Shown: positions 1 through 64,000 of the stretch, piece by piece
Layout of the letters: every line of letters begins with the position of its first letter
Numbering within the stretch: the first letter of the stretch is position 1
Assembly: GCA_903870365.1 (NCBI GenBank)
Contig: CAIQCQ010000034.1
Span: forward strand, 2,665 to 66,664
Reading direction: 5' to 3'
Origin: an uncultured bacterium
GTDB lineage: Bacteria; Patescibacteriota; Minisyncoccia; Phycocordibacterales; DATDWN01
DNA: 64,000 bases
Made by a program: the position numbers and the translations under genes
The notes under the pieces: generated by a model
What the model was told of the DNA's origin: nothing
The model's database searches: none
Seen by the model: only the letters and a program-made list of their open reading frames with translations

Positions 1-532
1 AACAGTCTGATCAGGGGCGGTAGTATGTGCCCCATAACTTCACACCCCTGATCAGAATCACAAGTATCACCTCCTTTTATGCCTCGCCGTGGCAGACTTC
101 CTAAGCTGGATCGCCCCCTTTCAAGGACTTGGTCATGGCAAAGTAATAATTACATATAAAACACAAAATCCACAGTAGGAGCTGTGGACAAGATACAAAC
201 AAAAAATGATTACGCGGTGAGGGATCCAGGGAGGAATCTGGTTTATACTCTCCCTCCCGCGTATTTTGGAGGAATTTTAAGCGATAGGCACCTCCTTTCA
301 GATGTCTGTGGATACCCTATCATCTATATACAAAAAAACAACTCCCGCAGGAGCTGTTGTACGAAAGAAATCATCTCGGGGGTGGGAGGAGGCCCAACAA
401 TTACACCACCCCCGAGACACAGACCTAGGGTCTCTCAGCTCTACCAAAAAGAGGAATAGAAAAAATAGAGCCGGATCCGTCTCAAGTCCAAAATCAATAT
501 AGCACACTCATTCTATTTAGTAAAGTAAAAAA

Positions 533-563
533 ATACAGCTCCATAGCCGGAGCTGTTCGCGCA
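533..563 (-). terminator. rho-independent terminator (ACAGCTCC-ggctat-GGAGCTGT-ATTTTTTT)
   Basis: About 110 nt downstream of the tgt stop, on the minus strand. Confidence 0.65.
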
Positions 564-670
564 GGGGACCACAAAGAAAGCTGCTCTTAGTGGCTGAGTG
601 GACGCGTCTAGTCGCGTTCTCATGATACTCAGAGATTTTGCCCTCCTTCGTATCCCCCCCTGCGCTCACT

Positions 671-1951
671 TTAAGATACCATGGTATATCGTTTCAAAAA
701 AGATTCTTTGTATTCAAAAAATTTTCCATCATATATAGACTGACGTATCGTATCTACAAGATGAATAATAAAATACAAATTATGAATGGATGATAATGTT
801 GACCCAAGCATTTCTTTGGATCGAAAAAGATGACAAATATATGCCCTCGTGTAATGTTGGCATGTATAACAACCACAATCAGATTCAATAGGAGTAACAT
901 CTGTTCGATAGCTATTATTTACAATATTCATCCGACCATCTTTGGTATACAACGTGCCATTTCTCCCCTGTCGAGTAGCGGCAACACAGTCAAATAAATC
1001 ACACCCATTTTCTACCGCACCAAACAAGTCGGCTGGCTCACCAATACCAAGTAAATGCCTCGGTTTATCTTCAGGTAAGATTTCATTGCACCACCGCACT
1101 GCGTGCATCATATCTTCTTTTTCAAACGAACCCCCAATACCAAAACCATCAAATCCCATTAGAGAGCTGTGTAATGTATCACCAGCCTCTAACGGGACAG
1201 GTCCTCTTGCTACCATTTCTGAAATTGTTTGTGCGGATTCTTTACGCAATCGTTCGGACCGGCCACCTTGGACAATACCAAACAGAGCCTGCTGTTCTGC
1301 GTGTCCACTATTTTTATGATAATCAAGTGATCTTTGAGCCCAGCGATGTGTTCGATCCAAAGCTTCGGCTTGATAGTGATCACTTTCATCTGGTGCAGTA
1401 CATTCATCAAATGCAAAAATAATGTCAGCACCAAGGTTGTGTTGAATATCGATTGATTTCTCTGGGGTAAAATAATGTGCTGAACCATCAACATGAGATC
1501 GAAAAGTCACACCGTTTGGATCGATCGTCGCTTTTCCGGGTCGCAACTCCACGTCCTCATCAATGGCATGCGTTTCAGGTAATAACAATTCCTTACGACT
1601 ATCTGAAATTTTACCGATCTTACGGTTGAATGCCGCGCCGAGAGAAAAAACCTGAAAGCCACCAGAGTCTGTCATAGTTGGGCCCGACCAGTTCATGAAC
1701 TTTCCCAATCCACCAGCGTCACGAACAATTTCATCTCCTGGCTGAAGGTACAGGTGATATGTATTGGCCAAGACCACCTGAGCACCCAAATCTTTGGTTT
1801 GTTCTGGTGTCAAAGCTTTGACAGTGGCTTTGGTCCCCACCGTCACAAATGCAGGCGTCTGAATGTCACCGTGAGATGTCTTCAAAATACCTGCGCGACC
1901 TAACGCATTTGGTAATTTTTTATTAATTTGAAATGAAATAGGTTTTTTCAA
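671..1951 (-). CDS. tgt: queuine tRNA-ribosyltransferase
   Basis: 426-aa ORF with TGT-family sequence throughout; C-terminal Zn site CGCYTCQHYTRAYICHL. Confidence 0.9.
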   Translation of the reverse strand: MKKPISFQINKKLPNALGRAGILKTSHGDIQTPAFVTVGTKATVKALTPEQTKDLGAQVVLANTYHLYLQPGDEIVRDAGGLGKFMNWSGPTMTDSGGFQVFSLGAAFNRKIGKISDSRKELLLPETHAIDEDVELRPGKATIDPNGVTFRSHVDGSAHYFTPEKSIDIQHNLGADIIFAFDECTAPDESDHYQAEALDRTHRWAQRSLDYHKNSGHAEQQALFGIVQGGRSERLRKESAQTISEMVARGPVPLEAGDTLHSSLMGFDGFGIGGSFEKEDMMHAVRWCNEILPEDKPRHLLGIGEPADLFGAVENGCDLFDCVAATRQGRNGTLYTKDGRMNIVNNSYRTDVTPIESDCGCYTCQHYTRAYICHLFRSKEMLGSTLSSIHNLYFIIHLVDTIRQSIYDGKFFEYKESFLKRYTMVS

Positions 1952-2122
1952 TTTTGAATTTTGAATTTTGAAACAATTTTTAATGATCCAATTTTTAACA
2001 AAACCTATCTAACTATTACTGTATCAAAATACTGTTCTTGAAAAGAAATTGTTTAGCTAGTTCGAAAGATTTTGAAGATTCAGTTATCTTTTCCATATAA
2101 TTTTATTTTTTAAAATAGATAC

Positions 2123-2185
2123 TGGATTCCGGATCCCTAGTAGTAGAGCAAAGCTCACTACGGGACAGGCAAGCTCGGAATGACG
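2123..2185 (+). repeat. REP-like unit with a long central hairpin
   Basis: CTGGATTCC...GCTCACTACGGGAC...GGAATGACG; paralog at 38055-38115. Confidence 0.7.
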
Positions 2186-2222
2186 AAAAAAATATTTTAT
2201 CTTTATGAATAAAGATCGGAAG

Positions 2223-2342
2223 CTTTCATAATTTCGCCAAGATCGCTTATAAAATTTAAAAAAGTGAGGAGGCGTACTTAGCAGTACGATGACGAGGATT
2301 TTTAAATTTTAGAAGATGAGATTGGTGAAATTTGGAAGTTTC
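2223..2342. repeat. Repeat-C copy 1
   Basis: See copy 2; it abuts the 3' end of the FKBP gene. Confidence 0.8.
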
Positions 2343-2345
2343 CAG

Positions 2346-2819
2346 CTATTTTTGGACACTTACAAGCTCAACTTGAAAAACCAATGTAGACCCTCCAGGA
2401 ATGGGGCCGTAGTCGGTTGGGCCATACCCCAACTCCGGCGGTACAGTCAATATACGTGTTCCACCCACCTTCATCCCAATCAAACCCTGATCCCATCCAG
2501 AAATTACTTTTCCTGCACCAAGCACAAAAGTAAATGGTACACCTCGAGCAATAGAACTATCAAATACTTTTCCATCTGTAAATGCACCGACATAATTGAC
2601 CGTAAGCGTCTCGCCCGGAGCAGCCACATCACCGGTACCAAGGACAGTATCCTGAACAACAACTTGTGGAGTGGTTGATGCTACGACGACAGTCTCACCG
2701 CCTGGCAACATACCTGTTCTAAAGATAGACACGAGTAATCCACCAAAGACAAAGAAAAAACCAACAACGACAATACCAACGACCACTGCTATTTTTTCAT
2801 TTCTATTCAAAGTTTTCAT
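2346..2819 (-). CDS. FKBP-type peptidyl-prolyl cis-trans isomerase, membrane-anchored
   Basis: FKBP domain (GETLTVNYVGAFTDGKVFDSS...GVPFTFVLGAGKVISGWDQGLIGMKVGGTRIL); N-terminal TM helix; start taken at the second Met (MKTLNR); ORF track extends to 2852. Confidence 0.8.
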   Translation of the reverse strand: MKTLNRNEKIAVVVGIVVVGFFFVFGGLLVSIFRTGMLPGGETVVVASTTPQVVVQDTVLGTGDVAAPGETLTVNYVGAFTDGKVFDSSIARGVPFTFVLGAGKVISGWDQGLIGMKVGGTRILTVPPELGYGPTDYGPIPGGSTLVFQVELVSVQK

Positions 2820-2834
2820 ATAAAATATTTTAAT

Positions 2835-2866
2835 TCTGGATTGAGGGCTCAAGCCCGGAATGACAG
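2835..2866 (+). repeat. REP-like unit (TCTGGATTG-AGGGCTCAAGCCC-GGAATGACAG)
   Basis: Same flanks, different hairpin. Confidence 0.6.
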
Positions 2867-3067
2867 AAAGGGTTGGTTAATACAAATGTTTTTCGAGAGC
2901 CTATTGACAATCCCATGTCTGAATCAAACTCCAAAATTTTGATCAAAAATCACACAATTCGAGGAAACATATCGAGATACGTTGACGAGAAGTGGACGAT
3001 TTGTAGCCGAAATTTTGGAATTTGAGCAGACAAGCATTAGCCTAAGTCTTGTAAGATGTGTTGAGAT

Positions 3068-3859
3068 TTGAATAGGCTCTCAGTAATTATATATGATATA
3101 GTACAAGACACAAGTAACAAAAAATATATGGATGAACACAATCTTAATGTACCTGGTAAAGATTTACCTGTCCGACCGCTGACAAAAGCCGAACTCCAAG
3201 AAACTGCACAGGAACGTGTGCACCTTATTTCAAAAGAATTTACCGAGGGATTTGAGTTTTTAGAGGATTATCCAAAATCTGTCACTTTTTTTGGTAGTGC
3301 TCGCAATGTAGAGGGTGATCCGATGTATGAAAAAGCAAGAAGTTTGGCAAAACGTATTACAACAGAACTCAAATACTCTATCGTTTCAGGTGGCGGTCCA
3401 GGTATCATGGAGGGTGCAAACCGCGGAGCCTTTGAAAATGCTGGTGAGTCTGTTGGTTTAACTATTGAATTGCCTGACAAAGGCCAAGCAACAAACCCAT
3501 ACATCAATAAAGGTGTTGATTTTTACTATTTCTTTGTTCGTAAAGTCTGTCTTGCATTTTCTGCCGAAGCCTATATCTTTTTCCCTGGTGGTTTTGGCAC
3601 CTTTGACGAAATGTTTGAGATCCTGACACTGGTGCAAACACACAAAATCGAACGTATACCCATTATCCTCGTTGGTAGTGAATTTTGGAGTGCGCTCGAC
3701 ACTCTGATGAAAAAAGAATTGCTTGGTCGAGGATTGATCGACCCAGAAGATACATCTCTCTATACTATTACAGACGACGAGAACGAGATCATAAATATTA
3801 TCAAAAACGCACCGGTCAGAAATGGCGAAGAGTTCAAAGGGCAAAAGTATGCGGGGTAA
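3068..3859 (+). CDS. LOG family protein (Rossmann-fold nucleotide-binding, TIGR00730-like)
   Basis: Motifs GGGPGIMEGANRGA and PGGFGTFDE; true start may be the Met at 3127. Confidence 0.75.
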   Translation: MNRLSVIIYDIVQDTSNKKYMDEHNLNVPGKDLPVRPLTKAELQETAQERVHLISKEFTEGFEFLEDYPKSVTFFGSARNVEGDPMYEKARSLAKRITTELKYSIVSGGGPGIMEGANRGAFENAGESVGLTIELPDKGQATNPYINKGVDFYYFFVRKVCLAFSAEAYIFFPGGFGTFDEMFEILTLVQTHKIERIPIILVGSEFWSALDTLMKKELLGRGLIDPEDTSLYTITDDENEIINIIKNAPVRNGEEFKGQKYAG

Positions 3860-3923
3860 TTTTGTACACATCTAATTGTGGTAAAAACTTTTTCTCTGGT
3901 ATCATTCTCCTGGAGATGATCTT

Positions 3924-4151
3924 TTGACTACACGCTACGCAGTAAACTACTGTTCACATGGTGAACACGAAAATGAGTTGGTAAGTTTCAAGGTTCGTAC
4001 TCTACTTGGCCGAACCACGAAAACTTGTCCAACCTGTCAGTATCGAAAACGAGAACGTCGTCGTGAACAAAAAAGAGCGCTTGTAGCTTCACTTATGCTC
4101 TTAATAACAACACTTGTCGCTTTCACACGACGAGTACTCGCAACCACGTAA
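3924..4151 (+). CDS. small hypothetical protein, zinc-ribbon-like (CxxH..CPTC) plus C-terminal TM
   Basis: 75-aa ORF with TTG start, followed by a strong terminator hairpin at 4158-4185. Confidence 0.25.
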   Translation: MTTRYAVNYCSHGEHENELVSFKVRTLLGRTTKTCPTCQYRKRERRREQKRALVASLMLLITTLVAFTRRVLATT

Positions 4152-4157
4152 CACAAA

Positions 4158-4185
4158 AGGAGACCTCCGGGTCTCCTTTGCTTTA
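4158..4185 (+). terminator. rho-independent terminator (GGAGACC-tccg-GGTCTCC followed by a T-run)
   Basis: Perfect 7-bp stem followed by TTTGCTTT. Confidence 0.6.
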
Positions 4186-4227
4186 TAATTACTTATGAAA
4201 ACCGTATATTTTCACTTCCCCTCTGTC

Positions 4228-4252
4228 TTTCCCGCGAAAGCGGGAATTCAGG
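4228..4252 (-). repeat. REP-like unit (GNRA-loop variant TTCCCGC-GAAA-GCGGGAA)
   Basis: Partner of the 4318 unit; BIME-like inverted pair. Confidence 0.7.
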
Positions 4253-4317
4253 ATCTTAATTTTAAATTTCGAATTTCTAATTTCGAAACAATGATTGAAT
4301 GTTTTAATTTTTGAAAC

Positions 4318-4346
4318 ACTGGATTCCCGTCTGCACGGGAATGACG
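4318..4346 (+). repeat. REP-like unit CTGGATTCC-CGTCTGCACGG-GAATGACGG (stem ATTCCCG / CGGGAAT)
   Basis: Identical copy at 35326-35355; inverted partner unit at 4228-4252. Confidence 0.8.
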
Positions 4347-4353
4347 GGGAGGG

Positions 4354-4575
4354 TTACTTATCCGCCAGCTCTTTTTTGATCTCAGTAAACTCATTCTCTA
4401 TCTCTTTGAGGCGTTCCTTTGAATCCTTTATCAACACTGCACCTTCTTTAATTAGTTCCAGACCCTTCTCGACATCAATCTCTTCTTGATTTTCAAACCA
4501 CGAAACAATTTTTCCCAACTGACTGAGTTTCTCACTGAGATCACCTTTATTTTCTTTGTGTGTTTCTTTTGTCAT
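4354..4575 (-). CDS. xseB: exodeoxyribonuclease VII small subunit
   Basis: 73-aa coiled-coil protein (EKLSQLGKIVSWFENQEE...LELIKEGAVLIK) immediately downstream of xseA. Confidence 0.8.
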   Translation of the reverse strand: MTKETHKENKGDLSEKLSQLGKIVSWFENQEEIDVEKGLELIKEGAVLIKDSKERLKEIENEFTEIKKELADK

Positions 4576-4673
4576 CCCGTTAAAGTTTTAATGAAATTTT
4601 TTAATAATTTAATAGTCTCTGTGATATGCAAATACGTCTACAATAACAATCCTATAGATACAACTCTCATGGG
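4576..4673 (-). mobile_element. MITE-like 98-nt element, copy 1 (TIR CCCGTTARAGTTTTA), inserted at the xseB start codon
   Basis: 15-bp terminal inverted repeats; flanked by direct repeat ATGA(T/C); one of 5 copies. Confidence 0.7.
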
Positions 4674-4674
4674 A

Positions 4675-6012
4675 TCATGTACGTTTCGCATCTATCGTAC
4701 CATCTGCGACCAAAATCTGAAAATCCTCCCCCTCCTTTACATCACTCACCGAACGAACAACCTTGCCACCAGCCCGTGTAATAGACCAGCCAAGCTTGAG
4801 CTGCCGTTCTGGTGAGCGAGCTTCTAGTATTTTTTCATAATTCTCAATCTTATTCTGTACTGTCGTAACCAGTCGGGACGCTGCGGTAAACATGAGCCTG
4901 GTGTCCCGCTCTATATCCACCGTATAGCGAGCAATACTATGAGCGATTCTTTCTTCTGCACGACTCATGTACTGAAAATAATAATTAAACTTTTCAAAAA
5001 TGAGTCGAAAACTTTTTTCCATAATTTGTTCACCTTCTTCAAGCAGATAGATGCTGTCTCGCAGTGCATGTTCAAACGTAGACAATATACTTTGTTCGGC
5101 CAGCCTGACTTGCGATACAGCCTCGCGAAAACCAGCCGACAAAAGATTTGCCACCGCAGTTGGGGTAGAAACATTTTTATCTGAGACCATTCCCACCAGT
5201 GAAATGTCTTTATCATGACCAATACCAGTCAGGACTGGTGCGGGAAACGTGGCCACCGCTCGGACAAGCATCTCATTGTTGAATGCTTGAAATGATTCGA
5301 GCGAACCACCTCCACGCATCATGACCAGGACATCAACTTTTTTTGTGGCGAGTGTTTTAACTGCAGCCAGCAAATCTTTGATCGCTGCATCGCCCTCCAC
5401 TTTTGAATCAACAAAAATAATTTCAAACCCACATTTACCAATATTAGACAAAAAGTCGTTTATAACTGCACCAGATTTGGAAGTAATGACACCGATAGTA
5501 TGTGGGAACTCTGGGATTGGTCGTTTACGAGCCTCATCAAATAAACCTTCGGCTGATAACTTGGCTTTTAATTTCTCATAGGCTATTTGTAATGCACCCT
5601 CACCCACCAGTTCAATACTTTCCACCTGCAGACTAATAGTACCGTTTGGTTTGTATATACTCGGGTAAGCCGTGACAATAACCTCGAGACCGTCCTGTAG
5701 ATCAACTCCTGAAAGACTAAAATCCCGTTTCCACATAAAACAATTCAAGGTACTCTGGTCTACTTTATCCTTAATAGAATAATACAAATAACTCCGACCT
5801 TCGTACATTTTGACACCAGTCACTTCACCAATGATGCGAGCTTTTTGAGATTTCAGATTTTTATTAACCGAGTCAACATATTCTGACACCGACACAATCT
5901 CCTGCCCTACGACTGTCGTAGGCAGTTTCGATGAGAGTGGTTTTTTCACACTCCGTGTGGAAATATCTTTCTCGTTCTGTATGTTATTTTCAATTTCATC
6001 AAATAAATTCAT
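4675..6012 (-). CDS. xseA: exodeoxyribonuclease VII large subunit
   Basis: 445 aa; N-terminal OB-fold; catalytic core motifs MMRGGGSLESFQAFNNE and GIGHDKD. Confidence 0.9.
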   Translation of the reverse strand: MNLFDEIENNIQNEKDISTRSVKKPLSSKLPTTVVGQEIVSVSEYVDSVNKNLKSQKARIIGEVTGVKMYEGRSYLYYSIKDKVDQSTLNCFMWKRDFSLSGVDLQDGLEVIVTAYPSIYKPNGTISLQVESIELVGEGALQIAYEKLKAKLSAEGLFDEARKRPIPEFPHTIGVITSKSGAVINDFLSNIGKCGFEIIFVDSKVEGDAAIKDLLAAVKTLATKKVDVLVMMRGGGSLESFQAFNNEMLVRAVATFPAPVLTGIGHDKDISLVGMVSDKNVSTPTAVANLLSAGFREAVSQVRLAEQSILSTFEHALRDSIYLLEEGEQIMEKSFRLIFEKFNYYFQYMSRAEERIAHSIARYTVDIERDTRLMFTAASRLVTTVQNKIENYEKILEARSPERQLKLGWSITRAGGKVVRSVSDVKEGEDFQILVADGTIDAKRT

Positions 6013-6102
6013 AATGAAATTATACTTTGAAACGGTAGTTCAAAATACTTGACTTTTTTGTATTAAGTGTGTTATTTTTCACCATAGGTAAGGAGACCCG
6101 AT

Positions 6103-6324
6103 ATGGAAGCACCATCAGAAAAATGGACCGAGGATGAAAGAAAAAGTGTTGTTTTAGCGGTTACAGAAATAATGCTCCAGAGCATAAGAGAACCTCAGCG
6201 ATCCATTGTGGGAGCATCGGAAGTGCAAGAATGGGCAGAAACAATAGATTTTGTTCTTACAAAAGATGCCCATTTTCTTCAGGTAAACCGGGGAAGAATT
6301 TTGAGAACAATTGGAATCAGATAA
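6103..6324 (+). CDS. hypothetical protein
   Basis: 73-aa ORF followed by a long hairpin plus T-run at 6326-6372. Confidence 0.3.
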   Translation: MEAPSEKWTEDERKSVVLAVTEIMLQSIREPQRSIVGASEVQEWAETIDFVLTKDAHFLQVNRGRILRTIGIR

Positions 6325-6393
6325 CCCCCGCCACGTCGTCACAAAAAGTCCGACGGGCGGGCTTTTTGTTTATACAGATTCTCCTTCTCGCGC

Positions 6394-6418
6394 CATTCCC
6401 GTGCAGACGGGAATCCAG
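6394..6418 (-). repeat. REP-like unit (CATTCCCGTGCAGACGGGAATCCAG)
   Basis: Same family. Confidence 0.8.
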
Positions 6419-6445
6419 TGTATCCAATCATACTTATTATTACAT

Positions 6446-6511
6446 CCTGGATCCCCGCCTTCGCGAGGATGACAAGAATGGGTGGATTCCAGGTCAAGAC
6501 GGGAATGACAG
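6446..6511 (+). repeat. two degenerate REP-like units
   Basis: CCTGGATCCCCGCCTTCGCGAGGATGAC and TGGATTCCAGGTCAAGACGGGAATGACAG. Confidence 0.6.
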
Positions 6512-6560
6512 AGAAGGAAAAGTTTCCACTTTCTAACTTGCACCTTTCAAAACTTTTAAA

Positions 6561-6941
6561 CTACTTCACTTCCAAATCAAGACACACACTATTCAAACAA
6601 TACCGTTTACCCGTTGGAGTTGGTCCATCAGTAAATACATGTCCTAAATGGCTCCTACACTTTGAACACGTGATTTCAGTCCGATGCATTCCCATTTCAT
6701 CATCACTTTTTTCTATGACACTTCCGGCAATTGCTTGGTCAAAACTCGGCCAACCAGTACCCGAATCAAACTTGGCGTCTGACATGAACAAGCCTTGTCC
6801 ACAAACCTTGCACTTATACATACCATCACGATCATCATGCAGTAGCTTGCCGCTAAATGGGGCTTCGGTCCCCTTTTCACGGAGAACTTTGTATTCTTCT
6901 GGTGTTAATTTTGCTTTTAACTCTTGTTCGTTTATGTCCAT
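6561..6941 (-). CDS. msrB: peptide methionine sulfoxide reductase MsrB
   Basis: SelR motifs CxxC...CxxC and [12 protein letters not shown]. Confidence 0.9.
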
Positions 6942-6947
6942 ATTGTA

Positions 6948-7484
6948 TTAGTTATTTTTTAGTAAATTTGCAAACTGTTTCTGTACCTTCTCCAACTTTG
7001 GATTGATAATCACCTGGCAATACGGAGCGTAGCTGTGATTAGAAAAATAATCTTTATGATAATCCTCTGCCGGGTAAAAGACAGTGAGCATCTCTACCTC
7101 GGTCACAATTGGCGCACCTTCTTTGGTACTATTGAGATCTGCAATAAATTGCTCCGCCTCAGTCTTTTGCTCTGCCGTCGCACAAAAGATAGACGATCGA
7201 TACTGTGGACCAATATCCGCACCCTGTCTGTTTTTAGTAGTCGGATCATGGCTACCAAAAAACACCGTCAACAAGTCATGCAGTTTGACTTGTTCTGGAT
7301 CATAGACGATAGAGACTGCTTCAGCATGACCGGTGTCCCCTGTACACACTTGCTCATATGTTGGGTTCGGTACGTGACCACCAGTATACCCAGGTGTCAC
7401 AGACTCGACACCTTTCAACATTTTAAAGATAGCCTCTGTGCACCAGAAACAGCCACCGCCAAAAACAATTTGTTGTTTATTCAT
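6948..7484 (-). CDS. msrA: peptide methionine sulfoxide reductase MsrA
   Basis: GGCFWC active-site motif near the N-terminus. Confidence 0.9.
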   Translation of the reverse strand: MNKQQIVFGGGCFWCTEAIFKMLKGVESVTPGYTGGHVPNPTYEQVCTGDTGHAEAVSIVYDPEQVKLHDLLTVFFGSHDPTTKNRQGADIGPQYRSSIFCATAEQKTEAEQFIADLNSTKEGAPIVTEVEMLTVFYPAEDYHKDYFSNHSYAPYCQVIINPKLEKVQKQFANLLKNN

Positions 7485-7521
7485 CCCTCTATTATATCAG
7501 ACGTGTCAAGCGATACTACTT

Positions 7522-7710
7522 AATTTCGAATTTTGAATTTTGAATTTCCAATTTTGACATTGTTTTTTACGAACACAGTGAGTTAGAACTACAAGAAGTA
7601 CCCTTGTGGTAGAAACAAATTAAAATTTCTGAATGATTGGAAACAGCATCTAATTCAAAATTAAATCATTGAAACATTGTTTCAAAATTGGAAATTCGAA
7701 ATTTTACTTT
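7522..7710. repeat. AT-rich intergenic palindromic block: ~40-bp imperfect inverted arms of (AATTTYGAA)-type repeats around a GAGTTAGAACTACAAGAAGTACCCTTGTGG hairpin
   Basis: Arms 7522-7566 vs 7667-7710; the central 30-mer recurs at 13921-13955. Confidence 0.6.
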
Positions 7711-8444
7711 GCCGGTACCAGCTTGCCAGCACACGTAGCACTCGCCCACAATCCAATTCCTCCCTCTCGGGCATATTTTTCTGTTGACCGAAATTCCGCT
7801 TGAAACTGATACGGTTTTTTATATGTGTACTCAAACCCATAGCCTTCTTGAATAATTTCTTCATCCACTAACACATCACCTAAATACACATACCGGAGCC
7901 AGCGACCATATTTATCAACATCATTTTGTGTTGGGTCTGTTTCTAGTCGCACAACGGTATCAGCTGGTAACATATGTTTGAGATATTCTGAGGCTTCTTT
8001 ACCAAAACACTGCACTGGTTTACGAGGATCAACTGTCTCCGGAGTATTCACCCCTATCAAACGGACCGTATGATCACCTCCAACATCACTATGGACGACA
8101 ACAGTATCGCCATCCACCACCCTGGTGACATAGTAACTATGCTCCGGCAATACCGTCTCCTGACTTTGTATGACCGCAGCACTTTGTTCACTCGTAAATG
8201 GTGTATGTGACGACGTATGTACTGCAACAATACTACAAATAAACACAAGGAGTGGGATCGCTATCATCAAAAAATATTTTTTATTCGAGAAATACCCCGT
8301 CAGCTTTGCTGCGGGGATTGGTATAACAGTATCGGCGGAGGCCGATTCTTCTTCAAACACAAAAGCCTGGTCCCGTCCCGCGGATACCTCGTCCCTTGTA
8401 GGGTGAGAATCAACGGGACGAGCTTTTTTATTTTGTCTCATCAT
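7704..8444 (-). CDS. thermonuclease (SNase / micrococcal-nuclease family), membrane-anchored
   Basis: VVDGDTVVVH...VRLIGVNTPE...YGRWLRYVY; the N-terminal 60 aa are encoded by Repeat-B, so the real start may be the Met at ~8265 (MIAIPLL). Confidence 0.75.
   Translation of the reverse strand: MMRQNKKARPVDSHPTRDEVSAGRDQAFVFEEESASADTVIPIPAAKLTGYFSNKKYFLMIAIPLLVFICSIVAVHTSSHTPFTSEQSAAVIQSQETVLPEHSYYVTRVVDGDTVVVHSDVGGDHTVRLIGVNTPETVDPRKPVQCFGKEASEYLKHMLPADTVVRLETDPTQNDVDKYGRWLRYVYLGDVLVDEEIIQEGYGFEYTYKKPYQFQAEFRSTEKYAREGGIGLWASATCAGKLVPAK
8272..8424 (-). repeat. Repeat-B copy 1
   Basis: See copy 2; it overlaps the annotated 5' end of the nuclease ORF. Confidence 0.8.
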
Positions 8445-8475
8445 AGCGTATAGTATAGCTTCTCAGAGCAGTTTT

Positions 8476-9060
8476 TTGCTGTGTACAACCACAATTATGA
8501 ACAAAAGTGACCAAGACATCATCACCGAATACTTGTCTGGCAATGAAATAGCGTTTAATGAGCTCATCCAGCGATATATGACCTCAGTGTACACTTTTAC
8601 CTATGGATTAACTCATTCTGTCCAAGATGCCGAAGACATCACTCAAGATACCTTTGTTAAAGCCTGGAAAAATATCAAAAAATACGACAAAAAATACACA
8701 TTTAAAACGTGGGTACTGACCATTGCTCGAAATACCACATATGACTTTTTTCGTAAGAAAAAAAACATTCCTTTTTCGGCTTTTGATAATACAGATGGAG
8801 ATAATGTTCTGACAGCTCAGCTTGCAGACGAGCAACCACTTGCTCTGGAAATCAGCGTACTGGCTGAAGACAAGGATATACTCGACACCGCCATCGAACA
8901 ATTACCTCCAGTCTACAAAGAAGTCATCTCCTTGCGATATGGTCAAGATTTGACGTTTGAAGAAATGAGTGTAGTTGTTAAACGCCCACTCAATACAGTC
9001 AAAAGCCAAGTTCGCCGAGGATTAATTGCACTCAAAGAAGTCCTTCGCGCACCAAAATAA
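8476..9060 (+). CDS. ECF-type RNA polymerase sigma factor (sigma-70 family)
   Basis: Region 2 (ITQDTFVKAWKNIKKYD) and region 4 HTH (LTFEEMSVVVKRPLNTVKSQVRRGL). Confidence 0.85.
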   Translation: MLCTTTIMNKSDQDIITEYLSGNEIAFNELIQRYMTSVYTFTYGLTHSVQDAEDITQDTFVKAWKNIKKYDKKYTFKTWVLTIARNTTYDFFRKKKNIPFSAFDNTDGDNVLTAQLADEQPLALEISVLAEDKDILDTAIEQLPPVYKEVISLRYGQDLTFEEMSVVVKRPLNTVKSQVRRGLIALKEVLRAPK

Positions 9061-9078
9061 GCATTATTCACGTAATAT

Positions 9079-9498
9079 TTGATACACTTTACACACATGA
9101 AACATACACTCTCAGACAACCTCTCAGTCACCCCTCGAGAAAGTCTCTATGCCACTATAGTAGCTCGTATTGATATGGAAAAAGTTCGACACGCACGACG
9201 TCAATTTGGACGGCTCGTTTCAGGTGCAATCGCTTCTTTTGTACTTTTTATTGGAGCAGTACAATACGCTACACTCCAATTTACTCAATCAGAATTTCCA
9301 CAATATCTTTCTCTCATACTATCTGAAAAAACAGACCTTTTTAACTATTGGCGAGAATTTCTTTATGCCCTGACTGAGTCTTTGCCACTCCTTAGTATCA
9401 CCATATTCTTGGGAGCATTTGGAGTCATGCTTTTCTTTATACAAAAAACATTGAAAAACTTTGGATCGGTATTACCACACGCCACACTTATCTCTTAA
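9079..9498 (+). CDS. putative anti-sigma factor / membrane protein
   Basis: 139 aa with two TM helices, immediately downstream of the ECF sigma gene. Confidence 0.35.
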   Translation: MIHFTHMKHTLSDNLSVTPRESLYATIVARIDMEKVRHARRQFGRLVSGAIASFVLFIGAVQYATLQFTQSEFPQYLSLILSEKTDLFNYWREFLYALTESLPLLSITIFLGAFGVMLFFIQKTLKNFGSVLPHATLIS

Positions 9499-9507
9499 TA
9501 TATTTTT

Positions 9508-10020
9508 ATGCAAGAACAAAACCACACACCATCACATATACGAAGTTTTTTTGAGTCACCATTAATACGTACGGTAATCTCAAAAATACTGATTGTGATT
9601 GTTGGCGTCATTATTGTCGCTTGTATATTTTTGGTTGGCGAAACAGTCGGTTATCACAAAGTTGAAACTTCATATCGTTTTGGCGAAAATTACAACCGTA
9701 TTTTTGAAGGCCAACAGGGTATGCACAATATATTTCTCATGCCTATAGATAATATGTTTTCTGGTACACATGGAGCGTTTGGTAAAATTGTCAAAATAAC
9801 ACTTCCTCAAGTTGTCATTGTCGGACAAGATGGATTAGAAAAAATTATTGTTCTCAATGATGATTCAATTATTAAAGAATTTCGTGGTGATGTCTCTTCA
9901 TCTAGTTTGAGTGTCGGAGACACGATTACTGTCCTCGGGTCTCCTGATGACACTGGGCAAATAACTGCAAAACTGATCCGCGTCGTTCCGAGTACTGCAA
10001 CATCAACTAACATCAAATAA
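9508..10020 (+). CDS. hypothetical membrane-anchored protein
   Basis: 170 aa with an N-terminal TM helix; in the same operon as the sigma/anti-sigma pair. Confidence 0.4.
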   Translation: MQEQNHTPSHIRSFFESPLIRTVISKILIVIVGVIIVACIFLVGETVGYHKVETSYRFGENYNRIFEGQQGMHNIFLMPIDNMFSGTHGAFGKIVKITLPQVVIVGQDGLEKIIVLNDDSIIKEFRGDVSSSSLSVGDTITVLGSPDDTGQITAKLIRVVPSTATSTNIK

Positions 10021-10047
10021 CACAACACACTAATATCACACATCACC

Positions 10048-11826
10048 ATGAAAAATATCTTTGATGCAGTAAAAAAATATGCTCTCGCTCACAAAATAAT
10101 CAGCACGATTGTTATCTTGGTGGTGATATACGGCGGATACAAAATATATGTGAGCGCTCACACCACCACAGGAGTGACTCGCTATGTCCTTGGTACCGTA
10201 CAAAAAGGCCTTGTTATTTCTAGTCTGTCAGAAAGTGGTCAAGTATCAACCACAAACCAGATTGATGTTGCATCAAAAGTTTCTGGGAATATTACGTGGG
10301 TTGGAGTCAAAGTTGGTGACACTGTCTATGCTGGCCAAGCACTTGCAAGTATTGATAATACAACAGCCAAACAAGCCGTAACTGATGCTGAAGCTTCTCT
10401 TGCCGGAGCCCAATTGCAATATCAACAAGATCAAGCATCCGCACCAATCAACTATCAAAATACACTCACTGCTTTAACAACCGCTCAAGACAACCTTGCT
10501 ACAGAATACAACAATACATTTAATGATCTTTCTAATACATATCTGGATCTCCCGACGGTGATCAATGGTGCACAAAATATTTTATACGGTTTTGATTTGA
10601 GTCCAAGTAAAACACAGGCCAATGCTGACGTATTGATCAATACATTTAACAATGATCTTCAGACGACCGTACGAACGTCGGCAACACAAGCAGAAAGTGA
10701 TTATACAACAGCTCGGTCTTCATATGACCCCGCTCTTGCCCAATATCAAATTACTCAAAGAAATTCTGCAACCAGTACCATCGAAACACTCTTGACGACA
10801 TCAATTCAAACGACTACAAATATTGCGCAAGCACTACAAAGTGAACTTAACTTCCTCGCTCTTGTCAGTGATGTGGCTACCCAAAACAATATTCATATAC
10901 CGACCACAATTACCACACTGCAAACAAATGCAAGAAATTATCTCACCACAACAAACAACGATCTCAGTCTCTTACTTTCAGAAAAGAAAGCCTTACAATC
11001 AGCAAAACAAACAATTACAACTGATCAACAAAACATCGTACTTCTCCAGGTTGGCAACCCAACTCAAGACAACCCCATCACGCTCCAAATTGAAAAAAAT
11101 AACTTGGCCAAACAACAACAAGATTTAGATAATCTCAAAACTACACTCGGATACTATACGATCACCGCTCCTTTTGCCGGCACCATATCTGCTGTGCCTG
11201 CAAAAGTTGGTCTCAATGCGGGAACCATTGCCACTGTGGTCACCAACCAACAAATTGCTCAACTTTCTGTCAACGAAGTAGACGCAGCAAAAATTGCTCT
11301 CGGAGACAAAGCGGTTATTACTTTTGATGCGTTGAGTGACTTGAGTATTACGGGAACTATTAATGAAATTGATCCTGTCGGTACCGTCAGTCAAGGTGTG
11401 GTGAGCTATATCGTCAAAATAACGTTTGATACCCAAGACCCACGTGTCAAACCAGGCATGACAGTCAACGCTTCGATCCAAACAGCAGCACATCCAGATG
11501 TACTGTACGTACCAAGCAGTGCAGTCAAAACAACTGCTGGTGCAAGTTATGTTCAAGCTTTTACTCCCCCACTCGTTGATACCAGTAATGGTGCCGGCAT
11601 GACATCAGCAACACCACCAGTACAAACACCAGTTACTGTTGGTATATCAAACAGCACCAGTGTTGAAATCCTTTCTGGAGTGACCGAAGGACAACAAATT
11701 GTCACACGAACTACGACTGGCACAACAGCCACAAAAACAACAACTACTCCAACTGCCACATCACTCCTTGGGGGTGGTGCCGGAGGACGTCCTGGAGCAA
11801 CTGGTGGGGTAAGAATTGGAGGATAA
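10048..11826 (+). CDS. efflux transporter periplasmic adaptor (HlyD/MacA family) with an extended Q/T/N-rich coiled coil and a Gly-rich tail
   Basis: N-terminal TM; biotinyl-lipoyl-like and beta-barrel segments (ITAPFAGTISAV...GTINEIDPVG); upstream of the MacB-type ABC pair. Confidence 0.7.
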   Translation: MKNIFDAVKKYALAHKIISTIVILVVIYGGYKIYVSAHTTTGVTRYVLGTVQKGLVISSLSESGQVSTTNQIDVASKVSGNITWVGVKVGDTVYAGQALASIDNTTAKQAVTDAEASLAGAQLQYQQDQASAPINYQNTLTALTTAQDNLATEYNNTFNDLSNTYLDLPTVINGAQNILYGFDLSPSKTQANADVLINTFNNDLQTTVRTSATQAESDYTTARSSYDPALAQYQITQRNSATSTIETLLTTSIQTTTNIAQALQSELNFLALVSDVATQNNIHIPTTITTLQTNARNYLTTTNNDLSLLLSEKKALQSAKQTITTDQQNIVLLQVGNPTQDNPITLQIEKNNLAKQQQDLDNLKTTLGYYTITAPFAGTISAVPAKVGLNAGTIATVVTNQQIAQLSVNEVDAAKIALGDKAVITFDALSDLSITGTINEIDPVGTVSQGVVSYIVKITFDTQDPRVKPGMTVNASIQTAAHPDVLYVPSSAVKTTAGASYVQAFTPPLVDTSNGAGMTSATPPVQTPVTVGISNSTSVEILSGVTEGQQIVTRTTTGTTATKTTTTPTATSLLGGGAGGRPGATGGVRIGG

Positions 11827-11928
11827 CGCAAGCCGAAATAAGAATAACGAATTAAGAATTACGAATAATTTTTCCATCGTTTTCTATCCATCGTATTTCA
11901 TAATTCATACTTCGTAATTCTACCCAAC

Positions 11929-12639
11929 ATGATTGAAATTAAAAATATCACAAAAACATACGGTACTGGTGATACAGCCTTCCAGGCATTAAAAGGTGTT
12001 TCTTTTACCATCGAAGACGGTGATTTTGTAGCCATCATGGGTCCATCTGGTTCTGGTAAATCGACCTTGATGCATATCCTTGGTTGTCTCGATACACCAA
12101 CCAGTGGAACATACCTACTCGACAAACACGATGTCTCTACATTTTCTGATGACGAACTGGCTGACATACGCAAAGATAAAATTGGTTTTGTGTTTCAATC
12201 GTTCAATCTTCTGCCTCGTACCACCGTGTTACGTAATGTCATGCTTCCACTCATTTACGCTGGTGTTGATGAAGAGACGCGAGAAAAACGCGCCAAAGAT
12301 GCACTCCTTGCTGCCGGCCTTGCCGAAACGCACTTTGAACACCGCTCAAATGAAATATCTGGTGGACAGATCCAACGTGTGGCAATTGCCCGAGCACTGG
12401 TCAATGATCCATCACTAATACTCGCCGATGAACCAACAGGAAATCTTGATACAAAAACGGGAGACATTGTTCTTGGCACATTTGAGCGTCTCAATCGTGA
12501 ACGTGGACGTACTATTATCCTCATCACTCATGAACCTGATGTAGCAGAACATGCACGTAGAATTATTACTATTCGTGATGGACTCATTGTCAGTGATAGT
12601 ACAGCGCATAAACGAATACATGCAAAAATAGAAAACTAA
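11929..12639 (+). CDS. ABC transporter ATP-binding protein (MacB/LolD type)
   Basis: Walker A GPSGSGKST, signature ISGGQIQRVAIARAL, Walker B ILADEPTGNLD. Confidence 0.9.
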   Translation: MIEIKNITKTYGTGDTAFQALKGVSFTIEDGDFVAIMGPSGSGKSTLMHILGCLDTPTSGTYLLDKHDVSTFSDDELADIRKDKIGFVFQSFNLLPRTTVLRNVMLPLIYAGVDEETREKRAKDALLAAGLAETHFEHRSNEISGGQIQRVAIARALVNDPSLILADEPTGNLDTKTGDIVLGTFERLNRERGRTIILITHEPDVAEHARRIITIRDGLIVSDSTAHKRIHAKIEN

Positions 12640-12644
12640 CATTT

Positions 12645-13877
12645 ATGAACATTACCGACATCTTACAGGAGACTTATACGGCACTATCAGCGAACAAGGT
12701 TCGTAGCAGTCTTACTGTGCTCGGTATTGTCATCGGTATCTCTTCGGTTATCGCTATGGTAGCTATTGGAAACGGTGCCTCTGCATCCATCTCTTCACGT
12801 ATTTCATCACTTGGATCAAACCTCATCATGATCTCCCCTGGTGCGCAACGTTCACAGGGTTTTGGAGTCAGTTCTGGCCGAGGCGCAGCTAAAAGTCTGA
12901 CCCAAGGAGACGCTGATGCTATATCCGCACAAGTTTCAAATGTTGTGGCAGTTGCTTCAGAAGTCTCTGGTCGATATCAAATTACGGCAAAAGGTACAAA
13001 TACAAATACCACCGTTGACGGGGTAACTTCCGCATATGCATCTATCCGTAACGTAGCAATAGATCAAGGCTCATTTATCTCTGACAATGATGACCAATCA
13101 GTCTCAAAAGTAGCTGTCATTGGACCAACCGTCGTAACTGATTTGTTTGGAACGACAGCCGTACCTTCTGATGCAATTGGTCAGACAATCCGCATCAATG
13201 GTATGGAGTTTACAGTCATTGGTGTCACAGTAGCAAAAGGTGGTACTGGTTTTGGAAATCAAGATGACATGATCTATATTCCCGCACAAAGTGCTATGCG
13301 TTACCTCAGTGGTAGTCAATATGTCACGTCGATTGATGTCCAAGCCTCTGATCCCAACGCCATGACTCAAGCACAGTCAGATATCACCAACCTCCTGCTC
13401 CAACGTCACAATATCAGTGACCCGACCCAAGCAGACTTTAGTGTTCTCAATCAAAATGATATTCTTGCTACCGCTTCAAGTGTAACAAATACTTTGACTT
13501 ACCTCCTGGCAGCAGTGGCTGGTATTTCGCTCGTCGTCGGTGGTATTGGTATCATGAACATGATGCTCACCACAGTGACTGAACGTACTCGAGAAATTGG
13601 TCTACGAAAAGCTATTGGTGCAAAAAAAGAAGATATCAGTAAACAATTTTTGATTGAAGCCACTGCTCTGACCCTCATTGGTGGTACCATCGGTATCAGC
13701 CTCGGGTGGCTCATTGCGTATGGAGTCAATGCACTGGGCATCATTAGCGCCACAGTGTCGCTGTCTTCAGTGTTATTGGCTTTTGGGGTGAGTGCGGTGA
13801 TTGGGATTACCTTTGGGTATTACCCAGCCCGCCGAGCTTCTGCTTTAAATCCCATTGAGGCTCTGAGGTATGAGTAA
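12645..13877 (+). CDS. ABC transporter permease (FtsX/MacB family)
   Basis: 410 aa; MacB periplasmic domain and C-terminal FtsX 4-TM region (LTTVTERTREIGLRKAIGA). Confidence 0.85.
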   Translation: MNITDILQETYTALSANKVRSSLTVLGIVIGISSVIAMVAIGNGASASISSRISSLGSNLIMISPGAQRSQGFGVSSGRGAAKSLTQGDADAISAQVSNVVAVASEVSGRYQITAKGTNTNTTVDGVTSAYASIRNVAIDQGSFISDNDDQSVSKVAVIGPTVVTDLFGTTAVPSDAIGQTIRINGMEFTVIGVTVAKGGTGFGNQDDMIYIPAQSAMRYLSGSQYVTSIDVQASDPNAMTQAQSDITNLLLQRHNISDPTQADFSVLNQNDILATASSVTNTLTYLLAAVAGISLVVGGIGIMNMMLTTVTERTREIGLRKAIGAKKEDISKQFLIEATALTLIGGTIGISLGWLIAYGVNALGIISATVSLSSVLLAFGVSAVIGITFGYYPARRASALNPIEALRYE

Positions 13878-14147
13878 TGCTTTGGTCTTTTTGTCCGATT
13901 TCATCTTCCGACTTTGTTTTCTTACGAGCAAAGCGAGTTAGAAACACAAGAAGTACCCTTGTGGTGAAATTTTAAAAATGCTCGTCACCGTACGACAGGT
14001 ACGGCTTCTCACATTTTTAAATTTTCCCATTATGAATACATAATGAGTAAGTGTTCCCTTATAAGCGAACTCGAACAAAAATCCTCAAAGTGTGGTTAAC
14101 CTTTAGAAATTAGAAATTTTATTTAAAAAAATAATTTAATTACACAT

Positions 14148-14552
14148 ATGAATAAAACAACTGGCATCATATTAGGTTTGGTTCTCATAATTCTCTCTTT
14201 CTACGGTGGTATGAAATACGATCAGAGTAAGGTCGCTTCCACACAAACAGCTCGCACAGGTCAATTTGCTGGACGTGCTGGTGGTGCACGTGGTGGAGTT
14301 TTTGGTGGTGGTGCCATGGGTCAAATTCTTTCCAAAGACGCTCAGAGTATTACCATTGCCCTCATGAGCACATCATCTACTGTCTCCACAGGTTCTGCTA
14401 TTGTCTACGTATCTGCCAGTACCACCATCGCTAAAACAACTACCATACCATTATCTGCTTTGAATATTGGTGACACTGTTATTGTTGCAGGATCAAAGGA
14501 TGCGAGTGGGGCTATCAGTGCAACCTCCATCCAAATTCGCCCTTTACGTTAG
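14148..14552 (+). CDS. hypothetical membrane-anchored Gly-rich protein
   Basis: 134 aa; signal/TM then GRAGGARGGVFGGGAMGQ. Confidence 0.4.
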   Translation: MNKTTGIILGLVLIILSFYGGMKYDQSKVASTQTARTGQFAGRAGGARGGVFGGGAMGQILSKDAQSITIALMSTSSTVSTGSAIVYVSASTTIAKTTTIPLSALNIGDTVIVAGSKDASGAISATSIQIRPLR

Positions 14553-14741
14553 TAAGATAAACAACAGAACTTCCAAATCTGGCGCATTTCGTTGTCAGAC
14601 TTCAAAAAATATTCCTCACCGTACGTCTAGTACGGCTCGAAACATTTTTATCGTCTTCCTAGAACTGCATCCAGATTTGAAAGTTGAGCTTAACCTAACC
14701 TCTAGTTTTGATACAATCATGCAAAATGCTATGATTTTGTA

Positions 14742-15515
14742 ATGGAAATAGACAAACACAAAAAGCAGTTCGGCAATCAAGCTGAAAATTACACAAAATA
14801 TAGAAAGCCTTATACAGAGAAGTTGTATGAGCTTCTTTTTTCGCTTGCGCCACAAGGACAAAAGAAAATCCTTGATATTGCTTGTGGAACAGGAAAATCA
14901 ACAGAACCATTAGTAAAAGACGTTGTTGAAGTATTTGGCTGTGATCACGATCCGCTAATGATTACTGAGGCTCAAAAGCAGGCTGAAATAAAAAATCTTT
15001 CCATTCACTACAGTGTTGCTGATGTTGAACATTTACCATTTGCTGATGCAAGTTTTGATGTTGTCACTGTTGGTACTGCTTTTCACTGGTTTGTAAATGA
15101 AAAATCTGCAACAGAGATTAAGCGTGTTTTGAAAGATAAAGGCTTGTTATTTGTATTTTGGACATTAACCGTAAAAGATGTACCAGAAGAAGACTCCCTC
15201 CCGAGAAGTTTTTTCCAGTCGTTTAATTGGGAAAAAGTCCCACAAAAATTGAGAGATTTGAATTATATTTCCACTTTCTTTAAAGAACAGGGTTTTGAGA
15301 ATATTGAAACATCACGAATTTCAGTGAGTCACAATGATACTGTTGAGGAGCAAGTTGGACTCATGAAGACTGCTTCCAGTTATGAGCTTCTTTCAGAAAG
15401 CGAAAAAGAACGATTTGTAAAAGAGATGACTGAAACTTTGACTAAAAAATTAGGTACCAGACTATACTTTACTTTTGAAGAGGAAGTACAGGTATGTTAC
15501 GGATTTAAAATTTAA
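14742..15515 (+). CDS. class I SAM-dependent methyltransferase
   Basis: Motif I ILDIACGTGKST; post-I DVVE.FGCD. Confidence 0.8.
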   Translation: MEIDKHKKQFGNQAENYTKYRKPYTEKLYELLFSLAPQGQKKILDIACGTGKSTEPLVKDVVEVFGCDHDPLMITEAQKQAEIKNLSIHYSVADVEHLPFADASFDVVTVGTAFHWFVNEKSATEIKRVLKDKGLLFVFWTLTVKDVPEEDSLPRSFFQSFNWEKVPQKLRDLNYISTFFKEQGFENIETSRISVSHNDTVEEQVGLMKTASSYELLSESEKERFVKEMTETLTKKLGTRLYFTFEEEVQVCYGFKI

Positions 15516-15522
15516 CAATCAC

Positions 15523-16077
15523 ATGGAACAACCTAAAAAAGTTTTTATCTACGGCGTTCCGGGCTCTGGGAAAACCACATTTTCTTTGTATCTAAATAAT
15601 ACACTGAATTATCCACTTATTGAGGGAGATACCTTGAGGACTCTTGCTCAGAAAGATAAAACCAGAGAAAAAGATCCTTTTGCGTATATAGGAATTAGTG
15701 GTGCATTCCGAAAATTTGGTGACCCAACAGAAGAAAATGTCATCAAAGGACTCAAAGCTGTAAGACAAAATATGGTTCCCTATATACAAGAAGAGATAGA
15801 AAAATATCCCAATGAATTAATACTGGAATGCGCTTTTTTAGATCCGGAGCAAGTAATGGGTAAAGGTAAAATAATTCTATTAACTAAAGAAGACGAAGAA
15901 GCTCATCGAAAACAGTTTTTTGATCACAGAGAAGAAAACGAAAAAAGTCTGGAACATTTTAAAGCAGCCCGAATCATTCAAAATTACTTAATTAAAGAAG
16001 CAACAAAATATATTGTGGAAACAGTAGAAAATAATTTCGATTTCAAACCATCAGAGCACAATCAAAATATAAGTTAA
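15523..16077 (+). CDS. P-loop NTPase / putative nucleoside(-monophosphate) kinase
   Basis: Walker A GVPGSGKTT; start taken at MEQPKK (ORF track starts at 15475). Confidence 0.5.
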   Translation: MEQPKKVFIYGVPGSGKTTFSLYLNNTLNYPLIEGDTLRTLAQKDKTREKDPFAYIGISGAFRKFGDPTEENVIKGLKAVRQNMVPYIQEEIEKYPNELILECAFLDPEQVMGKGKIILLTKEDEEAHRKQFFDHREENEKSLEHFKAARIIQNYLIKEATKYIVETVENNFDFKPSEHNQNIS

Positions 16078-16088
16078 TACCCTATATA

Positions 16089-16667
16089 TTACACCACCTC
16101 AACACTCTTCCTTTTCTCCCGTATCTTCACCAAAACATACACTAATGGCACAATGAGTACGACGGCGATGGTGTAATAGGCAATGTATGTCGGACCAAGG
16201 CGGAGGGCGTAGCGGCCAAAGTAATAGCCGATAGCAAGCAGGATGAGTGAACGGATGGCATTGAGGACACCGGCAAAGGTCAAAAAGTTTTTGAACGACA
16301 TTTTTGACACACCACTCGCCACCATAAAAGCCATACCGAGACCGTATGATGCTTTTGCTACGATCATAGTCTTCCACGGTGAACGCTCATACTGTTCCTC
16401 TATCTTTGCAATACGTTCATCAGTCATTCGTAAAAATTTCCATCGTCGAATAGCGGTCTTTCCTCCCCTTCCTAAAAAGTAAAAAAATGAATCTGATATA
16501 AGATCACCAAAAAAGACCACGAGAAATGCCCCTAAAAAAGTCAGCACTCCACGCGAGACTAAAAAACCAGAAATGATGGTGATAATCGGTCCTTCGAGTA
16601 CCGCAATAGGAAAAATCGCTTGGTACTTGTACATTCGAAAAAAACTGATGAGTGCACGCATGGTCAT
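16089..16667 (-). CDS. DedA family membrane protein
   Basis: DedA/SNARE-associated pattern (FPIAVLEGPIITIISGFLVSRG...FFGDLISDSFFYFLGR). Confidence 0.8.
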   Translation of the reverse strand: MTMRALISFFRMYKYQAIFPIAVLEGPIITIISGFLVSRGVLTFLGAFLVVFFGDLISDSFFYFLGRGGKTAIRRWKFLRMTDERIAKIEEQYERSPWKTMIVAKASYGLGMAFMVASGVSKMSFKNFLTFAGVLNAIRSLILLAIGYYFGRYALRLGPTYIAYYTIAVVLIVPLVYVLVKIREKRKSVEVV

Positions 16668-16676
16668 ATGTATATA

Positions 16677-16841
16677 TTATTGGCTGATTTTATACCCTAC
16701 ATAAATTCCCAAGATACCGCCGACCGCTCCCCACACCATAGCTGACATAGATAATTCGCTCGCGCCCCACAGAAGTGGCAAAAAACTTCCTACGAGAGAT
16801 CCTACCATCATCCCTCCCCAAATCAACTGTTTTGCTTCCAT
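16677..16841 (-). CDS. small glycine-zipper membrane protein (GlsB/YeaQ/YmgE-like), 54 aa
   Basis: Unlisted ORF read from the sequence: MEAKQLIWGGMMVGSLVGSF...GAVGGILGIYVGYKISQ. Confidence 0.4.
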   Translation of the reverse strand: MEAKQLIWGGMMVGSLVGSFLPLLWGASELSMSAMVWGAVGGILGIYVGYKISQ

Positions 16842-16846
16842 AAAAA

Positions 16847-17272
16847 TTAATTTTGTATATTCGTATTAACCTGTTCTTGAACCAAACTCATGTTTTGTTT
16901 TCCTTGTAACCAGATTGTATCAAGAGACCAATCATCTCTGCCATTCAAAAATATAGAGACTGCAGACAGTGCCAAACCAACATCACGCACTGCCACGTCC
17001 CCATACCCCACCGTATAGGCAATATCAAACAAATGAAGAGCAATGATCAGTGCTGTGTACCGAGTGGCTATACCTGCAATCAGAGCGGTGCCAACGACAA
17101 GTTCAAATGCACCATTGAGATATATAAGTACTGTTGGACTAAGGCCAAGCATAGTAGTCCATGTAGGGAGCAAAAACACCCACATCTCTGGATGCAATAT
17201 CTGTTCCACACCAAACCACAGCACAACTAAGGCAATACCGACTCGCACAACGACAGGGGCGTATTTTTTCAT
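16847..17272 (-). CDS. DoxX family membrane protein
   Basis: 141 aa, 4 TM helices, DoxX-like. Confidence 0.7.
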   Translation of the reverse strand: MKKYAPVVVRVGIALVVLWFGVEQILHPEMWVFLLPTWTTMLGLSPTVLIYLNGAFELVVGTALIAGIATRYTALIIALHLFDIAYTVGYGDVAVRDVGLALSAVSIFLNGRDDWSLDTIWLQGKQNMSLVQEQVNTNIQN

Positions 17273-17369
17273 CCCGTTAGAGTTTTAATAAGAATTTTTT
17301 AATAATTAAACAGTCTACAGAGTAAATATACCTGTACTATATTAACCCCTTAGATAAAACTCTAACGGG
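17273..17369 (-). mobile_element. MITE-like 98-nt element, copy 2, inserted at the doxX start codon
   Basis: TIR CCCGTTAGAGTTTTA / TAAAACTCTAACGGG; flanking direct repeat ATGA. Confidence 0.7.
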
Positions 17370-17429
17370 ATCATATGAATATATTATACGCAATATACGT
17401 ATGTAAGTACATTTTGTATGCACACACAT

Positions 17430-18314
17430 TTACCTCTTTTCAAGAAACAATTCTCCAGGAAAACCGTCTGATTTTTCACATGAATAATCACTTTTTATGA
17501 TGACGTATTCAAATGTAAAGTGATGACGTAATATATCTGGCGACACAAAAAACAAACCCGTGGTCAAGGCATCTGCGACGATGGTGCTATCAGCCACCAC
17601 CCATACAGCCAAAATATCTTGTGGCGAGGTTAATGTCTCTGGACTAATAACATGATGGAAGTTCTGCCACACTCGACGATTACCGGCAGAGCCACACAAA
17701 CTCGCATTGGACAAAGTAACTGTACCAATAACTTGAGTTGTATCCTCTGGATGTTCCAAGCCTACCGTCAATGCGGGACCCGCGACATGACGATGACGCA
17801 TATCTCCTCCTGCATCTACACAATACGCATGAATCCCATATCCTTCTATCACTTGCGATACAACATCAACACAATATCCTTTACCCGCTGCTCCAAAATC
17901 AAGCAGTGCTGGTACGCGCATGTGTATCTGTGGGGCTGTATATGAAAACACCTCGTCCCACCCAAGAGGTTTTGTCAGTGGTTTCTTTTGTATCAAAGAA
18001 TATTTCGCATCATACCCTGCATCCACAAGTACCTGGCCAATAAGTGGTGTGACTAGACCATGCGTCACATCGTACATTTTTTTGTAGACAGCAAATAATT
18101 CTTTTGCATCATCTGGTAGTACATAGTCACCAGCAGTCCGAGCCATTTCTGATACTACCGAATCATCTCGAAAACGCGAATAGGTTTTATCAAAGATTGC
18201 AATACGCTCAAGGATCTTGTGGTACACCAAATCGACTTGTTCAGCTGTGTATTCGCCGTACAAGTCGATGACCCAATGAGTGCCAATAGCCTCGAAAATA
18301 AGTTGAGAGGACAT
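17430..18314 (-). CDS. apbE: FAD:protein FMN transferase
   Basis: ApbE-family sequence (DFGAAGKGYCVD...VDAGGD). Confidence 0.85.
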   Translation of the reverse strand: MSSQLIFEAIGTHWVIDLYGEYTAEQVDLVYHKILERIAIFDKTYSRFRDDSVVSEMARTAGDYVLPDDAKELFAVYKKMYDVTHGLVTPLIGQVLVDAGYDAKYSLIQKKPLTKPLGWDEVFSYTAPQIHMRVPALLDFGAAGKGYCVDVVSQVIEGYGIHAYCVDAGGDMRHRHVAGPALTVGLEHPEDTTQVIGTVTLSNASLCGSAGNRRVWQNFHHVISPETLTSPQDILAVWVVADSTIVADALTTGLFFVSPDILRHHFTFEYVIIKSDYSCEKSDGFPGELFLEKR

Positions 18315-18353
18315 ATGAACGGAAATGCAAATTCCTATTGTTTAATTAGAAAA

Positions 18354-18508
18354 ACTTTCATAATTTGATTGAGATCGCGTATAAGGGCACACTTACTCAT
18401 TATGTATTCATAATGGGAAATTTTCGGAAGATTCGTAGACGTATTAGACATACGGCGGAGAATATTTTTTAGAATTTAGACGATGAGATCGGTCAAATTT
18501 GGAAGTTT
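18354..18508. repeat. Repeat-C copy 3 (divergent, with an insertion)
   Basis: Shares CTTTCATAATTT...CGATGAGATCGGTCAAATTTGGAAGTT with 2223-2342 and 38776-38895. Confidence 0.6.
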
Positions 18509-18515
18509 TAAAAGT

Positions 18516-19025
18516 TTACGCTGTTGCCTGAGTTTTAATTTTGGAAACCGCATCATTAAACCCTCGTGGTGTCAGTGATGAACCAGATACTTTAGTAAGA
18601 TTCAATGTACTGATATCCTGACCGACAACATACGCTTTATATCCTCCAATAAACATTGCTTGATAGCGGGCTGATGTTCCATCACCAGCTCCAGAGGTTA
18701 CTGTAGCGTCTGTCACAATATCATTTTTCAAAACCAACGTGACGTGTACTGCATCATTACCACCAGGTGATGAATAATATCCATCCGCAGAATATGTACC
18801 ATCTTTATATTTTGATGTTGGTGCGACATCTGCTGGTGTCGTAGAAGAAGCTGGTGTTGTCACGGGGGCAGTATTAGTCGTATCTACTGGTGCCACTGCT
18901 ACAGGCTGACTGTTTGACTGGTTATTTTTTACTGCAAAAATAACTGCTCCAGCAATAACAACGACCCCAACAATACCTGCAATGAGACTTGTGTTTGATT
19001 TTTTTATTGGTTGAATAGGATCCAT
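18516..19025 (-). CDS. FMN-binding domain protein (probable ApbE flavinylation substrate), membrane-anchored
   Basis: N-terminal TM; FMN_bind-like C-terminus with VSGSSLT (cf. SGATLT flavinylation motif); adjacent to apbE. Confidence 0.55.
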   Translation of the reverse strand: MDPIQPIKKSNTSLIAGIVGVVVIAGAVIFAVKNNQSNSQPVAVAPVDTTNTAPVTTPASSTTPADVAPTSKYKDGTYSADGYYSSPGGNDAVHVTLVLKNDIVTDATVTSGAGDGTSARYQAMFIGGYKAYVVGQDISTLNLTKVSGSSLTPRGFNDAVSKIKTQATA

Positions 19026-19226
19026 ATGTGAAAAATTAAATTATAATCGACTATTATAGCATACGTATATACCCGAGCAAAAAGATTCAAATACCAAGAT
19101 ACTCCACCATTTCATATTCACTTCTGTCTTTATAGACTTTAGATTTTTCACCTCAGGAGTACCTGATGTATAAGTGTTCATTTCATTCCGTTATGGACTT
19201 TTAATTGTGGTGCTATACTTATTCCC

Positions 19227-19850
19227 ATGCGGCCATTTCCCTATAAACAAGACTCTCGATTTGCCCTATTCAAAAAGCTCAATTCCCCTGCAAAAATACA
19301 GGATTTTCTCAATACCATCCCATTTAACTTTGAAACAAACGGCGACACCTGCAAATCCCCGCTTCGCACCCTTACAGAACACTCTGCCCAGTGCATGGAA
19401 GGTGCTATGCTTGCTGCTGCCATACTCTGGTACCACGGCGAGAGACCTTTGATCCTCGACCTTCGTACCAACAAACATGATTTTGATCATGTTGTCACTC
19501 TCTTTACACGCAATGGCCTGTGGGGTGCAATCAGCAAAACAAACCACGCCGTCCTCCGCTATCGTGATCCAGTCTATACCAGCGTACGTGAACTGGTCAT
19601 GTCATATTTTCATGAATACTTTACTGATGATGGTAAAAAAACGCTAGTGAGTTATTCTGCGCCATATAGTCTACTCTGTTTTAGTAATGACTGGCTGATC
19701 GCAGACGAAGACATCTGGTATATCCCCACTCAGCTCGATGATTCCAAACACATTCCCATCGCTCCACTATCAATTATGAAAAACCTCCGTCCCACTGACC
19801 AAGTCGAGAGAGAATATGGAAAGATTGTTGAATGGAAGAAAAAATCTTGA
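19227..19850 (+). CDS. hypothetical protein, possible transglutaminase-like Cys/His/Asp papain-fold
   Basis: 207 aa; SAQCMEGAMLAAAIL...DFDHVV arrangement. Confidence 0.3.
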   Translation: MRPFPYKQDSRFALFKKLNSPAKIQDFLNTIPFNFETNGDTCKSPLRTLTEHSAQCMEGAMLAAAILWYHGERPLILDLRTNKHDFDHVVTLFTRNGLWGAISKTNHAVLRYRDPVYTSVRELVMSYFHEYFTDDGKKTLVSYSAPYSLLCFSNDWLIADEDIWYIPTQLDDSKHIPIAPLSIMKNLRPTDQVEREYGKIVEWKKKS

Positions 19851-19856
19851 ATAAAC

Positions 19857-19881
19857 AAAAAACCGCCGAAGCGGTTTTTTA
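19857..19881. terminator. bidirectional rho-independent terminator
   Basis: AAAAAACCGC-cgaa-GCGGTTTTTT between convergent genes. Confidence 0.7.
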
Positions 19882-19920
19882 TTTATCAATAGGACATGTA
19901 TCCTACAGAAAAAATTACAA

Positions 19921-20178
19921 TTATGATAGATGCTTTGAAACAAGCTTAGTCATTTCAAACATGTTGACCACAGCCTTACCACCAAACACTTTCTTCAAAG
20001 GTTCATCTGCGACAATGTTTCGCTTGTTCTTTGGATCCTGGAGGTCCTTACCCTTGATGTATACCCAAAGCTTCTTTACAACCTCTGATCGAGGCATTGG
20101 ACCCTTTCCTACGACAACAGCCAAATCAGGACTGATGGTCATTGGCTTCATAAATGCAGAATTTACTTTTTTTTCCAT
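19921..20178 (-). CDS. SWIB/MDM2 domain protein
   Basis: ISPDLAVVVGKGPMPRSEVVKKLWVYIKGKDLQDPKNKRNIVADEPLKKVFGG...MFEMTKLVSKHL matches the SWIB fold consensus. Confidence 0.7.
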   Translation of the reverse strand: MEKKVNSAFMKPMTISPDLAVVVGKGPMPRSEVVKKLWVYIKGKDLQDPKNKRNIVADEPLKKVFGGKAVVNMFEMTKLVSKHLS

Positions 20179-20295
20179 AATATTTGTCGGACTTTCACAA
20201 AGTCCCTCTTAATTCTAATTATTATTAACTGTCCCACTACTATACCATAGGCTCTCCCTAGGGGGAAATACCTTGTCCACTGTACAGAATCACTC

Positions 20296-20388
20296 GGATT
20301 GTTTTTAAAAGAGCACGCATAAAACTTTGCTAAGTTTTTGCTCAGTCTCGCGCCGCCGCGCTTGCGAAGCCTCTTTTAAAAACAATCC
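20296..20388. repeat. 18-bp perfect inverted repeat (GGATTGTTTTTAAAAGAG / CTCTTTTAAAAACAATCC) around a 57-nt loop
   Basis: Read directly from the sequence; intergenic. Confidence 0.8.
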
Positions 20389-20425
20389 TCATTCCAGCTA
20401 AATAAAACAAAAAATACGAGTGATT

Positions 20426-21556
20426 TCACTTTACTTCGCTAACGAGTGTACCTATTGGTGTCCCCACCACCGTAAATCGTATAGTACCGATAATCTGTCC
20501 ACTTTCCGTCTCGACATTCACCCGCCACTTTCCTGGAGAGAGATCATTTCTCATGGAATATGTTCGGAAACCTCCATCGCGCCCACCAGCTACATACAGA
20601 GGCACGGTGCCTTTATCTAGCCATGCTTCTGCCACAGGATCATAGACTTGATAGTGATGTTCGATAGTCAAGTTGAGTAATGGTGGCGAAAAGATCGCAC
20701 TGTATATGAACACTGGTGTGCCCGTCGCCACATGTACGTCATCATACAAAATAAAAAAATTACGCCAAGTTGTCGGCTCCGCCGTGACCACATAGTTACC
20801 AGCACCATCCTTTTCGATTGAGTGATACACACCAGAATCTTTTAATGAAAGTGGTATTGGTGGAATAAGATTAAAAAAATATAACAAATTGAAAGTCAGA
20901 AACAACATACAAATAGACGCCAAAACCTTATTACGTTCATATCGCAGTTTTCGCTCGGTCACATATGACAATACAGCCAAAAACATAAATAACACAACCA
21001 AACTCAATAGACCGGATAATAGAAATATACTATAGCCGATTTTGTGCAATACCACTGGCACAAGGAACACAGAGAAAGCAAAAAGTGAGACATACAACAA
21101 CACAATTTGAAATGTCAGTCGGACATATTCTCGTTTCAATGATTCATTTGCCCAAAAAGCCAAACCGAGTATACAAAGGAACGGCCAGTTGGAGGCAAGT
21201 GACGCACTACGGAAATAAAAAACAAGATAGGTAGACAAAATACCTCCAAAGAAAAACTGCATCACATTAACCAGCCAAAAATGCAACGTGGCTGGATTCT
21301 GAACACGACTTCGAGCAAGTGTCCGCCGGCTCGCTTGATCTTCTGCCATCTTCACATCTTCACGATTGATCAAAATAATACAGACCGCCACGATGAGCAG
21401 GTGGGCTACAACCCAGACATTGTCCCACAAGGCATCGACACGCTGGAGGGTCACCGCATCAAAAATAAATCCACCGACAAGAGACAGCGACGAGATCGGT
21501 CGTTCAAACCGTCCGTAAAAATTCCGTATATGAGTAAAAATATTCCACTCGTTCAT
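20426..21556 (-). CDS. hypothetical polytopic membrane protein with a C-terminal extracytoplasmic domain
   Basis: 376 aa; about 8 TM helices then a ~150-aa soluble domain. Confidence 0.5.
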   Translation of the reverse strand: MNEWNIFTHIRNFYGRFERPISSLSLVGGFIFDAVTLQRVDALWDNVWVVAHLLIVAVCIILINREDVKMAEDQASRRTLARSRVQNPATLHFWLVNVMQFFFGGILSTYLVFYFRSASLASNWPFLCILGLAFWANESLKREYVRLTFQIVLLYVSLFAFSVFLVPVVLHKIGYSIFLLSGLLSLVVLFMFLAVLSYVTERKLRYERNKVLASICMLFLTFNLLYFFNLIPPIPLSLKDSGVYHSIEKDGAGNYVVTAEPTTWRNFFILYDDVHVATGTPVFIYSAIFSPPLLNLTIEHHYQVYDPVAEAWLDKGTVPLYVAGGRDGGFRTYSMRNDLSPGKWRVNVETESGQIIGTIRFTVVGTPIGTLVSEVK

Positions 21557-21583
21557 TGTGTATAGTATACAGGATTACAAAGA

Positions 21584-21997
21584 CTATTTTAATCTTTCAA
21601 TTATCGTCTGTTTAATTTTTTGTACGAGTACTTCTGAAATTTTAAAATCTGGGTTTGTTAGATAATTCTTGCCCCACCGATCATCCACAAAAGTGACGTT
21701 ATCAAATTCTATTGGTTTTGAATATCTTGGTATAATATGACCATGAAGATGATGCGTTATGTTACCCAAAAAAGCATAATTTAACATATCAGCTCCGAAT
21801 ATATCTATTAAATTCCCTTCAAGTTCACGTAAAATCTCAAATACTTCTATTTGTTCATCAGGGGTAGCGTCGGGTAAATCAAAAGCATCTTTCCTTTTAC
21901 ACCACACGTAGCATCGTCCAAGATAACTTTGATTCTCATGTAGGTACGTACTCCAATATACATATTCTTTTATTTTAAAATTCTGATATGGATCCAT
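21584..21997 (-). CDS. HIT family protein (histidine triad)
   Basis: CYVWCK (CxxC) and THHLHGHIIPRY, cf. HIT HxHxHxx. Confidence 0.65.
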   Translation of the reverse strand: MDPYQNFKIKEYVYWSTYLHENQSYLGRCYVWCKRKDAFDLPDATPDEQIEVFEILRELEGNLIDIFGADMLNYAFLGNITHHLHGHIIPRYSKPIEFDNVTFVDDRWGKNYLTNPDFKISEVLVQKIKQTIIERLK

Positions 21998-22506
21998 TAT
22001 TTTTGATATTTATCCAACAACCACGTAGACGTATATTTTTTATACTTTTTTCTTACCACACCAGGCATATTACCGTATGCTCCAATCACTTTTCTACACG
22101 AGCCTGTCCCACAACTACAAGCCATACGCCAATACGGATGATCCTCTGTCATCTCATAGTCCCAGGTTATTTCTTCACCTAGCAGTATATTCCGCATGGC
22201 CACAATTTGAAATAAATTTTGTATGCCACAGTTTGGTTCACATGAATGATTGATCAGTCGAGCTATGCCAGTAGAGTCCCGCCATTTTTTCTCTTCAAAT
22301 TGAATACAGTGATTGTATAAATCTTCATTCCATTTGGTCGAACGAGAACTGTATACCCGGCCATCAAAAGCCGCAATAACCTCCCCTTTCTTGATCATAT
22401 CAATAGCAAATATCCCCTTGCCATGGTGCGTAGTCTTACGTATTTCTACTTTTGTATTATCCATATAAACAAGTGTAGCATACCGAATATCTAACAAAAT
22501 TGACAA
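21997..22506 (-). CDS. SET domain protein (putative protein-lysine methyltransferase)
   Basis: RLINHSCEPNC signature; Y.EL; post-SET CSCGTGSC. Confidence 0.8.
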   Translation of the reverse strand: MSILLDIRYATLVYMDNTKVEIRKTTHHGKGIFAIDMIKKGEVIAAFDGRVYSSRSTKWNEDLYNHCIQFEEKKWRDSTGIARLINHSCEPNCGIQNLFQIVAMRNILLGEEITWDYEMTEDHPYWRMACSCGTGSCRKVIGAYGNMPGVVRKKYKKYTSTWLLDKYQK

Positions 22507-22531
22507 CTATCAACAAAAAAGTGAGCAGACA

Positions 22532-22813
22532 TTATGACATCTGCCCACTCACAACCTCTCTGAGAATCCGTTGAAACTCTTCAAATGAAATCTCGCCAAA
22601 AGTATAACATTCATCGCCTTCTTCATCGTGACATACACAATCCGGATCACAATCACAGTCAGTCTTCCAACGTATATACTGTCCTTCTGGAGTCAGCAAT
22701 ACATGGGGACCCCAGTGTTCCGGCAAAATACACTCTCCCATGTAGTCATCATCTCTGTGACCAATGATATCCTCTCTGCGCGGTGGAATCGTCAAGCACA
22801 TTCTCATACACAC
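22532..22813 (-). CDS. hypothetical Cys-rich small protein
   Basis: 93 aa (CDCDPDCVCHDEEGDEC). Confidence 0.3.
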   Translation of the reverse strand: MCMRMCLTIPPRREDIIGHRDDDYMGECILPEHWGPHVLLTPEGQYIRWKTDCDCDPDCVCHDEEGDECYTFGEISFEEFQRILREVVSGQMS

Positions 22814-23054
22814 CTCCTTCCCATAAAATACGGTCTTTTGTATAAAAAGTAAACTGTCAAATCTCCACCTTTATCTTTGGCCATTTTTCTAACCACTTCT
22901 TTTGTGTCATTCGCTCTCTTACTCTCTCAATCCCGTCTGGAAACTGTGGGCTTGGTCTGACGATCATACCCACAAGATCATCAATTCCATATGGAGCAAC
23001 AAATCGCAAACTTCCATTTTCAAGTCGGACACCAACTGCTGTTGCGGTTTCTGG

Positions 23055-23441
23055 CTAATGAGCAATAGCATCCTGAGTTGATGTATACGGAAGTATACCA
23101 TTCCATATATGAGCATAAAATTCATTTACCACTTCCCATTCAATACCAGTTTCCTTTTTTAATTTTTCTGACAATTCATCATCTGCTTTTTCATCATTAC
23201 CATCTGGATCAAAATAAACCAAATCAACATCACTTCCTCTATGCAGATTATTTGTGTACCCAGAGATATGGTTCCATACCTTATTCCGTACAAATCCCGC
23301 ACCAATCAACCAATCTTTTAACTGTAAACTTTCTGCGGTACGTAAAATATCCATCATCCATTTATCTTGTTCTATTACATTGAGAATGTCTTGTTCGATC
23401 ATAATTCCAATAATTTCTTTCGTATCTCTTTCCTCAACCAT
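23055..23441 (-). CDS. nucleotidyltransferase-fold protein; an in-frame TAG is followed by 68 more sense codons (possible pseudogene or readthrough)
   Basis: GAGFVRNKVW...GSDVDLVYFD NTase motif; the same frame continues PETATAVGVRLENGSL... down to ~22852. Confidence 0.5.
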   Translation of the reverse strand: MVEERDTKEIIGIMIEQDILNVIEQDKWMMDILRTAESLQLKDWLIGAGFVRNKVWNHISGYTNNLHRGSDVDLVYFDPDGNDEKADDELSEKLKKETGIEWEVVNEFYAHIWNGILPYTSTQDAIAH

Positions 23442-24325
23442 AGTTTATCTGTTACCCCAACATCACCATCAAAACTAATAGTAATAATCTTTGATAATAA
23501 CTCTTTCACCTTTTTACTTTCCGTATACATATAATTTTTCTTTTCAGAAATAGACGGTATACTCAAAAACCAATCCGGGTGCCCAAATTTTTCTAGTGCA
23601 GCTTGAGCTTCCACCTTATGTTTATCCAGAAATGTATTCGCACTCCACAGCTCCAACTGCCCCATAACAACAGGGAAAGGAACTGTTTCCAGGTTTAGTG
23701 TTTTAGTATCGCTCGTTATCGCATGACCTATATCTGTATATATACTTTGTTCAACCTCTTCAAAATATTGCTCGGTCCAATTTAGCGGCAAATCTATATA
23801 TTTTTTAAGTTCTTCAAAAGCAGTAACATCCCTATCTGTAGTAACTGAAGCTCCAAAATTAAGAGTGTTTGAAAGGATGGCAATAGTAAGAAGATTCGCA
23901 CTCAGTTTTGATACCTTATCTGCAAAACCTCTCTTTTTATATTCTTCCCAAATCAAAGTGGCACAAGCGCCAACAAGTTCCACATGAGCATGTTCACTCA
24001 ACTTTTCCTTCCAAAAATCTTGAAAACCAAAACGATGATCGTACACTTCTACAACATGTTCCATTTGTATAAATTTTGAAATATAAGTCAGTTCAGATAC
24101 ATCAACAATTACAATATCACTTTCAATATCTGTCGGCTGTGTTACATAGTTTATATTCCATGAGCGAATAGTAGATGTGATACTACTATTAAACACACCT
24201 GGTAACACAATCTCATTCTTTTTATTCTCTAGAGTAAGCAACTCAGAATATGCAACAGCGCACGCCAAAACATCAATATCTGTAAATGCTTCTCCTGCTG
24301 TAATAACGGTAGTTTTCATAATCAA
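23399..24325 (-). CDS. DHH-family phosphoesterase homolog (family II pyrophosphatase PpaC-like) with degenerate catalytic motifs
   Basis: Collinear similarity to PpaC, but HQNPDTD is GEAFTDID, DHN is DVS, DHH is DHR. Confidence 0.55.
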   Translation of the reverse strand: MIMKTTVITAGEAFTDIDVLACAVAYSELLTLENKKNEIVLPGVFNSSITSTIRSWNINYVTQPTDIESDIVIVDVSELTYISKFIQMEHVVEVYDHRFGFQDFWKEKLSEHAHVELVGACATLIWEEYKKRGFADKVSKLSANLLTIAILSNTLNFGASVTTDRDVTAFEELKKYIDLPLNWTEQYFEEVEQSIYTDIGHAITSDTKTLNLETVPFPVVMGQLELWSANTFLDKHKVEAQAALEKFGHPDWFLSIPSISEKKNYMYTESKKVKELLSKIITISFDGDVGVTDKLWLRKEIRKKLLEL

Positions 24326-24331
24326 TATTTT

Positions 24332-24802
24332 CTATACACCTCGCTTTCCTTTCGCCAGCATTACACACACTTTCGCAATTCGCACGCCGCGCTTTTCTAG
24401 ATCTCTACCTGCATCTATCCAGTCGACCAGATCCCGTCGTTCGTCTGCAGTCAGACTACTCCACATAGCCTTTGACCGTGGGCTGGCATTGAGCGCTGTA
24501 TACAAACTCATCGGTACCACCGCATAACAGCATGGGCGTCGTTTGCCAGAGGCAAGCATCGAACTCACTCGGTCAACCCGACGCTTTCGTGTCTCTGGTT
24601 GTTTGGCTGATTCTATCCATCGTATAAAATCTCGATGCGCAATCGGAGTCAAATCTTTCCACAGTGTTTGTACGTGCGAACCACCCAGAGCCAGGGCTTT
24701 ACGGAGGTCTGTTGGCACCTCCCTCGATTCCACACCCTCTCTACTCACAGTTTGATTCGTCTTTTTCATATGTCTGATTATACTGCTATTATCTAAAAGC
24801 AA
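24332..24802 (-). CDS. YdeI/OmpD-associated family protein (DUF1801-like)
   Basis: Tandem-repeat architecture; real start is probably MKKTNQ at 24769. Confidence 0.45.
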   Translation of the reverse strand: MLLDNSSIIRHMKKTNQTVSREGVESREVPTDLRKALALGGSHVQTLWKDLTPIAHRDFIRWIESAKQPETRKRRVDRVSSMLASGKRRPCCYAVVPMSLYTALNASPRSKAMWSSLTADERRDLVDWIDAGRDLEKRGVRIAKVCVMLAKGKRGV

Positions 24803-25071
24803 AAGCCATTAGTACAATAGTCAAGGCATTGAGAACAACCAATACACCAACAAATGTTGTTTTTGAAGTCACAATTCTAGGATTCATTAAAAGATATACC
24901 GTGTAGATGATCGCCACAATCGCCGCACCAAGAAAATTTCCTTGTATCATATATGTATAGTTAAGTTAGTTGAGTAAAATGATCCTTTGATAAGTATACT
25001 CCTTTTAAAGGTCTATGCTGCTATGTAGATATGTAAGGATAGCACTTACAAACTATCCGAAACACGGACCG

Positions 25072-25545
25072 CTACGCAGATGTCTTTAACTCATCCCTCA
25101 TTTTCATCCATATTCTACCGATGTGATTTAACCCACTTCCATCTTCCCCATCATCCCAAAACCCATCACCTGGAGGTGGTGTAACGATATGTTTAACAAT
25201 CATAACATCTCCCGAGTTTACAAGTGCCGTACGGACATCTTCATGTTGTTCAACCTTGAGCCTCATCATCTTCTCCATTATTTCTAGTTTATATGATTCT
25301 TGTTTAAATTCTGGAATTTGTTCATGTTTATATTTTGAAGATACCTCCCAAGCCTTAACAGCACTGCGCGCGTTTCGTATTTCTTCAATAATCTGCGTAT
25401 CAGTATACCGTGCACACTGATATGCATGTTCAACCGTAGGATACACCAAACCACCTATCTCGATAGCATGAGCAGTATATGGAGAAAAATAAATATAAAA
25501 AATTTCCAGAGGAAGTGTATCTTTCATCGCGTATAAGTATATCAA
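25072..25545 (-). CDS. NADAR domain protein (YbiA-like N-glycosidase)
   Basis: FYSPYTAHAIEIGGLVYPTVEHAYQ...GLNHIGRIWMKMR. Confidence 0.65.
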   Translation of the reverse strand: MIYLYAMKDTLPLEIFYIYFSPYTAHAIEIGGLVYPTVEHAYQCARYTDTQIIEEIRNARSAVKAWEVSSKYKHEQIPEFKQESYKLEIMEKMMRLKVEQHEDVRTALVNSGDVMIVKHIVTPPPGDGFWDDGEDGSGLNHIGRIWMKMRDELKTSA

Positions 25546-25638
25546 ACTTTACGAACTACAGCTCTGGTACAAAGCTGGACTCACACAACACAAAACCCAC
25601 TATCTCTCGACAGAAAGTCCTGTGGTAAATAGTGGGTC

Positions 25639-26112
25639 CTAAAATGGCAGAAACGGAAGTTGATCCATGCCAGTAGCATGTATCACCACACACACTGCAG
25701 TTTCTCCAAGAACTTTTGAAACAAATTCTTTGGGGTGATGTTTTCCCACAAGAATCAAGTACTCCGGATGCTTCTCGCTCTGCCACACTCCTTCTTCGAA
25801 ATGTCCCGTGAGACAGTCCACTTCTTTAGTAGACCAATTTCCACCCTTTCGGAAAAGTACTGTTGAGTTGATACTTTTGGTCTTTTTCTCAAACTGCCTC
25901 TTGTAAAACTCACTGGCTTCCTTGCACTTTATCTTCTTGCAAGGATCGCAGTAATAGCCGGGGATGCCTGGAGGCATATCTCCTGACAACTGATTGGATG
26001 CATTTTCTGCACCACAGAGCCCACAGCGAACCCCAAAGCCATCGAACTTTGAACCAAAACTCATACTTCCAATTCCAGACATTCTAAAATCAATTTTTCC
26101 GACTTCCATCAT
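25639..26112 (-). CDS. hypothetical Cys-rich protein
   Basis: 157-aa ORF, no recognised motif. Confidence 0.35.
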   Translation of the reverse strand: MMEVGKIDFRMSGIGSMSFGSKFDGFGVRCGLCGAENASNQLSGDMPPGIPGYYCDPCKKIKCKEASEFYKRQFEKKTKSINSTVLFRKGGNWSTKEVDCLTGHFEEGVWQSEKHPEYLILVGKHHPKEFVSKVLGETAVCVVIHATGMDQLPFLPF

Positions 26113-26187
26113 GCCTCACCTCTATATAGATACAAACATATGTATAAATAAAAATCAAGCGCTGGCCGTCTGGGAGAGTTGCCTAAA

Positions 26188-26400
26188 TTTTATTTTGACT
26201 AGCATTGAATGAAGTGGAAAAGTACTCTTTTCCACTTCTGAGATGTGACGTCAAAACAAACGACAGTTTGTTTTGCGAATAACCCACTGCGTGAGCGTGG
26301 GGATGAAACAAAAGTTTCCTGAAGCTTTGCTTCAGGATGAATTGGCTTCGCCAATTCATCTCAGGAATACCCCGGGCATGAGCCCGCGGGTCGTTTATTT
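26188..26400. repeat. Repeat-E copy A (213 bp, multi-hairpin)
   Basis: About 95% identical to the reverse complement of 50301-50514. Confidence 0.85.
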
Positions 26401-26901
26401 AAAAGTATTATCGTCAGCTGATGGACCATAGATAGACGGCACGGGTATATTGTTTAGACGCATATACACAGTCAATTGCCCCCTGTGATGCACCCAATGT
26501 CTGAGCTGAGAAGCAACACTTTCATCTTTTGCAGATTTCATCAATTCCTTATCACCCATTTTTAAATAAAACATTTTTGTGGTCAATTCTTCGTCCGAAA
26601 TCTTCTTAAGAGAGTTCTTTGCTAATTCAATATTGTCATCAAAATATTTTAATAAATCAGCATTGGTACTCAATGTATACTTTTTCCAGGTCGCAAAATC
26701 AATTTCACCTTTTTCTATTGTAATACTAATCCATTTTGGAACCTCTGCTACGATAGTAGACAAATAACCCATCTGCATAGATTTCTCATGAGGTTTGTAA
26801 TCGTATAGACTTTCTGGAATTCTCTCTAAACATTTCCTGGTAGCCGCCACCTCCTCTTCCAATTCTTTTAAAAACATGTGAGCGATTATATTTTTATTCA
26901 T
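26395..26901 (-). CDS. DinB/YfiT-like metal-dependent hydrolase superfamily protein
   Basis: HWVHHRGQ motif; about 168 aa. Confidence 0.6.
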   Translation of the reverse strand: MNKNIIAHMFLKELEEEVAATRKCLERIPESLYDYKPHEKSMQMGYLSTIVAEVPKWISITIEKGEIDFATWKKYTLSTNADLLKYFDDNIELAKNSLKKISDEELTTKMFYLKMGDKELMKSAKDESVASQLRHWVHHRGQLTVYMRLNNIPVPSIYGPSADDNTFK

Positions 26902-26987
26902 AAATATATGATAATAATTTTATTTAAATAATAACTATGTGTCCTGCACGAAATCCAAACTTTTTAAATATCCCTGATGATCAAAAA

Positions 26988-27224
26988 TTAATCGTTTTCT
27001 TTTTTGTCCCATTCACTCTGAAACCACGCAAACCACTTTTTTCGGTCTTCTTCTGTATGATTTGGATTCAACATCATTTCTCGCATTGTTGCATGTACCT
27101 CATCTGTTGAACTAGAAACATGCTTACTACATTGACTTGCAACATTCACAGGATCTGCTCCGATAAACTTCATCTCACACCCTCCTTCGTTATTCATAAT
27201 TTCTTTACATGTAAATGTTTTCAT
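26988..27224 (-). CDS. DUF1059-like small metal-binding protein
   Basis: MKTFTCKEI...GGCEMKF...H pattern. Confidence 0.4.
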   Translation of the reverse strand: MKTFTCKEIMNNEGGCEMKFIGADPVNVASQCSKHVSSSTDEVHATMREMMLNPNHTEEDRKKWFAWFQSEWDKKEND

Positions 27225-27286
27225 AAATATACTTTGTTATTTATAAATTTATAATTCGACACAACCTGAGCATCACTCGACTTGGC

Positions 27287-27355
27287 TGGGAGACTAGGAA
27301 TCGAACCTAAATTAAAGGCTTCAAAGGCCTCTGTCCTGCCGTTAGACGATCTCCC
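27287..27355 (-). tRNA. tRNA-Gln(TTG)
   Basis: Hand-folded cloverleaf; anticodon loop CTTTGAA; T-loop TTCGATT. Confidence 0.65.
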
Positions 27356-27468
27356 AATGTTTTCTACTGTATCAGATTTTTTATTATTTTTCTATATAGC
27401 ACTATAGAAAAATGCCCTTGCAGAGTCCACTGGTGGTGAACATTCTGCAAGGGCATGACGACTCAAAA

Positions 27469-27684
27469 CTATACATCTTGTAAGGTCATCGGAAAAATTT
27501 GTTTAATAGCAGAAGTCACAGGGTTCTCATCTCCCTCATCACACTTTTGAAAAGCGAGTGTAACAACCTCCATCCTTTTTTCAGCCGATACTTCTATTCC
27601 TTTCAAATGTACTTCTAGTTCCCCAAACACGAGCCTTCTTACTTCTCGTGCATACGCTTCAGTATCATTTAGTGTCGGTGGCAC
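27469..27684 (-). CDS. hypothetical protein
   Basis: 71-aa ORF downstream of dnaX (the usual ybaB position, but the sequence is not YbaB-like). Confidence 0.3.
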   Translation of the reverse strand: MPPTLNDTEAYAREVRRLVFGELEVHLKGIEVSAEKRMEVVTLAFQKCDEGDENPVTSAIKQIFPMTLQDV

Positions 27685-27733
27685 AAAGCTCTCCTTCCCT
27701 CTCTTTTATACCACACCACAAAAAATCAGTCTA

Positions 27734-28759
27734 CTATTTATCTCCTACTATCTCCATCAACGCCAATTCGAGTGGCAGAGACGCAATATATGCTCGAGTA
27801 GTGGCTGTGTACGCATCAAGCAGTTTAACGATCGTATCAGAGCCGACCGTTACATTTGTATCGAGAGCGATTTTTGAGATAAATGCAAAATCATCTTCAG
27901 ACATATCCCCTTTGACCAAATCCTCGGATCCAAAGCGAACAAGCAGCACCGCTCGCATTTTTTGCAACAATAATTTTAATAACACCGACATGTCGAGGTT
28001 GGCTTGTGACGCCTCACGCACAGCATTCAGTCCTTTATGCAAATCCTTTTCAGTAATAGCAGAGACGATAGCGTTGACCAGTTCCCCTTTTGGCGCACCC
28101 GTGACGGTCAAGACGTCTTCATCTGATATTTTTTTCGCCACTGCGGCTGACAACACTTTTTGCAACGTCCCCAATGTATCCCGAAATGATCCATCGCCAA
28201 TGAGGGCGACCAAATCTGCTGACACATCAGACAGCGTATACCCTTCTTTCTTGGCCACACTCAAGACTACTTTTTTTAAAGTCTCTTGGTTTGGTTTACG
28301 AAAAGTATGAACTTCACAACGAGAAAGTATGGTCTCGGGGATCTTGTGTGTCTCGGTCGTAGCCAGGATAAAGATGACATGTTCTGGTGGCTCTTCGAGG
28401 GTCTTCAAAAACGCATTGCTCGCCGACTTGGACAACATATGGACTTCGTCCAGTATGTATACTTTATATTTTGAATCAAATGGCAGTGTGTTGACTGATT
28501 CATTGAGCTCACGAATATCGTCCACCGATGTTTTTGACGCAGCATCTATCTCATAAATGTCGTTTGGTGAGGTGCCCAGCTCTCGAGCCAGGATACGAGC
28601 GATCGAGGTCTTACCGATGCCCCGAGAACCAGCAAACAAATAGGCGTGCCCGACAGTGCCGTTTGTGATCTGAGCTTGTAGTGTTTTAACAATGGCATCT
28701 TGGCCAACAACATCAGTAAATGTATGTGGACGATATTTTCGATAGAGAACTTCTGACAT
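27734..28759 (-). CDS. dnaX: DNA polymerase III subunit gamma/tau (short form)
   Basis: Walker A GSRGIGKTS; LDEVHMLS...EEPPEHVIFILATTE. Confidence 0.85.
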   Translation of the reverse strand: MSEVLYRKYRPHTFTDVVGQDAIVKTLQAQITNGTVGHAYLFAGSRGIGKTSIARILARELGTSPNDIYEIDAASKTSVDDIRELNESVNTLPFDSKYKVYILDEVHMLSKSASNAFLKTLEEPPEHVIFILATTETHKIPETILSRCEVHTFRKPNQETLKKVVLSVAKKEGYTLSDVSADLVALIGDGSFRDTLGTLQKVLSAAVAKKISDEDVLTVTGAPKGELVNAIVSAITEKDLHKGLNAVREASQANLDMSVLLKLLLQKMRAVLLVRFGSEDLVKGDMSEDDFAFISKIALDTNVTVGSDTIVKLLDAYTATTRAYIASLPLELALMEIVGDK

Positions 28760-28814
28760 GAGGATAGTTTAGCATACGAATATCCGAATTGGGAATTTCC
28801 GAATAGTTTTGAAT

Positions 28815-28967
28815 AAAAGCAGCCCTGCCGTCCATCCTCGCAGTAGAACTGACGAGGTATTAGCGGCAGGAACCAGGGCTCTTATATTCGTAGAAGAATC
28901 GGCCTCCGCCGATACTGTTATACCAATCCTCGCTGCAGAGCAGACGAGGTATTTCTCGAATAAAAAA
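28815..28967 (+). repeat. Repeat-B copy 2 (structured ~150-nt element)
   Basis: Reverse-complement match to 8272-8424, with an identical 40-nt core and covarying stems. Confidence 0.8.
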
Positions 28968-28979
28968 AATTTGATTAAA

Positions 28980-29700
28980 AAAAGACCCCCCGCCCGCGTA
29001 CGAGACGCGAGCGAGGGTTTGAGGGAGAAGACTACTGGCAACGAGAGACCGGGGGAGCACCCGGACCACATAGGAGGTTAAACATCAATCGTCCGGGACA
29101 AATATCCCGGACCCGACGAGGTTAGACTTTGCCGGCACCCTGCAGTGCCGCAAACTGATTCGTGTTCGTGCGCTTTGTCATGGTTGTAGGCCCTCCTAAG
29201 AGCCATTCCATTTGTTAGAATATCAAATCAATACATCCTGTCAAATATTTTTTTACAAACTTGTGAACAACTTTTTGCAAAAAGAAAACCGCACTCTTGT
29301 GGAGTGGGTTGTATAGGGCGCCGCATGGAGGAATCATCCAGCGCCCGTATTTGAGAATTCTTCCAAGGGGTTCTTATTCCCTTCTGATCCACTGATTGAT
29401 GTGACCAGATTTGGCAACTTTGCGAAAATTAAAACCGATTGTTCCTGTCGCCAAGGTATCATGGAAAGATTTTGTTGTCAAGTAAATTTTTGCAACAGAA
29501 AACCCCACGTCTTAGGTGGGGGTACTACTCGCTGGCCGGCGACTGTTACCAGGTGATGGTTGTGGTCGCTTGCCCGCGGCCGTCAGGTCGTCGCCGTGGC
29601 GCCGGTGGTGAAGGAAATGAACGTTGTCATATTATGGGTGCCTAGGCGGAGCGTGCGTGCGGACGTGGTCGGCGGACTGTGAAGTCGTATGTATTTCTCC
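28980..29700. ncRNA. ORF-free GC-rich region, candidate large structured RNA(s); identity unresolved
   Basis: About 1.2 kb between dnaX and dus with no ORF over 100 aa; local GC well above the genome background; many stable hairpins; internal repeat TTTTTGCAAnAGAAAACC plus hairpin at ~29270 and ~29487. Confidence 0.4.
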
Positions 29701-29932
29701 TTGTTGTTGACTCGGTACTCTCTTGGTAGCAAAAACAAACAAATGAAAAATGAATCTGGATAGTAGGTTAGCAAACTTCACAGAAATAGTCAAGTGTCAA
29801 ATGCAGAAAAATCAATTTTCTTTTTTATATTTGAAAAATATGGCTTACAATATGGATGCTTTTGGATGGTGGAAAAAATAAGATTTTTTGAGAGTCTCTT
29901 TTTTTCACTTTTGACTTTACGGACTTTCGACT

Positions 29933-30961
29933 TTATAGACTACTCAAGTATTCCCGAATCACCCCCTCCACCTCCCCCGCATTATTACATTCCATCAGTC
30001 TCACCCGCAATTCCTTTGCCCCATCCCACCCATTCACATATGCTTTGAAATGTTTTTTCATCACCGAGAAATTTTTATATGCACACAATTCTTCAAATGC
30101 TTTGGTATGTTCAACCAATACCAATAATCGTTCTTCTGGGGTTCTACTTTTTCTATCACTTGCAAACAACCACGGGTTTCCAAAAATAGCACGGCCAAGC
30201 ATGGCACCGTCGGCCCCCGTTTCTGCACACAGTCTTTTTCCATGTTCAATATCGGTCACGTCGCCATTACCGAGTATCAAGGTTTTTGATTTTAGTTCAT
30301 CACGAATCTCCACTGCACGTTTGATATGTTCCCATCTAGCAGGTACTAATGACATTTCCTTTCGTGTTCGTGCATGTACCGTGATCGCTGCTGGCTCCGC
30401 AGATAATAGTATGGGTAACCATGTTTCAAGTTCATTCTTGTTGTATCCAATGCGAGTTTTAACAGAGACAGGGATCTCTTTCTCCTGCCATTCTTTAATT
30501 TCTTTTTCACTTGTATTTTCCTCTCTTAATTTTTCTATTTTTCTATTTTTATATTCTTCTATACCTCGCTGTGCAGCTTTAATAAGCTCGACAGCGAGAG
30601 GCGGATTTTTGATCAACCCCGCACCAGCACCCTGCTTCTCCACCGACTTATCTGGACAACCCATATTGATATCGATCCCATCAAAACCAAGCTCTACTGC
30701 AAGTTGTGCCGCGCGCTCCATCATATCTGGACGACTGGTGAAAAATTGTGCCACGATCGGTCGCTCACTTTCGGAATATGCAAGATCTTTGATGAGAGAA
30801 TCGTATCCACCCATAAACAGACCATCAGCCGACACAAACTCTGTCCACATCACGTCTGGTTTACCATACGTGGCAATGATACGTCGAAAAGCTGGATCAG
30901 TCACATCTGCCATGGGGGCTAACACAAGTATAGGGTGCTGTAATTTTTTCCAAAAACTCAT
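29933..30961 (-). CDS. dus: tRNA-dihydrouridine synthase
   Basis: VLAPMADVTD...DINMGCP... Confidence 0.85.
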   Translation of the reverse strand: MSFWKKLQHPILVLAPMADVTDPAFRRIIATYGKPDVMWTEFVSADGLFMGGYDSLIKDLAYSESERPIVAQFFTSRPDMMERAAQLAVELGFDGIDINMGCPDKSVEKQGAGAGLIKNPPLAVELIKAAQRGIEEYKNRKIEKLREENTSEKEIKEWQEKEIPVSVKTRIGYNKNELETWLPILLSAEPAAITVHARTRKEMSLVPARWEHIKRAVEIRDELKSKTLILGNGDVTDIEHGKRLCAETGADGAMLGRAIFGNPWLFASDRKSRTPEERLLVLVEHTKAFEELCAYKNFSVMKKHFKAYVNGWDGAKELRVRLMECNNAGEVEGVIREYLSSL

Positions 30962-31090
30962 ATCCGTTAGAGTAACTTAATTCATCCAGTAAGTCTAACG
31001 TGTAAATTTCTACCTCAGGAGTACCTGATGTGTAAGTGTTCCCTTATAATTAACCTAATTACTAATTTCTAAAGGAGACCGTTTAAAGAA

Positions 31091-31441
31091 CTAACATTTT
31101 TTATATATTGCATTGAATATAAGATTTAATTCTTTTGCTTCGGTCCAAAGTTTTCTTGCCTCTATTTTTACTTCTGGAACTGCAACAACAGACATTCGTA
31201 AAAAATGCTTTGTTTCTCTAGATTCTTTTTTACAAATACCTATTTTATGTTGAAAATCTTTCCGAGACTCAGCGTCATCAGCTTCACAATAGTTTGCACC
31301 CACACTTGTGCCGCATTTTACTAATTGATTTATAAGAGGTCGTGTAATTTCATTTTTTGGTAAATTTTTACAAAATATAATAATATCTTCACCAAATTTA
31401 GCAGTTCTTTCCTCTAGGTTAAAACGTGACGTACTATCCAT
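31091..31441 (-). CDS. four-helix-bundle protein (TIGR02436; 23S rRNA intervening-sequence protein family)
   Basis: KFGEDIIIFCKNLPK...GTSVGANYCEA...KDFQHKIGICKKESRETKHFLRM. Confidence 0.8.
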   Translation of the reverse strand: MDSTSRFNLEERTAKFGEDIIIFCKNLPKNEITRPLINQLVKCGTSVGANYCEADDAESRKDFQHKIGICKKESRETKHFLRMSVVAVPEVKIEARKLWTEAKELNLIFNAIYKKC

Positions 31442-31477
31442 TTGAATTTTTAGAAATTAGAAATTAGAAATTTTTTC

Positions 31478-32335
31478 TCATCTCACTTTGTAATATACTT
31501 TATTACCGTATCGTAGATCAATATAATCGACAAGTAACTCTCCATCTTTTTCTGGCACAAGATTTGCTGTCTGTAACAACTTTTGCAGATTAGATGCCGT
31601 TTCAGCGAGTGGAGACTTGGCATCAAAAATAATATAGCCACCACCGTACAAATACATTTCAAAATCATCCTGTGTAGTCGCTACTATATATAGTGGGGTG
31701 ATATTGAGGGCCTTCACGGCTTCAACAAATTGCGACAATTGTCCAAAGGTATCTGATGATGACAAATATGATGAACCAATAGCTGATTCAAATGGCACCA
31801 ACCCATAATATTTAAAATAAGCATCACCAGAAAAGTCTGGGGCTTGAGAAAAAACAAAACCTGTCTTGTCGAGGAAATAACACTGTGGGGCTATAGTCGG
31901 GTCGGTACTCGAAGCAATTTGTTCCGGAGAGAGATTGCACCACAAAGCAGATGGTTGGCGTTCGGTCACAGTCACGCCGATAGTATGATAATTAACCAAA
32001 CTCACAGAGACAGTCTGTATGCGTGGAAATTGCTGTTGGAGAAAAATAGTCAGGCCTTTTCGTGGGTACAATAGCGCATTTTTCTTGCTCAAGACATATA
32101 TATAGTTACCCGAAATATACTGCGAGACAGACTGTTTAATTTGGTCAGGTGACAAGATGACTGTACCAGTCACCTGAACCATATCAATGGATACTTTTGA
32201 CCAGTGAGTTAGGCCAGCAAAGCCAGCAATGAGTATCACGAGTACCACACACCAGAAAGAAACATGTTGAATAAGACGCTTTTTCTTTTTCTCCAAATAA
32301 TCAGGGTTATGATACGTTTGTGATTTTTGAATCAT
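31478..32335 (-). CDS. putative cell division protein FtsQ/DivIB-like (TM plus POTRA-like)
   Basis: N-terminal TM and overall size/architecture; weak. Confidence 0.35.
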   Translation of the reverse strand: MIQKSQTYHNPDYLEKKKKRLIQHVSFWCVVLVILIAGFAGLTHWSKVSIDMVQVTGTVILSPDQIKQSVSQYISGNYIYVLSKKNALLYPRKGLTIFLQQQFPRIQTVSVSLVNYHTIGVTVTERQPSALWCNLSPEQIASSTDPTIAPQCYFLDKTGFVFSQAPDFSGDAYFKYYGLVPFESAIGSSYLSSSDTFGQLSQFVEAVKALNITPLYIVATTQDDFEMYLYGGGYIIFDAKSPLAETASNLQKLLQTANLVPEKDGELLVDYIDLRYGNKVYYKVR

Positions 32336-32433
32336 CCCGTTAGAGTTTTATTGAGGGTCTTCTAATAATCAAATAGTCTACGTGCCAAGAATATATCCAT
32401 ATCATAACAAACTATAGCTAAAACTCTAACGGG
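32336..32433 (-). mobile_element. MITE-like 98-nt element, copy 3, inserted at the start codon of the ftsQ-like gene
   Basis: Perfect 15-bp TIRs; 5-bp direct repeat ATGAT on both sides. Confidence 0.75.
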
Positions 32434-32507
32434 ATCATCTGCTTATTGTATCAAAAATCTCTACTTTCGTAGAGATTTTTGTACTTTCTTCTTCGTAATT
32501 CTTACTT

Positions 32508-33812
32508 CTAGTTTCTTTTTTCTATCTTTGTCTGTCCACCCATATATGGCACGAGCGCGTCAGGGATTTTGATTGAACCATCTGATTGCTGGTAGTTTTC
32601 CATAATCATGATCAGCGGTCGACCAGACAATGCAGTGTTGTTCAGAGAGTGTACAAATTTTAACTTTCCGTCATCATCTCGATAGCGAATATTCAATCGA
32701 CGTGTTTGGAAATCATGAAAATATGACGCTGAGCCAGTCTCTCTGTATGCATTCTCAGATGGCAACCAGACTTCGATATCATATTTTTTGACTTGGCCGA
32801 GACCAAGGTCACCACCACAATTGACCACCACGTGATATGGCAAACCAAGAGCTTCGGTAATCTCCTCAGTATTTCTCTGCACTTCTTCGTGATAGGTGAC
32901 TGACTCAGTATGTGAAGCTTCACACAAGACAACTTGTTCTAGTTTATAAAATTCATGCACACGCAAAATACCACGGGTATCCTTGCCATGACTACCTGCT
33001 TCACGCCGAAAGGCAGATGAAAACGACAGCATCTTTAATGGTAAATCTTTCTTATCCAAAATTTCATCCATATAATATCCCATGGTCGCTACCTCTGCAG
33101 TACCTGACAAATACTCACCGTCCTGTGTTTTATACAAATCATCTTCACCTTGTGGAATATAGCCAGTCCCGAGCAACAATTCGCGTTTTAACAAACTGGG
33201 CACAATCATTGGATTCCATTGTACTGTCCGTTCTGATCCTTCGGAAACGGTTGCACTTTTTTTATGAAAAAAATCTTGGACAAACTGCCACAATGCAAAC
33301 TCTAATCGAACAGCGTCACCTTTCAAAAAATAGCCACGAAAACCGGCAACCTTTGTACCACGTTCGAGGTCGAGCATTCCCAAGTTAGTCATCAACTCAA
33401 TATGATCCTTTGGCGTAAAATCAAATTTCGGAATCGTCCCCCATGTTTTGATTTCCATATTTTCACTATCGTCCACTCCATCTGGTACAGACATATCTGG
33501 TACGTTTGGCACAGCAATCATCAATGTCTGCCATTCTTTCATCACATCTTTCAATGTCTCTTCTTGTTTTTGTAGTGTTTCCTTGAGCAACTTCATCTCT
33601 TCGAGCAAGATACCCCGACGACTTTCGTCTGCTGTGGGGATCTCCTTACTGACCTCGTTTTGTCGGGCACGTGCAGTCTCCACACTGGCCATGAGCTCAC
33701 GGCGTTTGTCGTCTACTGCAATGAGGGCTTCGACGTCAAAATCAATGTGCTTTTTCTTGGCACCTAGGGCAACAATATCTTTGTTCTCGCGGATGAATTT
33801 AATGTCGAGCAT
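32508..33812 (-). CDS. serS: seryl-tRNA synthetase
   Basis: N-terminal coiled coil; class II motifs (FRREAGSHGKDTRGILRVHEF...GSASYFHDFQTRR). Confidence 0.9.
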   Translation of the reverse strand: MLDIKFIRENKDIVALGAKKKHIDFDVEALIAVDDKRRELMASVETARARQNEVSKEIPTADESRRGILLEEMKLLKETLQKQEETLKDVMKEWQTLMIAVPNVPDMSVPDGVDDSENMEIKTWGTIPKFDFTPKDHIELMTNLGMLDLERGTKVAGFRGYFLKGDAVRLEFALWQFVQDFFHKKSATVSEGSERTVQWNPMIVPSLLKRELLLGTGYIPQGEDDLYKTQDGEYLSGTAEVATMGYYMDEILDKKDLPLKMLSFSSAFRREAGSHGKDTRGILRVHEFYKLEQVVLCEASHTESVTYHEEVQRNTEEITEALGLPYHVVVNCGGDLGLGQVKKYDIEVWLPSENAYRETGSASYFHDFQTRRLNIRYRDDDGKLKFVHSLNNTALSGRPLIMIMENYQQSDGSIKIPDALVPYMGGQTKIEKRN

Positions 33813-33841
33813 TGTGTATGTATAGTAACAATAAAATTAAC

Positions 33842-33877
33842 AAAAGAAAATCGGCTAGCGTCCAAAGACAGCTAGCC
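33842..33877 (-). promoter_or_regulatory. terminator-type hairpin in the serS 5' leader (candidate attenuator / T-box-like leader)
   Basis: CGGCTAGC-loop-GCTAGCCG followed by ATTTTCTTTT on the minus strand, ~35 nt upstream of the serS ATG; no upstream co-directional gene. Confidence 0.4.
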
Positions 33878-34001
33878 GGAGGAGTTGGTCTCTTGAGCAA
33901 AGCTCATTGTAGGCGTCCCACAAACGCCTCGTTCTTCGGTCTCCATAGACCTACACCAAACGTTGCTCATATAGTAATAAAAGCTGTATTATTAGTCAAA
34001 C

Positions 34002-34889
34002 ATGATCGACAAGACTATTCGCACAGTCAAAACTACTGACTTTTCCCCACTCCTGGCAGAGATCTACCACTGTCCAGAAACTTTTCGCATGCAAGGCACT
34101 TTTCCAGTTGACGAAAATGGTGATGTGAAATACCTGACCGTCGTCGGCTCACGCAAATACAGCGACTACGGCAAAGCGGTCTGTGAATACCTTATTACTG
34201 GGTTGCGTGGATATCCTATCGTAGTCATCTCTGGCCTCGCACTTGGTATGGATGGTATTGCACTCCGTTCAGCACTGAACGCTGGTTTGAAAACCGTGGC
34301 TGTACCTGGATCAGGACTGTCTGACATGGCCATACACCCAAAAACAAACATTGGTATACGGGATGCAATATTGAACGCCGGTGGGTGCATCCTCTCAGAA
34401 TTCCCCGATGATTTTCGTGCGACACTCTACAGCTTTCCCCAACGCAATCGCATCATGGCGGGTCTGGCTCATGCCACACTGATCATCGAAGCAGAAATTA
34501 AATCAGGCACACTGATCACTTCAAAATACGCCACCGAATACAACCGCGATGTGTTTACCGTGCCACACCCCATTTTTTCGAGCACCTCCGAAGGTCCACA
34601 TATGCTCCTCCGTCTCGGCGCCACACCGATCACCAAGCCAGAAGATATTTTAGATGCCTTTGGTTTTGCGCCGCGCGAAGGATTGTTCGGCGGTAATAAT
34701 TCTTTGCGTGACTACAGTGACTGTTCCGAAGATGAACTGCTCGTGGTCAACCTCCTGACCCAGCCACTCGAGCGGGATACTATTATACGGGAGTTGGGCA
34801 AGCCAGTACATGTGACTCAGGCAATATTGTCGATCATGGAGATTAAGGGACTTATCAAGGAAGAGCTCGGCGAAATACGCCTCGTGTAA
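34002..34889 (+). CDS. dprA: DNA processing protein DprA (Smf)
   Basis: Rossmann DprA core (VVISGLALGMDGIALRSAL...). Confidence 0.85.
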   Translation: MIDKTIRTVKTTDFSPLLAEIYHCPETFRMQGTFPVDENGDVKYLTVVGSRKYSDYGKAVCEYLITGLRGYPIVVISGLALGMDGIALRSALNAGLKTVAVPGSGLSDMAIHPKTNIGIRDAILNAGGCILSEFPDDFRATLYSFPQRNRIMAGLAHATLIIEAEIKSGTLITSKYATEYNRDVFTVPHPIFSSTSEGPHMLLRLGATPITKPEDILDAFGFAPREGLFGGNNSLRDYSDCSEDELLVVNLLTQPLERDTIIRELGKPVHVTQAILSIMEIKGLIKEELGEIRLV

Positions 34890-34985
34890 TTACTAATTGA
34901 CCTAATTATTCTAATTTCTAAAGAATTTTGATATACTTGACATATCAATAAAAATACAATACATTATTCTCTAGGAGAAAACTTT

Positions 34986-35180
34986 GTGCAAACAATTGTA
35001 GTCAAACGACATCCAAACGGAAGGGTTAAGACAATCCATATGCAATCAGAAAACCCTGACGAACACACTACCCTTTCGGAAATTCACGTGCAGTTAGCAA
35101 ATCGTTGCTTCGGAGATCATCCCAGCATCAAGTCTACAGATTTTTCTCAGGGAAAAATCACACTTGAGATCGACGCTTGA
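34986..35180 (+). CDS. hypothetical small protein
   Basis: 64-aa ORF followed by a terminator hairpin at 35219-35250. Confidence 0.35.
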   Translation: MQTIVVKRHPNGRVKTIHMQSENPDEHTTLSEIHVQLANRCFGDHPSIKSTDFSQGKITLEIDA

Positions 35181-35270
35181 AAATACTTTGCCACTAATCA
35201 ATCCCGCCACCACGGCAACGGAAATCCGTTCGCTTCGGTGTGCGGATTTTTTGTATTAATTAATTTTTCT

Positions 35271-35298
35271 GTCATTCCCGCGAAAGCGGGGATCCAGG
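35271..35298 (-). repeat. REP-like unit (GTCATTCCCGCGAAAGCGGGGATCCAGG)
   Basis: Same family. Confidence 0.8.
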
Positions 35299-35325
35299 AT
35301 GTAAAGATGAATATGATTGGATACA

Positions 35326-35355
35326 CTGGATTCCCGTCTGCACGGGAATGACGGG
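35326..35355 (+). repeat. REP-like unit, identical to the 4318 copy
   Basis: Same family. Confidence 0.8.
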
Positions 35356-35461
35356 AAAAAATATTTAGAAATTAGAAATTAGTAATTAGGAATTTTTTAA
35401 ATAAAAAAATATCACTTATTTGCAAAAAGTTTAAAATACGGTAATACTAGACGAATATGAT

Positions 35462-35559
35462 CCCGTTAGAGTTTTTATACGACTCAGTACGGGCAAATAA
35501 CGTTTTTCATAAAATGAACAACTTGTAAGCACATACTTTAATCAAAAAACTCTAACGGG
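35462..35559 (+). mobile_element. MITE-like 98-nt element, copy 5 (divergent interior), inserted at the topA start codon
   Basis: TIR CCCGTTAGAGTTTTT...AAAAACTCTAACGGG; flanks ATGAT / ATGAA. Confidence 0.7.
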
Positions 35560-37818
35560 ATGAAAAAATTACTAATAGTAGAAAGTCCAGCCAAAGCCAA
35601 AACCATTTCAAAATATTTGAGTGGTGAAAAGGACACATACACCGTCGTCGCATCTGTCGGACACGTACGTGATCTTCCAAAGTCAAACAAAAAAGCCATC
35701 GATGTGGCTGCTGGTTTTGTGCCTCACTATGAAATTTCCAAAGGTAAAGAAAAAGTAATTGATGAGATATCTGCCCTGGCAAAAAAATCTGATGAAGTCC
35801 TGCTGGCGACCGACCCCGACCGTGAAGGTGAAGCCATCGCGTGGCATATCGCTGAGCTCTTGAAGAGCTCAGCGAAGTCAAAAGTCAAAAGTCAAAAGTC
35901 GAAAGAAAATACAGGACCAAAGATACAGAGAGTGACATATCATGAGATCACCAAAGAAGCCATCGAGGAAGCACTCAAACACCCTCGAGCCATTGACCAA
36001 AACTTGCGCAAAGCCCAAGAAGCTCGGCGTGTGCTCGACCGACTGGTGGGCTACGACCTCTCTGGTATCATTTGGAAAAAAGTGCGCTACGGTCTGTCTG
36101 CTGGCCGTGTCCAGTCCCCTGCGTTGCGTATCATCATGGAACGCGAGCGAGAAATACGTGCCTTCACCTCACACGCCTTTTGGGTCATTACTGCTGACGT
36201 GGCCAACAAAGACACATTCAAATTTGTCGTCACCTGCGAAGAAGAACCGACTGATCAGAAAAAAGTTGATGCCATCCTAGCCACAGGGAAAAAAGAAAAC
36301 TGGACCGTGACTGATATCAAAGCAACTGAAGTCAAGAAAACACCTCGTGCACCGTTTATCACTTCGACACTCCAGCAGACTGCATCGACACGACTTGGCT
36401 TTGCACCATCACGTACCATGGGTATTGCGCAAAAGTTATACGAAGCTGGACACATTACCTACATGCGTACTGATTCGACTACCCTTTCCAAAACTGCCCT
36501 TGCAGAAATCTCTACCGTCATCGAAAAAAAATTTGGTAAAGAATATCTCCAGCTCCATACTTTTACGACCAAATCAAAAAATGCACAGGAAGCTCATGAA
36601 GCCATCCGTCCAACACATGTGACACTGACAAGCGCCGGTAAAAATGATGATGAGAAAAAACTCTATGACTTGATCTGGGCTCGCACTGTGGCATCACAAA
36701 TGAAAGACGCAAATACACTGCGTACAAAAATTCTCGTCCAAGTTGGTGACGGCAAGATCAGTCCTGATTTTTCTGTTAACGGTTCACGAGTATTGTTTGA
36801 CGGCTGGATGGCCTCTGACCCGATGTCACGCACAGACGATATTGAAGTCCCAAAAGTCGAACTCAACGAGAAATTAAATTTTCATGATATCCATGCGCTC
36901 GAAAAGCAAACTGAACCACCGGGTCGCTACAGTGAAGCAGGTTTGATCAAAGAACTTGAAAAACGTGGCATTGGCCGACCGAGTACATATGCATCCATCC
37001 TCCGTACCATCGAAGAGCGTGGATATGTGGACAAGGTCAACAAAGCTCTGGTGCCGACAGACACTGGTGATGTAGTCTCGTCGTTCCTCGAAGACAACTT
37101 CGCTGACTACATTAGTGATACCTTTACTGCCGAAATGGAAGACAAGCTCGACCTCATTGCTGAGGGTAAACAAGAATACGAAAAAATCCTCAAAGATTTC
37201 TATACACCGTTTAGCAAAGAGGTAAAAATTAAAGACAAGCTCGACAAAGCCACCAACATGGGTGTAGCTGATCCAAAATTTACATGTCCGATCTGTGGCG
37301 AATCCATGATCATCAAACTTTCTCGTTCTGGGAAATTTCTTTCTTGTTCAACATACCCAGACTGTGATGGAGCACTCGATATGGAAGGTCGCGAGATCAA
37401 GAAAAATGAACCGATTGGTATTGATCCGACAACAGGTCTGCAGATTTTTATGATGGACGGTAAATATGGTCCATATGTTCAACTTGGCGAACGAGCAAAA
37501 GGTAAGGGTTCAAAGAAAGCGGTTAAACCACGCATGGCTGGCGTACCAAAAACAAAAGATCCAAACACCGTGACACTGACTGATGCCCTTCTCTACTTGT
37601 CATTACCAAAAGTCCTCGGTGTACACCCAGTCACTGGCCTGCCCATCACTGCCAACATTGGTATGTTTGGTCCATATGTCGTTCATGATAAAGATTTCAG
37701 ATCGCTCAAAGTGGATGATGTATATACGATCGAGCTTCCTCGGGCACTAGAAATCTTTGCCGAAGAAAAAAAAGTAGGACGACGTGGTCGATTTGCAAAA
37801 AAGAAGAAAGAAGAGTAA
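35560..37818 (+). CDS. topA: DNA topoisomerase I
   Basis: TOPRIM, catalytic Tyr region, C4 zinc ribbon CPICGESM; a hexanucleotide SSR at 35877-35900 encodes KSKVKSQKSK. Confidence 0.9.
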   Translation: MKKLLIVESPAKAKTISKYLSGEKDTYTVVASVGHVRDLPKSNKKAIDVAAGFVPHYEISKGKEKVIDEISALAKKSDEVLLATDPDREGEAIAWHIAELLKSSAKSKVKSQKSKENTGPKIQRVTYHEITKEAIEEALKHPRAIDQNLRKAQEARRVLDRLVGYDLSGIIWKKVRYGLSAGRVQSPALRIIMEREREIRAFTSHAFWVITADVANKDTFKFVVTCEEEPTDQKKVDAILATGKKENWTVTDIKATEVKKTPRAPFITSTLQQTASTRLGFAPSRTMGIAQKLYEAGHITYMRTDSTTLSKTALAEISTVIEKKFGKEYLQLHTFTTKSKNAQEAHEAIRPTHVTLTSAGKNDDEKKLYDLIWARTVASQMKDANTLRTKILVQVGDGKISPDFSVNGSRVLFDGWMASDPMSRTDDIEVPKVELNEKLNFHDIHALEKQTEPPGRYSEAGLIKELEKRGIGRPSTYASILRTIEERGYVDKVNKALVPTDTGDVVSSFLEDNFADYISDTFTAEMEDKLDLIAEGKQEYEKILKDFYTPFSKEVKIKDKLDKATNMGVADPKFTCPICGESMIIKLSRSGKFLSCSTYPDCDGALDMEGREIKKNEPIGIDPTTGLQIFMMDGKYGPYVQLGERAKGKGSKKAVKPRMAGVPKTKDPNTVTLTDALLYLSLPKVLGVHPVTGLPITANIGMFGPYVVHDKDFRSLKVDDVYTIELPRALEIFAEEKKVGRRGRFAKKKKEE

Positions 37819-37839
37819 ATTTTTTGCAGGAGGAATTTT

Positions 37840-37998
37840 ATGGCATGTCAAAGTTGCGGTGGAAATCAATTTGATAAAAATGGTAACTGTGTACGATGTC
37901 CACTTGGACCCATAGTTGGTCCAGGACTCCGAGCTGATCAGTGGGATATAGATGAATTTGTCCCTGACATCCGAGAACTCTTTGACGCAATAGACTAA
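37840..37998 (+). CDS. small zinc-ribbon protein (52 aa)
   Basis: Unlisted ORF MACQSCGGNQFDKNGNCVRCPLGP...; GGAGG SD 7 nt upstream; terminator at 38001-38038. Confidence 0.5.
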   Translation: MACQSCGGNQFDKNGNCVRCPLGPIVGPGLRADQWDIDEFVPDIRELFDAID

Positions 37999-38000
37999 CA

Positions 38001-38038
38001 AAAAGCCACGATGCAAATCGTGGCTTTGTATTTTTGTT
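38001..38038 (+). terminator. rho-independent terminator
   Basis: GCCACGAT-gcaaa-TCGTGGC followed by TTTGTATTTTT. Confidence 0.7.
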
Positions 38039-38054
38039 AATTTCTGAAACGGTT

Positions 38055-38115
38055 GATTCAGGATTCCTAGCAGCAGAGGAAAGCTCACTACGGGACAAGC
38101 AAAATTGGAATGAAA
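38055..38115 (+). repeat. REP-like unit with a long central hairpin
   Basis: Paralog of 2123-2185. Confidence 0.7.
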
Positions 38116-38128
38116 TAAACACAAATAC

Positions 38129-38698
38129 TTGACAACTTTTTTAGAATATGTAAATATCTCCAGCGGAGAACAGCACATGCTCTATAAAAACTGGAAAGAA
38201 ATCTGCAAGATCGAAAATGCATACTTCCTTCTTGCAGTAGCACTCGCAACTGATATCAAATTCCTTGGCGACCTCGCCATTGGATTTCCTCACCTATTCA
38301 CCGACATCAAACCGGAACACCCGGGACCGTTTCCACTCTCCTTCCTCCGGAAGATTGCAGATTCTGCTCAGGATATTCATAGTCTAGATGAAATTTTTCT
38401 TGAATATGGACTTCCGGCAATTCCGTACGCTCACAGGGAGTCATTTTACTTCCGCACAATGGAAGAAAGGGATGAAAAGCCTGTACTTTGGATGGGTAGT
38501 GCCATGTCTCAAGAAGAGTACAACGTGTGGTCAGAAAAATACACAGCGGCATATCCTCTTTTCCCGTATACCCTGGAAACACTTACGATCGACGATGTTA
38601 ATTACTACGTCGGTTATGTCAATACAAACGGTCCAGACGTTGATGAGCTCAAGGATATGTACCTCTACCCTACCGACCTCGTCGACGTGAATACGTAG
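38129..38698 (+). CDS. hypothetical protein
   Basis: 189-aa ORF; terminator at 38722-38752. Confidence 0.45.
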   Translation: MTTFLEYVNISSGEQHMLYKNWKEICKIENAYFLLAVALATDIKFLGDLAIGFPHLFTDIKPEHPGPFPLSFLRKIADSAQDIHSLDEIFLEYGLPAIPYAHRESFYFRTMEERDEKPVLWMGSAMSQEEYNVWSEKYTAAYPLFPYTLETLTIDDVNYYVGYVNTNGPDVDELKDMYLYPTDLVDVNT

Positions 38699-38775
38699 AC
38701 CGGATCAGTTCACAGACGAACAACGGCCCCGAAATCGGGGCCGTTTATTTTTATACAAAATTAGTTTGCACCAGA

Positions 38776-38895
38776 ACTTTCACAATTTCGCCAAGGTCGC
38801 TTATAAAATATGAAAAGGGACCGGAGACGTAGTTAGCACTACGATGAGGACCATTTTTATATTTTAGAAGATGAGATTGGTGAAATTTGGAAGTT
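38776..38895. repeat. Repeat-C copy 2
   Basis: About 85% identical to 2223-2342; hairpin CGTAGT-tagc-ACTACG covaries with copy 1 (CGTACT-tagc-AGTACG). Confidence 0.8.
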
Positions 38896-39945
38896 CTACA
38901 GTGAGAAATTTTTTATTGAGTAAAGTTCCTCATCATCCTCCGTATTATCCGCCTTTTTGATTTCCTCTTCTGAACGATCATCGAGTATAGTCACGGGATC
39001 AGACTCTTGCTGAACAATGATCTCTTCAGATTTTATGTCCGACCCATTTGTAATTTCTAATTCGTTATTCTTAATTCCCTCTCCATTCAAGCTTCCAACT
39101 TCAAGATTCGAGCTTCGATCGTTCTTGAGTTTACTCAACAGCGATTTGAGGTCTTCCTCCGAGAAAAAGGCAATAGTCACCTTGCCACCTGGTGCTTCAT
39201 GTTTCTTTTCAATAACCACACGAGTGCCGAGGCTCTCCGTCAGTCGGTCCTCGATCTCTCGTGTCTGCATGTCGAGCATGTCGCCCTTAATACGTGCCCG
39301 GTCCAATGCAATACGTCGTGAGATCAGTTCTGCCTCGCGCACGGTCATCTTGCGGAGTATGATTTCCTTGAGCAAGGTCATCTGCTCTTCTGGTCGGTCG
39401 ATCAACATGAGCAGTGGTCGAGTGTGACCTTCACTGATCTTGCCCGCTTTCAAAGCATCAATAATTTCTGCATTCAAATTTAGTACACGAATACTGTTGG
39501 ACACATATTCACGACTCTTGCCGACTTTTTCTGCAATAGTGATGTGTTTAAAACCAAATTCATCGGCCAGACGTTTAAAGGCAATGGCTCGATCCACCAC
39601 GTTGAGATCCTCACGCTGAAGGTTTTCAATGATAGCCAACTCCAGTTTCATCTGGTCAGTCTCATCACCATCTTTGATCAAGACTGGCACGACAGATAGA
39701 CCAGCAAGTTTTGAAGCACGCAGCCGACGTTCACCCGCAATGAGTTCGTACTCTACCACCAGACCATCATCTTTTTGTACTTCTTTACGAGTCACTACCA
39801 GGGCCTGCAAGACACCATATTGACGGATCGAATCCGCCAAGCTCTGGAGCTGAGCTGGGTCAAAATCCCGTCGTGGCTGAAACGGGTTTGGTTTGATCTT
39901 TTCAACCTCTATCCAAAATATTGAATCTTTGTAGAATTGGCTCAC
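38896..39945 (-). CDS. parB: chromosome partitioning protein ParB/Spo0J
   Basis: ParB box (GERRLRASKLAGL), HTH, C-terminal dimerisation plus acidic tail. Confidence 0.85.
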   Translation of the reverse strand: MSQFYKDSIFWIEVEKIKPNPFQPRRDFDPAQLQSLADSIRQYGVLQALVVTRKEVQKDDGLVVEYELIAGERRLRASKLAGLSVVPVLIKDGDETDQMKLELAIIENLQREDLNVVDRAIAFKRLADEFGFKHITIAEKVGKSREYVSNSIRVLNLNAEIIDALKAGKISEGHTRPLLMLIDRPEEQMTLLKEIILRKMTVREAELISRRIALDRARIKGDMLDMQTREIEDRLTESLGTRVVIEKKHEAPGGKVTIAFFSEEDLKSLLSKLKNDRSSNLEVGSLNGEGIKNNELEITNGSDIKSEEIIVQQESDPVTILDDRSEEEIKKADNTEDDEELYSIKNFSL

Positions 39946-40068
39946 GAATGTTACGAATTAGATTGAATAATACAAACATTTTAGCATGGAATAGAAGGAG
40001 TTGTGAATATATAGAAAAACAGGCCCCCTCCGTGTGGAAACGAGCCTGTATTATTTTATACTTCTCAC

Positions 40069-40473
40069 TTATGGGGATGGTGCATTTTGATCCTCCAAAT
40101 TAATCATTGCCATTTTGATTGCCTGGAAAACATACTCCTCAGAAGGAACGGGTTCCATTAATTTCAGTGGACATGTAGACACTGATGACAAACCAAAGTA
40201 TAACTTCTGACCGTCATATATAACACAGGCGCACAAACGTATCATGCTAGTTTTAGTATGAGGAACAGCAACGAGTCCGTTCTCAATACCAAAACTTAAA
40301 TCGCACCCGTTAAAAACAGTTTTGGCACGATTGACCGCACCCCTAAGTATTTCTACCAGAGATTTTGGTCGCTCTGATGCCTGAGACGAAAGTTCGACTG
40401 AAGCAACTTTTACTCCATTAAAAACAAGACGTCTAGAAATAAGGTCATGAACAGCCCTCACATTAATTTTCAC
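40069..40473 (-). CDS. inosine/xanthosine triphosphatase-like (DUF84/YjjX family), possibly N-terminally short
   Basis: ASERPKSLVEILRGAVNRAK...FGIENGLV resembles the YjjX core. Confidence 0.4.
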   Translation of the reverse strand: MKINVRAVHDLISRRLVFNGVKVASVELSSQASERPKSLVEILRGAVNRAKTVFNGCDLSFGIENGLVAVPHTKTSMIRLCACVIYDGQKLYFGLSSVSTCPLKLMEPVPSEEYVFQAIKMAMINLEDQNAPSP

Positions 40474-40624
40474 AATGATCTTCTCCGCAAATAATATTAC
40501 TTAATATATATAAAAAAACAAGTAGAATTTAAAAATTTACTTAGTGATATACACATAACAGTAGAAAATGGTAAGGAAGGACTTTTCCTCAAAAAAACTC
40601 ACACCATCGTGTGAGTTTTTTCTG

Positions 40625-40688
40625 GACACCAGATTGGCGACAAACGCTACTGCGTTCGTAGACCGCTGATTCGTGCAAGTCCCTCATA
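40625..40688 (-). repeat. Repeat-D copy (tRNA-downstream palindromic element)
   Basis: CAGATTGGCGACAAAC...GTTCGTAGACC; family shared with 44551, 55031 and 63446. Confidence 0.75.
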
Positions 40689-40744
40689 CAAAGCTCCGCT
40701 TTATTCTCCGGCACAAAAAAACCGCTCACGCGGATTTTTTCTTG

Positions 40745-40827
40745 TGCCGGAGGAGGGACTTGAACCCTCATCCCTTTCGAGACACGATTTTGAGTCGTGC
40801 GCGTATACCAATTCCGCCACTCCGGCT
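40745..40827 (-). tRNA. tRNA-Leu(CAA)
   Basis: Hand-folded; anticodon loop CTCAAAA; long variable arm; T-loop TTCAAGT. Confidence 0.75.
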
Positions 40828-40848
40828 TTAGTGCTAGAATACGTCAAA

Positions 40849-41760
40849 ATGAAGCAAAAATCAACACAAAAACCCACCATCATCGTCATCCTTGGACCGA
40901 CTGCCACCGGCAAGTCTGATTTGGCCGTGGCTGTGGCAAAACAACTGCAGGGTGAGGTCATTTCCGCCGACTCACGCCAGATCTACACCGGTCTCAATAT
41001 TGGTACTGGCAAGATCACCACACGCGAGATGTGTGGTATTCCCCATCACCTGCTTGACGTGGTCAATCCCAAAAAAGTTTTCTCCGTGGCTGAATGGCAA
41101 ACCTTGGCGAATAAAAAAATAGAGGAAATACTAGCTCGTGGCCATACACCGATTATAACTGGTGGTACTGGTTTCTATATCCAATCAATCGTCGACAGCA
41201 TTGTTTTGCCAGAGGTTGCACCAAACCCCGTATTGCGTAAAAAACTGGAACAAAAAAGTCTCGAAGAACTCGTGAGTATGTTGAAAAAACTTGACCCAAA
41301 ACGTATTAAAACTATTGATACCAAAAATCCTGTTCGCCTCATCCGAGCCATCGAGATTGCCACTGAGCTCGGTGTGGTGCCCAAGATAAAAAACCTAAAA
41401 AGTCCGTACCATTTTATCCAAATCGGACTGACTGCTGACCCAGAGATTCTCAAAACACGCATCCACACTCGCCTCCTCAAACGAATGAAACAAGGTATGG
41501 TGGCCGAAGCCACACGCCTGCACACAGCCGGCCTGTCGTACAAACGCATGCGCCAGCTTGGACTGGAGTATCGATACCTGGCTGACTTCCTTGAAAAGAA
41601 AATTACACGAGCAGAACTCGTAGAAAATATATACTCAGGAAATATTGATTATGCCCGACGCCAAATGACATGGTTCAAGCGAGATAAAAAGATTCAGTGG
41701 GTTGACGTGGGCGAGAAAAAACTTTTTCAAAAAGTTATGTTGCTTCTACAACCAAACTAA
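40849..41760 (+). CDS. miaA: tRNA dimethylallyltransferase
   Basis: P-loop GPTATGKS; start moved to MKQKST because the longer ORF overlaps tRNA-Leu. Confidence 0.85.
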   Translation: MKQKSTQKPTIIVILGPTATGKSDLAVAVAKQLQGEVISADSRQIYTGLNIGTGKITTREMCGIPHHLLDVVNPKKVFSVAEWQTLANKKIEEILARGHTPIITGGTGFYIQSIVDSIVLPEVAPNPVLRKKLEQKSLEELVSMLKKLDPKRIKTIDTKNPVRLIRAIEIATELGVVPKIKNLKSPYHFIQIGLTADPEILKTRIHTRLLKRMKQGMVAEATRLHTAGLSYKRMRQLGLEYRYLADFLEKKITRAELVENIYSGNIDYARRQMTWFKRDKKIQWVDVGEKKLFQKVMLLLQPN

Positions 41761-43235
41761 GCTACAAGAAATTTTTCTGGTATATGTTCAAAATCTCCAT
41801 TACTCATAAAGACGACAACATCTCCTTCACATATCTGTTTAGACAAAACACTTAGTGCTTGATTTGGATTTTCTGCGGTGTACATGACCTTACCCATGGC
41901 TGTAATATTTTTCTGTACAACAGAAATATCTATAAAATTATCTTTACTATCACCTGGACGAAACGGTGGTACCACAATAATAGAAAGATCTGCATGTGCA
42001 AGTGCCTCTGGATACACACTTTCAAACGCTTTTCTTCTGCTGGTTATGGATCGAGGTTCAAAAACACACAGTAATCTTTTTTTTGGATAGTGTTGTCGCA
42101 AGCCCTGTAAGGTAACAGAGACCGCAGTCGGGTGATGTGCAAAATCACGAATCACGATAACATCTTTACCTGTGGTGCCTAATATTTCCTGTCGTTCACG
42201 AACACCTGGATATGTTTTGAGACCTTCTCGTATAGCCACCATATCTAGTCCTTCAAATAATGCCAGTGCAAACACAGCGCTGACATTGGCCACATTGTAT
42301 TCACCAAACAGCGGGATTTCTATATCAATATATTTCTCACCTTGTACATGTACAGAAAAAATTGTTCCCGTATTCGTCACCGAAGTGATTTCATACGACA
42401 AATCATTAGATCGTTGGACACCATACACGTACACGTTGCCTGCACACTTGGAAATATCGACATGGGCACAGACTGATTCATGCACAACAAGATGTCCGCC
42501 TGGTGGTATATCATCAACCAAAAACTGAAATGCCTGCTTGTAATCTTCGAATGTTGGATACAAGTCAACATGATCATGCTCAATCGAGGTGATTATTGCA
42601 GAAGTAGGTAGATATCGTAGAAACTTTGGTGCTTTATCAAAATATGCACAGTCATATTCATCACCTTCAAATATGGCGTGCGTGGTATGGACTCCACCGA
42701 CACTGTAACTTTCTCCAGTATGTTGAAACACACCACCAATCAAATATGCAGGATCACATTGTGCAGTCATAAATACATGCACGAGGAGAGAACTCGAGGT
42801 GGTTTTGCCATGTGTCCCCGCCACCACTAATGAACGCTTGTGAGAAATAAGTAACTCTGCCAATACTTCAGAACCAGACATCATAGGAATATCTTTGTCG
42901 CGTGCATACGTCACTTCCTCATCATGTGCCGGAAGCATATTACCTGGCACAAACAAATCAATATCACGCAAATTCTCTATAGACGGAGTTCGGCAATCAA
43001 TGTGGTGGTCACGAAGCACATCGCTCATGGGTGGATGAAAAGAAAAGTCACTACCGGTCACCATGTATCCCGCATCTACCAGCATACAGGCGATGGACGC
43101 CATTGCCTTACCACACACCGCTGATACATGAATCCGGGCACCTGCGACGAGTGTGCCAATTTTTCTTTGTCGTATATGAGCATCTGGTAGGAGATTACGT
43201 TTAGCAAGATAATACAACTCGTAAGATTTCATCAC
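41757..43235 (-). CDS. Mur ligase family protein (MurC / Mpl-like UDP-N-acetylmuramate ligase)
   Basis: GSDFSFHPPMS; AGTHGKTTSSS; EGDEYDCAYFDKAPKF. Confidence 0.7.
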   Translation of the reverse strand: MMKSYELYYLAKRNLLPDAHIRQRKIGTLVAGARIHVSAVCGKAMASIACMLVDAGYMVTGSDFSFHPPMSDVLRDHHIDCRTPSIENLRDIDLFVPGNMLPAHDEEVTYARDKDIPMMSGSEVLAELLISHKRSLVVAGTHGKTTSSSLLVHVFMTAQCDPAYLIGGVFQHTGESYSVGGVHTTHAIFEGDEYDCAYFDKAPKFLRYLPTSAIITSIEHDHVDLYPTFEDYKQAFQFLVDDIPPGGHLVVHESVCAHVDISKCAGNVYVYGVQRSNDLSYEITSVTNTGTIFSVHVQGEKYIDIEIPLFGEYNVANVSAVFALALFEGLDMVAIREGLKTYPGVRERQEILGTTGKDVIVIRDFAHHPTAVSVTLQGLRQHYPKKRLLCVFEPRSITSRRKAFESVYPEALAHADLSIIVVPPFRPGDSKDNFIDISVVQKNITAMGKVMYTAENPNQALSVLSKQICEGDVVVFMSNGDFEHIPEKFLVA

Positions 43236-43296
43236 CCGAGTATATCAAAAAAGTAAACGTAACAAAAAGGGGCAGGCCGTAGCCCACCCCCTTATT

Positions 43297-44289
43297 TTAC
43301 GAACAAAGTATCTCGCGAATTACTTCCCACGAAAAATCAGAGAACCTTTTTCGAGACACCTCGTTGTCACCACAAAAAACACGGTTAGTCAGAATACACA
43401 CAGTAACTGCCGGATCCCGAGTAAAAAACACCCGACACCCCGTCCAGCCGGCAAACAACAACGGCCTGTCTACCGAAATTCCAGTCAGATTTTTCGCGTA
43501 CGGAATATCGAACCCAAGGGCATATTCATAATCCACGATGCCCAGTTTACCAAGCTGATTACTTGATGCTCTATCGTAGAAAAGAGACCGGCGCATTGCA
43601 CCAATCGTGACGTGAAAAATATCTGCAATCATAGCTGCGTCCGAAAACAAACCGGCAGCAACAATATTGTCATGCGGATGATTTGATGACAAAGGATCGT
43701 GGACCAGTCCACGAAGACCCTCATCAGCCCGTGTTGGCACGATCAAGCCTGGTTGAACCAAACCCCGACGAACTGGGTTAAAAAGAAAATTTTCTTTATT
43801 CAAACCACCAAGTAAATGCGTGTGGAGTATATCCTCGATACCTCCAGAAAAAAAACTTTCGAGAAATAAGCCAACGTATGCACTTGCCAAATTATCGTAA
43901 TGAAACTCCTTCTCCCAGTGCGCAAAACCAGTTTTCATTAGAATTTCTTTGAAGGGCCCAAGGTTGCCGATCCGCAACATATCAAAATCAAAAGCATACG
44001 TCTGTACAACGTACGTCATGAAATGCCACAGTTGCCGACCATTACTGTTCGGTACGGACAAAAAGTCACCCAAGTCATCTTCTGGTGATATCGCCTCCTG
44101 AAAAAATAACTTCCACATCAACAGATAGGTCACCGCCTTGGTCAGACTGGATACATCAAACAGTCGTGCACCTTTCGACAAATGTTGACCACCTGAAAAC
44201 TCGATATCAATGGGACCTCTCACACACACATCAAAGTCTGTGAAGAGACCCTCCGCCACACCTCTTTCAAACAGCCTTTGTATGTTCAT
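43297..44289 (-). CDS. serine hydrolase, beta-lactamase / DD-peptidase fold
   Basis: SxxK motif (SSLTK) near the N-terminus; 330 aa. Confidence 0.6.
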   Translation of the reverse strand: MNIQRLFERGVAEGLFTDFDVCVRGPIDIEFSGGQHLSKGARLFDVSSLTKAVTYLLMWKLFFQEAISPEDDLGDFLSVPNSNGRQLWHFMTYVVQTYAFDFDMLRIGNLGPFKEILMKTGFAHWEKEFHYDNLASAYVGLFLESFFSGGIEDILHTHLLGGLNKENFLFNPVRRGLVQPGLIVPTRADEGLRGLVHDPLSSNHPHDNIVAAGLFSDAAMIADIFHVTIGAMRRSLFYDRASSNQLGKLGIVDYEYALGFDIPYAKNLTGISVDRPLLFAGWTGCRVFFTRDPAVTVCILTNRVFCGDNEVSRKRFSDFSWEVIREILCS

Positions 44290-44550
44290 CTACCAACCTC
44301 CGCAAGCAAGTATACCCACCTCGTAATTTTAAGCAAGAAGGACTTTGTGGGTACAATAGAGTGGATAGTTAAAACCACTAAAATTACTTTATCTTTCTAA
44401 TCAACTCCAAAAATTATTTTATCATGTCTCACAACAACAATGACAGGATAAATTTTTGTATTACCAATTTGTAATAGTCTTTCCATATATTTATATATTT
44501 TTTGGAGAAATCTCCCTCGAAAATTTTGCGCCGTCGCTTAAAATTTTCTG

Positions 44551-44612
44551 GTCACCAGTTTGGCGACAAACTCTGCTGAGTTCGTAGACCACCAAACTGT
44601 TCAATTCCTCGA
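44551..44612 (-). repeat. Repeat-D copy
   Basis: CAGTTTGGCGACAAAC...GTTCGTAGACCACCAAACTG downstream of tRNA-Trp. Confidence 0.75.
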
Positions 44613-44634
44613 CAAAAAAACTTCGGTTTTTCTG

Positions 44635-44705
44635 CGGGCCCACGAGGAATCGAACCCCGGTCGCTCCTTTTGGAGAGGAGTATTCTGCCACTAAACTATA
44701 AGCCC
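44635..44705 (-). tRNA. tRNA-Trp(CCA)
   Basis: Hand-folded; anticodon loop CTCCAAA. Confidence 0.7.
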
Positions 44706-44958
44706 GTAAGTTCTCATACTAACAAAAATTCGCCATTTCGGCGAATTTTTGAATACTTTTTGATTATTTCTTTGCTTCCTTGAAGGTAATCCGCTTTCTC
44801 AGCTTTTTTGAGTACTTCTTGAGCTCGATTTTTCGCTCAACTTTCTTCTTATTCTTGCGCGTCCAATACACCTCTCCGGATGCCTTGTTTTTTATTTGGA
44901 TCAATCTGTCTTGTGACATAGTAGGACCATAATAGCCTAAAATCAGCCAGAGAGCAAG

Positions 44959-45801
44959 CTAGTACTTCCGGCTATTGTTTTCAAACAATTCCATGACCTG
45001 CTTGGTCACTGGACCAACATTGCCTGTACCGATCACCGTGTCCCCCACCTTGACCACCGGTACCACGTCTTTAAAGCTCGAGCTGATAAAACACTCATCG
45101 GCATCATAGAGCTCTTCGAGCGATACGTTACATTCCAGCACTTCTAAGCCCTGTGCTCGAGCGAGATCAATGACCACTTTACGTGTCACTCCATACAAAA
45201 TACTATCTTTTGGTGTCAGAATTTTTCCTCCAGCCACCACAAAAAAGTTACTGGTGGCACATTCCAAAATCTGCCGTCGCCAGGTATACAAAGTTTCGAG
45301 TGCATGAGCTTCCTTCATCTTTTTCTGCAACGGCACCGCACTAATGTAATTGATGGTTTTGTACTCTGGATATTCCCGCAAATGTTCTTTGAGTAGGACA
45401 CTCGCTCCATGTGTATAATATTTTTCGTCAATCGGTTTCCACTCTTCAGTAAAGATATAGAATGTTGGGGTGCTCCGATCGTAATCAATACCACCAATTG
45501 CCTCTCCTCCAGTCAAGATGAACTTGATATTTGTCCGTACAAACCCATTTTTCTCTACCAATTCATACATGATCCGAACAATCTCTTCATCACTGACAGG
45601 AACAGGTATATCCAAAAACTGCGCTGACCTACGAAACCGAGCGAGGTGGTCGTCACACATAAAAACCTTCCCATTTAAAGTGGTCAGGGCTTCGTATATA
45701 CCAAAGCCACGCAACATACCAATATCAAAAATACTCACCTTGGCCTCACTCTCTGGTATGATATCTCCGTTTAAGTAGCAATATCGCATAGTGCTCATGA
45801 T
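44959..45801 (-). CDS. class IV aminotransferase (branched-chain amino acid / D-amino acid aminotransferase)
   Basis: Fold-type IV sequence; start moved to MSTMRY because the longer ORF overlaps tRNA-Tyr. Confidence 0.75.
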   Translation of the reverse strand: MMSTMRYCYLNGDIIPESEAKVSIFDIGMLRGFGIYEALTTLNGKVFMCDDHLARFRRSAQFLDIPVPVSDEEIVRIMYELVEKNGFVRTNIKFILTGGEAIGGIDYDRSTPTFYIFTEEWKPIDEKYYTHGASVLLKEHLREYPEYKTINYISAVPLQKKMKEAHALETLYTWRRQILECATSNFFVVAGGKILTPKDSILYGVTRKVVIDLARAQGLEVLECNVSLEELYDADECFISSSFKDVVPVVKVGDTVIGTGNVGPVTKQVMELFENNSRKY

Positions 45802-45849
45802 AACAGAAGAGTGAGGAACAAAAAACACCTTTGTAAGGTGTTTTTTTTG

Positions 45850-45932
45850 TGCGCCGAGTTGGACTCGAACCAACGATACCCAATGGGTGGGAGATTTACA
45901 GTCTCCTGGAATAGCCGCTATCCGATCGGCGC
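45850..45932 (-). tRNA. tRNA-Tyr(GTA)
   Basis: Hand-folded; anticodon loop CTGTAAA; long variable arm; T-loop TTCGAGT. Confidence 0.75.
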
Positions 45933-45998
45933 ATACTTCTGCATATAGGACTGTATCATATTTTTGATATCTAGTAAAAGCATTCTGTTTGCATTTAT

Positions 45999-46391
45999 TT
46001 GGCACAACATAGGAAAAATATGACCCTCGAAGCTCTTTCTGATTATTTTATCGCTGAAGTAGATCCTTGCCTATCAAATACCTTCATGCTGACGTTTCGG
46101 TATGATGAGGCCACAGTAACCATTCGCCTTAAGTTTGCTGATGAAGAAAGTGGTACCGATATGATCATCACCGGTGTCACGACTCATCCGTTTACGGAGA
46201 GAAAAAGTAATTATGCCAACATAGCGTTGCAACAAGTACTCGACTGGGCTGATGAACAAAACCTATGGAGTATCGAAGCCATACGAGTGAGCAGACGGGA
46301 TGAGTCTTTCTGGAGGAGAAATCATTTCTGGCCAATCGGTAACCCCACCAGAGATTTCAAGTTTACACATACACAAAAGAGGACCGAGTGA
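45999..46391 (+). CDS. hypothetical protein
   Basis: 130-aa ORF. Confidence 0.4.
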   Translation: MAQHRKNMTLEALSDYFIAEVDPCLSNTFMLTFRYDEATVTIRLKFADEESGTDMIITGVTTHPFTERKSNYANIALQQVLDWADEQNLWSIEAIRVSRRDESFWRRNHFWPIGNPTRDFKFTHTQKRTE

Positions 46392-46432
46392 ATATACTCA
46401 GTCCTCTTTTTTTATTAGCAACGTAAAATGTT

Positions 46433-49144
46433 TTAACCTTCCGTCACTTCACTAACCACAAAGTTTTCCGTCACCCCAGACTTGCGTGGATTCTTCACAT
46501 CAAAAGTAAACTCCATTGCACCATCACCTTTTTTATCCCCTGCTTTGACCGAGACACTCACACGACTACCCTTGCCCATCTTCTTACCCACCATGAGTGA
46601 GGCAATAGGCGTCAAGATTTTGTTTTGAATCAAACGTTTGAGTGGTCGTGCGCCATACTGTGGGTTGTATCCGTCTTTTGCCAACTGCTCCAACACACCA
46701 TCACTCAACTCTAGTCGAATTTCTTTTTCTGCTAGTCGGCGGACCACCAACTCAACCTGGATTTTCACAATATCTTTAATTATTTCTTTGCCCAATACAT
46801 CAAAGACAATAATATCATCGAGACGGTTCAAAAATTCTGGACGGAAATGGTCTTTCAGTGCTTCGAGTACTTTATTTTTTGCTTCTGTGTAATTTGTTTT
46901 TTCTGTTTGTTCACCTTCACCATGGGCATTAAAGCCAATTTTTTCCATACGATCAATGTACTGCCCACCAATGTTTGAGGTCAGGATGATTACCGTATTG
47001 CGAAAGTTCACTACTCGTCCCTTGGCATCGGTCAGTTTACCGTTGTCGAGGACTTGTAACAAAATATTAAAGACTTCTGGATGGGCCTTTTCTATCTCAT
47101 CAAAGAGAATAACTGAATATGGTCGATGACGCACGGATTCGGTAAAATTACCTGAATCATCGTGGCCAACATATCCTGGAGGTGCGCCGATCAATTTACT
47201 AACGGAATGTTTTTCCATAAATTCTGACATATCGACACGGATCAGCGCTTTGTCGTCGTCAAACATAAACTCAGCCAATGCTTTGGTTAGCTCGGTCTTG
47301 CCCACACCAGTCGGACCAAGGAAGAGGAACGAACCAATTGGTCGGTTTGGATCAGCAATACCGACACGAGAACGCTTGATAGTGTCCGAAATCTTCTTGA
47401 CTGCTTCTACTTGACCGACAATGCGTTCTCGCAAAACTTCTTCCATGCGGTGGAGCTTGTCTGCTTCTTGCTCAAGCATGCGGGAGACCGGCACACCAGT
47501 CCATTTGGAAACAATACGGGCAATATCATCTGCGGTGACTTCTTCTTTCAAGATGCGTCGTGATGACTGCAATTTCTTCAATCGCTTTACACGCAAATCC
47601 AATTCTTTTTCTGTTGCAGGAATAGTACCGTAGCGGATTTCTGCCGCCTTTGCCAAATCCACTCGCGCTTCTGCCGAGTCGGCGTCAAGGCGCAGTTCCT
47701 CCAACTTTTTTTTGATTATTTTAATCTCTACCACCACCTCTTTTTCGTTTTTCCATTTCAAATCAATCTCACCAGTCTTGTCTTTCAAATCTGCGATGGC
47801 TTTTTGAATCTCCGTCACACGAGCCTTTGATTTTAAATCAGTTTCTTTTTTCAAAGCCTCTCGTTCGATTTCAAGTTTGACCAAGGCTGAATGTGCTTCT
47901 TGCAATACTGGTGGCATATTTTCCAAAGCAATCTTTAAATACGATGATGCTTCGTCAATCAAATCCACTGCTTTATCTGGCAAAAATCTATCAGTAATAT
48001 ATCGTGCAGAGAGGTTGACCGCAGCTACAATTGCTTCGTCGGTAATGTGAACACCGTGATACAACTCGTACTTTTCTTTTAATCCACGGAGGATAGTGAC
48101 TGCATCATCAATCGATGGCTCGTTGACATAGACCGGCTGGAAACGTCGTGACAAAGCTGGATCCTTTTCAATATGTTTCTGATATTCACGTAAAGTCGTC
48201 GCGCCAATAGCTCGCAGTTCTCCGCGGGCAAGGGCTGGCTTCAACATATTTGATGCATCGAGAGATCCTTCGGCCGCACCTGCACCCACCAGGGTATGCA
48301 ATTCGTCGATAAACAAGACAATTTTACCGTCAGATTTTTCAATTTCTTTTAAAATATTTTTCAATCGTTCTTCAAATTCACCACGGTATTTGGTACCAGC
48401 TACGAGGAGGCCAAGATCAAGTGAGACCAACTCTTTATCTTTGAGTGATTCTGGTACATCGCCCATAGACATACGAATAGCCAAGCCCTCAGCAATAGCA
48501 GTCTTGCCCACACCAGCTTCACCAATCAAGATGGGATTATTTTTCGTTCGTCGAGATAATATTTGTACAATACGCGAGATCTCTTCTTCACGACCAATAA
48601 CTGGATCAAGTTTGTTCTGCTGAGCAAGCTTGGTGAGTGATCGAGTGTACTTTGATAATGCTTTAAATTTTTTGGGTGAAGATATTTCTTCGTTTTTCTT
48701 TGTTCTGATTTCTTCTACCACCTGCATGACTTGTGGTTTGGTCAATTTAAATCGAGACAGTAAATCACGAGCGACACCAGGAATTTCTAGTGCAGAGATA
48801 AACAAATGTTCTGTAGAAACAAATTCATCGTTCATTTCTCGAGCGATCTTGGCTGAGTTTTCAATCATCTGGGCCAACTCAGGAGTCAGATAAATCTGAT
48901 ACGACGGTGACAAAGTTTGTCCGGCATCAGTCCCCTCGATAGCTTCAATGAGTGAGTCAGTGAGTAAAATAGTATCTATTTCCAGTCGATCAAGCAGTGA
49001 AGGAACAATTGATTCCTCTTGCAAGACAAGGGCCGTCAACAAATGTAGTGGTGAGACGTGGTTTTGACCACGTTCAATAGCCAGCTCGTGTGCTCGGCGA
49101 ATGGCTTCTTTTGCTTTTGTGGTGAAATTATTAAATGGAGGCAT
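46433..49144 (-). CDS. clpB: ATP-dependent chaperone ClpB
   Basis: 903 aa; two AAA+ modules (GEAGVGKTA; GPTGVGKTE) with a long middle coiled coil. Confidence 0.9.
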
Positions 49145-49286
49145 ATAAATAGAGGTTAGAATCTAGAATTAAGAATTACGAATAATAAAAACTGATAAAA
49201 ACCCTTGATAATAACCAAATTATAGCTAAAAAACCAAAATGTCAAAAAAAAGGATATTATCGATAAATTCTCAAACTTCAAGATTC

Positions 49287-49320
49287 TAGCTTGTAGCTTG
49301 TAGCTTGTAGCTTGTAGCTT
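49287..49320. repeat. tandem heptamer (AGCTTGT) x ~4.7
   Basis: Read directly; immediately 3' of the 49321 ORF. Confidence 0.8.
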
Positions 49321-50148
49321 CTACTTCGCCACTTGGATCGACTGCAAATCCTGTTTAATAATGGCCGAGGGCAGATATGATTTTGTTGAAGCAAATTCCG
49401 ACAATGATATGCCGATGACATTACCTGATAATGACAAAATAGGGGCACCAGAAACAGCATCGATAGGACTGACATCCCCTTCTACTGAAGATACGGACTT
49501 GGTGGCTGGTGTGGTGCTTGAAGCTGCCGTTTCTTTCATAGTGAGATACGCCACCCGACCCACAGCTACCGCATTACTACTGTCTCCACCAATTGATATA
49601 ATAGTCTGTCCAAGCTGGGCATCATTAACATCCAAAGTAGCTGGTGTAAATGTATACGGCTTCACTGGTTTTGCTTTAAAAAAAGAAACTTGCCATTTTT
49701 TATCTCCGGCAATAGCTACCAATGGAATAGTTACTCCATCTGAAGTCAGTGCCACATAATTCATAACTGGGGAAATATATTGTTTGTCTGCTACAACAAT
49801 ACCGTCACTCGAGATAATTACGCCGAGACTGTACAAGTTGTCGACACTCCCATCTGCATTTTGTTCACGAATACGAACAATCGATGGCGTATTTTTAGCG
49901 ATAGATGAGGTGACACTGTCATCCTCGTTGACCACCACAGTGGTGGTCTGTTTTCCTGTATTTGTACCAGTCACGGCCGCTGGGGTCACAGTCTCGATAG
50001 TTTTCTCTACTACTTGATTAACGGTCTTGGTTAGCTCCACTGGTGCTTGCATGAGCAAAGAGGTGGTCATGATACCGGTAGCAATAGATACGACAAAAGA
50101 GATGAGGATACAGAGGAGAATAATTTGATGTTTGTTGAGATCGTCCAT
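49321..50148 (-). CDS. membrane-anchored trypsin-fold (HtrA/DegP-like) protein, catalytic His apparently absent
   Basis: SLGVIISSDGIVVADKQYI (cf. GSGVII..GY.VTNNHV) and VSGAPILSLSGNVIGI (cf. GNSGGPL..G.VIGI). Confidence 0.4.
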   Translation of the reverse strand: MDDLNKHQIILLCILISFVVSIATGIMTTSLLMQAPVELTKTVNQVVEKTIETVTPAAVTGTNTGKQTTTVVVNEDDSVTSSIAKNTPSIVRIREQNADGSVDNLYSLGVIISSDGIVVADKQYISPVMNYVALTSDGVTIPLVAIAGDKKWQVSFFKAKPVKPYTFTPATLDVNDAQLGQTIISIGGDSSNAVAVGRVAYLTMKETAASSTTPATKSVSSVEGDVSPIDAVSGAPILSLSGNVIGISLSEFASTKSYLPSAIIKQDLQSIQVAK

Positions 50149-50248
50149 CCCGTTAGAGTTTTAATGAAAACCTTCTAATAATAAAATAGTTTACGTAGTA
50201 AAAAATATATGTACATACTATCAATCCCATAGATAAAACTCTAACGGG
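50149..50248 (-). mobile_element. MITE-like element, copy 4, inserted at the start codon of the 49321 gene
   Basis: Perfect TIRs; both flanks are ATGG (TSD-like). Confidence 0.75.
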
Positions 50249-50300
50249 ACCATAGCGTGTTAAGTATAACAAATCTACATCTCAAAGCCCAAACGTCAAA

Positions 50301-50514
50301 AAATAAACGACCCACGGGCTCACGCCCGGGGTATTCCCGAGATGAATTGGCGAAGCCAATTCATCCTGAAGCAAAGCTTCAGGAAACTTTTGCTTCATCC
50401 CCACGCTCACGCGATGGGGTATTCGCAAAACAAACTGTCGTTTGTTTTGACGTCACATCTCAGAAGTGGAAAAGAGTACTTTTCCACTTCATTCAATGCT
50501 AGTCAAAATAAAAA
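50301..50514. repeat. Repeat-E copy B (inverted relative to copy A)
   Basis: About 95% identical to the reverse complement of 26188-26400. Confidence 0.85.
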
Positions 50515-50762
50515 TGAGGTCACTGTTTTACCAGTGACCTCCCTGCTTTCGAGATGACATTTATTAGTTGGGCCTAACCATACAACAGGTCCCGGACTGC
50601 GCCCGGAAAAGCACGGGTCCATTCCATAACCAAACGAACAAACTTTTCTTGCAAAATTACTGCAAGGTCATCTCCTAAAAGACTAACCTATACGAAAAAT
50701 AATGTCAACATCTTTTAAACACAAAACCCACCGAAGCAGGCTGTGCCATATTTGGTGGGTTG

Positions 50763-51008
50763 TCAATATTGTTCTTCTGCAAGTGGAACCCTGTAACCTT
50801 CCCGTAAAATTGCCACACACTCACTGACACACCTATCACAAATATACGTAATGACAGAAATTGACAATTTTACCGTAGCTTTTGCAGAGGACAATTTAAT
50901 ATCTTGCGTGTTGCAATCTGTATCCTCTGGACTTCTTATCATTTTTTCGACATAGCCTTGAGATTTCCCACAAAAATTACACCGTATATCGTCCATATAG
51001 ATCTCCAA
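50763..51008 (-). CDS. stand-alone ClpX-type C4 zinc-finger domain protein
   Basis: CNFCGKSQ...YICDRCVSEC, cf. the ClpX N-terminus CSFCGKSQ..YICDECV..C. Confidence 0.45.
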   Translation of the reverse strand: MEIYMDDIRCNFCGKSQGYVEKMIRSPEDTDCNTQDIKLSSAKATVKLSISVITYICDRCVSECVAILREGYRVPLAEEQY

Positions 51009-51120
51009 AAAAACATTAACATTACTTTATTTGATTTGTCAACTAAAGATGAATCAGGTAGATTCCGGGTCAAATCCGGAATGACCAAGTTGGAGACTTT
51101 TAAACGTACGACTTTATGGA

Positions 51121-52311
51121 CTACTTCCCCACCTGTTTCAACGCCTTTTCCAAAGCGTGCAGTGCGAAATCAATATCTGCCTGAGTTGTCTCACGACCAA
51201 GTGTAAAGCGGATAGATGACAGTGCACAGTCTGGCTTACCAAGCGAAGCCACCACATAGGACGACGAATCTTCTTTCAATGTTTGGCACGATGATGAATA
51301 CGACGCTGCTACTCCGTAGGTGTCCAAGGCCACTACCAGATATTCTGCATCAAGACCTTTGAAACAGATGCTTATATTATTCGGTACTCGATGTTTACGA
51401 GAACCATTGATTTCCGCACCTTCAAATCGTTTGAGAATTTCATCAATACAATAGTCTCGTAATTTTTCTAGACGAATCGATAGTTCCTTCCGTTCAACCT
51501 TTGCACACGATAAAGCTGTAGCCAGACCAAGCATCCGGGTAACATCTTCTGTACCACTGCGCAAACCCATTTCTTGTCCCCCACCAAACATAACCGGTGA
51601 CCAGTTAACTCCATGACGCACATACAAACAACCAATTCCAGCAGGTCCATACACCTTTAACCCATCCAAAGTTAACAGATCCACTCCCAACGTCGATACA
51701 TCTAATGTGTAGAACAATGGCGCCTGACACGCATCAGTGTGGAAAAGAATCTCGAAGCGAGAAGCTTGAGATTTAATTTTGACTGCGCGGACAATCTCGC
51801 GCAATGGTTGCACGACCCCAATCTCATTATTCACATACATGATCGACACCAACACCGTATTGTTTTGTATCGCATCCACAACCTGCTGTGCAGTAATCAA
51901 TCCATCGGAATCCGGTGTGAGTAATGTTACTTCACCACCTCGTCTGGTGACCTCTGCCAATACTTCCCGGACCGACGAATGTTCGGTCAATACAGAAATA
52001 ATATGTGGTCGTGCAATACCATGCTGTTGTGCATATGCAAATGTACCAAGAATAGCGAGATTGTTACTCTCCGTACCACCAGCAGTAAAAACAATCCGCT
52101 CGTGTGCTGTGTTTAAAAAACGAGCCACTTCACTGCGCGCCTGGAGCATGATTTCTTTGACCTGCCGAGCTTCGGTATACAATGCACTTGGATTGGCAAA
52201 ATGTAACTCCGCATAATCACGCATAACAACTTTAACCTCTGCACGAACAGGGGTGGCCGACGCATAGTCGAGAAATATGCGCTCTTGTTTTTTCTTCAAA
52301 AAATTAAACAT
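51121..52311 (-). CDS. cysteine desulfurase (IscS/NifS family)
   Basis: Class V aminotransferase fold; start taken at MFNFLKK. Confidence 0.8.
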   Translation of the reverse strand: MFNFLKKKQERIFLDYASATPVRAEVKVVMRDYAELHFANPSALYTEARQVKEIMLQARSEVARFLNTAHERIVFTAGGTESNNLAILGTFAYAQQHGIARPHIISVLTEHSSVREVLAEVTRRGGEVTLLTPDSDGLITAQQVVDAIQNNTVLVSIMYVNNEIGVVQPLREIVRAVKIKSQASRFEILFHTDACQAPLFYTLDVSTLGVDLLTLDGLKVYGPAGIGCLYVRHGVNWSPVMFGGGQEMGLRSGTEDVTRMLGLATALSCAKVERKELSIRLEKLRDYCIDEILKRFEGAEINGSRKHRVPNNISICFKGLDAEYLVVALDTYGVAASYSSSCQTLKEDSSSYVVASLGKPDCALSSIRFTLGRETTQADIDFALHALEKALKQVGK

Positions 52312-52373
52312 ATGTTGAGTGTACCGCAAAATGCTTCTTTGCAAAAGAGTATTTTTACTGTATAGTAAATTTC

Positions 52374-52853
52374 ATGCAAATTGACGTTTATTTGATCACA
52401 TATGCACTTGCTGGCATGAGCATCATATTGCTCGGCTGGGTCATCTACCTGCACATAAAAATCCGCCGACTACTCGTAGGTAAAGACGCAAAGTCCCTCG
52501 AAGATACACTGACTCATGCACATGCAGAGATTCGAGAATTGCGAAAATTTGAAACAGAGTGTTTGGCATATTTTACAGATGTTGAAAAACGCCTGAGCAG
52601 ATCCATCCAGGCAGTCGAGACTGTTCGCTTTAACCCTTTTCAGGGTTCAGGTGTCGGAGGAAACCAGAGTTTTTCAACAGTCCTCTTGTCTGAAAAAGGT
52701 GACGGTGTTGTCCTGTCATCTCTCTACTCGCGAGATCGTGTCAGTATTTTCTCCAAGCCACTATCAAAATTCCAAAGTGATTTTGACATGACAGAAGAAG
52801 AACTGTCTGTACTCACATCTGCAAAAGCCAAGGTAGGAATAAACCAAAAATAA
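52374..52853 (+). CDS. DUF4446-like membrane/coiled-coil protein
   Basis: N-terminal TM, coiled coil, FNPFQGSGVGGNQSF. Confidence 0.35.
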   Translation: MQIDVYLITYALAGMSIILLGWVIYLHIKIRRLLVGKDAKSLEDTLTHAHAEIRELRKFETECLAYFTDVEKRLSRSIQAVETVRFNPFQGSGVGGNQSFSTVLLSEKGDGVVLSSLYSRDRVSIFSKPLSKFQSDFDMTEEELSVLTSAKAKVGINQK

Positions 52854-52938
52854 AAATCGATACAATATTTTAATTTCGAAATTTAAAATTTACTCTGAGA
52901 CAAATCTTTACGATGCCGAAACATAATAAAAACAAACC

Positions 52939-54444
52939 ATGCCCGACACTAGCCACACTACAACAAAACGTCCTCCTGTCGTCGCCATCATGGGTCATAT
53001 TGATCATGGTAAATCAACACTCCTCTCATATATTCGTAAAAGCGCCCTCGCGTTAAACGAAGCAGGTGGTATCACTCAGCATATTTCTGCGTATGAAGTC
53101 GAACATCCTACAGCAGACGGCGTAGCGAAGATCACCTTCATCGACACACCCGGACATGCCGCTTTTTCTGGTCACCGCAACCGTGGAGCATCTATCGCTG
53201 ATGTATGTATCCTCGTGGTCTCTGCCGAAGATGGTGTCAAACCTCAAACTGTCGAAGCCCTCAATTCAATAAAAAAAAGCAACACTCCGTATATTGTCGC
53301 CATTACAAAGACAGACAAGCCTGATGCCAATATTGAGCGCACAAAACAATCACTGGCTGAACACGACATCTTTGTTGAAGGCTACGGTGGCGATATCCCT
53401 ATGGTAGCTGTTTCTGGAAAAACCGGCGCTGGTATTCCCGAACTTCTTGATATGATCCTCCTAGTGGCTGATTTGGAAAACCTCATGGGAGATCGCGGAG
53501 CTCTTGCCTCTGGTATGATTATTGAAAATAATCTCGATATCCGTAAAGGTATCTCTGCAACCTGTATCATCACTAATGGAAGTTTGGTCAAGGGTAATTT
53601 TGTTATTTCTGAACAAGCCATCACCCCTGTCCGTATGGTAGAAAATTGGAAAGGCCAACCAATACAAGACGCCACTTTTTCCATGCCGATAAAACTCATT
53701 GGTTGGGATAGTCTACCAACAGTTGGAAGTACCTTTAAAACATTTGAAACAAAAAAAGAAGCGGAAGAATATATAAAGCAAATGGAAAGTGGAAAGTCGA
53801 AAGTGGAAAGTCGAGAAGATACACAGAAAAATACAGACGTTAAAGATTTTCCACTCGTCATCAAAGCAGATACTGGTGGTAGTTTGGAGGCACTGACTCA
53901 GGAGATCATGAAGTCAGAAATGGAACGCATCCGACCACATATTGTTTTTTCTGGTATCGGCGCGGTATCTGAAAACGATATTCGTATGGCCAAAGGTAAA
54001 GACAATGCTATCGTTATCGGTTTTCATGTCAAAGTGGATCCACAAGCAAAAACTCTGGCTGAACGAGATGGTGTGACCATACAACATTTTGATGTCATTT
54101 ATACTATGTCAGAATGGCTCAAAGAAACACTCCTCGCACAAACACCAAAAAGAGAAGTTGAGGAACAAACTGGCGAAGCAAAAGTACTCAAAATGTTCAG
54201 TAAAGTCAAAGACAAACAAGTCATTGGCTGTCGTATGGAAACAGGTAGTATGCACGTCGGCGACATTGTTAAAATCATGCGTCGAGATAGTGAGATTGGT
54301 AGTGGTAAAGTACGCGAACTACAATCACAGAAATTAAAAATCTCGAGTGTCGAAGAAGGTAAAGAATTTGGCACCTTGGTCGAAGCAAAAATAGAAATCG
54401 CTCCTGGTGACAAACTACAGGTATTTACTCTTACTCAAAAATAA
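52939..54444 (+). CDS. infB: translation initiation factor IF-2 (short form)
   Basis: GTPase G1-G4 (GHIDHGKST, DTPGH, TKTD) plus C-terminal domains. Confidence 0.9.
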   Translation: MPDTSHTTTKRPPVVAIMGHIDHGKSTLLSYIRKSALALNEAGGITQHISAYEVEHPTADGVAKITFIDTPGHAAFSGHRNRGASIADVCILVVSAEDGVKPQTVEALNSIKKSNTPYIVAITKTDKPDANIERTKQSLAEHDIFVEGYGGDIPMVAVSGKTGAGIPELLDMILLVADLENLMGDRGALASGMIIENNLDIRKGISATCIITNGSLVKGNFVISEQAITPVRMVENWKGQPIQDATFSMPIKLIGWDSLPTVGSTFKTFETKKEAEEYIKQMESGKSKVESREDTQKNTDVKDFPLVIKADTGGSLEALTQEIMKSEMERIRPHIVFSGIGAVSENDIRMAKGKDNAIVIGFHVKVDPQAKTLAERDGVTIQHFDVIYTMSEWLKETLLAQTPKREVEEQTGEAKVLKMFSKVKDKQVIGCRMETGSMHVGDIVKIMRRDSEIGSGKVRELQSQKLKISSVEEGKEFGTLVEAKIEIAPGDKLQVFTLTQK

Positions 54445-54461
54445 TACAAATAACACATACC

Positions 54462-54791
54462 ATGAGCCTACGAGACGAACGTATAGAAGAACAGTTACGA
54501 GGATTGGCAGGACAGTTTTTGTCGTTGCATGGTAATACCTCATCCTTGCTAACTGTCACCAAAGTTGAGATGTCAAAAGACGCGAAAAATGCTATGATCT
54601 TTTTCACAGTATTCCCGCAAAGTTTCGAGAAAACTGCGTTGCAATTTGCCAAGCGAAAGCGAAGTGAATTTAAACATTTCATCAAAGATAACGTGAGTTT
54701 TGGCAAAATCCCTTTCATTGATTTTGCTATTGATTTGGGTGAGAAAAACCGTCAACGTATTGATGAGATATCAAACATAACCGAAGAATAA
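54462..54791 (+). CDS. rbfA: ribosome-binding factor A
   Basis: 109 aa downstream of infB; KH-like RbfA pattern. Confidence 0.8.
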   Translation: MSLRDERIEEQLRGLAGQFLSLHGNTSSLLTVTKVEMSKDAKNAMIFFTVFPQSFEKTALQFAKRKRSEFKHFIKDNVSFGKIPFIDFAIDLGEKNRQRIDEISNITEE

Positions 54792-54794
54792 TAC

Positions 54795-54869
54795 GACCTG
54801 GTGGCCAAGTGGTAAGGCGAAGCTCTGCAAAAGCTTTATACGGCGGTTCGATTCCGCCCCAGGTCTCCA
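54795..54869 (+). tRNA. tRNA-Cys(GCA), CCA encoded
   Basis: Hand-folded; anticodon loop CTGCAAA; T-loop TTCGATT. Confidence 0.8.
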
Positions 54870-54895
54870 AGAAAAAGTTTTACTTTTTCTCACAT

Positions 54896-54977
54896 GCCTG
54901 GGTGGTGGAATTGGTTTACACGCACGACTTAAAATCGTGTTCCGCAAGGAATATGGGTTCGACTCCCATCCCAGGCA
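54896..54977 (+). tRNA. tRNA-Leu(TAA)
   Basis: Hand-folded; anticodon loop CTTAAAA; long variable arm. Confidence 0.75.
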
Positions 54978-55030
54978 CTAGAAAATCACAAAGTGATTTT
55001 TAGCTGGGAAACAAAACCAATATCTTGGTT

Positions 55031-55098
55031 TTGTGTTGGGAATCGAACAGATTGTCGGTCTACGCTCACACCAGTGAGTGTCGACAATCTGGTGCCCA
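55031..55098 (+). repeat. Repeat-D copy (10-bp stem CAGATTGTCG / CGACAATCTG)
   Basis: Preceded by an A6CC..GGT6 hairpin; lies between two perfect 26-bp copies of the tRNA-Leu 3' end (54961-54986 and 55136-55161). Confidence 0.8.
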
Positions 55099-55169
55099 GA
55101 AATATTCAAGCGACGGCGAGAACATTTCGAGGGAGACTCCCATCCCAGGCACTAGAAAATACTTTCACA

Positions 55170-55201
55170 AAAAATTTCCATACGTGTATGGAAATTTTTT
55201 G
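55170..55201. terminator. bidirectional terminator hairpin
   Basis: AAAAAATTTCCATAC-g-GTATGGAAATTTTTT. Confidence 0.7.
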
Positions 55202-55207
55202 TATCTG

Positions 55208-55280
55208 TGCGCCCACCAGGGATCGAACCTGGGACCTTGTCCTTAAGAGGGACCTGCTCTACCAGCTGAGCTATAGGCGC
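55208..55280 (-). tRNA. tRNA-Lys(CTT)
   Basis: Hand-folded; anticodon loop CTCTTAA; T-loop TTCGATC. Confidence 0.75.
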
Positions 55281-55487
55281 ATATTAATTTATTCTCACAT
55301 ACCGAGCCTCTACTGTATACCGACCAAAACAGTCCCAAACCAGACAAAAAGTATTCTACCATTTTATTTATGAAAACCAAAGTACACCCCCAGAATTTTC
55401 TACATAAAAAATTATTGATAATCCCCTTTTCATCATTTTCAGAGTTGATATAATTGGTATACACTATTTGTCTTAGTTATAGAAAAA

Positions 55488-56138
55488 ATGAGTAAAAGAA
55501 AATCAAAAATAAAAATCATCTGGACAACAAATTTTGCATACGCAATAGGGCTAATTACTACAGATGGTAACCTATCCAATGATGGTAGACATATTCTCTA
55601 TACAACAAAAGATGAACAACTAGCTATTACATACAAAAAATGCCTAGATATCACAAATAAAATTGGTAAAAAATCAAGAGGATTTGGAAAAGAAAAAAAG
55701 TATTACGTAATACAGTTTGGTGATATAAATTTTTATGAATTTCTTATTACTATTGGAATAACACCCCGCAAATCAAAAACCCTTATACAAATACAAATAC
55801 CAAATAAATATTTTGCGGATTTTTTACGAGGATGTATTGATGGTGACGGTACTATTTCAATATCAGATCATCCAGAGTCACAATACAAACAATTAAAAAT
55901 TCGTTTATCTTCTGCAAGCCCGTTATTTCTTCAATGGATTGGCGAAAAAATAGCTCTTTTGATCAAAACAAAAGGTGGTCATATTTATACAGATAAAACA
56001 AAATCCGTCTCAACACTTTCTTATGCAAAAGCAGATGGTGGAAAAATCCTGAAATGTATGTATTATAAGAAGGATCTTCCTTGTTTAAAAAGAAAAGAGA
56101 AGATTGCTAAAAAATGGGCGAGTGGCGCAATTGGCTAG
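55488..56138 (+). CDS. LAGLIDADG homing endonuclease (two-motif, free-standing)
   Basis: FAYAIGLITTDGNL and FLRGCIDGDGTISI; the last 7 codons and the stop overlap tRNA-Leu(TAG). Confidence 0.8.
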   Translation: MSKRKSKIKIIWTTNFAYAIGLITTDGNLSNDGRHILYTTKDEQLAITYKKCLDITNKIGKKSRGFGKEKKYYVIQFGDINFYEFLITIGITPRKSKTLIQIQIPNKYFADFLRGCIDGDGTISISDHPESQYKQLKIRLSSASPLFLQWIGEKIALLIKTKGGHIYTDKTKSVSTLSYAKADGGKILKCMYYKKDLPCLKRKEKIAKKWASGAIG

Positions 56139-56198
56139 ACGCGCTAGTCTTAGGAACTAGTGGAGCAATCCGTGGGGGTTCAAGTCCCCCCTCGCCCA
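56116..56198 (+). tRNA. tRNA-Leu(TAG)
   Basis: Hand-folded; anticodon loop CTTAGGA; long variable arm; T-loop TTCAAGT. Confidence 0.75.
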
Positions 56199-57820
56199 CC
56201 CTTAGAGACTTTGAGGTCTTCGAGATCATCAAAGGGTGAATTAAGTGTTGTATTTACTACATTTTTTCCTTGAATGGTAAAGTTCAAGAAGATTTTGCGT
56301 ATAAAATAGTCCAATTCTTTCATATCTCTGCTTTTAGCTATATAACTAGCGGTATTATCTAGTAGTTCAAGGAACTCAGCGTAAGTCAGTATATTGACCT
56401 TGCCCTTAGCGATAAGTTTTTGAGCTTTTTGTATCTCCCCATTGATCGTAACTATTTCTGCCTTAGACTTCTGTAAATCTAATTTATACTCATCCTTTAT
56501 TTCCTTTGTCTCATCACTAATAAGCATATCCTTTATCTTGACGATCTTCTCATTTATTTTTCTTTCTTTAGCTTGCAAAGAAAGTACTTGTGTTTTTGCT
56601 TTAGAAATCCTCTGATCAGAAACTATTTTCATTTCTTTGGTGTAGTGATCGTAACTCTTTTCGGATGAAAAAGGCTTTTGATCCAAATACTTACAAATAT
56701 AATCAATCACTACTTTTGCTCTGACTGATTTCCCATACATATCACAGTCATCAGTTTCGCATCTATAATAAAAATAGTTTGTTGTACCCTCTTTCGTTTT
56801 CTTTGCAGTAATACCTGCACTCATAGGCTCACCACACTCTGCACACAAAACCATTCCTCTCAGCAGATCAGCTTTCACACCACCAGTTTTCCTATACTTT
56901 TTTGTGATAGCTATAAGTTGTTTGTCCTTAGAAAGTTTATTGATTGTCATAAACTCTGGAACGGTAATCATGGCTGAAAATCCATAATGTTCAATCAAAT
57001 TGATCACATCATTTTTCCCATAGTTGAGAATACCTGTATAGATAGGGTCTTTCATAAACTTCTCTACCCTTTGCTTGGTCATTTTTATAAATCTTGGCGT
57101 ATGATCCTTATGCCAGGTATGGTAGCCATTACTATTTAGAAAATCAGCTATTTCTGACATAATAACGCCACGCAATCTCATCTTAAATGCTTCTTTGATG
57201 AGAAGAAAATTATTGCCATCTGGCTGCAAACGCTGAAGTGCATCTTTGTAATATCCATGCTTTGCTTTATTGATATACTTGCCCTCACCCACACTTCTCT
57301 TATTACCTCTGCTCACATTATCGCTGAGCTTGTCAGAGTATTCTTTTGACAACACAAAGGTAATGCCTAAAAGCATTTTTCCACTCGTGTCATTTTGAAA
57401 AGTAAAACTGACAAACTTCAAATCTCTGATAATCTGCTTATCAACAAGATCAATAATTTCTCCCGCCTCTTTCATATTTCTAGCAAGACGATCAGGATGC
57501 CATGCTATCACCCCACCGTATTTACCCTTTTTAAGGTCATTGAGTAACTGTCTAAACTTAGGTCTCGTATCAGGCTCTTTTGCCGACTCAGCTTCTACAA
57601 TAATATCTTGCTTCTTTACAGTAATATCATTCCTCTCTGCAAACTCAGTACACTCTGCTATTTGGTCCTGCAAAGAGCGAACTTGTTTATCACTTTCATC
57701 AGTGGATTTTCTAACATAAATTGCATAGACGCAGTCTTCAGGGACAAAAACACTATCACTGCTTTTTAGCTGTTGTAGTGCATTTTTTAGTTCTTCAGGA
57801 GTTGTAATCGGATTAAGCAT
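56180..57820 (-). CDS. large serine recombinase (integrase)
   Basis: N-terminal resolvase domain (AIYVRKSTDESDKQVRSLQDQ) plus a large C-terminal recombinase / zinc-ribbon / coiled-coil region; 546 aa. Confidence 0.85.
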   Translation of the reverse strand: MLNPITTPEELKNALQQLKSSDSVFVPEDCVYAIYVRKSTDESDKQVRSLQDQIAECTEFAERNDITVKKQDIIVEAESAKEPDTRPKFRQLLNDLKKGKYGGVIAWHPDRLARNMKEAGEIIDLVDKQIIRDLKFVSFTFQNDTSGKMLLGITFVLSKEYSDKLSDNVSRGNKRSVGEGKYINKAKHGYYKDALQRLQPDGNNFLLIKEAFKMRLRGVIMSEIADFLNSNGYHTWHKDHTPRFIKMTKQRVEKFMKDPIYTGILNYGKNDVINLIEHYGFSAMITVPEFMTINKLSKDKQLIAITKKYRKTGGVKADLLRGMVLCAECGEPMSAGITAKKTKEGTTNYFYYRCETDDCDMYGKSVRAKVVIDYICKYLDQKPFSSEKSYDHYTKEMKIVSDQRISKAKTQVLSLQAKERKINEKIVKIKDMLISDETKEIKDEYKLDLQKSKAEIVTINGEIQKAQKLIAKGKVNILTYAEFLELLDNTASYIAKSRDMKELDYFIRKIFLNFTIQGKNVVNTTLNSPFDDLEDLKVSKGGRGGT

Positions 57821-57971
57821 AGTTGGCAGTATTTTATCATTTTTGCTTACTACCGCCTAAATACACTGGATTATGAAAAATGGAGTGGTTTTGAGACAAA
57901 CCATAGTATTTACTGGTTACGAGCTATAGAGAGCAGGATCCTTTGAATAGGAGCTGGTGTGGGTCTATATA

Positions 57972-58742
57972 TCAATCAGACCAGCCTAAACGCTCGTTAT
58001 TTTTAGGACGAAACATTTTGAACTTTATTCGGTATTCAACTTCTTTAGATATAAATACGGGATCGCCACCACCATATAAAGAAATCTTTGGCTTTCCATT
58101 TTTCTCATAAAAATCTTTATCGTGTTTCTCTATATCAAAAATAGTAGCTTCATATGCAAGTCGATGCTCGTATGAGAAACCTCTGTCTTTCAATTCTTTC
58201 TCGATATGATCAGGCCACTTGATAATGAGGTTATCTTCAGAGTCATCGAAACGTAGACCGAGTTCAACAAGAAACTGTACGATGCTATTCAGAGGAAAGA
58301 TCACGAGCCAATCTTCTTTCTTTCCAATCGTATCAAGTCCACCGATATATTGATCAAAACAATTATTACGGATGCTGTCTTCGGTAATAGCGACTGCATA
58401 TTTATTCTCTAGGACTCTATCAACAGTAGGTCCCATTTTAGAGCCAAACATATAACCACAGTGCATAAACTCGTCTGTTGGAAAAGTTCGTTCTATGTCT
58501 CCCGATGCTATCCTTTGAAAACGACTAGTTAGACCACTTGCTGAGTCATAATATTCAGTGAACTCGTAATATGTTCCGTATATTCCATGTCTGCCGTTTT
58601 TCTCATATTCTGCGAACATTTCTTTCAACTCCTGTGAAATTTCTGACCCAGCAATTTTCTCAGCCAATCTTTTCCAGTCGACAAACGGCGTAACATCTAA
58701 TTTGTATCCGAATTGTTTTGGGAAGATTTGTTTTCCGAACAT
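57972..58742 (-). CDS. hypothetical protein (island cargo)
   Basis: 256-aa ORF, no recognised motifs. Confidence 0.5.
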   Translation of the reverse strand: MFGKQIFPKQFGYKLDVTPFVDWKRLAEKIAGSEISQELKEMFAEYEKNGRHGIYGTYYEFTEYYDSASGLTSRFQRIASGDIERTFPTDEFMHCGYMFGSKMGPTVDRVLENKYAVAITEDSIRNNCFDQYIGGLDTIGKKEDWLVIFPLNSIVQFLVELGLRFDDSEDNLIIKWPDHIEKELKDRGFSYEHRLAYEATIFDIEKHDKDFYEKNGKPKISLYGGGDPVFISKEVEYRIKFKMFRPKNNERLGWSD

Positions 58743-58772
58743 AGTATTTTTATATAAAGATATTATAGCTTT

Positions 58773-59132
58773 TTATGCACCTATTCGTCCAAACCTTGCA
58801 TCATTGATCATTTGTTCCCACGATGAGAAATAACTTGATAATCGAGATAGATTTCCAAGAGCACCCCAAGCCATAACGGAAAAATGCTCAATTTTTACTT
58901 TCTGTTCCTTACCGTTTTCTTGGTAAAGAACATACAAATGATCTACACCAGCGCCAACGCCCTTTTGACTATTCACACTTTGAATACTTTTGACTGGTAT
59001 AGTAAACATTTTCTTACCACCTTTTGTCTCAAAATATAGATCCATCTTTGTGAGCACAAGTGCACCAGACTTTGTATTGAATAAACCACCTTTGAACTTT
59101 AGTTTATCTTCTTTCTTTATAATTTGTTCCAT
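58773..59132 (-). CDS. hypothetical protein, PH/GRAM-like (bPH-like)
   Basis: GALVLTKMDLYFETKGGKKMFTIPVKSI pattern. Confidence 0.35.
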   Translation of the reverse strand: MEQIIKKEDKLKFKGGLFNTKSGALVLTKMDLYFETKGGKKMFTIPVKSIQSVNSQKGVGAGVDHLYVLYQENGKEQKVKIEHFSVMAWGALGNLSRLSSYFSSWEQMINDARFGRIGA

Positions 59133-59367
59133 GTGTTTTCAGTTATCTAGTAAGCCACATGGAAACTTTTTGATACAAAAAGCCCACCACATGGGTGAGG
59201 GCCGAAGCCCTCCATACCAGTTTCCCGATATGACCTGTAACAGCACCCCATATGATGGGTTTTTTATCTGTTACAGGATTTTTCACCATGCCAGTGATTG
59301 CTCAGTGGTTTAGGCTACTTTTGCTTATTCAGTTGTATACTTCTATCATATCACTTTTCCAATAAAA

Positions 59368-60663
59368 TTAAACTGTTTTAAGAATACTAATAATTTTAAT
59401 GTTATTCTCTAGGACATCTTTAACTTCAGAAGCTACTGGCTCTTTGCCTTTATGGATAATTTCATTTCTAACCAAATCGTAAGATTTTAACCATTTATCC
59501 CATAAACCCTTATCTTTTTCAGCAATAGTAAAACCAATCGCTTCTTTCAATACATCTTTCAGACGGTCTTTAGTCCTCCAATTTTTATCTAGATAATCAA
59601 TTGCATCTTTTTCACTCAATCCTTTATTTTTTTTAAGTTGCTCAATCAAAAAGTTTTCAACAAAAATCTCTAGAGATTGGAAAGATTGCATAACCGCCAA
59701 AGGGTAGTTGCGTATGTTGAATGAGTTTTGCGCATCAAGTAACAAAAGATTGTAGAGATCGGGAGTTTCCCCAGTTTCAAGCATTCTTTCCATTTCTTCT
59801 ATTTCCTTTTTGGACCTATTCATAACCGCTGCTTCTGTATTTACAGGAGAAAAAACCAACCCCTCATTTAAGTCAATAAAATAAACCATGTTTAAAGTTA
59901 CTTCCCCCAATCTCGTAAGATGCTCTTGTTTTGTTACAAATCTATAAGTATCTATGAGATTATTTACGATTTTAAAACAGATTTCTTTTACTTTTTCTTC
60001 TATGAGAGTTCGTGCAGACTCCTCTTCAAGTTCTTCTTTCTTAACTGAAAGATCAAACTGAACATACAGACGAGTAAAACGAAATCGACCATTACGATCC
60101 TTCATCCTCTGAACATTAAACCCAGTGTAATTATGTTCCCACCCCTCAGTAGAGTCCAAAGGTATTTTAGGTCCTACGATGACGTACTTTTGAAAATACA
60201 AAACCTTATCTTCAGCGAAAAAATCTGTTGGATTAGAGACTTCTGTATCAGTTTGTGCTTTCTTTGTCCAAATCTTTGTAGGAATTATTAAAGCTTTTTC
60301 TCCAGTTTCTTTTGAAAATAAGACTTCAATTTCATAGTCATTAGGTATATCAATACAATAAGGGATGTGTAACTCTGCCAAAACATTTCCGTAATCAAAA
60401 TCTTTTAGAAAATCTGAGTCAACATACTTGAACGAAGTTCCTAATTTATAAATACCGCTTACAGGAGTAGGAGAAACATTTTTAAGGTCTACCATTAAAG
60501 CACTCTTTTGTTGTTCTTCTGTCATACTTAAAAATCTCTCCTTATCGACTAAAGAGTTTAATTTAAGAGTCTCCACTCTGTCTTGTATGGAAACTGTCGC
60601 ATCAATAAAGACGGACATCTTTTTTCTTCGTACTGGATCAGACATGACTTTTCCAAGCAACAA
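59368..60663 (-). CDS. hypothetical protein with a C-terminal HEPN-like domain (RNxxxH)
   Basis: LVRNEIIHKG gives the R-N-x3-H motif within the last ~40 residues of a helical C-terminal region; N-terminal 300 aa unknown. Confidence 0.5.
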   Translation of the reverse strand: MLLGKVMSDPVRRKKMSVFIDATVSIQDRVETLKLNSLVDKERFLSMTEEQQKSALMVDLKNVSPTPVSGIYKLGTSFKYVDSDFLKDFDYGNVLAELHIPYCIDIPNDYEIEVLFSKETGEKALIIPTKIWTKKAQTDTEVSNPTDFFAEDKVLYFQKYVIVGPKIPLDSTEGWEHNYTGFNVQRMKDRNGRFRFTRLYVQFDLSVKKEELEEESARTLIEEKVKEICFKIVNNLIDTYRFVTKQEHLTRLGEVTLNMVYFIDLNEGLVFSPVNTEAAVMNRSKKEIEEMERMLETGETPDLYNLLLLDAQNSFNIRNYPLAVMQSFQSLEIFVENFLIEQLKKNKGLSEKDAIDYLDKNWRTKDRLKDVLKEAIGFTIAEKDKGLWDKWLKSYDLVRNEIIHKGKEPVASEVKDVLENNIKIISILKTV

Positions 60664-60982
60664 TTATCTGTATTATTCCGACTACCACTAACGCAGCAGT
60701 TAGCCATTGCATTGCTGTAGCATGACGATCATTACTTTTAGCTAGAGTCTCATTTGATTTAATCAATTTGTCTGTTGTTTCGTGAAGTGCAACTCGATTT
60801 TCTTTTGTTGACTCGGCTACCTGCAACTGAAGTAATTGCAATGACTCCGCTACATTCAAAGAAGCAAGTGCAGTTGCATACCCAGTATGTGCATCCATTT
60901 GAGCACCTAAACCCAAGCCATTTAATTGGGAAAGTTTTTGTTCAACTTGGTCATTTCTAGTTTTGTTTGGTAATTTGTCCAT
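60638..60982 (-). CDS. small coiled-coil protein with a C-terminal TM anchor
   Basis: 114 aa; overlaps the next ORF by 26 nt (translational coupling). Confidence 0.45.
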   Translation of the reverse strand: MDKLPNKTRNDQVEQKLSQLNGLGLGAQMDAHTGYATALASLNVAESLQLLQLQVAESTKENRVALHETTDKLIKSNETLAKSNDRHATAMQWLTAALVVVGIIQIIVAWKSHV

Positions 60983-61084
60983 ATACCCAGTATGATACTC
61001 TCTTCAAAATAAAATGTCATATTCGTGGTATTTACCGTAAAATTATAGTAAACTGTGTTGTAATTAACATTAACAACAATTATC

Positions 61085-62494
61085 ATGTCGAACTCAGAGG
61101 CTACTATTATCAATGACGATCAGGATCTCATTGATGCAGGTTACAAACCACAACTAAAGCGAAAAATTGGTTTCTTTGCTTCCTTCGCAGCCTCATTCTC
61201 CATTATGTCAGTACTCATGGGAGTATTTACAAACTATGGGTATGTACTTGGTAAAGCGGGGCCGTTTGGTTTGTGGACATGGTTTATTGTTGGCTTTGGG
61301 CAGCTCATGGTAGCACTTGTTTTTGCTGAGATGGCAGGGCGTATTCCACTCACAGGAGCTTTGTATAACTGGAATGATAAACTAGGTCATCCTGCGATCA
61401 GTTCTCTTGTCGCTTGGCTCTCAATTTTTGCATACGCCATTGGAGCAGCAGGCATCATTGTCATTATGATGGCACCGCTTCAATCACTCATTGGACACAG
61501 TTTAAGTATGGGTACAATTCAAATAGTTGGACTAGCGATTATTGCTGTTCAAATGTTTATTAGCATTTACGGTATTCGTTTAGCTGCTTCAATAAACAAG
61601 TTTGCTGTTGTTGCTGAGATACTTGCTCTTATTGTTTTCGGTGGATTACTTCTTTTTGTAGTTGCAGCAAAAGGCCAGATCAATACTTCTTACCTAACAA
61701 CAATTCCTAGTACTCCAGTTCCATATTGGCCAGCTTTCCTTATTTCAATTCTTTTGGGAGCTTGGACAATTTTTGGTTTTGAGGCACCATCTGATCTTTC
61801 TGAAGAAACTCTAAATGTGAAACGTATAGTGCCGAAAAGTATTATCTCAGGCATTATCACTTCTATTGTTCTCGGTGCTTTCTTTATTGGAGTAGTAACA
61901 ATTGCCATTCCTAATCTTGCAACAGTTACTGCATCTGCTGATCCTATTTCTACAATCTTCGCTACTCATTTAGGTCAAGGGTTAACAAATGTAATGCTTC
62001 TCATGGTTCTTATTGCGATGTTTGCTACCGCACTTCTCAATCTCACAGTTGCAACTCGTGTTTTGTTTGCAATTTCTCGTGATGAAAAGTTTGTCGGACA
62101 TTCATTGCTCAAAAAAGTTTCTTCTCATGGTATCCCTGTCTATTCTGTCATTGCAATCATTGCAGTTGAAGTCATCACATTCTTAACCATGTACGGACTA
62201 TCAGCAATTTATGCTTCTGCTATTGTTTTACTTGGATTGGCTTACTTGATCACAGTAGTTAATTTTGTGTTGAACATTAAAAAATTACCACCTACAACAA
62301 ACTTTTCATTGGGCAAGTGGCACTGGCCAGTAGTAATAATCTCAATAGTTTGGTTGGTTCTTTTGCTTATTGTTCTCACAATACCGCAAGAGTTCCATCT
62401 AGCAGCAGAGATTGGTGCAGGAGTTGTTATTCTGGGATTTGTACAGTATTTTCTTCAGCGAGCTTCTAAAGGTAAAGTTGTAGCGATTTCCTAA
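61085..62494 (+). CDS. amino acid permease (APC superfamily)
   Basis: 469 aa, 12 TM, APC-type N-terminus. Confidence 0.8.
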   Translation: MSNSEATIINDDQDLIDAGYKPQLKRKIGFFASFAASFSIMSVLMGVFTNYGYVLGKAGPFGLWTWFIVGFGQLMVALVFAEMAGRIPLTGALYNWNDKLGHPAISSLVAWLSIFAYAIGAAGIIVIMMAPLQSLIGHSLSMGTIQIVGLAIIAVQMFISIYGIRLAASINKFAVVAEILALIVFGGLLLFVVAAKGQINTSYLTTIPSTPVPYWPAFLISILLGAWTIFGFEAPSDLSEETLNVKRIVPKSIISGIITSIVLGAFFIGVVTIAIPNLATVTASADPISTIFATHLGQGLTNVMLLMVLIAMFATALLNLTVATRVLFAISRDEKFVGHSLLKKVSSHGIPVYSVIAIIAVEVITFLTMYGLSAIYASAIVLLGLAYLITVVNFVLNIKKLPPTTNFSLGKWHWPVVIISIVWLVLLLIVLTIPQEFHLAAEIGAGVVILGFVQYFLQRASKGKVVAIS

Positions 62495-62958
62495 GTTGTG
62501 GCCGTCTCTTTTGAAGTCATGATCACCTTAGCTGTCGTGAAGGTTCTTCCTTTAACCCTCTTACCTTTTGGACTCCATCCTGCAACTACTTGAAGCCACA
62601 GAGCTACACTTCCTGGATCACCAGTTTGTATAGCTCTCCTGTACAAAGAAAACAAAACATTTTTAGTCAGATTGTGTCCCCACCGAGATATTTCACTTAA
62701 AGACTCATTCTGTTTGATCAGATTATTCCAGTTGGTCAGTGTAGACATTTCAACTCCATACTTTTGAGAAAACTCAGTCTGAGTACGGATTTTGAGTAAC
62801 TCACCATACTGAGCATCTTCGTCGGTAAGTTGCTGTGCTACCCTTTCAGCAATTTGACGCTTCAAAAGCACGGGAATAGTTCTCCATGTTTTATATACTT
62901 CAAACACATCTCTCCTATAGGGTTGTGCTGTATTTTTGGTATTTTTTGGTATTTCCAC
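62491..62958 (-). CDS. hypothetical HTH-containing protein
   Basis: 155 aa; FSQKYGVEMSTLTNW HTH-like. Confidence 0.35.
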   Translation of the reverse strand: MEIPKNTKNTAQPYRRDVFEVYKTWRTIPVLLKRQIAERVAQQLTDEDAQYGELLKIRTQTEFSQKYGVEMSTLTNWNNLIKQNESLSEISRWGHNLTKNVLFSLYRRAIQTGDPGSVALWLQVVAGWSPKGKRVKGRTFTTAKVIMTSKETATT

Positions 62959-63027
62959 AATACCTTAATTTTACCAAATCTCGTCAAAGAAGACAGGGAT
63001 CAGGTACAGAGTTCAAGATAAATACTC

Positions 63028-63243
63028 TTATTGTTTTGGAGGAGGATTTTGACCCAAAGTAATGATTTCTCCTGTCGGAGCGACTACTTGCTGAGGACCA
63101 GATGCTTGGGGCGGCTGAGGGTTACTGACGGGTGCAGGATTTGCTTGTGGAGCAGGAGGTGTCGGAGGAGTTGGAGGTAATACTTCGATCACATCGGTCA
63201 AATTATCTTTGTTTGTAGGTCTAAATGGGCTATTCATAAGCAT
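63028..63243 (-). CDS. hypothetical Pro-rich small protein
   Basis: 71 aa, PPTPPTPPAPQANPAP. Confidence 0.3.
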   Translation of the reverse strand: MLMNSPFRPTNKDNLTDVIEVLPPTPPTPPAPQANPAPVSNPQPPQASGPQQVVAPTGEIITLGQNPPPKQ

Positions 63244-63396
63244 ATTATATCAAATCAGAATGTTACATACAATGCAGATTTCTCTCTTTCTTTAGCCATA
63301 AACTTTCTAATATCATCATTCCACTGCTCTATAGTTTCTATGTTAGTATTTATGATATCGAAAAGTTCAAGCGTAGCATTTAAATGCCCACAAATC

Positions 63397-63420
63397 AAAA
63401 AACCGCGAAAGCGGTTTTTT
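63397..63420. terminator. bidirectional terminator
   Basis: AAAAAACCGC-gaaa-GCGGTTTTTT. Confidence 0.7.
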
Positions 63421-63445
63421 GTTTGGTGCGAGAACAAAACAAAGC

Positions 63446-63516
63446 TTTGTGTGGGAGACTTGAACAGATTGTCGGTCTACGCTCGTACCAACAAGTGTCG
63501 ACAATCTGGCGACTAG
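63446..63516 (+). repeat. Repeat-D copy
   Basis: GAACAGATTGTCGGTCTACGCTC...TGTCGACAATCTGG; same preceding-hairpin architecture as the 55031 copy. Confidence 0.8.
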
Positions 63517-63584
63517 AATTTTTTAATTTGACGAAATTAAAAAATTCGGTGGCTAGTCCCCCTCACCCCCACCCCCCACACCCA

Positions 63585-63956
63585 CTACACAAAAAGCAAC
63601 AACAAACCAAGCACGAGGACGATCACGCCACCCCATACAAAGACACTCCCTTTATTCATCTTTTTATAATATGCAACACTAGCCCGTGGAAAGATGAGAA
63701 TACACGCGCCCTTGATCAAAACAAGCCACCCTACGATAGTGACAAAAAGTGGTAGTCCAGACGTCCACATATTGTTAACCACCACGAGGACTGCTCCGAG
63801 CATGACGGCAATCAATCCAGATATCCACAAAATCCCCTGGTCTTGCACCATCTCCTCCACCACACGTGTAGTCCATTTTTTATTACAAAGCATTGATATG
63901 CCTAATATACTAAAACTGATTCCTAATATATGAGCGACAAGAATAGATGTATCCAT
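63585..63956 (-). CDS. hypothetical 4-TM membrane protein
   Basis: 123-aa ORF. Confidence 0.4.
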   Translation of the reverse strand: MDTSILVAHILGISFSILGISMLCNKKWTTRVVEEMVQDQGILWISGLIAVMLGAVLVVVNNMWTSGLPLFVTIVGWLVLIKGACILIFPRASVAYYKKMNKGSVFVWGGVIVLVLGLLLLFV

Positions 63957-64000
63957 GTATATATGATTATGTTAATAACAAATTTCTTATATACATACTA

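Follow-up and report, generated by a model that had tools for sequence, protein, structure and literature searches.

What occupies the ~1.2-kb gap between dus and dnaX in this Paceibacteria bacterium, and does it hold one gene or several? Within the 64-kb stretch of DNA analyzed here (64,000 nucleotides, hereafter the window), the interval spans positions 28760-29932 (1173 bp) and is bordered by dnaX (27734-28759, minus strand) and dus (29933-30961, minus strand). A tandem repeat of 16 nt x 2.2 lies at the dus stop codon and is the only one returned by a tandem-repeat search. The original prediction described the interval as devoid of ORFs above 100 aa, which holds, as the longest ORF touching it is exactly 100 aa (28769-29071, minus strand) and crosses a terminator hairpin and the structured element Repeat-B, while the remaining ORFs reach at most 90 aa. 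No gene is called in the interval in public assemblies, and its ten longest ORFs have no Pfam match at E<=1, in agreement with the proposal of an RNA-gene locus instead of a protein gene. The GC content of 60-65% claimed for two blocks fits 29500-29690 (61.8%), and 28981-29215 is slightly lower (57.4%), against 40.9% for the whole window. These two blocks are two of only three 200-nt windows with at least 56% GC in the 64 kb, and between the GC blocks lie AT-rich spacers (31-39% GC).

Read on the minus strand, i.e., opposite to the strand considered in the original prediction, the interval resolves into three promoter-to-terminator units, U1 (29758-29495), U2 (29446-29278) and U3 (29210-28978), in which promoters and terminators strictly alternate (P-T-P-T-P-T). 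The three predicted units contain the GC-richest 200-nt stretches of the window (57% and 62% vs 41%). The promoters were identified as in silico consensus matches to a strict pattern consisting of a -35 element and a TG-extended -10 element (TTGAC[AT], a 16-17-nt spacer, TGnTAnnnT). This pattern occurs three times on the two strands of the window together (128 kb), each time in this interval, compared with 0.24 +/- 0.49 expected from shuffles. In 14 related loci (numbered with the prefix L), all of the strict matches (14/14) fall inside the dus-dnaX gap on the dnaX strand, with none in the other 115 kb. Across the ~190 kb of Paceibacteria sequence examined, full-consensus promoters are thus found only in this gap and point into it, and the tRNA, LOOT and protein genes of the genome mostly carry an extended -10 only. 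Because the only full-consensus promoters in ~190 kb all aim into this gap, the unit transcripts are probably among the most abundant in the cell.

The terminators, likewise consensus matches in silico, comprise a hairpin followed by a T-run at 29521-29503, 29306-29292 and 29017-28987, and the surrounding region (28500-30200) holds six terminator-like sites (1.7 +/- 1.5 expected), five of which are on the minus strand. The duplicated module noted in the original prediction is real (29269-29290 and 29484-29505; four overlapping or mismatched matches to its pattern vs 0.57 expected). On the minus strand, it reads as a hairpin plus GGTTTTCTnTTGCAAAAA, the tail of two intrinsic terminators, and not as a structural module of a larger RNA. 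Each unit therefore has, in silico, its own promoter directly 5' and an intrinsic terminator at its 3' end, two features expected of an sRNA gene. The fold z-scores of the units are modest (-1.8 for U1, -3.3 for U2 and -2.5 for U3), all better than shuffles.

The U1 promoter (29765..29793, minus strand; TTGACT, 17-nt spacer, TG-extended TAACCT) is a strict match with an orthologue in L084, L085 and L087. The AT-rich region upstream of it (29759..29905, minus strand) aligns with the same three loci (blastn E 1e-7 to 2e-15) and is conserved better than the U1 transcript, and it is probably a UP-element or regulator-binding region. The predicted transcript (29495..29758, minus strand; ~264 nt, 54.5% GC), which matches no Rfam family, would carry a small ORF and a structured 3' UTR. 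A Shine-Dalgarno (SD) motif AAGGAG (29702-29697) lies 6 nt ahead of ATA, at which a tiny ORF opens (29690-29583, minus strand) that encodes (I)RLHSPPTTSARTLRLGTHNMTTFISFTTGATATT*. This start position is ATA in this genome and ATG in L084, L085 and L087, and initiation at an internal ATG (29630) would yield only 15 aa. The SD, the N-terminal HSPP and the C-terminal SFT(T)G recur across L087, L084 and L085, and the N-termini of U1-type ORFs in relatives read MKNMHSPP.. (L087), MNHSPP.. (L084) and MRHR.. (L085 and L176). Indels among these ORFs are in frame, and comparison with L087 reveals synonymous codon-family switches (Ser AGT vs TCA/TCG, Leu CTC vs TTG). This comparison draws on few, short and GC-biased sequences, the U1-type peptides range from 19 to 49 aa, and their composition could simply mirror GC richness; we regard the tiny ORF as a candidate whose sequence is weakly conserved. 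No Pfam or NCBIfam match was found for the peptides. Downstream of the ORF, a 3'-UTR hairpin (29531..29582, minus strand; inner stem GCGAC/GTCGC) recurs in L088, L091 and L175 as CCGCCGG-TGT-GCGAC...GTCGC-CAT-CGGCGG and in L092 with a compensatory GCAAC/GTTGC stem, the one compensatory pair in this hairpin, in an alignment guided by the motif itself. The unit ends in an intrinsic terminator (29495..29521, minus strand; CCCCACCTAAGACGTGGGG then TTTTCTGTTG), the tail of which is one copy of the duplicated module.

The U2 promoter (29453..29481, minus strand; TTGACA, 17-nt spacer, TG-extended TACCTT) is again a strict match and resembles the dus-proximal promoter of relatives, AAAAnTGCTTGACAA. 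The predicted transcript (29278..29446, minus strand; ~169 nt) contains neither an SD nor a start codon and would be a non-coding sRNA. Over nearly its full length, it aligns to the 3' ~165 nt of the long unit in L085 (score z 9.8 vs shuffles), and on this alignment U2 is predicted to be homologous to, though shorter than, the 3' third of a structured RNA that measures ~555-600 nt in sister lineages. Both contain the terminator, a CA-rich linker and a GC hairpin with covarying pairs; these elements form the conserved 3' module of U2 (29284..29348, minus strand). In U2, the hairpin (29346-29316; GGGCGCTG..CGGCGCCC) is one of the two named in the original prediction (GGGCGC..GCGCCC, 29316-29346), and it is followed by an unpaired, G-free linker (29315-29304; TATACAACCCAC) and by the terminator with its T-run (29306-29292). 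The module is present in nine loci. Over eight distinct sequences, 55/56 cells of its basal stem are paired and three pairs covary, with pair 4 switching between C-G and A-T and pair 6 occurring as five pair types; the stems were extracted by motif anchoring, the MAFFT alignment being poor, which biases these counts towards pairing. Covariation in the GC hairpin and the terminators is proof of the hairpins, not of function. Two further matches to the CA motif, at 46660 and at 10335 of L091, lie within coding sequence and were set aside as chance.

The U3 promoter (29217..29244, minus strand; TTGACA, 16-nt spacer, TG-extended TATTCT) agrees with the consensus at 10/12 positions plus the TG. Within the predicted transcript (28978..29210, minus strand; ~233 nt, 57.5% GC), the SD AGGAGG (29197-29192) is followed after 10 nt by the ATG at 29181, from which a 19-aa frame would be read on the minus strand (MTKRTNTNQFAALQGAGKV). 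The same frame also opens at an ATG at 29211, 5 nt past the -10 element, which would give 29 aa. On the 3' side of the ORF lie GC hairpins, among them the second hairpin named in the original prediction (GTCCGGGA..TCCCGGAC, 29091-29112), then an unpaired C/U-rich stretch and a terminator with a 13-bp stem and a T7 run (29017-28987, minus strand). Searches of 32 related loci with blastn, nhmmer and a single-sequence covariance model returned no homologue of U3, which on present sampling appears to be lineage-specific.

Between U3 and dnaX lies the copy of Repeat-B noted in the original prediction (28812..28972, minus strand), in which a junction of three hairpins precedes a long terminator-like hairpin and a T-run. 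Its fold has a z-score of -5.6 (0/200 shuffles equally stable) and is kept through compensatory changes in a second copy at 8272-8432 on the plus strand (81% identity over 163 nt). A short copy lies directly upstream of dnaX in L096. On the dnaX side, an extended -10 promoter is predicted at 28766..28774 (minus strand; TGCTAAACT), 6 nt before the ATG, and the dnaX mRNA would be leaderless or almost so. Of the 56 long ORFs in the window, 11 are arranged likewise, as is dnaX in L004, L088 and L091. In this window, the 45 nt ahead of dnaX contain no evident SD.

None of these elements corresponds to a catalogued RNA. At gathering thresholds, Rfam models match nothing in 28760-29932, GOLLD, ROOL, HEARO, OLE, raiA, riboswitch and ribozyme models included. 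A search of a 1.5-kb region at E<=10 gave four chance-level matches (14-25 bits vs thresholds of 41-55), none of them to SRP RNA, 6S, RNase P or tmRNA, and ARAGORN found no tRNA or tmRNA in the region. The absence of standard RNAs stated in the original prediction is borne out, and a clean match to a known RNA, which could have explained the region, was not obtained. Canonical SRP, 6S and RNase P RNAs are also absent from the 64 kb by Rfam, and nothing relevant was found in the gaps of relatives in eight loci at E<=5 or in 11 loci at gathering thresholds. Several specific ideas were considered and dropped. A TIGR/CRISPR-like array was rejected, the 16-nt x 2.2 repeat being the only one found, as was a sponge for CsrA/RsmA of the CsrB/RsmZ type (110 GGA in 21 units vs 126 +/- 8 in dinucleotide shuffles). 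A phage origin found no support in IMG/VR (0 matches for the U1 promoter block and the U2 module), and pairing of the U1 terminator loop with the U3 SD (inverted repeat I2) was equaled in duplex energy by 157/300 shuffles. AAGGAG and AGGAGG occur across the whole window, and AAGGAG also precedes a 71-aa ORF directly downstream of dnaX (27684-27469); since SD motifs are not special to the interval, an anti-SD sponge was abandoned.

In relatives, the locus is syntenic and its content fluid. All 11 fetched relatives with a DnaX identity of at least 72% have a dus-dnaX gap of 0.5-1.4 kb with similar units; in several more distant relatives, the two genes are only 40-80 nt apart, and many Paceibacteria have no gap between them. 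Consensus promoters, SDs and terminators are intact across all lineages examined. Apart from promoters and short motifs, the transcribed parts are unalignable even at 83-85% DnaX identity, and searches for U1-U3 in relatives with blastn and nhmmer returned nothing beyond promoter and terminator-module matches. The window itself holds no further copies. Divergence past alignment implies that selection is weak or acts on structure or mere presence. The order and content of the units vary between close relatives. Single predicted units are present in L084 and L085 (~555-600 nt), in L176 and L087 (~520-610 nt) and in L004 of Zambryskibacteria (~470 nt), and a U1-type unit adjoins dnaX on its upstream side in L084, L085, L091, L092 and L175. 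In the long unit of L084/L085, eight of 79 predicted pairs have compensatory changes. Elsewhere, the gap has taken up an HTH-domain ORF (L096) or a 470-aa Big_2 protein (L006), and in L017 it holds small protein ORFs of ~65-80 aa.

Our favored reading, which we consider probable but well short of secure, is that the interval is a fast-evolving island of three small genes arranged in tandem, each autonomous and predicted to be highly expressed, that belong to uncatalogued structured sRNA/small-ORF families. As a plausible mechanism, the three units would be transcribed on the minus strand, codirectionally with dus and dnaX, each from a full-consensus sigma-70 promoter to a strong intrinsic terminator, yielding GC-rich transcripts of ~264, 169 and 233 nt. 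U2 may act in trans as a non-coding sRNA through its single-stranded CA-rich segment, by base pairing or protein binding. U1 and U3, each with an SD, a 15-35-aa frame and ~100 nt of stable 3'-UTR hairpins, may be dual-function sRNAs or micro-protein mRNAs. The terminator-like hairpin of Repeat-B after U3 would insulate dnaX, whose near-leaderless mRNA would begin at the extended -10 promoter of the gene itself. The array would be the local version of an RNA island that entered the dus-dnaX junction, elsewhere tight, in one clade of Paceibacteria.

How much of this could be the product of a single RNA? A structured ncRNA of ~1 kb, of a new class like GOLLD, ROOL or HEARO and with incidental internal promoter and terminator sites, would account for a long GC-rich intergenic region (IGR) within an AT-rich genome, and it has parallels in the single 520-610-nt units of L084, L085, L087 and L176 and in the compensatory changes of the L084/L085 unit. 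In this window, however, the interval contains three promoters and three strong terminators in alternation, far more than chance would give, with two internal promoter/terminator pairs dividing it into units of 169-264 nt, and a continuous transcript would have to cross the 13-bp terminator with its T7 run. The low-GC spacers between the blocks, the differing order and content of units among close relatives and the lack of a large-RNA model match also speak against it, and we consider this form of the original prediction very unlikely here. What survives of it is the single ~555-600-nt structured unit at the same place in the sister lineages L084 and L085. A related version, to which we give a minor but real chance, is that the gap encodes a new and very highly expressed class of large RNA of the CPR, which is a single transcript in the sister lineages and is split here, with U2 as its 3' module. 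Such an RNA possibly contains an embedded micro-ORF, and it might belong to a ribonucleoprotein or stand in for a housekeeping RNA at the ancestral ffs-dnaX position. Comparably doubtful is the converse, that U1, U3 and their relatives are ordinary micro-protein mRNAs, whose peptides are the sole products and whose hairpins are stabilizers or terminators, U2 being a decayed remnant. The SD-like AAGGAG and AGGAGG 5-9 nt before a start position in U1 and U3 point in this direction, as do tiny ORFs with an SD-like motif in L010, L084, L085, L087, L176 and L177, the small protein ORFs of L017 and the codon-family switches at Ser and Leu vs L087. In the FRAPRD micro-ORF (L091, L092, L175 and L176), moreover, 3/3 substitutions in TTC CGG GCA CCT CGG GAT are in the third position and synonymous. 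However, conservation in the L091-type unit is as high outside the ORF block as within it, and the block can itself fold as a hairpin; U1 has neither ATG nor another standard start codon in this genome, and the peptides match no family. U2 lacks an SD and a start codon, yet its covarying 3' module is kept in nine loci.

The position next to dnaX raises the question of a highly divergent housekeeping RNA. In Bacillus subtilis (scr-dnaX) and many other bacteria, ffs/scr lies directly upstream of dnaX, and one of the units could be an RNA of this kind, such as SRP RNA or 6S, in that slot. The units lie upstream of and codirectional with dnaX, their promoters are exceptionally strong, as for abundant stable RNAs, and canonical SRP, 6S and RNase P RNAs are missing from the 64 kb. 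Nevertheless, the covariance-model searches were negative here (E<=10, 1.5 kb) and in eight relatives' loci (E<=5), neither a GNRA-capped helix-8-like motif nor a rod-like 6S fold is present, the gap is missing in many Paceibacteria, and the units, in contrast to housekeeping RNAs, cannot be aligned at a DnaX identity of 84%; we hold this reading to be highly improbable. We attach equally little weight to the units acting in cis as leaders of dnaX, controlling it through read-through as leader-peptide attenuators or as a riboswitch. The Thr-rich U1 ORF (11/35 residues), with GC hairpins and then a terminator after it, has the layout of a thr-type attenuator, U1-type units directly precede dnaX in the five loci named above, and the junction-plus-terminator shape of Repeat-B lies upstream of two genes. 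But the next element after U1, and again after U2, is a promoter and not a gene, inspection found no antiterminator alternative to the 5' arm of the U1 terminator, and relatives' peptides are not Thr-rich. Moreover, the -10 element of dnaX itself lies 6 nt from the ATG and the gene has no evident SD, so that it would be poorly translated from read-through transcripts. Least credible to us is a degraded protein gene or mobile-element scar without present function. The variable gap with its inserts in L096 and L006, the rapid turnover of content and the presence of Repeat-B and the 16-nt tandem repeat on either side of the units are compatible with such an origin. Against it, besides the absence of Pfam domains in the ten longest ORFs and of matches to viral contigs for the U1 promoter block and the U2 module, proteins from relatives' gaps reach no better than E 0.23 in tblastn vs the interval, leaving the degraded gene of the original prediction unsupported. 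The intact promoters, SDs and terminators in every lineage examined also argue against neutral decay, which would not keep them.

Several known systems resemble parts of the proposed array of small genes. With dual-function sRNAs such as B. subtilis SR1/SR1P, S. aureus RNAIII/hld and E. coli SgrS/SgrT, U1 and U3 would share a size of ~200-500 nt, their own promoter and terminator, a tiny SD-led ORF and stable hairpins outside it. The likeness comes with neither sequence nor structural homology, nor, in U1, with a canonical start codon. Tandem sRNA clusters (Listeria LhrC1-5, streptococcal csRNAs, Vibrio Qrr) are likewise arranged head-to-tail in one IGR, each member having a promoter and a rho-independent terminator, with an unpaired pyrimidine- or C-rich stretch by the terminator, as in U3 (CUUCUCCCUCAAACCCUC) and in the CA-rich linker of U2; unlike those clusters, U1-U3 are not paralogues of one another and share no seed. 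The SRP RNA gene (scr/ffs) of Bacillus and others has the same position and orientation relative to dnaX and a similarly high predicted expression, whereas the units lack an SRP domain-IV motif and match no SRP model, change much too quickly and occupy a gap that many Paceibacteria do not have. GOLLD, ROOL, HEARO/omega-RNA, OLE and raiA were also discovered as long GC-rich IGRs of AT-rich genomes, and the ~555-600-nt unit of the sister lineages, with its compensatory changes, is a further likeness. In this interval, by comparison, there are three short predicted units, no covariance-model match and no associated IscB/HNH gene. The thr, his and trp leader-peptide attenuators recall U1 in having a tiny ORF, Thr-rich in U1, followed by GC hairpins and a terminator, but the U1 unit has no downstream structural gene or antiterminator, and a promoter comes next.

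Should the island not be transcribed, it would amount to no more than an intergenic spacer of an unusual kind. Small RNAs of the CPR (Patescibacteria) are essentially uncharted, and for TM7x, its best-studied cultured member, a transcriptome paper states that there are "no currently validated small RNAs" (bioRxiv 10.1101/2022.03.25.485537). The locus described here provides concrete candidates, and the conserved 3' module, with its GC hairpin, CA-rich linker and terminator, is a handle for family searches elsewhere. The fusion, splitting and reordering of units from lineage to lineage give a view of RNA-gene evolution in reduced genomes. If the proposed array is true, its transcripts would give metatranscriptomics a set of markers and open a way into the study of how episymbiotic bacteria regulate genes post-transcriptionally.

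The interval 28760-29932 is the gap between dus (29933-30961, minus strand, Dus domain) and dnaX (27734-28759, minus strand, DNA_pol3_delta2/AAA domain). The original prediction described it as ORF-poor, GC-rich and structured, and this observation is confirmed as a whole: no ORF exceeds 100 aa (the longest touching the interval has exactly 100 aa, 28769-29071, minus strand, and the rest at most 90 aa), and the stretches 28981-29215 (57.4% GC) and 29500-29690 (61.8%), against 40.9% for the window, are two among only three 200-nt windows of at least 56% GC in the 64 kb. The two hairpins named there, the TTTTTGCAAnAGAAAACC module with its duplicate and the copy of the structured repeat Repeat-B adjoining the 5' side (28812-28972) are all there. 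As reverse complements, the two copies of the module are the tails of two terminators, 29521-29503 and 29306-29292.

Terminator-like sites are enriched around the interval (6 versus 1.7 ± 1.5 expected), five of the six being on the minus strand. Three are strong: 29521-29503 (CCCCACCTAAGACGTGGGG, then TTTTCTG), 29306-29292 (followed by GGTTTTCTTTTTG) and 29017-28987 (13 bp with 10 G-C pairs, then T7), all on the minus strand. Upstream of each, at a distance of 170-270 nt, is a promoter whose -35 matches the consensus and whose -10 is TG-extended: TTGACT-17-TG-TAACCT at 29793-29765, TTGACA-17-TG-TACCTT at 29481-29453 and TTGACA-16-TG-TATTCT at 29244-29217. From the promoter and terminator positions, the interval resolves into three minus-strand units, U1 (~29758-29495), U2 (~29446-29278) and U3 (~29210-28978), followed by Repeat-B and the dnaX promoter (TGCTAAACT, 28774-28766, minus strand). 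The spacers between the GC-rich unit bodies are AT-rich (31-39% GC), and the units fold somewhat better than dinucleotide shuffles (z-scores -1.8, -3.3 and -2.5 for U1, U2 and U3). The quality of these promoters is unique within the window: the pattern TTGAC[AT]-N16/17-TGnTAnnnT has exactly three matches on both strands of the whole window, those of U1, U2 and U3 (0.24 ± 0.49 in shuffles).

Other genes of the genome, tRNAs, the LOOT RNA and dnaX included, mostly carry an extended -10 alone, often 6-9 nt from the ATG, an arrangement that suggests leaderless mRNAs. In a survey of the 56 ATG-first long ORFs of the window using naive start-codon assignment, only 4 show an SD-like motif within 18 nt upstream; in 11, an extended -10 (TGnTAnnnT) stops 6-10 nt short of the ATG, suggesting that leaderless mRNAs are widespread in this genome. 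AAGGAG precedes a 71-aa ORF at 27684, directly downstream of dnaX. The mRNA of dnaX itself would be near-leaderless and expressed on its own, in which case the island of units is not a dnaX leader.

By its DnaX the organism belongs to Paceibacteria (Parcubacteria), and the top match among species-level genomes is a Zambryskibacteria MAG (65% identity). The dus-dnaX synteny is widespread among relatives, and the locus is conserved: all 11 fetched relatives with DnaX identity of at least 72% (L084, L085, L087, L088, L090, L091, L092, L174, L175, L176 and L177) keep a gap of 0.5-1.4 kb. The gap measures 0.65-1.6 kb in L004/L094 and L096 (64-65%), ~0.3 kb in L095 (67%) and 0.2-1.1 kb in some more distant loci (L005, L010, L013, L021), and 40-80 nt separate dus from dnaX in L007, L008, L009, L011, L016 and L039. 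Relatives' gaps carry one to three promoter-to-terminator units of a kind like U1-U3, and across 14 related loci (128 kb) all 14 matches to the strict promoter pattern fall in the gap on the dnaX strand, with none in the remaining 115 kb. The transcribed sequences diverge very fast; against loci at 83-85% DnaX identity only three parts align, the ~150-nt AT-rich region upstream of U1 with its promoter, the U1 SD/start and the U2 3' end. Protein genes are inserted in the gap elsewhere: in L096 the opposite strand (1991-2995, minus) has an ORF of 334 aa, possibly a transposase, that contains an HTH_38 domain, and L006 carries a 470-aa Big_2-domain protein (4527-5939, plus).

U2 contains no SD or start codon. 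Nearly all of it aligns with the 3'-terminal ~165 nt of L085's long first unit (local score 26 versus 9.9 ± 1.6 in shuffles), and its 3' module, common to nine loci, consists of a GC hairpin starting with GGG and ending with CCC, a CA-rich linker that is unpaired and free of G (consensus AACACAACCCAC) and the terminator. The 7-bp basal stem pairs in 55 of 56 cells, in an alignment anchored on the motif itself and hence leaning towards pairing; it covaries, pair 4 alternating between C-G and A-T and pair 6 showing five pair types. The long unit of L084/L085 (~555-600 nt) has 79 RNAalifold pairs, eight with compensatory double changes, and in L176 and L087 U1-type and U2-type parts are fused into one unit of 520-610 nt. 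It follows that U2 descends, in shortened form and with a promoter of its own, from a larger structured RNA that sister lineages possess.

U1 has an SD (AAGGAG, 29702-29697) followed after 6 nt by ATA CGA CTT CAC AGT CCG CCG..., a frame reading (I)RLHSPPTTSARTLRLGTHNMTTFISFTTGATATT. In the corresponding position L087 has ATG... (MKNMHSPPGAKTPTLNTNGTVKYSFTGTTKLARIAAI), L084 MNHSPPFG..., L085 MRHRQCPFG...ISTTITFAGSGA... and L176 MRHRFTFRAPRD.... Translation of this frame as a micro-ORF is favored by in-frame indels among U1-type ORFs and by codon exchanges, Ser being AGT here and TCA/TCG in relatives and Leu CTC here and TTG in L087, but this genome has ATA as the start codon, and the peptides, which range from 14 to 49 aa, match no family. 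Similarly, in L091, L092, L175 and L176 all three substitutions in TTC CGG GCA CCT CGG GAT are synonymous third-position changes, although the block is able to form a hairpin as well. The SD-led micro-ORF concerned, ending ..FRAPRD(V/D)HL*, is conserved in these loci (14-16 aa at L091 5700-5790, L092 5690-5770 and L175 3720-3800; 38 aa at L176 3580-3700) and has no counterpart in the window; its RAP-containing motif faintly resembles RAPP/RAGP ribosome-arrest peptides. Downstream of the U1 ORF lies a hairpin with the inner stem GCGAC/GTCGC, which also occurs in L088, L091 and L175 and has the compensatory form GCAAC/GTTGC in L092.

In U3, an SD (AGGAGG, 29197-29192) precedes a 19-aa ORF from ATG 29181, which from the in-frame ATG 29211, 5 nt past the -10, has 29 aa. 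In predicted folds the SD can be sequestered within a local GGCUCU/AGGGCC hairpin or through pairing with a CCUCCUA farther downstream, and the 3' part has three GC hairpins and then, ahead of the very strong terminator, a C/U-rich stretch that stays unpaired. Neither blastn, nhmmer nor a single-sequence covariance model found homologues among 32 related loci; U3 is either lineage-specific or diverged past recognition.

Repeat-B lies past the U3 terminator and ahead of the dnaX promoter. Relative to shuffles it folds much better (z -5.6) than U1-U3, into a three-hairpin junction and, after it, a long hairpin of terminator type with a T-run. A second copy (8272-8432, plus; 81% identity over 163 nt; z -3.6) keeps this fold through compensatory changes (CCTCG/CGAGG to CCCCG/CGGGG, CTGC/GCAG to CAGC/GCTG); it is flanked by an SNase-like gene (7704-8270, minus) and an ECF sigma-factor gene (8476-9060, plus), whose orientation it shares. 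A short copy lies directly upstream of dnaX in L096. Since both window copies are directly 5' of a gene, Repeat-B could be a cis-regulatory or insulator element, and near dnaX it probably gives transcription arriving from the island a second point of termination.

Several other elements were observed. A 16-nt tandem repeat (ACTTTCGACTTTACAG x 2.2, 29907-29941, plus) overlaps the dus stop codon; similar strings, GACTTTACGGACTT(T/G)..GACT, stand directly upstream of dnaX in L091, L092 and L175, in opposite orientation relative to the genes. Adjoining dus is a 23S rRNA-intervening-sequence family gene (31091-31441, minus; PF05635, E 6.5e-12), also present at a different position in L087; the family takes in DGR accessory Avd-like four-helix-bundle proteins, and neither a reverse transcriptase nor a template/variable repeat pair was seen nearby. 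Apart from tRNAs, the one Rfam family matched in the window is LOOT RNA (RF03000, 59197-59316, minus; full-length, 90.2 bits versus gathering 46.4), with an extended -10 (TGATATGAT) ~26 nt upstream and a hairpin and T-run downstream. An element of ~100-150 nt recurs in divergent intergenic regions (17237-17387, 32300-32451, 50146-50266, 4540-4691; families D2-D5). At least four genes (ATGs at 17272, 32335, 35560 and 50148) have the motif AAAACTCTAACGGG directly against their start codon, and dus (ATG 30961) has a variant, TACTCTAACGGAT; few long ORFs here having an SD, the element may serve these genes in common as a 5' leader or as a signal for translation initiation. A ~60-nt structured element (..GGTCTACG-hairpin-GTCGNCAATCTGGTGNCCAG..) has four copies, at 55040-55109 and 63457-63526 (plus) and, in reverse orientation, at 40618-40682 and 44544-44608; its two repeat families are reverse complements of each other, and three copies lie directly downstream of tRNA genes (55208, 40745, 44635).

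Known identities were sought for the island. Rfam gave no family at threshold in the region (four chance-level matches at E≤10) and none in any dus-dnaX gap of 19 relatives' loci; ARAGORN found no tRNA or tmRNA; the interval holds no tandem array, no Pfam match among its ten longest ORFs and no tblastn trace of proteins from other lineages' gaps; and public assemblies with identical DnaX have no gene called there. A CsrA-sponge role, a phage origin and U1-U3 pairing were each tested and rejected. In Bacillus, ffs/scr adjoins dnaX, a position that the island mirrors and that would fit a housekeeping RNA, but the island has no SRP feature and the rapid sequence turnover of its units argues against such a role. 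It is unlikely, in our judgment, that the locus represents a new class of large structured RNA of Paceibacteria, whole in sister lineages and broken up here.

The units appear to be new families of a known kind of RNA. U1, U2 and U3 would be transcribed separately and abundantly, U2 acting as a non-coding RNA through pairing or protein binding at its exposed CA-rich linker, and U1 and U3 being small-ORF or dual-function transcripts. In architecture, though not by homology, they come closest to dual-function sRNAs (SR1, RNAIII, SgrS) and tandem sRNA clusters (LhrC, csRNAs). Small RNAs of the candidate phyla radiation are essentially unvalidated, TM7x being reported to have none confirmed (bioRxiv 10.1101/2022.03.25.485537), and this dearth gives the locus moderate interest.

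Follow-up and report, generated by a model that had tools for sequence, protein, structure and literature searches.

Integrative elements that target tRNA genes (tyrosine-integrase islands, prophages, and their integrase-less derivatives) insert in the 3′ part of the gene and restore its 3′ end; the displaced original end stays behind as a direct repeat (attL/attR), and tandem accretion occurs. Integron attC sites and the attP of CTX phage, which comprises two inverted sites, are recombination sites that work as folded single strands. Neurospora mitochondrial retroplasmids (Mauriceville/Varkud) gain tRNA sequences through template switching and enter tRNA genes through homologous recombination. 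The TnpB/IscB guide RNAs of IS200/IS605 elements first came to light as conserved, RNA-like motifs at transposon ends; their structured scaffold runs directly into flanking target sequence, so that the guide always matches the insertion site. Rolling-circle elements of the IS91 family, which employ HUH transposases, insert beside GTTC or CTTG and bear subterminal imperfect palindromes; in IS801/IS1294, a single palindrome adjoins the GTTC cleavage site at the terminus (10.1101/2025.01.24.634351).

The four repeats found in the window (the whole 64-kb stretch of DNA that was analysed) are genuine copies of one family of non-coding, hairpin-rich insertion modules. Like tRNA-targeting integrative elements, the module inserts in the 3′ part of the tRNA (the T-loop), with a replacement 3′ end, a direct repeat, and tandem units. 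In contrast to these elements, it measures only 130-190 bp and has no genes, no integrase was found nearby, its one core occurs on at least 12 tRNA species with matching repeats each time, and an extra inverted copy of the tRNA end is present. With MITEs and REP, BIME, Correia, and Rickettsia palindromic elements it shares a short, non-coding, multi-copy, intergenic, hairpin-forming nature, terminal inverted repeats, a flanking direct repeat, and dependence on an enzyme encoded elsewhere. However, its terminal inverted repeats are copies of the local target rather than a fixed element sequence, its flanking duplication is 15-28 bp and variable in length, and its insertion is limited to one position of tRNA genes. 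REPs carry GTAG at the foot of the palindrome, whereas the GTAG of the module's CGTAGAC lies inside a bulge.

Architecture of the module

A preliminary description had reported four copies of the repeat, and a covariance model of the family recovers exactly these four in the 64-kb window, with E-values from 1e-22 to 6e-16 (cmsearch strands in brackets): 55045-55137 (-), 44510-44602 (+), 63462-63556 (-), and 40582-40676 (+). The octamer CGTAGACC occurs seven times in the window against 0.59 expected, the three extra occurrences being within coding sequence. All four cores are located 3′ of a tRNA gene (Leu-CAA, Trp, Leu-TAA, and Leu-TAG); the first three neighbours had been named correctly, and no tRNA had been named for the remaining copy. 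The unit is larger than was noted: the module is ~130-190 bp in total, with a 93-nt core, including an AT-rich P3/P4 hairpin, flanked by tRNA-derived segments. Read in the tRNA sense, the intact tRNA is followed by either a terminator and an inverted copy of the acceptor 3′ strand (long class) or a small AT-rich hairpin alone (short class). Next come an inverted copy of the same tRNA's T-stem 3′ strand and T-loop, the conserved core, a direct repeat that begins at T-loop position 57-59 of the tRNA and runs through its 3′ end into a few trailer bases, and finally the downstream DNA of the original locus, often still with its terminator. The insertion junction lies in the T-loop at 56|57, right after the universal G53-T-T-C56. 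A 'GTGTTGGGA-like spacer' had been seen in front of each copy; it is present, and is actually the reverse complement of the T-stem and T-loop of the neighbouring tRNA. The terminator-like hairpin that had likewise been noted before each copy (A6CCGCG...T6) is found in copies 1 and 4 only, copies 2 and 3 having a weaker AT-rich hairpin instead. The small ORFs that had been named exist but overlap tRNA genes, and the module has no real ORF. A comparison of the module with Rfam matched no family. The preliminary description had not included the inverted segment derived from the tRNA or the second hairpin module, nor had it linked copy 4 to a tRNA.

Among 44 tRNAs, the module's own tRNA is the best match to the inverted segment in 13 of 19 cases and within the top three in 18 of 19. 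Downstream of module-bearing tRNAs, the 3′ end recurs as a direct repeat at a distance of 122-165 nt (289 nt for a tandem pair), with 0-3 mismatches in 16 of these tRNAs, as opposed to 5-8 mismatches for tRNAs without a module in the same test; decayed or displaced repeats occur in copies 1, 2, and 4 and a few others. Copy 3 and L018-Trp combine a perfect direct repeat with a worn inverted copy, whereas copy 1 and L026b show the opposite state. Since the two tRNA copies decay independently, they were not simply made once at insertion.

The four copies in the window

The insertion is clearest at tRNA-Leu(TAA) (54896-54978), where two perfect 26-bp copies of the tRNA 3′ end had already been recognized. 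Direct repeat 1 (54961-54986, plus strand) consists of the last 17 nt of the tRNA from T-loop G57 and a 9-nt trailer; direct repeat 2 (55135-55160, plus strand), 26/26 identical, is the displaced original 3′ end with its trailer and is followed by a strong terminator (55166-55203). The suspected insertion is borne out by six related loci with an empty site (L014, L031, L032, L036, L037, and L038), relative to which the window carries 174 extra bp (54987-55160, plus strand). Copy 3 comprises a trailer palindrome hairpin (54982-55000), an inverted acceptor-like segment (55001-55010), a small hairpin (55009-55034), an inverted T-stem/T-loop copy (55035-55048), the core (55045-55137, plus strand, cmsearch 104 bits), and direct repeat 2. 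The computed fold of this core places P1 at 55048-55057 with 55082-55091, the bulge GTCT and AC at 55058-55063, P2 at 55065-55078, P4 at 55095-55097 with 55131-55133, and P3 at 55100-55128 (loop AAGCGACGGCGA). Three strain-level contigs span the site and each of them contains copy 3; no within-species polymorphism was seen for this copy.

Copy 1 (40569-40743, minus strand) lies 3′ of tRNA-Leu(CAA) (40744-40826, minus strand) and is decayed. Its direct repeat of the tRNA 3′ end (40569-40584) is worn (reverse complement AAGTCCTTCCTTACCA vs the tRNA's AAGTCCCTCCTCCGGCACA), and the complementarity noted earlier for the stems no longer holds well here, the two P1 strands being mismatched: the 5′ strand (40630-40639) reads CAGATTGGCG, whereas the 3′ strand (40664-40673) reads CGCTGATTCG, the partner of another P1 type, and recurs in the L031 Leu(tag) unit. 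The core (40582-40676, minus strand, cmsearch 76.7 bits) further contains P3 (40592-40621), P2 (40643-40656), and CGTAGAC (40657-40663). Between core and tRNA end lies an adaptor (40674-40740) composed of an inverted copy of the tRNA T-loop/T-stem (40674-40685), a small hairpin (40686-40705), an inverted copy of the acceptor 3′ strand, CTCCGGCACA (40706-40715), and a bidirectional terminator (40716-40740); together with the tRNA end it constitutes one long palindrome. Copy 2 (44500-44633, minus strand), 3′ of tRNA-Trp (44634-44705, minus strand), belongs to the short class, its small hairpin (44614-44631) directly abutting the tRNA end. An inverted T-loop/T-stem copy (44600-44613), the core (44510-44602, minus strand, cmsearch 96.8 bits), and a decayed direct repeat (44500-44512) complete it; P3 lies at 44519-44548, P1 at 44556-44565 with 44590-44599, P2 at 44569-44582, and CGTAGAC at 44583-44589.

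Copy 4 (63392-63573, plus strand) looks isolated because a 7,192-bp island (56200-63391), not part of the module, separates it from tRNA-Leu(TAG) (56115-56201, plus strand). The island is bounded by GCCCAC repeats (56194-56199 and 63386-63391) and opens with the gene for a large serine recombinase (56180-57820, minus strand); in the near-identical strain L028, the island is absent, copy 4 is present, and the tRNA is joined directly to the copy 4 flank. The module consists of a terminator (63397-63420), an inverted acceptor-like segment (63424-63434), a small hairpin (63435-63452), an inverted T-stem/T-loop copy (63451-63465), the core (63462-63556, plus strand, cmsearch 86.2 bits), and a decayed direct repeat (63555-63573; AGTCCCCCTCACCCCCACC vs the tRNA's AGTCCCCCCTCGCCCACC), with P1 at 63465-63474 and 63499-63508, P2 at 63482-63495, and P3 at 63517-63546.

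Fold and covariation of the core

The core folds into two arms. The long P1/P2 hairpin has a 12-bp stem and a GTCT bulge and is extended by P2, a covarying hairpin of 5 bp plus a tetraloop; what had been described as a loop of ~24 nt in fact holds this second hairpin and the 4-nt bulge. The P4/P3 arm is an AT-rich hairpin with a loop resembling GAGCGACGGCGAA. As had been proposed, stem sequences differ between copies and stay complementary (CAGTTTGG/CCAAACTG vs CAGATTGTCG/CGACAATCTG): helices are paired in 97.2% of alignment cells, with compensatory changes in 25 of 29 pairs. None of 500 shuffles paired equally well, slid helices were only 32-46% paired, and the window copies fold far better than shuffles (z from -5.2 to -6.0). 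Beside the covarying stems, nucleotides are conserved in junctions and loops (ACA, CGTAGAC, CTGGKCAC, TCTCCCTCGAAA, and the GCCGTCGC loop). G-U pairs make up 11 of 609 cells (1.8%), with no excess on either strand apart from one invariant position, a scarcity such as DNA palindromes show. This position is an A.C opposition that becomes a G.U pair when read on the tRNA-sense strand, for which reason that strand folds better, by 2-12 kcal/mol in 20 of 20 copies.

Occurrence and occupancy in related genomes

The core is also present in at least seven further Patescibacteria contigs. Over all sequence examined, at least 12 tRNA species have a core behind them, and 16 of 24 cores lie 28-78 nt from a tRNA 3′ end in a single fixed orientation, which extends the previously suggested association beyond the window. 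Tandem position (second units of arrays), a later insertion, or, for one core, an intron-containing tRNA in front of it explains most of the rest. Later insertions include the serine-recombinase island in the window, a separation of ~850 nt in L014, and a copy adjoining an IS3-family transposase (L019); some cores are at a contig end, and L026a is a single orphan. Core sequence is conserved between Saccharibacteria and Parcubacteria contigs, and similarity among cores tracks neither genome nor tRNA type: those at tRNA-Glu (L023) and tRNA-Asn (L025) are 94% identical, whereas outside ATCTCCC...CTGTTCGAT all sequence differs and matches the local tRNA in each. The window, L031, L032, L036, L037, and L038 differ in which of the orthologous Trp, Tyr, Leu-TAA, Lys, and Leu-TAG genes are occupied. 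Tandem arrays (L022 and L031), hybrid copies (copy 1 and L010 3380-3400), and remnants (L031 and L014) also occur.

Origin and function

We consider it the best explanation, with a probability of roughly 45%, that the repeats are small, non-coding, non-autonomous mobile DNA modules in tRNA 3′ flanks of Patescibacteria, the folded DNA being recognized by a trans-acting enzyme. In effect, the module is an insertion in the T-loop at 56|57 that brings a replacement copy of the tRNA 3′ part, so that the gene stays functional. The two tRNA-derived segments pair mutually, closing the core into a three-way junction. An enzyme encoded at another locus, such as a HUH-type or structure-specific recombinase, may recognize the hairpins in the form of folded DNA, either single-stranded or cruciform. 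Instead of travelling with the module from its former site, the segments that match the tRNA may derive from the local tRNA, either copied from it through templated synthesis or brought into line with it by palindrome correction, and recombination between the direct repeats could remove the module precisely.

Several of the systems introduced above may bear on such a mechanism. In common with the IS91 family, the module has its junction right after the T-loop GTTC, and on one strand the P1/P2 hairpin is directly followed by GTTC. Yet IS91 elements make no target duplication and their ends are not target copies, the other end of the module core is not preceded by GTTC, and no HUH gene is seen; the resemblance is a lead rather than a sign of membership. 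As in attC and CTX attP, function would lie in a folded strand with covarying stems and few conserved bases, mismatches or bulges that are conserved could distinguish the strand, and the inverted target-like pair could fold into a double-stranded target mimic; however, the attC core motifs RYYYAAC ... GTTRRRY and an integron or Xer context are lacking, and the target is a tRNA gene. The Mauriceville/Varkud plasmids might provide a precedent for an element that gains host tRNA sequence by copy-choice and then lands there, and snap-back priming would also explain the palindromes centred on the terminator loop, although no reverse transcriptase is seen with the module. Since the repeats include the trailer and not CCA, the template would be DNA or a precursor.

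Against the mobile-module reading, we know of no transposition or integration mechanism that duplicates 13-30 nt of the target in direct as well as inverted orientation. Neither the window nor the surroundings of the copies revealed a candidate mobilizing enzyme, and no excised form or autonomous relative turned up in the collections searched; the independent decay of the tRNA copies and the presence of copy 3 in 3/3 contigs likewise count against it. Moreover, conserved unpaired nucleotides next to covarying stems, retained across Saccharibacteria and Parcubacteria, are also the classic signature of a functional RNA. A less probable alternative is that read-through from the tRNA promoter yields the core as a structured non-coding RNA in the tRNA sense. 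A T-stem-like helix formed by the tRNA-derived segments would close this RNA, joined in the long class by an acceptor-like one, and tRNA enzymes (RNase P, RNase Z, and the CCA-adding enzyme) could process or stabilize it. The invariant G.U and the lower folding energy of the tRNA-sense strand agree with this, as does the short class, with just a weak AT-rich hairpin between tRNA and module. The long class, in contrast, has a strong GC-rich terminator after the tRNA and no space for a promoter; in several copies (e.g., copy 3, L025, L032, and L018-Trp) the tRNA-distal repeat adjoins a terminator as well, so that little room is left for independent transcription. No promoter signal or enrichment was found at the modules, and the missing Rfam family, the rarity of G-U pairs without strand bias at all but one position, and the absence of the module from most orthologous tRNAs in relatives speak against an RNA too; short-class modules lack the acceptor-like helix, and in copies 1 and 2 it is worn. 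In a variant, the 3′ tRNA-matching segment would be a guide, as in transposon-encoded RNAs guided by flanking DNA. The module does resemble TnpB/IscB guide RNAs in that a structured scaffold is directly followed by flanking target sequence, but it matches none of their Rfam models, no TnpB, IscB, or TnpA gene lies nearby, and its internal inverted copy, absent from those RNAs, would mask the guide.

It is improbable that the modules represent scars of, or attachment sites for, larger integrative elements using tRNA 3′ ends, with the core as an arm remnant or island site. Direct repeats do flank the module like attL and attR, and islands do integrate at these tRNA ends (at tRNA-Leu(TAG) in the window and tRNA-Leu(taa) in L034/L035, with a further island lying between two copies in L026). 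Random deletion, however, would not leave a constant small size and architecture in over 20 independent copies spread across at least 12 tRNA species; the fold is conserved with covarying stems, the inverted tRNA segment is foreign to att sites, and L028 has copy 4 without any island. The att reading of the preliminary description is further not supported as it stood, in that the ends of the island actually inserted at tRNA-Leu(TAG) do not resemble the core, and viral, phage, and plasmid collections yielded neither a match to the module nor a larger relative. A host device for tRNA expression (terminator, insulator, or 3′-processing signal, the first and the last also proposed earlier) is very improbable despite the position always 3′ of tRNAs and the terminator-like hairpins. 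Of the eight tRNAs in the window, four do without the module, as do most orthologous tRNAs in relatives, and tRNAs that lack it have ordinary terminators; tandem arrays, hybrids, and decayed copies are unexpected for a host signal, and the 93-nt core far exceeds a terminator in elaboration.

With mobile DNA modules as the preferred reading, a module family apparently new to description is found behind tRNA genes in candidate-phyla-radiation bacteria; were the core instead a structured RNA, the mobility at the DNA level would be that of the RNA's gene.

Four copies of a tRNA-linked module

Inspection of the sequence found the four palindromic repeats of a preliminary description at the positions it had assigned to them. 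The unit recognized there is real, but its extent is larger, since similarity covers ~100 nt in a co-oriented alignment of the copies. A covariance model built from the family yields exactly four matches in the 64 kb, with E-values of 1e-22 to 6e-16: the core of copy 1 at tRNA-Leu(CAA) (40582–40676, plus strand of the match), of copy 2 at tRNA-Trp (44510–44602, plus), of copy 3 at tRNA-Leu(TAA) (55045–55137, minus) and of copy 4 at tRNA-Leu(TAG) (63462–63556, minus). The window harbors eight tRNA genes according to ARAGORN, and the linkage to tRNA 3′ ends holds for all four copies, copy 4 included. The motif CGTAGACC is observed 7 times in the window against 0.59 expected, three additional matches residing within genes. 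Each copy folds far better than its shuffles (z −5.2 to −6.0), and the coordinates of the parts of all copies were verified against the sequence. The small ORFs named earlier do exist, yet they overlap into tRNA genes; on this ground, and because the differences between copies are paired stem changes, peptide coding was rejected.

Structure of the core

The consensus fold consists of two arms, P1/P2 and P3/P4. P1 comprises 10 bp and leads via two invariant pairs into P2, a 5-bp hairpin with a tetraloop, and one side of this arm is interrupted by a 4-nt bulge, GTCT in tRNA sense. What had been described as a 24-nt loop is thus P2 together with the bulge. P3, an AT-rich hairpin of 9–14 bp with a GAGCGACGGCGAA-like loop, is extended by P4, a 3-bp helix that reads CCC/GGG or, in a second core type, TTT/AAA. 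The proposed covariation of the stem was confirmed with 21 sequences (an earlier run used 16): standard pairs occupy 97.2% of cells and 25 of 29 pairs have changed on both sides, values reached in 0 of 500 shuffles, and sliding the partners as a control reduces pairing to 32–46%. P1, for example, occurs as CAGATTGTCG, CAGTTTGTCG, CAGATTGGCG, CGGACTCGCG, CAGACTCACG, GGAATCCACG, GGATTGTCG and GAATCAGCG, each with its exact complement.

The helices are nearly pure Watson–Crick, with G-U in 11 of 609 cells. Cells in which a wobble is possible are about evenly split between the strands (7 versus 9, excluding one invariant position). The sole asymmetry is an invariant A opposite C, located between the invariant pairs and P2, which becomes a G·U on the tRNA-sense strand. 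RNA folding energy is lower on the tRNA-sense strand in 20/20 copies, mainly because of this potential G·U. The evidence for a choice of strand is therefore weak, as the asymmetry is largely confined to one position.

Segments derived from the neighboring tRNA

The 93-nt core is flanked in every copy by sequence that comes from the neighboring tRNA. In tRNA sense, the tRNA is followed by a hairpin, an inverted segment—the reverse complement of the T-stem 3′ strand and the T-loop—the core, and a direct repeat that begins at T-loop position 57–59 of the tRNA and runs to the tRNA end. In the long class (copies 1, 3 and 4), the terminator/trailer hairpin and then an inverted acceptor 3′ strand are located between tRNA and module, so that the tRNA end and its mirror image constitute a long palindrome; a small AT-rich hairpin separates the acceptor-derived from the T-stem-derived part. 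In the short class (copy 2), the small AT-rich hairpin follows immediately after the tRNA. In three of the window's four copies, the inverted segment pairs with the direct repeat and thereby closes the core as a three-way junction.

Downstream of module-bearing tRNAs, a 16-mer of the 3′ end is repeated at a distance of 122–165 nt (289 for a tandem pair) with 0–3 mismatches, the direct repeats being decayed or displaced in copies 1, 2, 4 and a few others; the same test gives 5–8 mismatches for tRNAs lacking a module. When compared with 44 tRNAs, the inverted segment has its own tRNA as best match in 13/19 cases and among the top three in 18/19. The tRNA-Val of locus L010 contains a T·G pair in its T-stem, and its module holds the complement of the 3′ strand rather than a copy of the 5′ strand, which identifies the segment as a genuine inverted copy. 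The direct repeat of most copies begins right after G53-T-T-C56, and at the tRNA-Leu(CAA) of L001, which has another core type, it spans the whole T-loop. This repeat ruled out a reverse-transcriptase stop at a modified T-loop base as the origin of the boundary. Direct repeats often include up to 9 bases of trailer, not CCA, and therefore derive from the gene or the precursor rather than from mature tRNA. Decay of the inverted copy is independent of that of the direct repeat: a perfect direct repeat accompanies a worn inverted copy in the Trp copy of L018 (27/27) and in copy 3 (26/26), where the 26-bp duplication reported at tRNA-Leu(TAA) is indeed exact, and the reverse applies to copy 1 and to L026b, whose inverted copies are perfect including trailer and terminator and whose direct repeats are worn.

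Occurrence in other contigs

Of the matches retrieved from species-representative genomes by one scan with a strict pattern, five are true loci (Paceibacterota, Parcubacteria and Saccharibacteria) and 15 are chance occurrences in GC-rich genes; a metagenome scan added six more loci, two of them coinciding with those of the genome scan. RbfA homologues put the window among Parcubacteria relatives, e.g., Zambryskibacteria, and these proteins served to retrieve contigs syntenic with the window. The model detects further copies in the fetched loci, including weaker matches to other core types. Sixteen of 24 cores lie 28–78 nt from a tRNA 3′ end in one relative orientation. The remaining ones are the second unit of a tandem pair, have been split from their tRNA by a later insertion (the island in the window; a ~850-nt separation in L014), lie beside an IS3-family transposase (L019), follow a tRNA with a group I intron (L026b), are orphaned (L026a) or are situated at a contig end. 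Occupied tRNAs comprise Leu (CAA, TAA, TAG, GAG), Trp, Tyr, Lys, Glu, Asn, Val, Arg and the intron-containing one. The transposase in L019 has rve domains and resides directly beyond the one clearly orphan strong copy (2602–3889), which probably explains why this copy has no tRNA.

Several core types were missed by the model and recognized only via their inverted and direct tRNA repeats (L001 2664–2850, L014 3580–3708, L032 11609–11760, and L038 about 10880–11130). A P3-like hairpin with a CGACGG-type loop is retained in all of them. The superfamily extends beyond the core type of the window. In L026 (2840–7340 and 7389–7655), two copies with identical tRNA-derived parts and terminator and different cores flank 4.2 kb of ORFs—one DUF4238, the others without a Pfam match—and the tRNA behind the second copy, which was missed by ARAGORN, contains a group I intron (Rfam, 81.5 bits).

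Insertion, turnover, and spread

The suspicion that the sequence between the repeats of tRNA-Leu(TAA) is an insertion was addressed by comparison with related loci. In six of these (L014, L031, L032, L036, L037 and L038), tRNA-Leu(TAA) directly precedes spacer or tRNA-Lys, and the 174 bp of the window are therefore an insertion. Occupancy of the orthologous tRNA genes varies among relatives: the window has modules at Trp, Leu-TAA, Leu-TAG and also Leu-CAA, L031 at Tyr, Lys and Leu-TAG—where two different core types stand in tandem, along with a remnant—and L032 only at Leu-TAG, while L036 has a reduced type beside Lys, and L037 and L038 have almost no modules. A filled and an empty site are also available at tRNA-Trp (L018 versus L032), where, despite nearly identical tRNAs, the flanks lack synteny and the exact inserted segment is not readable.

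Within the tandem pair of L022 the cores have diverged considerably (the entire repeat unit shows 79% matches), while the terminator and tRNA-derived parts are identical, as in the L026 pair, whose members are 4.3 kb apart. Copy 1 is a hybrid in which the two strands of P1 belong to different types. In L010 (3300–3560), a tRNA-Val-type and a tRNA-Arg-type copy are fused head to head between GTCG and ACA, exactly at the boundary of P1 and the internal loop. This fusion is followed by a reduced module consisting of the P3-like hairpin only, a type also found beside tRNA-Lys in L036 (7940–8060). The cores at tRNA-Glu in L023 and tRNA-Asn in L025 are 94% identical. Their homology is delimited by ATCTCCC and CTGTTCGAT; beyond these limits everything differs, small hairpin included, and matches the local tRNA. 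The closest relatives of each core are found on other tRNA species and other contigs. The Glu/Asn identity also ruled out one lineage per tRNA with element-borne repeats. It is because of this turnover—empty sites, tandems, hybrids, 94% identical Glu and Asn cores, and relatives elsewhere—that the spreading unit appears to be the 93-nt core, its tRNA-matching parts being renewed at each site.

The tRNA-Lys of the window (55207–55280, minus) is inverted with respect to the Cys/Leu-TAA/Lys/Leu-TAG order of L014, L031, L032, L037 and L038. L036 shares the inversion, and there too a module separates Leu-TAA from Lys; the inversion may have resulted from recombination between modules.

Copy 4 and the serine recombinase island

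The tRNA-derived parts of copy 4 resemble tRNA-Leu(TAG), located 7.2 kb upstream, and the gene of a large serine recombinase (56180–57820, minus) begins right at the end of this tRNA. In the near-identical strain L028, which has the same RbfA protein, the tRNA runs directly, as …CTCGCCCAC|AAATCAAAAAACCGCG…, into the left flank of copy 4. At the point marked by the bar, the window and strain L027 carry an insertion, a 7,192-bp island (56200–63391) that is bounded by GCCCAC, lies in the 3′ end of tRNA-Leu(TAG), starts with the recombinase and is absent in L028. Because L028 joins the tRNA directly to the copy 4 flank, the island must have been inserted later, between tRNA-Leu(TAG) and its module. 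Its cargo includes an amino-acid permease and several ORFs without a Pfam match.

A full-length LOOT RNA (Rfam RF03000, 90 bits), an RNA of unknown function, lies within the island (59197–59316, minus) and is therefore carried on a mobile element here. The interval from tRNA-Lys to tRNA-Leu(TAG) contains a free-standing LAGLIDADG-type ORF of 216 aa (55488–56138, plus) that is not part of an intron. Strains L027 and L028 have this ORF as well, and a related one is found near clpB in L033. Just past copy 4, a C-rich tract (CCCCCTCACCCCCACCCCCCACACCCAC, 63558–63590) overlaps a decayed copy of the tRNA-Leu(TAG) end. Another large serine recombinase island occupies the Cys/Leu-TAA tRNA pair of the Zambryskibacteria-like loci L034/L035 (8436–16609). 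It looks like a defense island, since its cargo comprises an N6/N4 methylase, a ResIII helicase and two ThsB-TIR proteins.

Searches for known families and signals

At gathering thresholds, Rfam 15 gave no match to the modules of the window and nine loci; with E up to 10, the core remained unmatched in the regions of copies 1–3, where chance-level matches to unrelated families covered the flanking hairpins only. Elsewhere in the window, Rfam matched only tRNAs and one LOOT RNA. No ribozyme core, hammerhead-like or other, was found by eye, and ARAGORN found no tRNA or tmRNA in the modules. A sub-threshold Hammerhead_II match in L014 (3249–3309, minus; 21.5 bits, E = 0.13), likely due to chance, sits outside the module in the ~690 nt between two modules behind tRNA-Leu(TAG). 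Pattern scans of IMG/VR viral contigs and blastn against phage and plasmid collections were likewise negative, and a full-text literature search returned no description of such an element. A Pfam search of 50 window ORFs (three large ORFs at 32.5–37.8 kb excluded) and of the neighbors in L001, L010, L019, L023, L025 and L026 revealed no mobilizing enzyme, yielding only the serine recombinase of the later island, the free-standing LAGLIDADG ORF and the IS3 transposase beside one orphan copy. No integrase ORF is present in the module or beside any copy examined, no larger relative was found in the viral, phage and plasmid collections, and no RAYT (Y1 HUH) gene was found within the 64-kb window.

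A promoter scan detected neither enrichment nor conserved boxes on either strand. Where checked, e.g., in copy 3, L025, L032 and the Trp copy of L018, the distal direct repeat abuts the original terminator, which would leave an antisense transcript no space for a promoter of its own. Modules of the long class are set off from their tRNA by a strong terminator, and a sense transcript could therefore arise there only via read-through. Co-transcription with the tRNA is plausible in the short class.

Comparison with known systems

In the way it works, the module comes closest to a tRNA-targeting integrative element of which only the attachment region is left, and in appearance it resembles a MITE or a REP-type palindromic element. 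As in the attL/attR arrangement of integrative elements, repeats of a tRNA 3′ segment (26/26 nt in copy 3) are present at both ends, with an intact tRNA at one of them. In contrast to such elements, neither an integrase gene nor an autonomous relative was found for the module, and whereas their lineages use one tRNA species each, core similarity is independent of tRNA type. Like MITEs, the module is short, non-coding and multi-copy, and its presence differs between genomes. However, MITEs have fixed terminal inverted repeats and a short, constant target-site duplication, whereas the repeats bracketing the module vary with the neighboring tRNA, and the direct repeats are variable in length at about 15–28 bp. 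In REP/BIME elements, GTAG or CGTC stands immediately 5′ of a 20–40 bp palindrome; the GTAG of the module (in CGTAGAC) instead resides in the bulge between P2 and the P1 3′ strand and has no hairpin after it. The integron attC motifs (RYYYAAC … GTTRRRY) are absent, GTTGGGA in copy 3 missing the last position and the other copies lacking the motif. Unlike tmRNA-type top halves, in which an acceptor stem is placed on a T-arm with a 7-nt T-loop, the module uses its T-stem-like helix to close the whole core, and the short class has no acceptor-like helix. Further points of comparison are recombination sites that act as folded single strands (attC, CTX phage attP), the tRNA-capturing retroplasmids of Neurospora, whose integration takes place at tRNA genes, and the IS200/IS605 guide RNAs.

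Elements of the IS91 family use GTTC or CTTG as neighbors of their insertion point and carry a subterminal palindrome adjacent to a GTTC cleavage site (10.1101/2025.01.24.634351). The junction of the module lies after the T-loop GTTC; on one strand, P1/P2 is followed by GTTC, and the other end is preceded by NNTC or ACTT rather than GTTC. However, IS91-family insertion produces no target duplication, whereas the module has a direct repeat of 15–28 bp. We regard the resemblance as a lead towards an HUH-type enzyme, no more.

Mobile DNA, structured RNA, or host signal

The best reading, to which we tentatively assign a probability of about 0.45, is a non-autonomous mobile DNA module. It is supported by the fixed position and orientation at tRNA 3′ ends, by direct repeats accompanied by an intact tRNA, by empty orthologous sites, patchy occupancy and tandem, hybrid and decayed copies, and by a conserved core with target-matched ends, covariation restricted to Watson–Crick pairs and no coding capacity. 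In this scheme, an enzyme encoded elsewhere would recognize the hairpins as folded DNA and insertion would take place at the T-loop after GTTC. The target-matched ends might be produced by templated copying, e.g., snap-back at the terminator/trailer hairpin, or might alternatively be kept matched by quasi-palindrome correction and gene conversion, and the direct repeats would permit precise loss of the module. We know of no mechanism that gives both an inverted and a direct copy of 13–30 nt of target, and this mechanism, together with the enzyme, is the main gap of the mobile reading.

A structured RNA is a less probable alternative. Conserved junction bases with covarying stems, the invariant potential G·U and conservation across phyla are the usual signature of functional RNA, and the order of scaffold and flanking target sequence recalls transposon-encoded guide RNAs. 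This interpretation is at odds with the terminators, the near absence of G-U pairs, the lack of the acceptor-like helix in the short class and the dispensability of the module in relatives. More speculatively, the core may serve as scaffold in an insertion system that is programmable and templated by nucleic acid. The tRNA-matching segments would then act as guides, and template switching or an RNA/cDNA intermediate would rewrite them from every new target. If so, one 93-nt module could be retargeted to the T-loop of any tRNA gene, with the gene being regenerated, and candidate-phyla-radiation bacteria would possess a class of target-copying mobile element, or of guide RNA, that is new and specific to them.

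That the modules are scars or att sites of larger islands is unlikely: although the direct repeats would fit and these tRNA ends are indeed used by islands, the reading disagrees with the small, constant architecture, with the covariation and with the inverted segment, and copy 4 is present in a strain without the island. Still less probable is a host terminator or processing signal, which is contradicted by the many tRNAs without a module.

Implications

tRNA genes are classic landing sites of mobile DNA, the known users being, to our knowledge, gene-carrying islands with one tRNA each. The present element, on the preferred reading a small non-autonomous one, has an unusual target-copying architecture and no match in Rfam or in phage, plasmid and viral-contig collections. 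It is a ~95-nt module with a well-supported fold that occurs on many tRNA genes and is wrapped each time in copies of the local tRNA in both orientations. On either reading, it is absent from Rfam and gene callers make spurious ORFs of it; the covariance model built here enables a census. If it is an RNA, it would constitute a new, widespread class of tRNA-linked structured RNA. Mobile DNA, on the other hand, would imply a structure-specific enzyme and a way of renewing target-matched ends that are both new to science, and the module would be a source of rearrangement—hybrids, tandem arrays, the inverted tRNA-Lys, and extra copies of tRNA ends for island integration—turning over within the very small genomes of Patescibacteria.

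Follow-up and report, generated by a model that had tools for sequence, protein, structure and literature searches.

Archaeal integrases of the SSV1 type are tyrosine recombinases, and their gene is split by integration into a tRNA gene. Among anti-phage systems, ApeA was reportedly described by Gao et al. in 2020 as one that consists of a single HEPN protein. Its mechanism is the subject of two preprints (10.64898/2026.01.26.701840 and 10.64898/2026.03.20.713152), and as an experimentally studied single-protein HEPN defence it provides a working precedent, with a predominantly alpha-helical protein of about 580 aa that comprises N-terminal, Mid and split-HEPN domains (10.64898/2026.01.26.701840). 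Precedent for integrative elements that enter tRNA genes with a large serine recombinase comes from 27 such cases among 937 elements (10.1101/2020.12.28.424599). The LOOT RNA motif, RF03000, is known from metagenomic, unclassified sources (Weinberg et al. 2017, PMC5737381; Rfam 14, PMC7779021). All of these bear on the locus studied here, which lies in a window of 64,000 nt of DNA from an uncultivated bacterium of the Patescibacteria (CPR) and is an integrative island, polymorphic within the strain and mobilised by a large serine recombinase (Table 1).

Table 1. Features in and around the island, in window coordinates
Feature	Position	Strand	Remarks
tRNA-Cys	54795-54869	+	outside island
tRNA-Leu(taa)	54896-54978	+	outside island
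26-bp direct repeat	54961-54986 = 55135-55160		perfect; outside island
Repeat D, ~70-80 nt	55040-55109 and 63457-63526		81% identical
tRNA-Lys(ctt)	55207-55280	-	outside island
LAGLIDADG ORF	55488-56138		Pfam E=2.8e-9; PHROG endonuclease E=1.2e-27; outside island
tRNA-Leu(tag)	56115-56201	+	ARAGORN and Rfam; chromosomal target, attB side
Large serine recombinase	56180-57820	-	546 aa when integrated
Left crossover core GCCCAC	56194-56199		discriminator end of tRNA-Leu(TAG)
Mobile island	56200-63391		7,192 bp; ends set by empty-site contig L151
256-aa protein	57972-58742	-	confident structure model, without close structural relative
119-aa protein	58773-59132	-	first ORF downstream of LOOT RNA
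LOOT RNA	59176-59316	-	Rfam RF03000 match 59197-59316 plus conserved 3' extension
HEPN protein	59368-60645	-	425 aa; longer 431-aa ORF reaches 60663
HEPN protein, N-terminal part	residues, first ~275		beta-rich; fold unassigned
HEPN protein, C-terminal HEPN domain	residues ~279-423		R393-N-E-I-I-H398
114-aa ORF	60638-60982	-	coiled-coil-like, with C-terminal hydrophobic segment; called in L001; island-specific
Amino-acid/polyamine-type permease	61085-62494	+	469 aa; Pfam AA_permease_2 2.3e-38; NCBIfam matches
155-aa ORF	62491-62958	-	no family match (Pfam, NCBIfam, PHROG)
Proline-rich 71-aa ORF	63028-63243	-	no family match (Pfam, NCBIfam, PHROG)
Alternative recombinase C-terminal tail and attR core	63255-63391	-	junction reconstruction and translation
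attR core GCCCAC	63386-63391

The island is real because its empty site exists: contig L151, from a metagenome of the same strain, matches the window base for base as far as 56199 and continues directly with 63392-63440. This evidence is a single contig with 49 nt, all exact, past the junction. The occupied attR junction is present in contigs L001 and L002 and attB in L151 only, and as L002 and L151 both belong to assembly ERZ18668134, occupied and empty sites occur within one assembly. A search for the attP junction of a circular form found none. The target is the extreme 3' end of tRNA-Leu(TAG), with the 6-bp core GCCCAC on both sides of the island, which has a GC content of 36.8% compared with 41.4% in the remaining window. 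A mobile island with a serine recombinase adjoining a tRNA gene, as proposed in the first-pass annotation, is thus borne out, and attL and attR, which it suggested defining against an island-free relative, are set in this way by L151. The permease lies between the att cores and is therefore cargo; the earlier cargo list had omitted both it and the LOOT RNA.

The recombinase, recognised already in the first pass as a large serine recombinase of 546 aa, carries three Pfam domains (Resolvase 3.4e-22, Recombinase 1.7e-7, Zn_ribbon_recom 2.8e-7), matches a PHROG integrase at 9.3e-63 and NCBIfam XisF and CcrB below their cut-offs, and has a readable catalytic-serine motif, YVRKST. Its last seven codons and stop (GGRGGT-stop) are the complement of the tRNA-Leu(TAG) 3' end. 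Because the ORF crosses the attachment site, with attP inside it, integration exchanges the C-terminal tail of the protein, swapping the last 44 residues for 5 encoded by the tRNA gene; at the reconstructed junction of the excised circle the segment at the far end of the island joins the recombinase in frame to give 585 aa. The recombinase ORF overlaps a tRNA 3' end also in three related loci (L008, L009 and L013) and in 9 of 30 recombinases from LOOT loci, all of 513-584 aa, and these convergent overlaps involve eight other tRNA species, including Asn-gtt, Ser-tga, Ala-tgc, Leu-taa, Glu-ttc and Glu-ctc. The island resembles elements that use Bxb1- or phiC31-type phage integrases, CcrAB/CcrC of SCCmec, XisF and the serine-recombinase minority of tycheposon-like elements in its three-domain recombinase encoded at the element's end, in the very short core that attL and attR share and in precise excision that leaves the target intact. 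It differs from them in the position of attP within the recombinase ORF, a trait that recurs at many tRNAs in relatives, in the LOOT RNA that such elements here often carry, and in its host; no paper linking serine recombinases, Patescibacteria and integrative elements was found in the literature that we searched. As in SSV1, attP is in the recombinase coding sequence, the integrated and excised proteins differ and the target is a tRNA gene, but the enzymes belong to the serine and tyrosine superfamilies respectively, and only a C-terminal tail is exchanged here while the SSV1 gene is broken into two large parts.

The LOOT RNA matches its Rfam model over the full length, 1-121, scoring 90.2 bits where the gathering score is 46.4, and shares metagenomic, unclassified sources with the motif as described. 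Rfam types LOOT as an sRNA gene without genomic context, whereas here it is found within serine-recombinase elements of CPR bacteria, with a conserved extension past the Rfam model that ends in GCUUUUUG at 59183-59176 and with a co-oriented ORF of variable family downstream. Of 114 loci, 91 have the extension motif GCTTTTTG after LOOT. We gathered 121 distinct LOOT loci with a pattern built from the sequences of four copies, so that one sub-clade may be over-represented among them. The top neighbouring gene family in this set is the serine recombinase (36-37 loci); of the eight loci with 5 kb or more of flank on each side, six have it within 5 kb. In 69 of 102 loci a co-oriented ORF begins no more than 100 nt downstream of LOOT, compared with one locus that has an ORF on the opposite strand; the downstream ORFs, at about 40-77 nt, belong to unrelated and highly variable families. 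From this recurrent arrangement we infer that LOOT belongs to the backbone of recombinase elements of this class. It would most likely act in cis, as a terminator-containing leader gating a variable downstream cargo ORF, and the cargo so gated in the window would be the pair of 119-aa and 256-aa genes. LOOT is uninformative on the function of the HEPN protein, because it stands upstream of that pair rather than of the HEPN gene and is absent from most HEPN loci, with an Rfam match in 4 of 13.

The minus-strand ORFs of 114, 431, 119 and 256 aa named in the first pass are all present in the ORF list. The longest of them keeps its RNEIIH motif, but its start is most likely the ATG at 60645, which is preferred because the database entry and the homologues have a length of 425 aa. 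R393 and H398 are invariant among homologues, Pfam HEPN matches 3 of the 28 family members, and the HEPN part of the PADLOC Csx1/Csm6 model matches 15; the window's own protein scores below threshold with Pfam (E=0.079) and with PADLOC (E=0.0088). Its predicted structure has a mean pLDDT of 76.5 and a pTM of 0.48. These family-level matches and the structure prediction indicate that the C-terminus is a bona fide HEPN domain, in agreement with the earlier reading of the motif. Like ApeA, the protein combines in one polypeptide a large non-catalytic N-terminal part and a C-terminal HEPN domain with R-x4-H, its family occurs among restriction-modification and other defence genes, and HEPN_Apea is the Pfam family with the most matching members (8 of 28). 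It is unlike ApeA in its shorter length, its beta-rich N-terminus and, in the predicted structure, its HEPN domain, which is minimal at about 145 aa. Membership of ApeA was rejected, as PADLOC matched ApeA in 0 of 28 members and Pfam detected the ApeA N-terminal domain in none of the family; the first pass, which could name no system of this architecture, was thus only half right, since ApeA is the closest named analogue. The CARF-HEPN RNases Csm6 and Csx1, ancillary to CRISPR, differ in that the match to their model is confined to the HEPN part (207-336 of 357); a CARF domain was not detected, and none of the loci contains CRISPR-Cas genes.

The only recurrent neighbour of the HEPN homologues is a large serine recombinase (8 of 15 loci), usually 1.5-3.5 kb downstream and co-directional; about half of the loci have no recombinase within 10 kb. 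Genes adjoining the homologue in individual loci include HsdM, AbiU2-HEPN, GIY-YIG, SNase, DUF4209, AbiEi/AbiEii and SLFN_AlbA_2. The homologues are thus found among restriction-modification and Abi genes. The neighbourhood with the 114-, 119- and 256-aa genes, which the first pass suggested checking in defence islands of related genomes, is not conserved. On the analogy with ApeA and this genomic company, the protein most likely works alone, as an RNase of abortive infection or defence.

The first pass had instead read the genes for the 114-, 431-, 119- and 256-aa proteins as a single new defence or toxin system, on an island at 54795-63520 bounded by Repeat D and the tRNA-derived 26-bp repeat. 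The four genes share the orientation of the recombinase, the first two overlap, and both repeats are real, yet we give this arrangement scarcely any credence, since it is already contradicted on boundaries and on conservation. The 26-bp repeat is perfect, with its second copy one base from the 55136-55161 first reported, and two matches arose in none of the shuffled sequences; Repeat D has just its two direct copies within the window. The empty site nevertheless puts the ends at 56200 and 63391, so that both repeats were rejected as att sites and neither is an island hallmark: attL has the first copy of Repeat D and the 26-bp repeat 1 kb to its left, and the second copy of Repeat D lies 55 nt beyond attR. 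The four tRNA genes (Cys, Leu(TAA), Lys and Leu(TAG)) and the LAGLIDADG ORF were correctly identified, as ARAGORN and Rfam confirm for the tRNAs and Pfam and PHROG for the ORF, but belong to the flank. Relatives L021 and L022, which lack the island, share IF-2, RbfA and the Cys-Leu-Lys-Leu cluster with the same tRNA-Leu(tag) last; synteny with L021 stops directly after this tRNA, where contig L022 ends, and L021, one of the two, also has a LAGLIDADG gene inside the cluster. To judge from this shared gene order, the cluster is ancestral and not island cargo. As for conservation, homologues of the other three proteins are found beside the HEPN gene in none of 13 other loci, none of the other HEPN or LOOT loci has a homologue of the 119-aa protein, and the 256-aa family occurs without the HEPN gene in other recombinase elements (L146-L149). 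Between the HEPN gene and the 119/256 pair lies the LOOT RNA, whose 3' end is terminator-like. The description of the 119-aa protein as PH-like comes down to a weak GRAM/PH likeness, a Pfam GRAM match below the cut-off (E=0.0024).

A narrower alternative takes the 114-aa ORF and the HEPN protein as a two-gene toxin-antitoxin or addiction module that mainly stabilises the island, through post-segregational killing after excision, and does not act against phage. An addiction function would be selectable because the island is excisable, and the 8-nt overlap of the 114-aa ORF with the start of the HEPN ORF suggests translational coupling. We regard this as unlikely, given that no 114-aa homologue, nor any conserved small partner in its place, is found upstream of other family members, that the 114-aa protein ends in a hydrophobic anchor and lacks an MNT/nucleotidyltransferase signature, and that the 275-aa N-terminus of the HEPN protein is highly conserved, which suggests that regulation is built in. 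The 114-aa protein, for which Pfam, PADLOC, NCBIfam and PHROG gave no family match, could, given the overlap, be a locus-specific partner. The recurrent association with the recombinase, and the presence of LOOT in some HEPN loci, would fit a backbone gene serving the element itself, by processing LOOT or recombinase mRNA or by targeting host tRNA or other RNA for maintenance or transfer. This is very improbable: the HEPN gene is present in only 4 of 121 LOOT loci and in a small minority of LOOT-associated recombinase elements, about half of its own loci lack a nearby recombinase, and the rest of its neighbours are genes typical of defence.

We consider it probable, taking all parts jointly, that the locus is an integrative island that carries a stand-alone HEPN effector together with a LOOT leader acting in cis. 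As other HEPN enzymes do, the stand-alone effector would dimerise through its HEPN domains and so build a composite active site from R-x4-H. The N-terminal region, which is specific to the family, may hold the enzyme off until an infection cue, a sensor role that is a guess because this region has no detectable relative; after such a cue, the enzyme would cut cellular or invader RNA.

The borders of the island are given directly by an empty site, which was found among contigs encoding an IF-2 identical to that of the window. One such contig, L151 (assembly ERZ18668134), agrees base for base with the window through 56199 and then carries 49 nt corresponding exactly to window 63392-63440, and an occupied attR junction is present in the same assembly on another contig, L002. 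The L151 junction is the empty site, attB, with the flanks joined exactly, and together these two junctions therefore place the island at window 56200-63391, a length of 7,192 bp. The island is polymorphic in the sampled population. A 6-bp core, GCCCAC, is common to both junctions of the occupied site. Insertion at a tRNA 3' end, the empty site in the same strain and a distinct composition (36.8% GC, versus 41.4% in the remainder of the window) identify a tRNA-targeting genomic island, and exact restoration of attB on excision together with a short attL/attR core is the pattern of an integrase-type enzyme. The far border of the island has no long direct repeat of the tRNA 3' end; only the 6-bp core occurs twice, which is what would be expected of a serine recombinase. 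A displaced tRNA-Leu(tag) 3' end was rejected as the far border, since a search allowing up to 3 mismatches gave no second copy above chance in the window or in three sister islands. A circular attP junction was not found among the fetched loci or in IMG/VR. The element is an excisable serine-recombinase island and as such of a known kind, the large-serine-recombinase integrative elements; what is unusual about it is the location of attP inside the recombinase ORF, the many tRNA 3' ends targeted across the clade and the presence of LOOT RNA.

The first-pass annotation had drawn the island more widely, from 54795 to 63520, taking in four tRNA genes and a free-standing LAGLIDADG endonuclease, with two kinds of repeat near its ends. 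Comparison with the island-free contig fixes attL and attR and shows these wider limits to be wrong. All four tRNA genes are present, and their cluster lies outside the island: two collinear relatives, L021 and L022, have the gene order of the window (ClpB, aminotransferase, DUF4446, IF-2, RbfA, tRNA-Cys, tRNA-Leu(taa), tRNA-Lys(ctt), tRNA-Leu(tag)), and this conserved order implies that the cluster is ancestral chromosome. The host belongs to the Patescibacteria/Paceibacteria type: the closest homologues of the window IF-2 are annotated as Parcubacteria or Patescibacteria, the best non-self match being only 69% identical. Similarity to L021 ends directly past tRNA-Leu(tag), and the L022 contig itself ends about 340 nt beyond this gene, so that the break is visible in L021 alone. 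The LAGLIDADG identity of the endonuclease ORF is also supported, and the ORF lies to the left of attL and hence not between the att sites; a 30%-identical homologue is found at another position of the same tRNA cluster in the island-free L021, and the gene is probably a resident of the tRNA cluster and not island DNA. The ORF shares 24 nt with the 5' end of the tRNA gene that follows it, and its L021 homologue enters tRNA-Cys by 18 nt. The gene for tRNA-Lys(ctt), minus-strand in the window, lies on the plus strand in L021 and L022, whose clusters are otherwise collinear; the change is a local inversion beside the insertion of Repeat D and the 26-bp repeat.

Both kinds of repeat exist as first described, and neither bounds the island, as the empty-site contig puts all copies outside it. 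The perfect 26-bp repeat reproduces the 3' end of tRNA-Leu(taa), and Repeat D is a hairpin-forming unit of about 70-80 nt whose two copies, the sole ones in the window, are 81% identical between 55040-55109 and 63457-63526. Copy 2 starts 55 nt beyond attR; on the other side, copy 1 and the 26-bp repeat are both some 1 kb left of attL. Repeat D was rejected as attL/attR because copy 2 falls outside the island and because L022 has Repeat-D-like units without any island. Each unit opens with the T-arm of the upstream tRNA in reverse complement and continues into a hairpin with a 10-bp stem; at tRNA-Leu(taa) the hairpin is followed by a direct copy of the tRNA 3' end, which is the 26-bp repeat. 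Equivalent units stand behind tRNA-Lys and tRNA-Leu(tag) in L022, together with a 16-nt copy of a tRNA 3' end, and their stem shows compensatory changes (CAGATTGTCG/CGACAATCTG versus CGAATCAGCG/CGCTGATTCG); in L021 the 3' end of tRNA-Leu(tag) recurs as a 28-nt inverted copy. Both kinds of repeat belong to tRNA-trailer elements, a phenomenon separate from the island.

Coordinates of the island, its cargo and the features compared with it
Feature	Contig	Position	Strand	Remark
Four tRNA genes	window	54795-56201		ancestral cluster
26-bp repeat	window	54961-54986 and 55135-55160		outside island
Repeat D, copy 1	window	55031-55112		outside island
Repeat D, copy 2	window	63446-63526		outside island
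tRNA-Lys(ctt)	window	55207-55280	-	
LAGLIDADG ORF	window	55488-56138		outside island
Core GCCCAC	window	56194-56199 and 63386-63391		
Island	window	56200-63391		
Large serine recombinase	window	56180-57820	-	546 aa as integrated
Recombinase tail in excised circle	window	63391-63255		585-aa protein
256-aa ORF	window		-	downstream side of LOOT
119-aa ORF	window		-	downstream side of LOOT
LOOT 3' extension	window	59176-59196	-	past Rfam model
LOOT RNA	window	59197-59316	-	
HEPN gene	window	59368-60645	-	425 aa
114-aa ORF	window		-	locus-specific, overlaps HEPN gene
Permease	window	61085-62494	+	amino-acid/polyamine type
Two small orphan ORFs	window			cargo
LAGLIDADG homologue	L021	11897-12634		
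Repeat D entry	L021	13116-13188		
Repeat D equivalents	L022	10920-10974 and 11408-11528		
Group I intron	L005	16481-16792	-	sister HEPN/LOOT island
Partial HEPN relative	L020	10001-10723		archaeal MAG

The large serine recombinase was correctly recognised in the first-pass annotation. Its translation has the YVRKST active-site serine motif and the three diagnostic domains of an integrase-type enzyme (Resolvase, Recombinase and zinc-ribbon), with Pfam matches all above cut-offs (PF00239, 3.4e-22; PF07508, 1.7e-7; PF13408, 2.8e-7). The crossover core is positioned at the discriminator end of tRNA-Leu(tag), and the tRNA is therefore intact in both the integrated and the excised states. The recombinase ORF is convergent with this tRNA and extends 22 nt into it, such that its C-terminal GGRGGT* is the complement of the acceptor stem. 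When the excised circle is reconstructed, the ORF runs on in frame across the junction and encodes a longer protein ending ...KGGHLNATLELFDIINTNIETIEQWNDDIRKFMAKEREKSALYVTF; it follows that attP lies inside the recombinase gene and that integration swaps the C-terminal tail of the enzyme. Convergent overlap of recombinase and tRNA is also present in sister islands, at tRNA-Asn(gtt), tRNA-Ser(tga) and tRNA-Ala(tgc), and in 9 of 30 recombinases from LOOT loci, all of 513-584 aa and at Asn, Ala, Glu and Leu tRNAs, and so looks like a clade trait. The alternative tail has no detectable homology to other recombinase C-termini, these tails being too divergent. A tail swap of this kind, of which the searchable literature gives no description, could act as a built-in switch of directionality. 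Directly after the recombinase of one sister HEPN/LOOT island (L005) there is a group I intron (Rfam, 66.7 bits) at the position held by the tRNA in other islands; ARAGORN finds no tRNA there, and the target may be an intron-containing tRNA.

An Rfam scan showed LOOT (RF03000) between the HEPN and 119-aa genes, where the first-pass annotation had recorded no RNA; the RNA matches at 90.2 bits against a gathering threshold of 46.4 and over model positions 1-121 of 121. LOOT was previously known only as a metagenomic sRNA candidate (PMC5737381, PMC7779021). It is present in four independent HEPN islands (the window, L005/L007, L013 and L019), and a pattern drawn from these four copies gave 123 further loci, with our own covariance model confirming 93 matches in the 100 loci searched. 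Among the resulting 121 distinct sequences, which include the window and three HEPN-island copies and are a sample biased by the search pattern, the commonest neighbour family was the large serine recombinase (36-37 of 121 distinct loci). Where at least 3 kb of flank was available on both sides, a recombinase lay within 3 kb of LOOT in 10 of 22 loci, and where at least 5 kb was available it lay within 5 kb in six of eight. These recombinases form two classes. Enzymes of about 510-620 aa, including that of the window, lie 1.4-4.8 kb downstream and are co-directional with LOOT, with an adjoining tRNA in 9 of 13 cases. Those of about 420-500 aa (11 loci, for example L027, L046, L048, L050, L060, L076, L077, L091, L118 and L139) are divergent, start 16-190 nt from LOOT and have no 3' tRNA. 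ParB-methyltransferase fusions (16 loci), small HTH proteins and a terminase-large-subunit-like family (6 loci) also recur near LOOT, and one locus, L077, has a divergent-class recombinase and a terminase-like gene together; these genes suggest phage- or plasmid-like elements. The link between LOOT and recombinases is, as far as the searchable literature shows, undescribed.

The placement of LOOT relative to the following gene bears on its function. Of 102 loci, 69 have a co-oriented ORF starting within 100 nt of LOOT, at a median distance of 64 nt from the end of the model, and a single locus has an opposite-strand ORF there; the co-oriented ORFs belong to many unrelated families. Beyond the 3' end of the Rfam model, GCTTTTTG is found in 91 of 114 LOOT loci, and in the window this extension ends GCUUUUUG. 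The order of elements, first a structured RNA, then a U-tract and last a variable ORF, is that of a transcription-attenuating leader, and it resembles a terminator-containing leader more than a free sRNA. The best reading would be a cis-regulatory gate for the cargo slot, acting as an attenuator or antitermination leader; alternatively, LOOT may be an RNA cofactor of the recombinase. A fixed -10 box or promoter upstream of LOOT, present in the four HEPN-linked copies, was rejected as a general feature, not being conserved across 119 loci. LOOT was also rejected as a universal partner of the HEPN protein, as Rfam at E<1 finds none in four HEPN loci (L008, L009, L011 and L012), and our own LOOT model finds none in nine HEPN loci.

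The HEPN protein, annotated at first pass as a 431-aa ORF, most likely starts at ATG 60645 and has 425 aa, with the same start in the database entry and in all homologues; we refer to it as HEPN-425. Full-length homologues (n=48, 37-64% identity) all come from CPR-type MAGs or metagenomes, and an exhaustive profile search gave 702 cluster representatives at E<0.001, of which 65 were close. The suggestion that the C-terminus is a HEPN domain is borne out. R393 and H398 of the RNEIIH motif, an R-x4-6-H arrangement, are invariant in a 28-sequence alignment (36-64% identity), in which many residues of the N-terminal 275 aa are invariant too. The AlphaFold model (pLDDT 76.5 overall, 82-91 in the C-terminal domain) has a beta-rich N-terminal region, residues 9-270 containing 9 beta-strands, and a helical domain at 279-423, predicted to have the all-alpha four-helix HEPN fold; Foldseek on the model concurs. 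Profile matches of the window protein itself are individually weak and the consistency is family-wide, with Pfam HEPN_Apea matching 8 of 28 members, Pfam HEPN 3 of 28 and the HEPN half of PADLOC Csx1/Csm6 models 15 of 28. An uncharacterised PHROG matches residues 202-414. Distant relatives of 300-350 aa match profile positions from about 175/215 to 423 only, which points to an "extended HEPN" module whose N-terminus is specific to the family; ten of them had no Pfam match. For the N-terminal region no structural or sequence relative was found, and the family profile had no match among PDB sequences even at E<=10. HEPN-425 is best called a new HEPN family. L020, from the MAG of a Nitrosopumilaceae archaeon, encodes a distant partial relative (24% identity over residues 183-423). 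MAGs labelled Gammaproteobacteria, Actinomycetes or Bdellovibrionales contain several close relatives, and these labels may be due to binning errors or to real horizontal spread.

Among known systems the nearest is ApeA, to which HEPN-425 would be related as a nearby, sub-threshold HEPN subtype: Pfam HEPN_Apea gives the window protein E=0.079 and 13.8 bits (cut-off 24.4), and 8 of the 28 members reach E<0.01. ApeA has a three-domain architecture (N-terminal, Mid and a split HEPN_ApeA with insertions), is mostly helical and has about 580 aa (10.64898/2026.01.26.701840), and a ligand bound in a pocket distant from the catalytic centre activates it to cleave tRNA anticodon loops (10.64898/2026.01.26.701840, 10.64898/2026.03.20.713152). 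In contrast, HEPN-425 has 425 aa and, as modelled, a beta-rich N-terminus and a compact 145-aa HEPN domain, and membership of ApeA was rejected on profiles and architecture. A PADLOC scan of all 28 members at E<=0.01 returned only Csx1/Csm6 and CARF_HEPN models and no ApeA model. The Csm6/Csx1 alignments span model positions 207-336, which is the HEPN part only, with no CARF domain, and the 15 HEPN loci hold no cas genes, which does not fit a CARF effector of type III CRISPR. A type III toxin-antitoxin system, in which an RNA antitoxin is paired with an endoribonuclease, was rejected because LOOT is single copy and downstream of the HEPN gene; as an antitoxin, LOOT was rejected because the ORF families that follow it are unrelated across loci and because it is missing from at least four HEPN loci at E<1.

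The main rivals to a defence role are that HEPN-425 pairs with the overlapping 114-aa ORF as a toxin-antitoxin or addiction module, or that it serves the mobile element itself. Partners of the HEPN gene were sought by tblastn and all-against-all clustering over 15 loci. The four minus-strand ORFs following the recombinase (256, 119, 431 and 114 aa) are present as annotated at first pass, where they had been proposed as a novel four-gene HEPN system; this proposal is not supported, as the 114-, 119- and 256-aa proteins have no homologue near any family member at the 13 further distinct loci surveyed from genomes and contig look-ups. The sole recurrent neighbour of HEPN-425 is the large serine recombinase (8 of 15 loci), usually 1.5-3.5 kb downstream and co-directional. 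Adjacent genes elsewhere include AbiEi/AbiEii, SLFN_AlbA_2, an AbiU2-type HEPN protein, GIY-YIG, SNase and DUF4209, and three loci share a type I restriction-modification gene set, surroundings typical of a defence island. ORFs downstream of LOOT or of the HEPN gene were unrelated to one another in relaxed BLAST. The 256-aa protein belongs to a separate family with 29 CPR homologues, two of them in other serine-recombinase elements (one beside a rolling-circle Rep gene) and one behind IF-2/RbfA without a recombinase. The island cargo is therefore a mosaic, made up of the HEPN gene and its overlapping, locus-specific 114-aa ORF, LOOT with the 119- and 256-aa ORFs behind it, an amino-acid permease and two small orphan ORFs. 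The permease is horizontally mobile nutrient-uptake cargo, within an organism expected to depend on imported metabolites.

The HEPN catalytic motif of HEPN-425 is intact, its predicted fold is that of a HEPN domain, and defence genes neighbour the family. HEPN enzymes dimerise, with a composite active site formed from two R-x4-H motifs, and are usually kept inactive until triggered. We infer that HEPN-425 would act alone as an abortive-infection RNase, in the manner of ApeA-type single-protein HEPN defences, and by analogy with ApeA its conserved N-terminal region would be the sensor or auto-inhibitor. HEPN-425 could represent a new abortive-infection system of the single-protein type, with a sensor of novel fold; a defence role for this protein specifically we hold to be about evenly balanced. 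The joint reading, that LOOT defines an undescribed class of Patescibacteria large-serine-recombinase elements, as cis gate or recombinase cofactor, in which the tail swap could be a switch and HEPN-425 a new system, we consider rather unlikely as a whole.

The evidence on the element overall, read from its sequence, appears solid and partly new. Two recombinase isoforms arising from attP within the ORF would be a possible simple control of integration versus excision, and directionality control by tail swap would interest engineers of large serine recombinases for genome editing. LOOT, for years an orphan RNA family, gains a genomic home in serine-recombinase elements, at a fixed position upstream of variable cargo, and its function is now open to testing from this context. 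With an invariant catalytic motif and an N-terminus without known relative, the uncharacterised HEPN-425 family offers a concrete candidate for an RNase defence of a new, single-protein kind. The island itself, exactly delimited and currently polymorphic, is an integrative element from the Patescibacteria (CPR), a group whose mobile elements and immunity are poorly charted.
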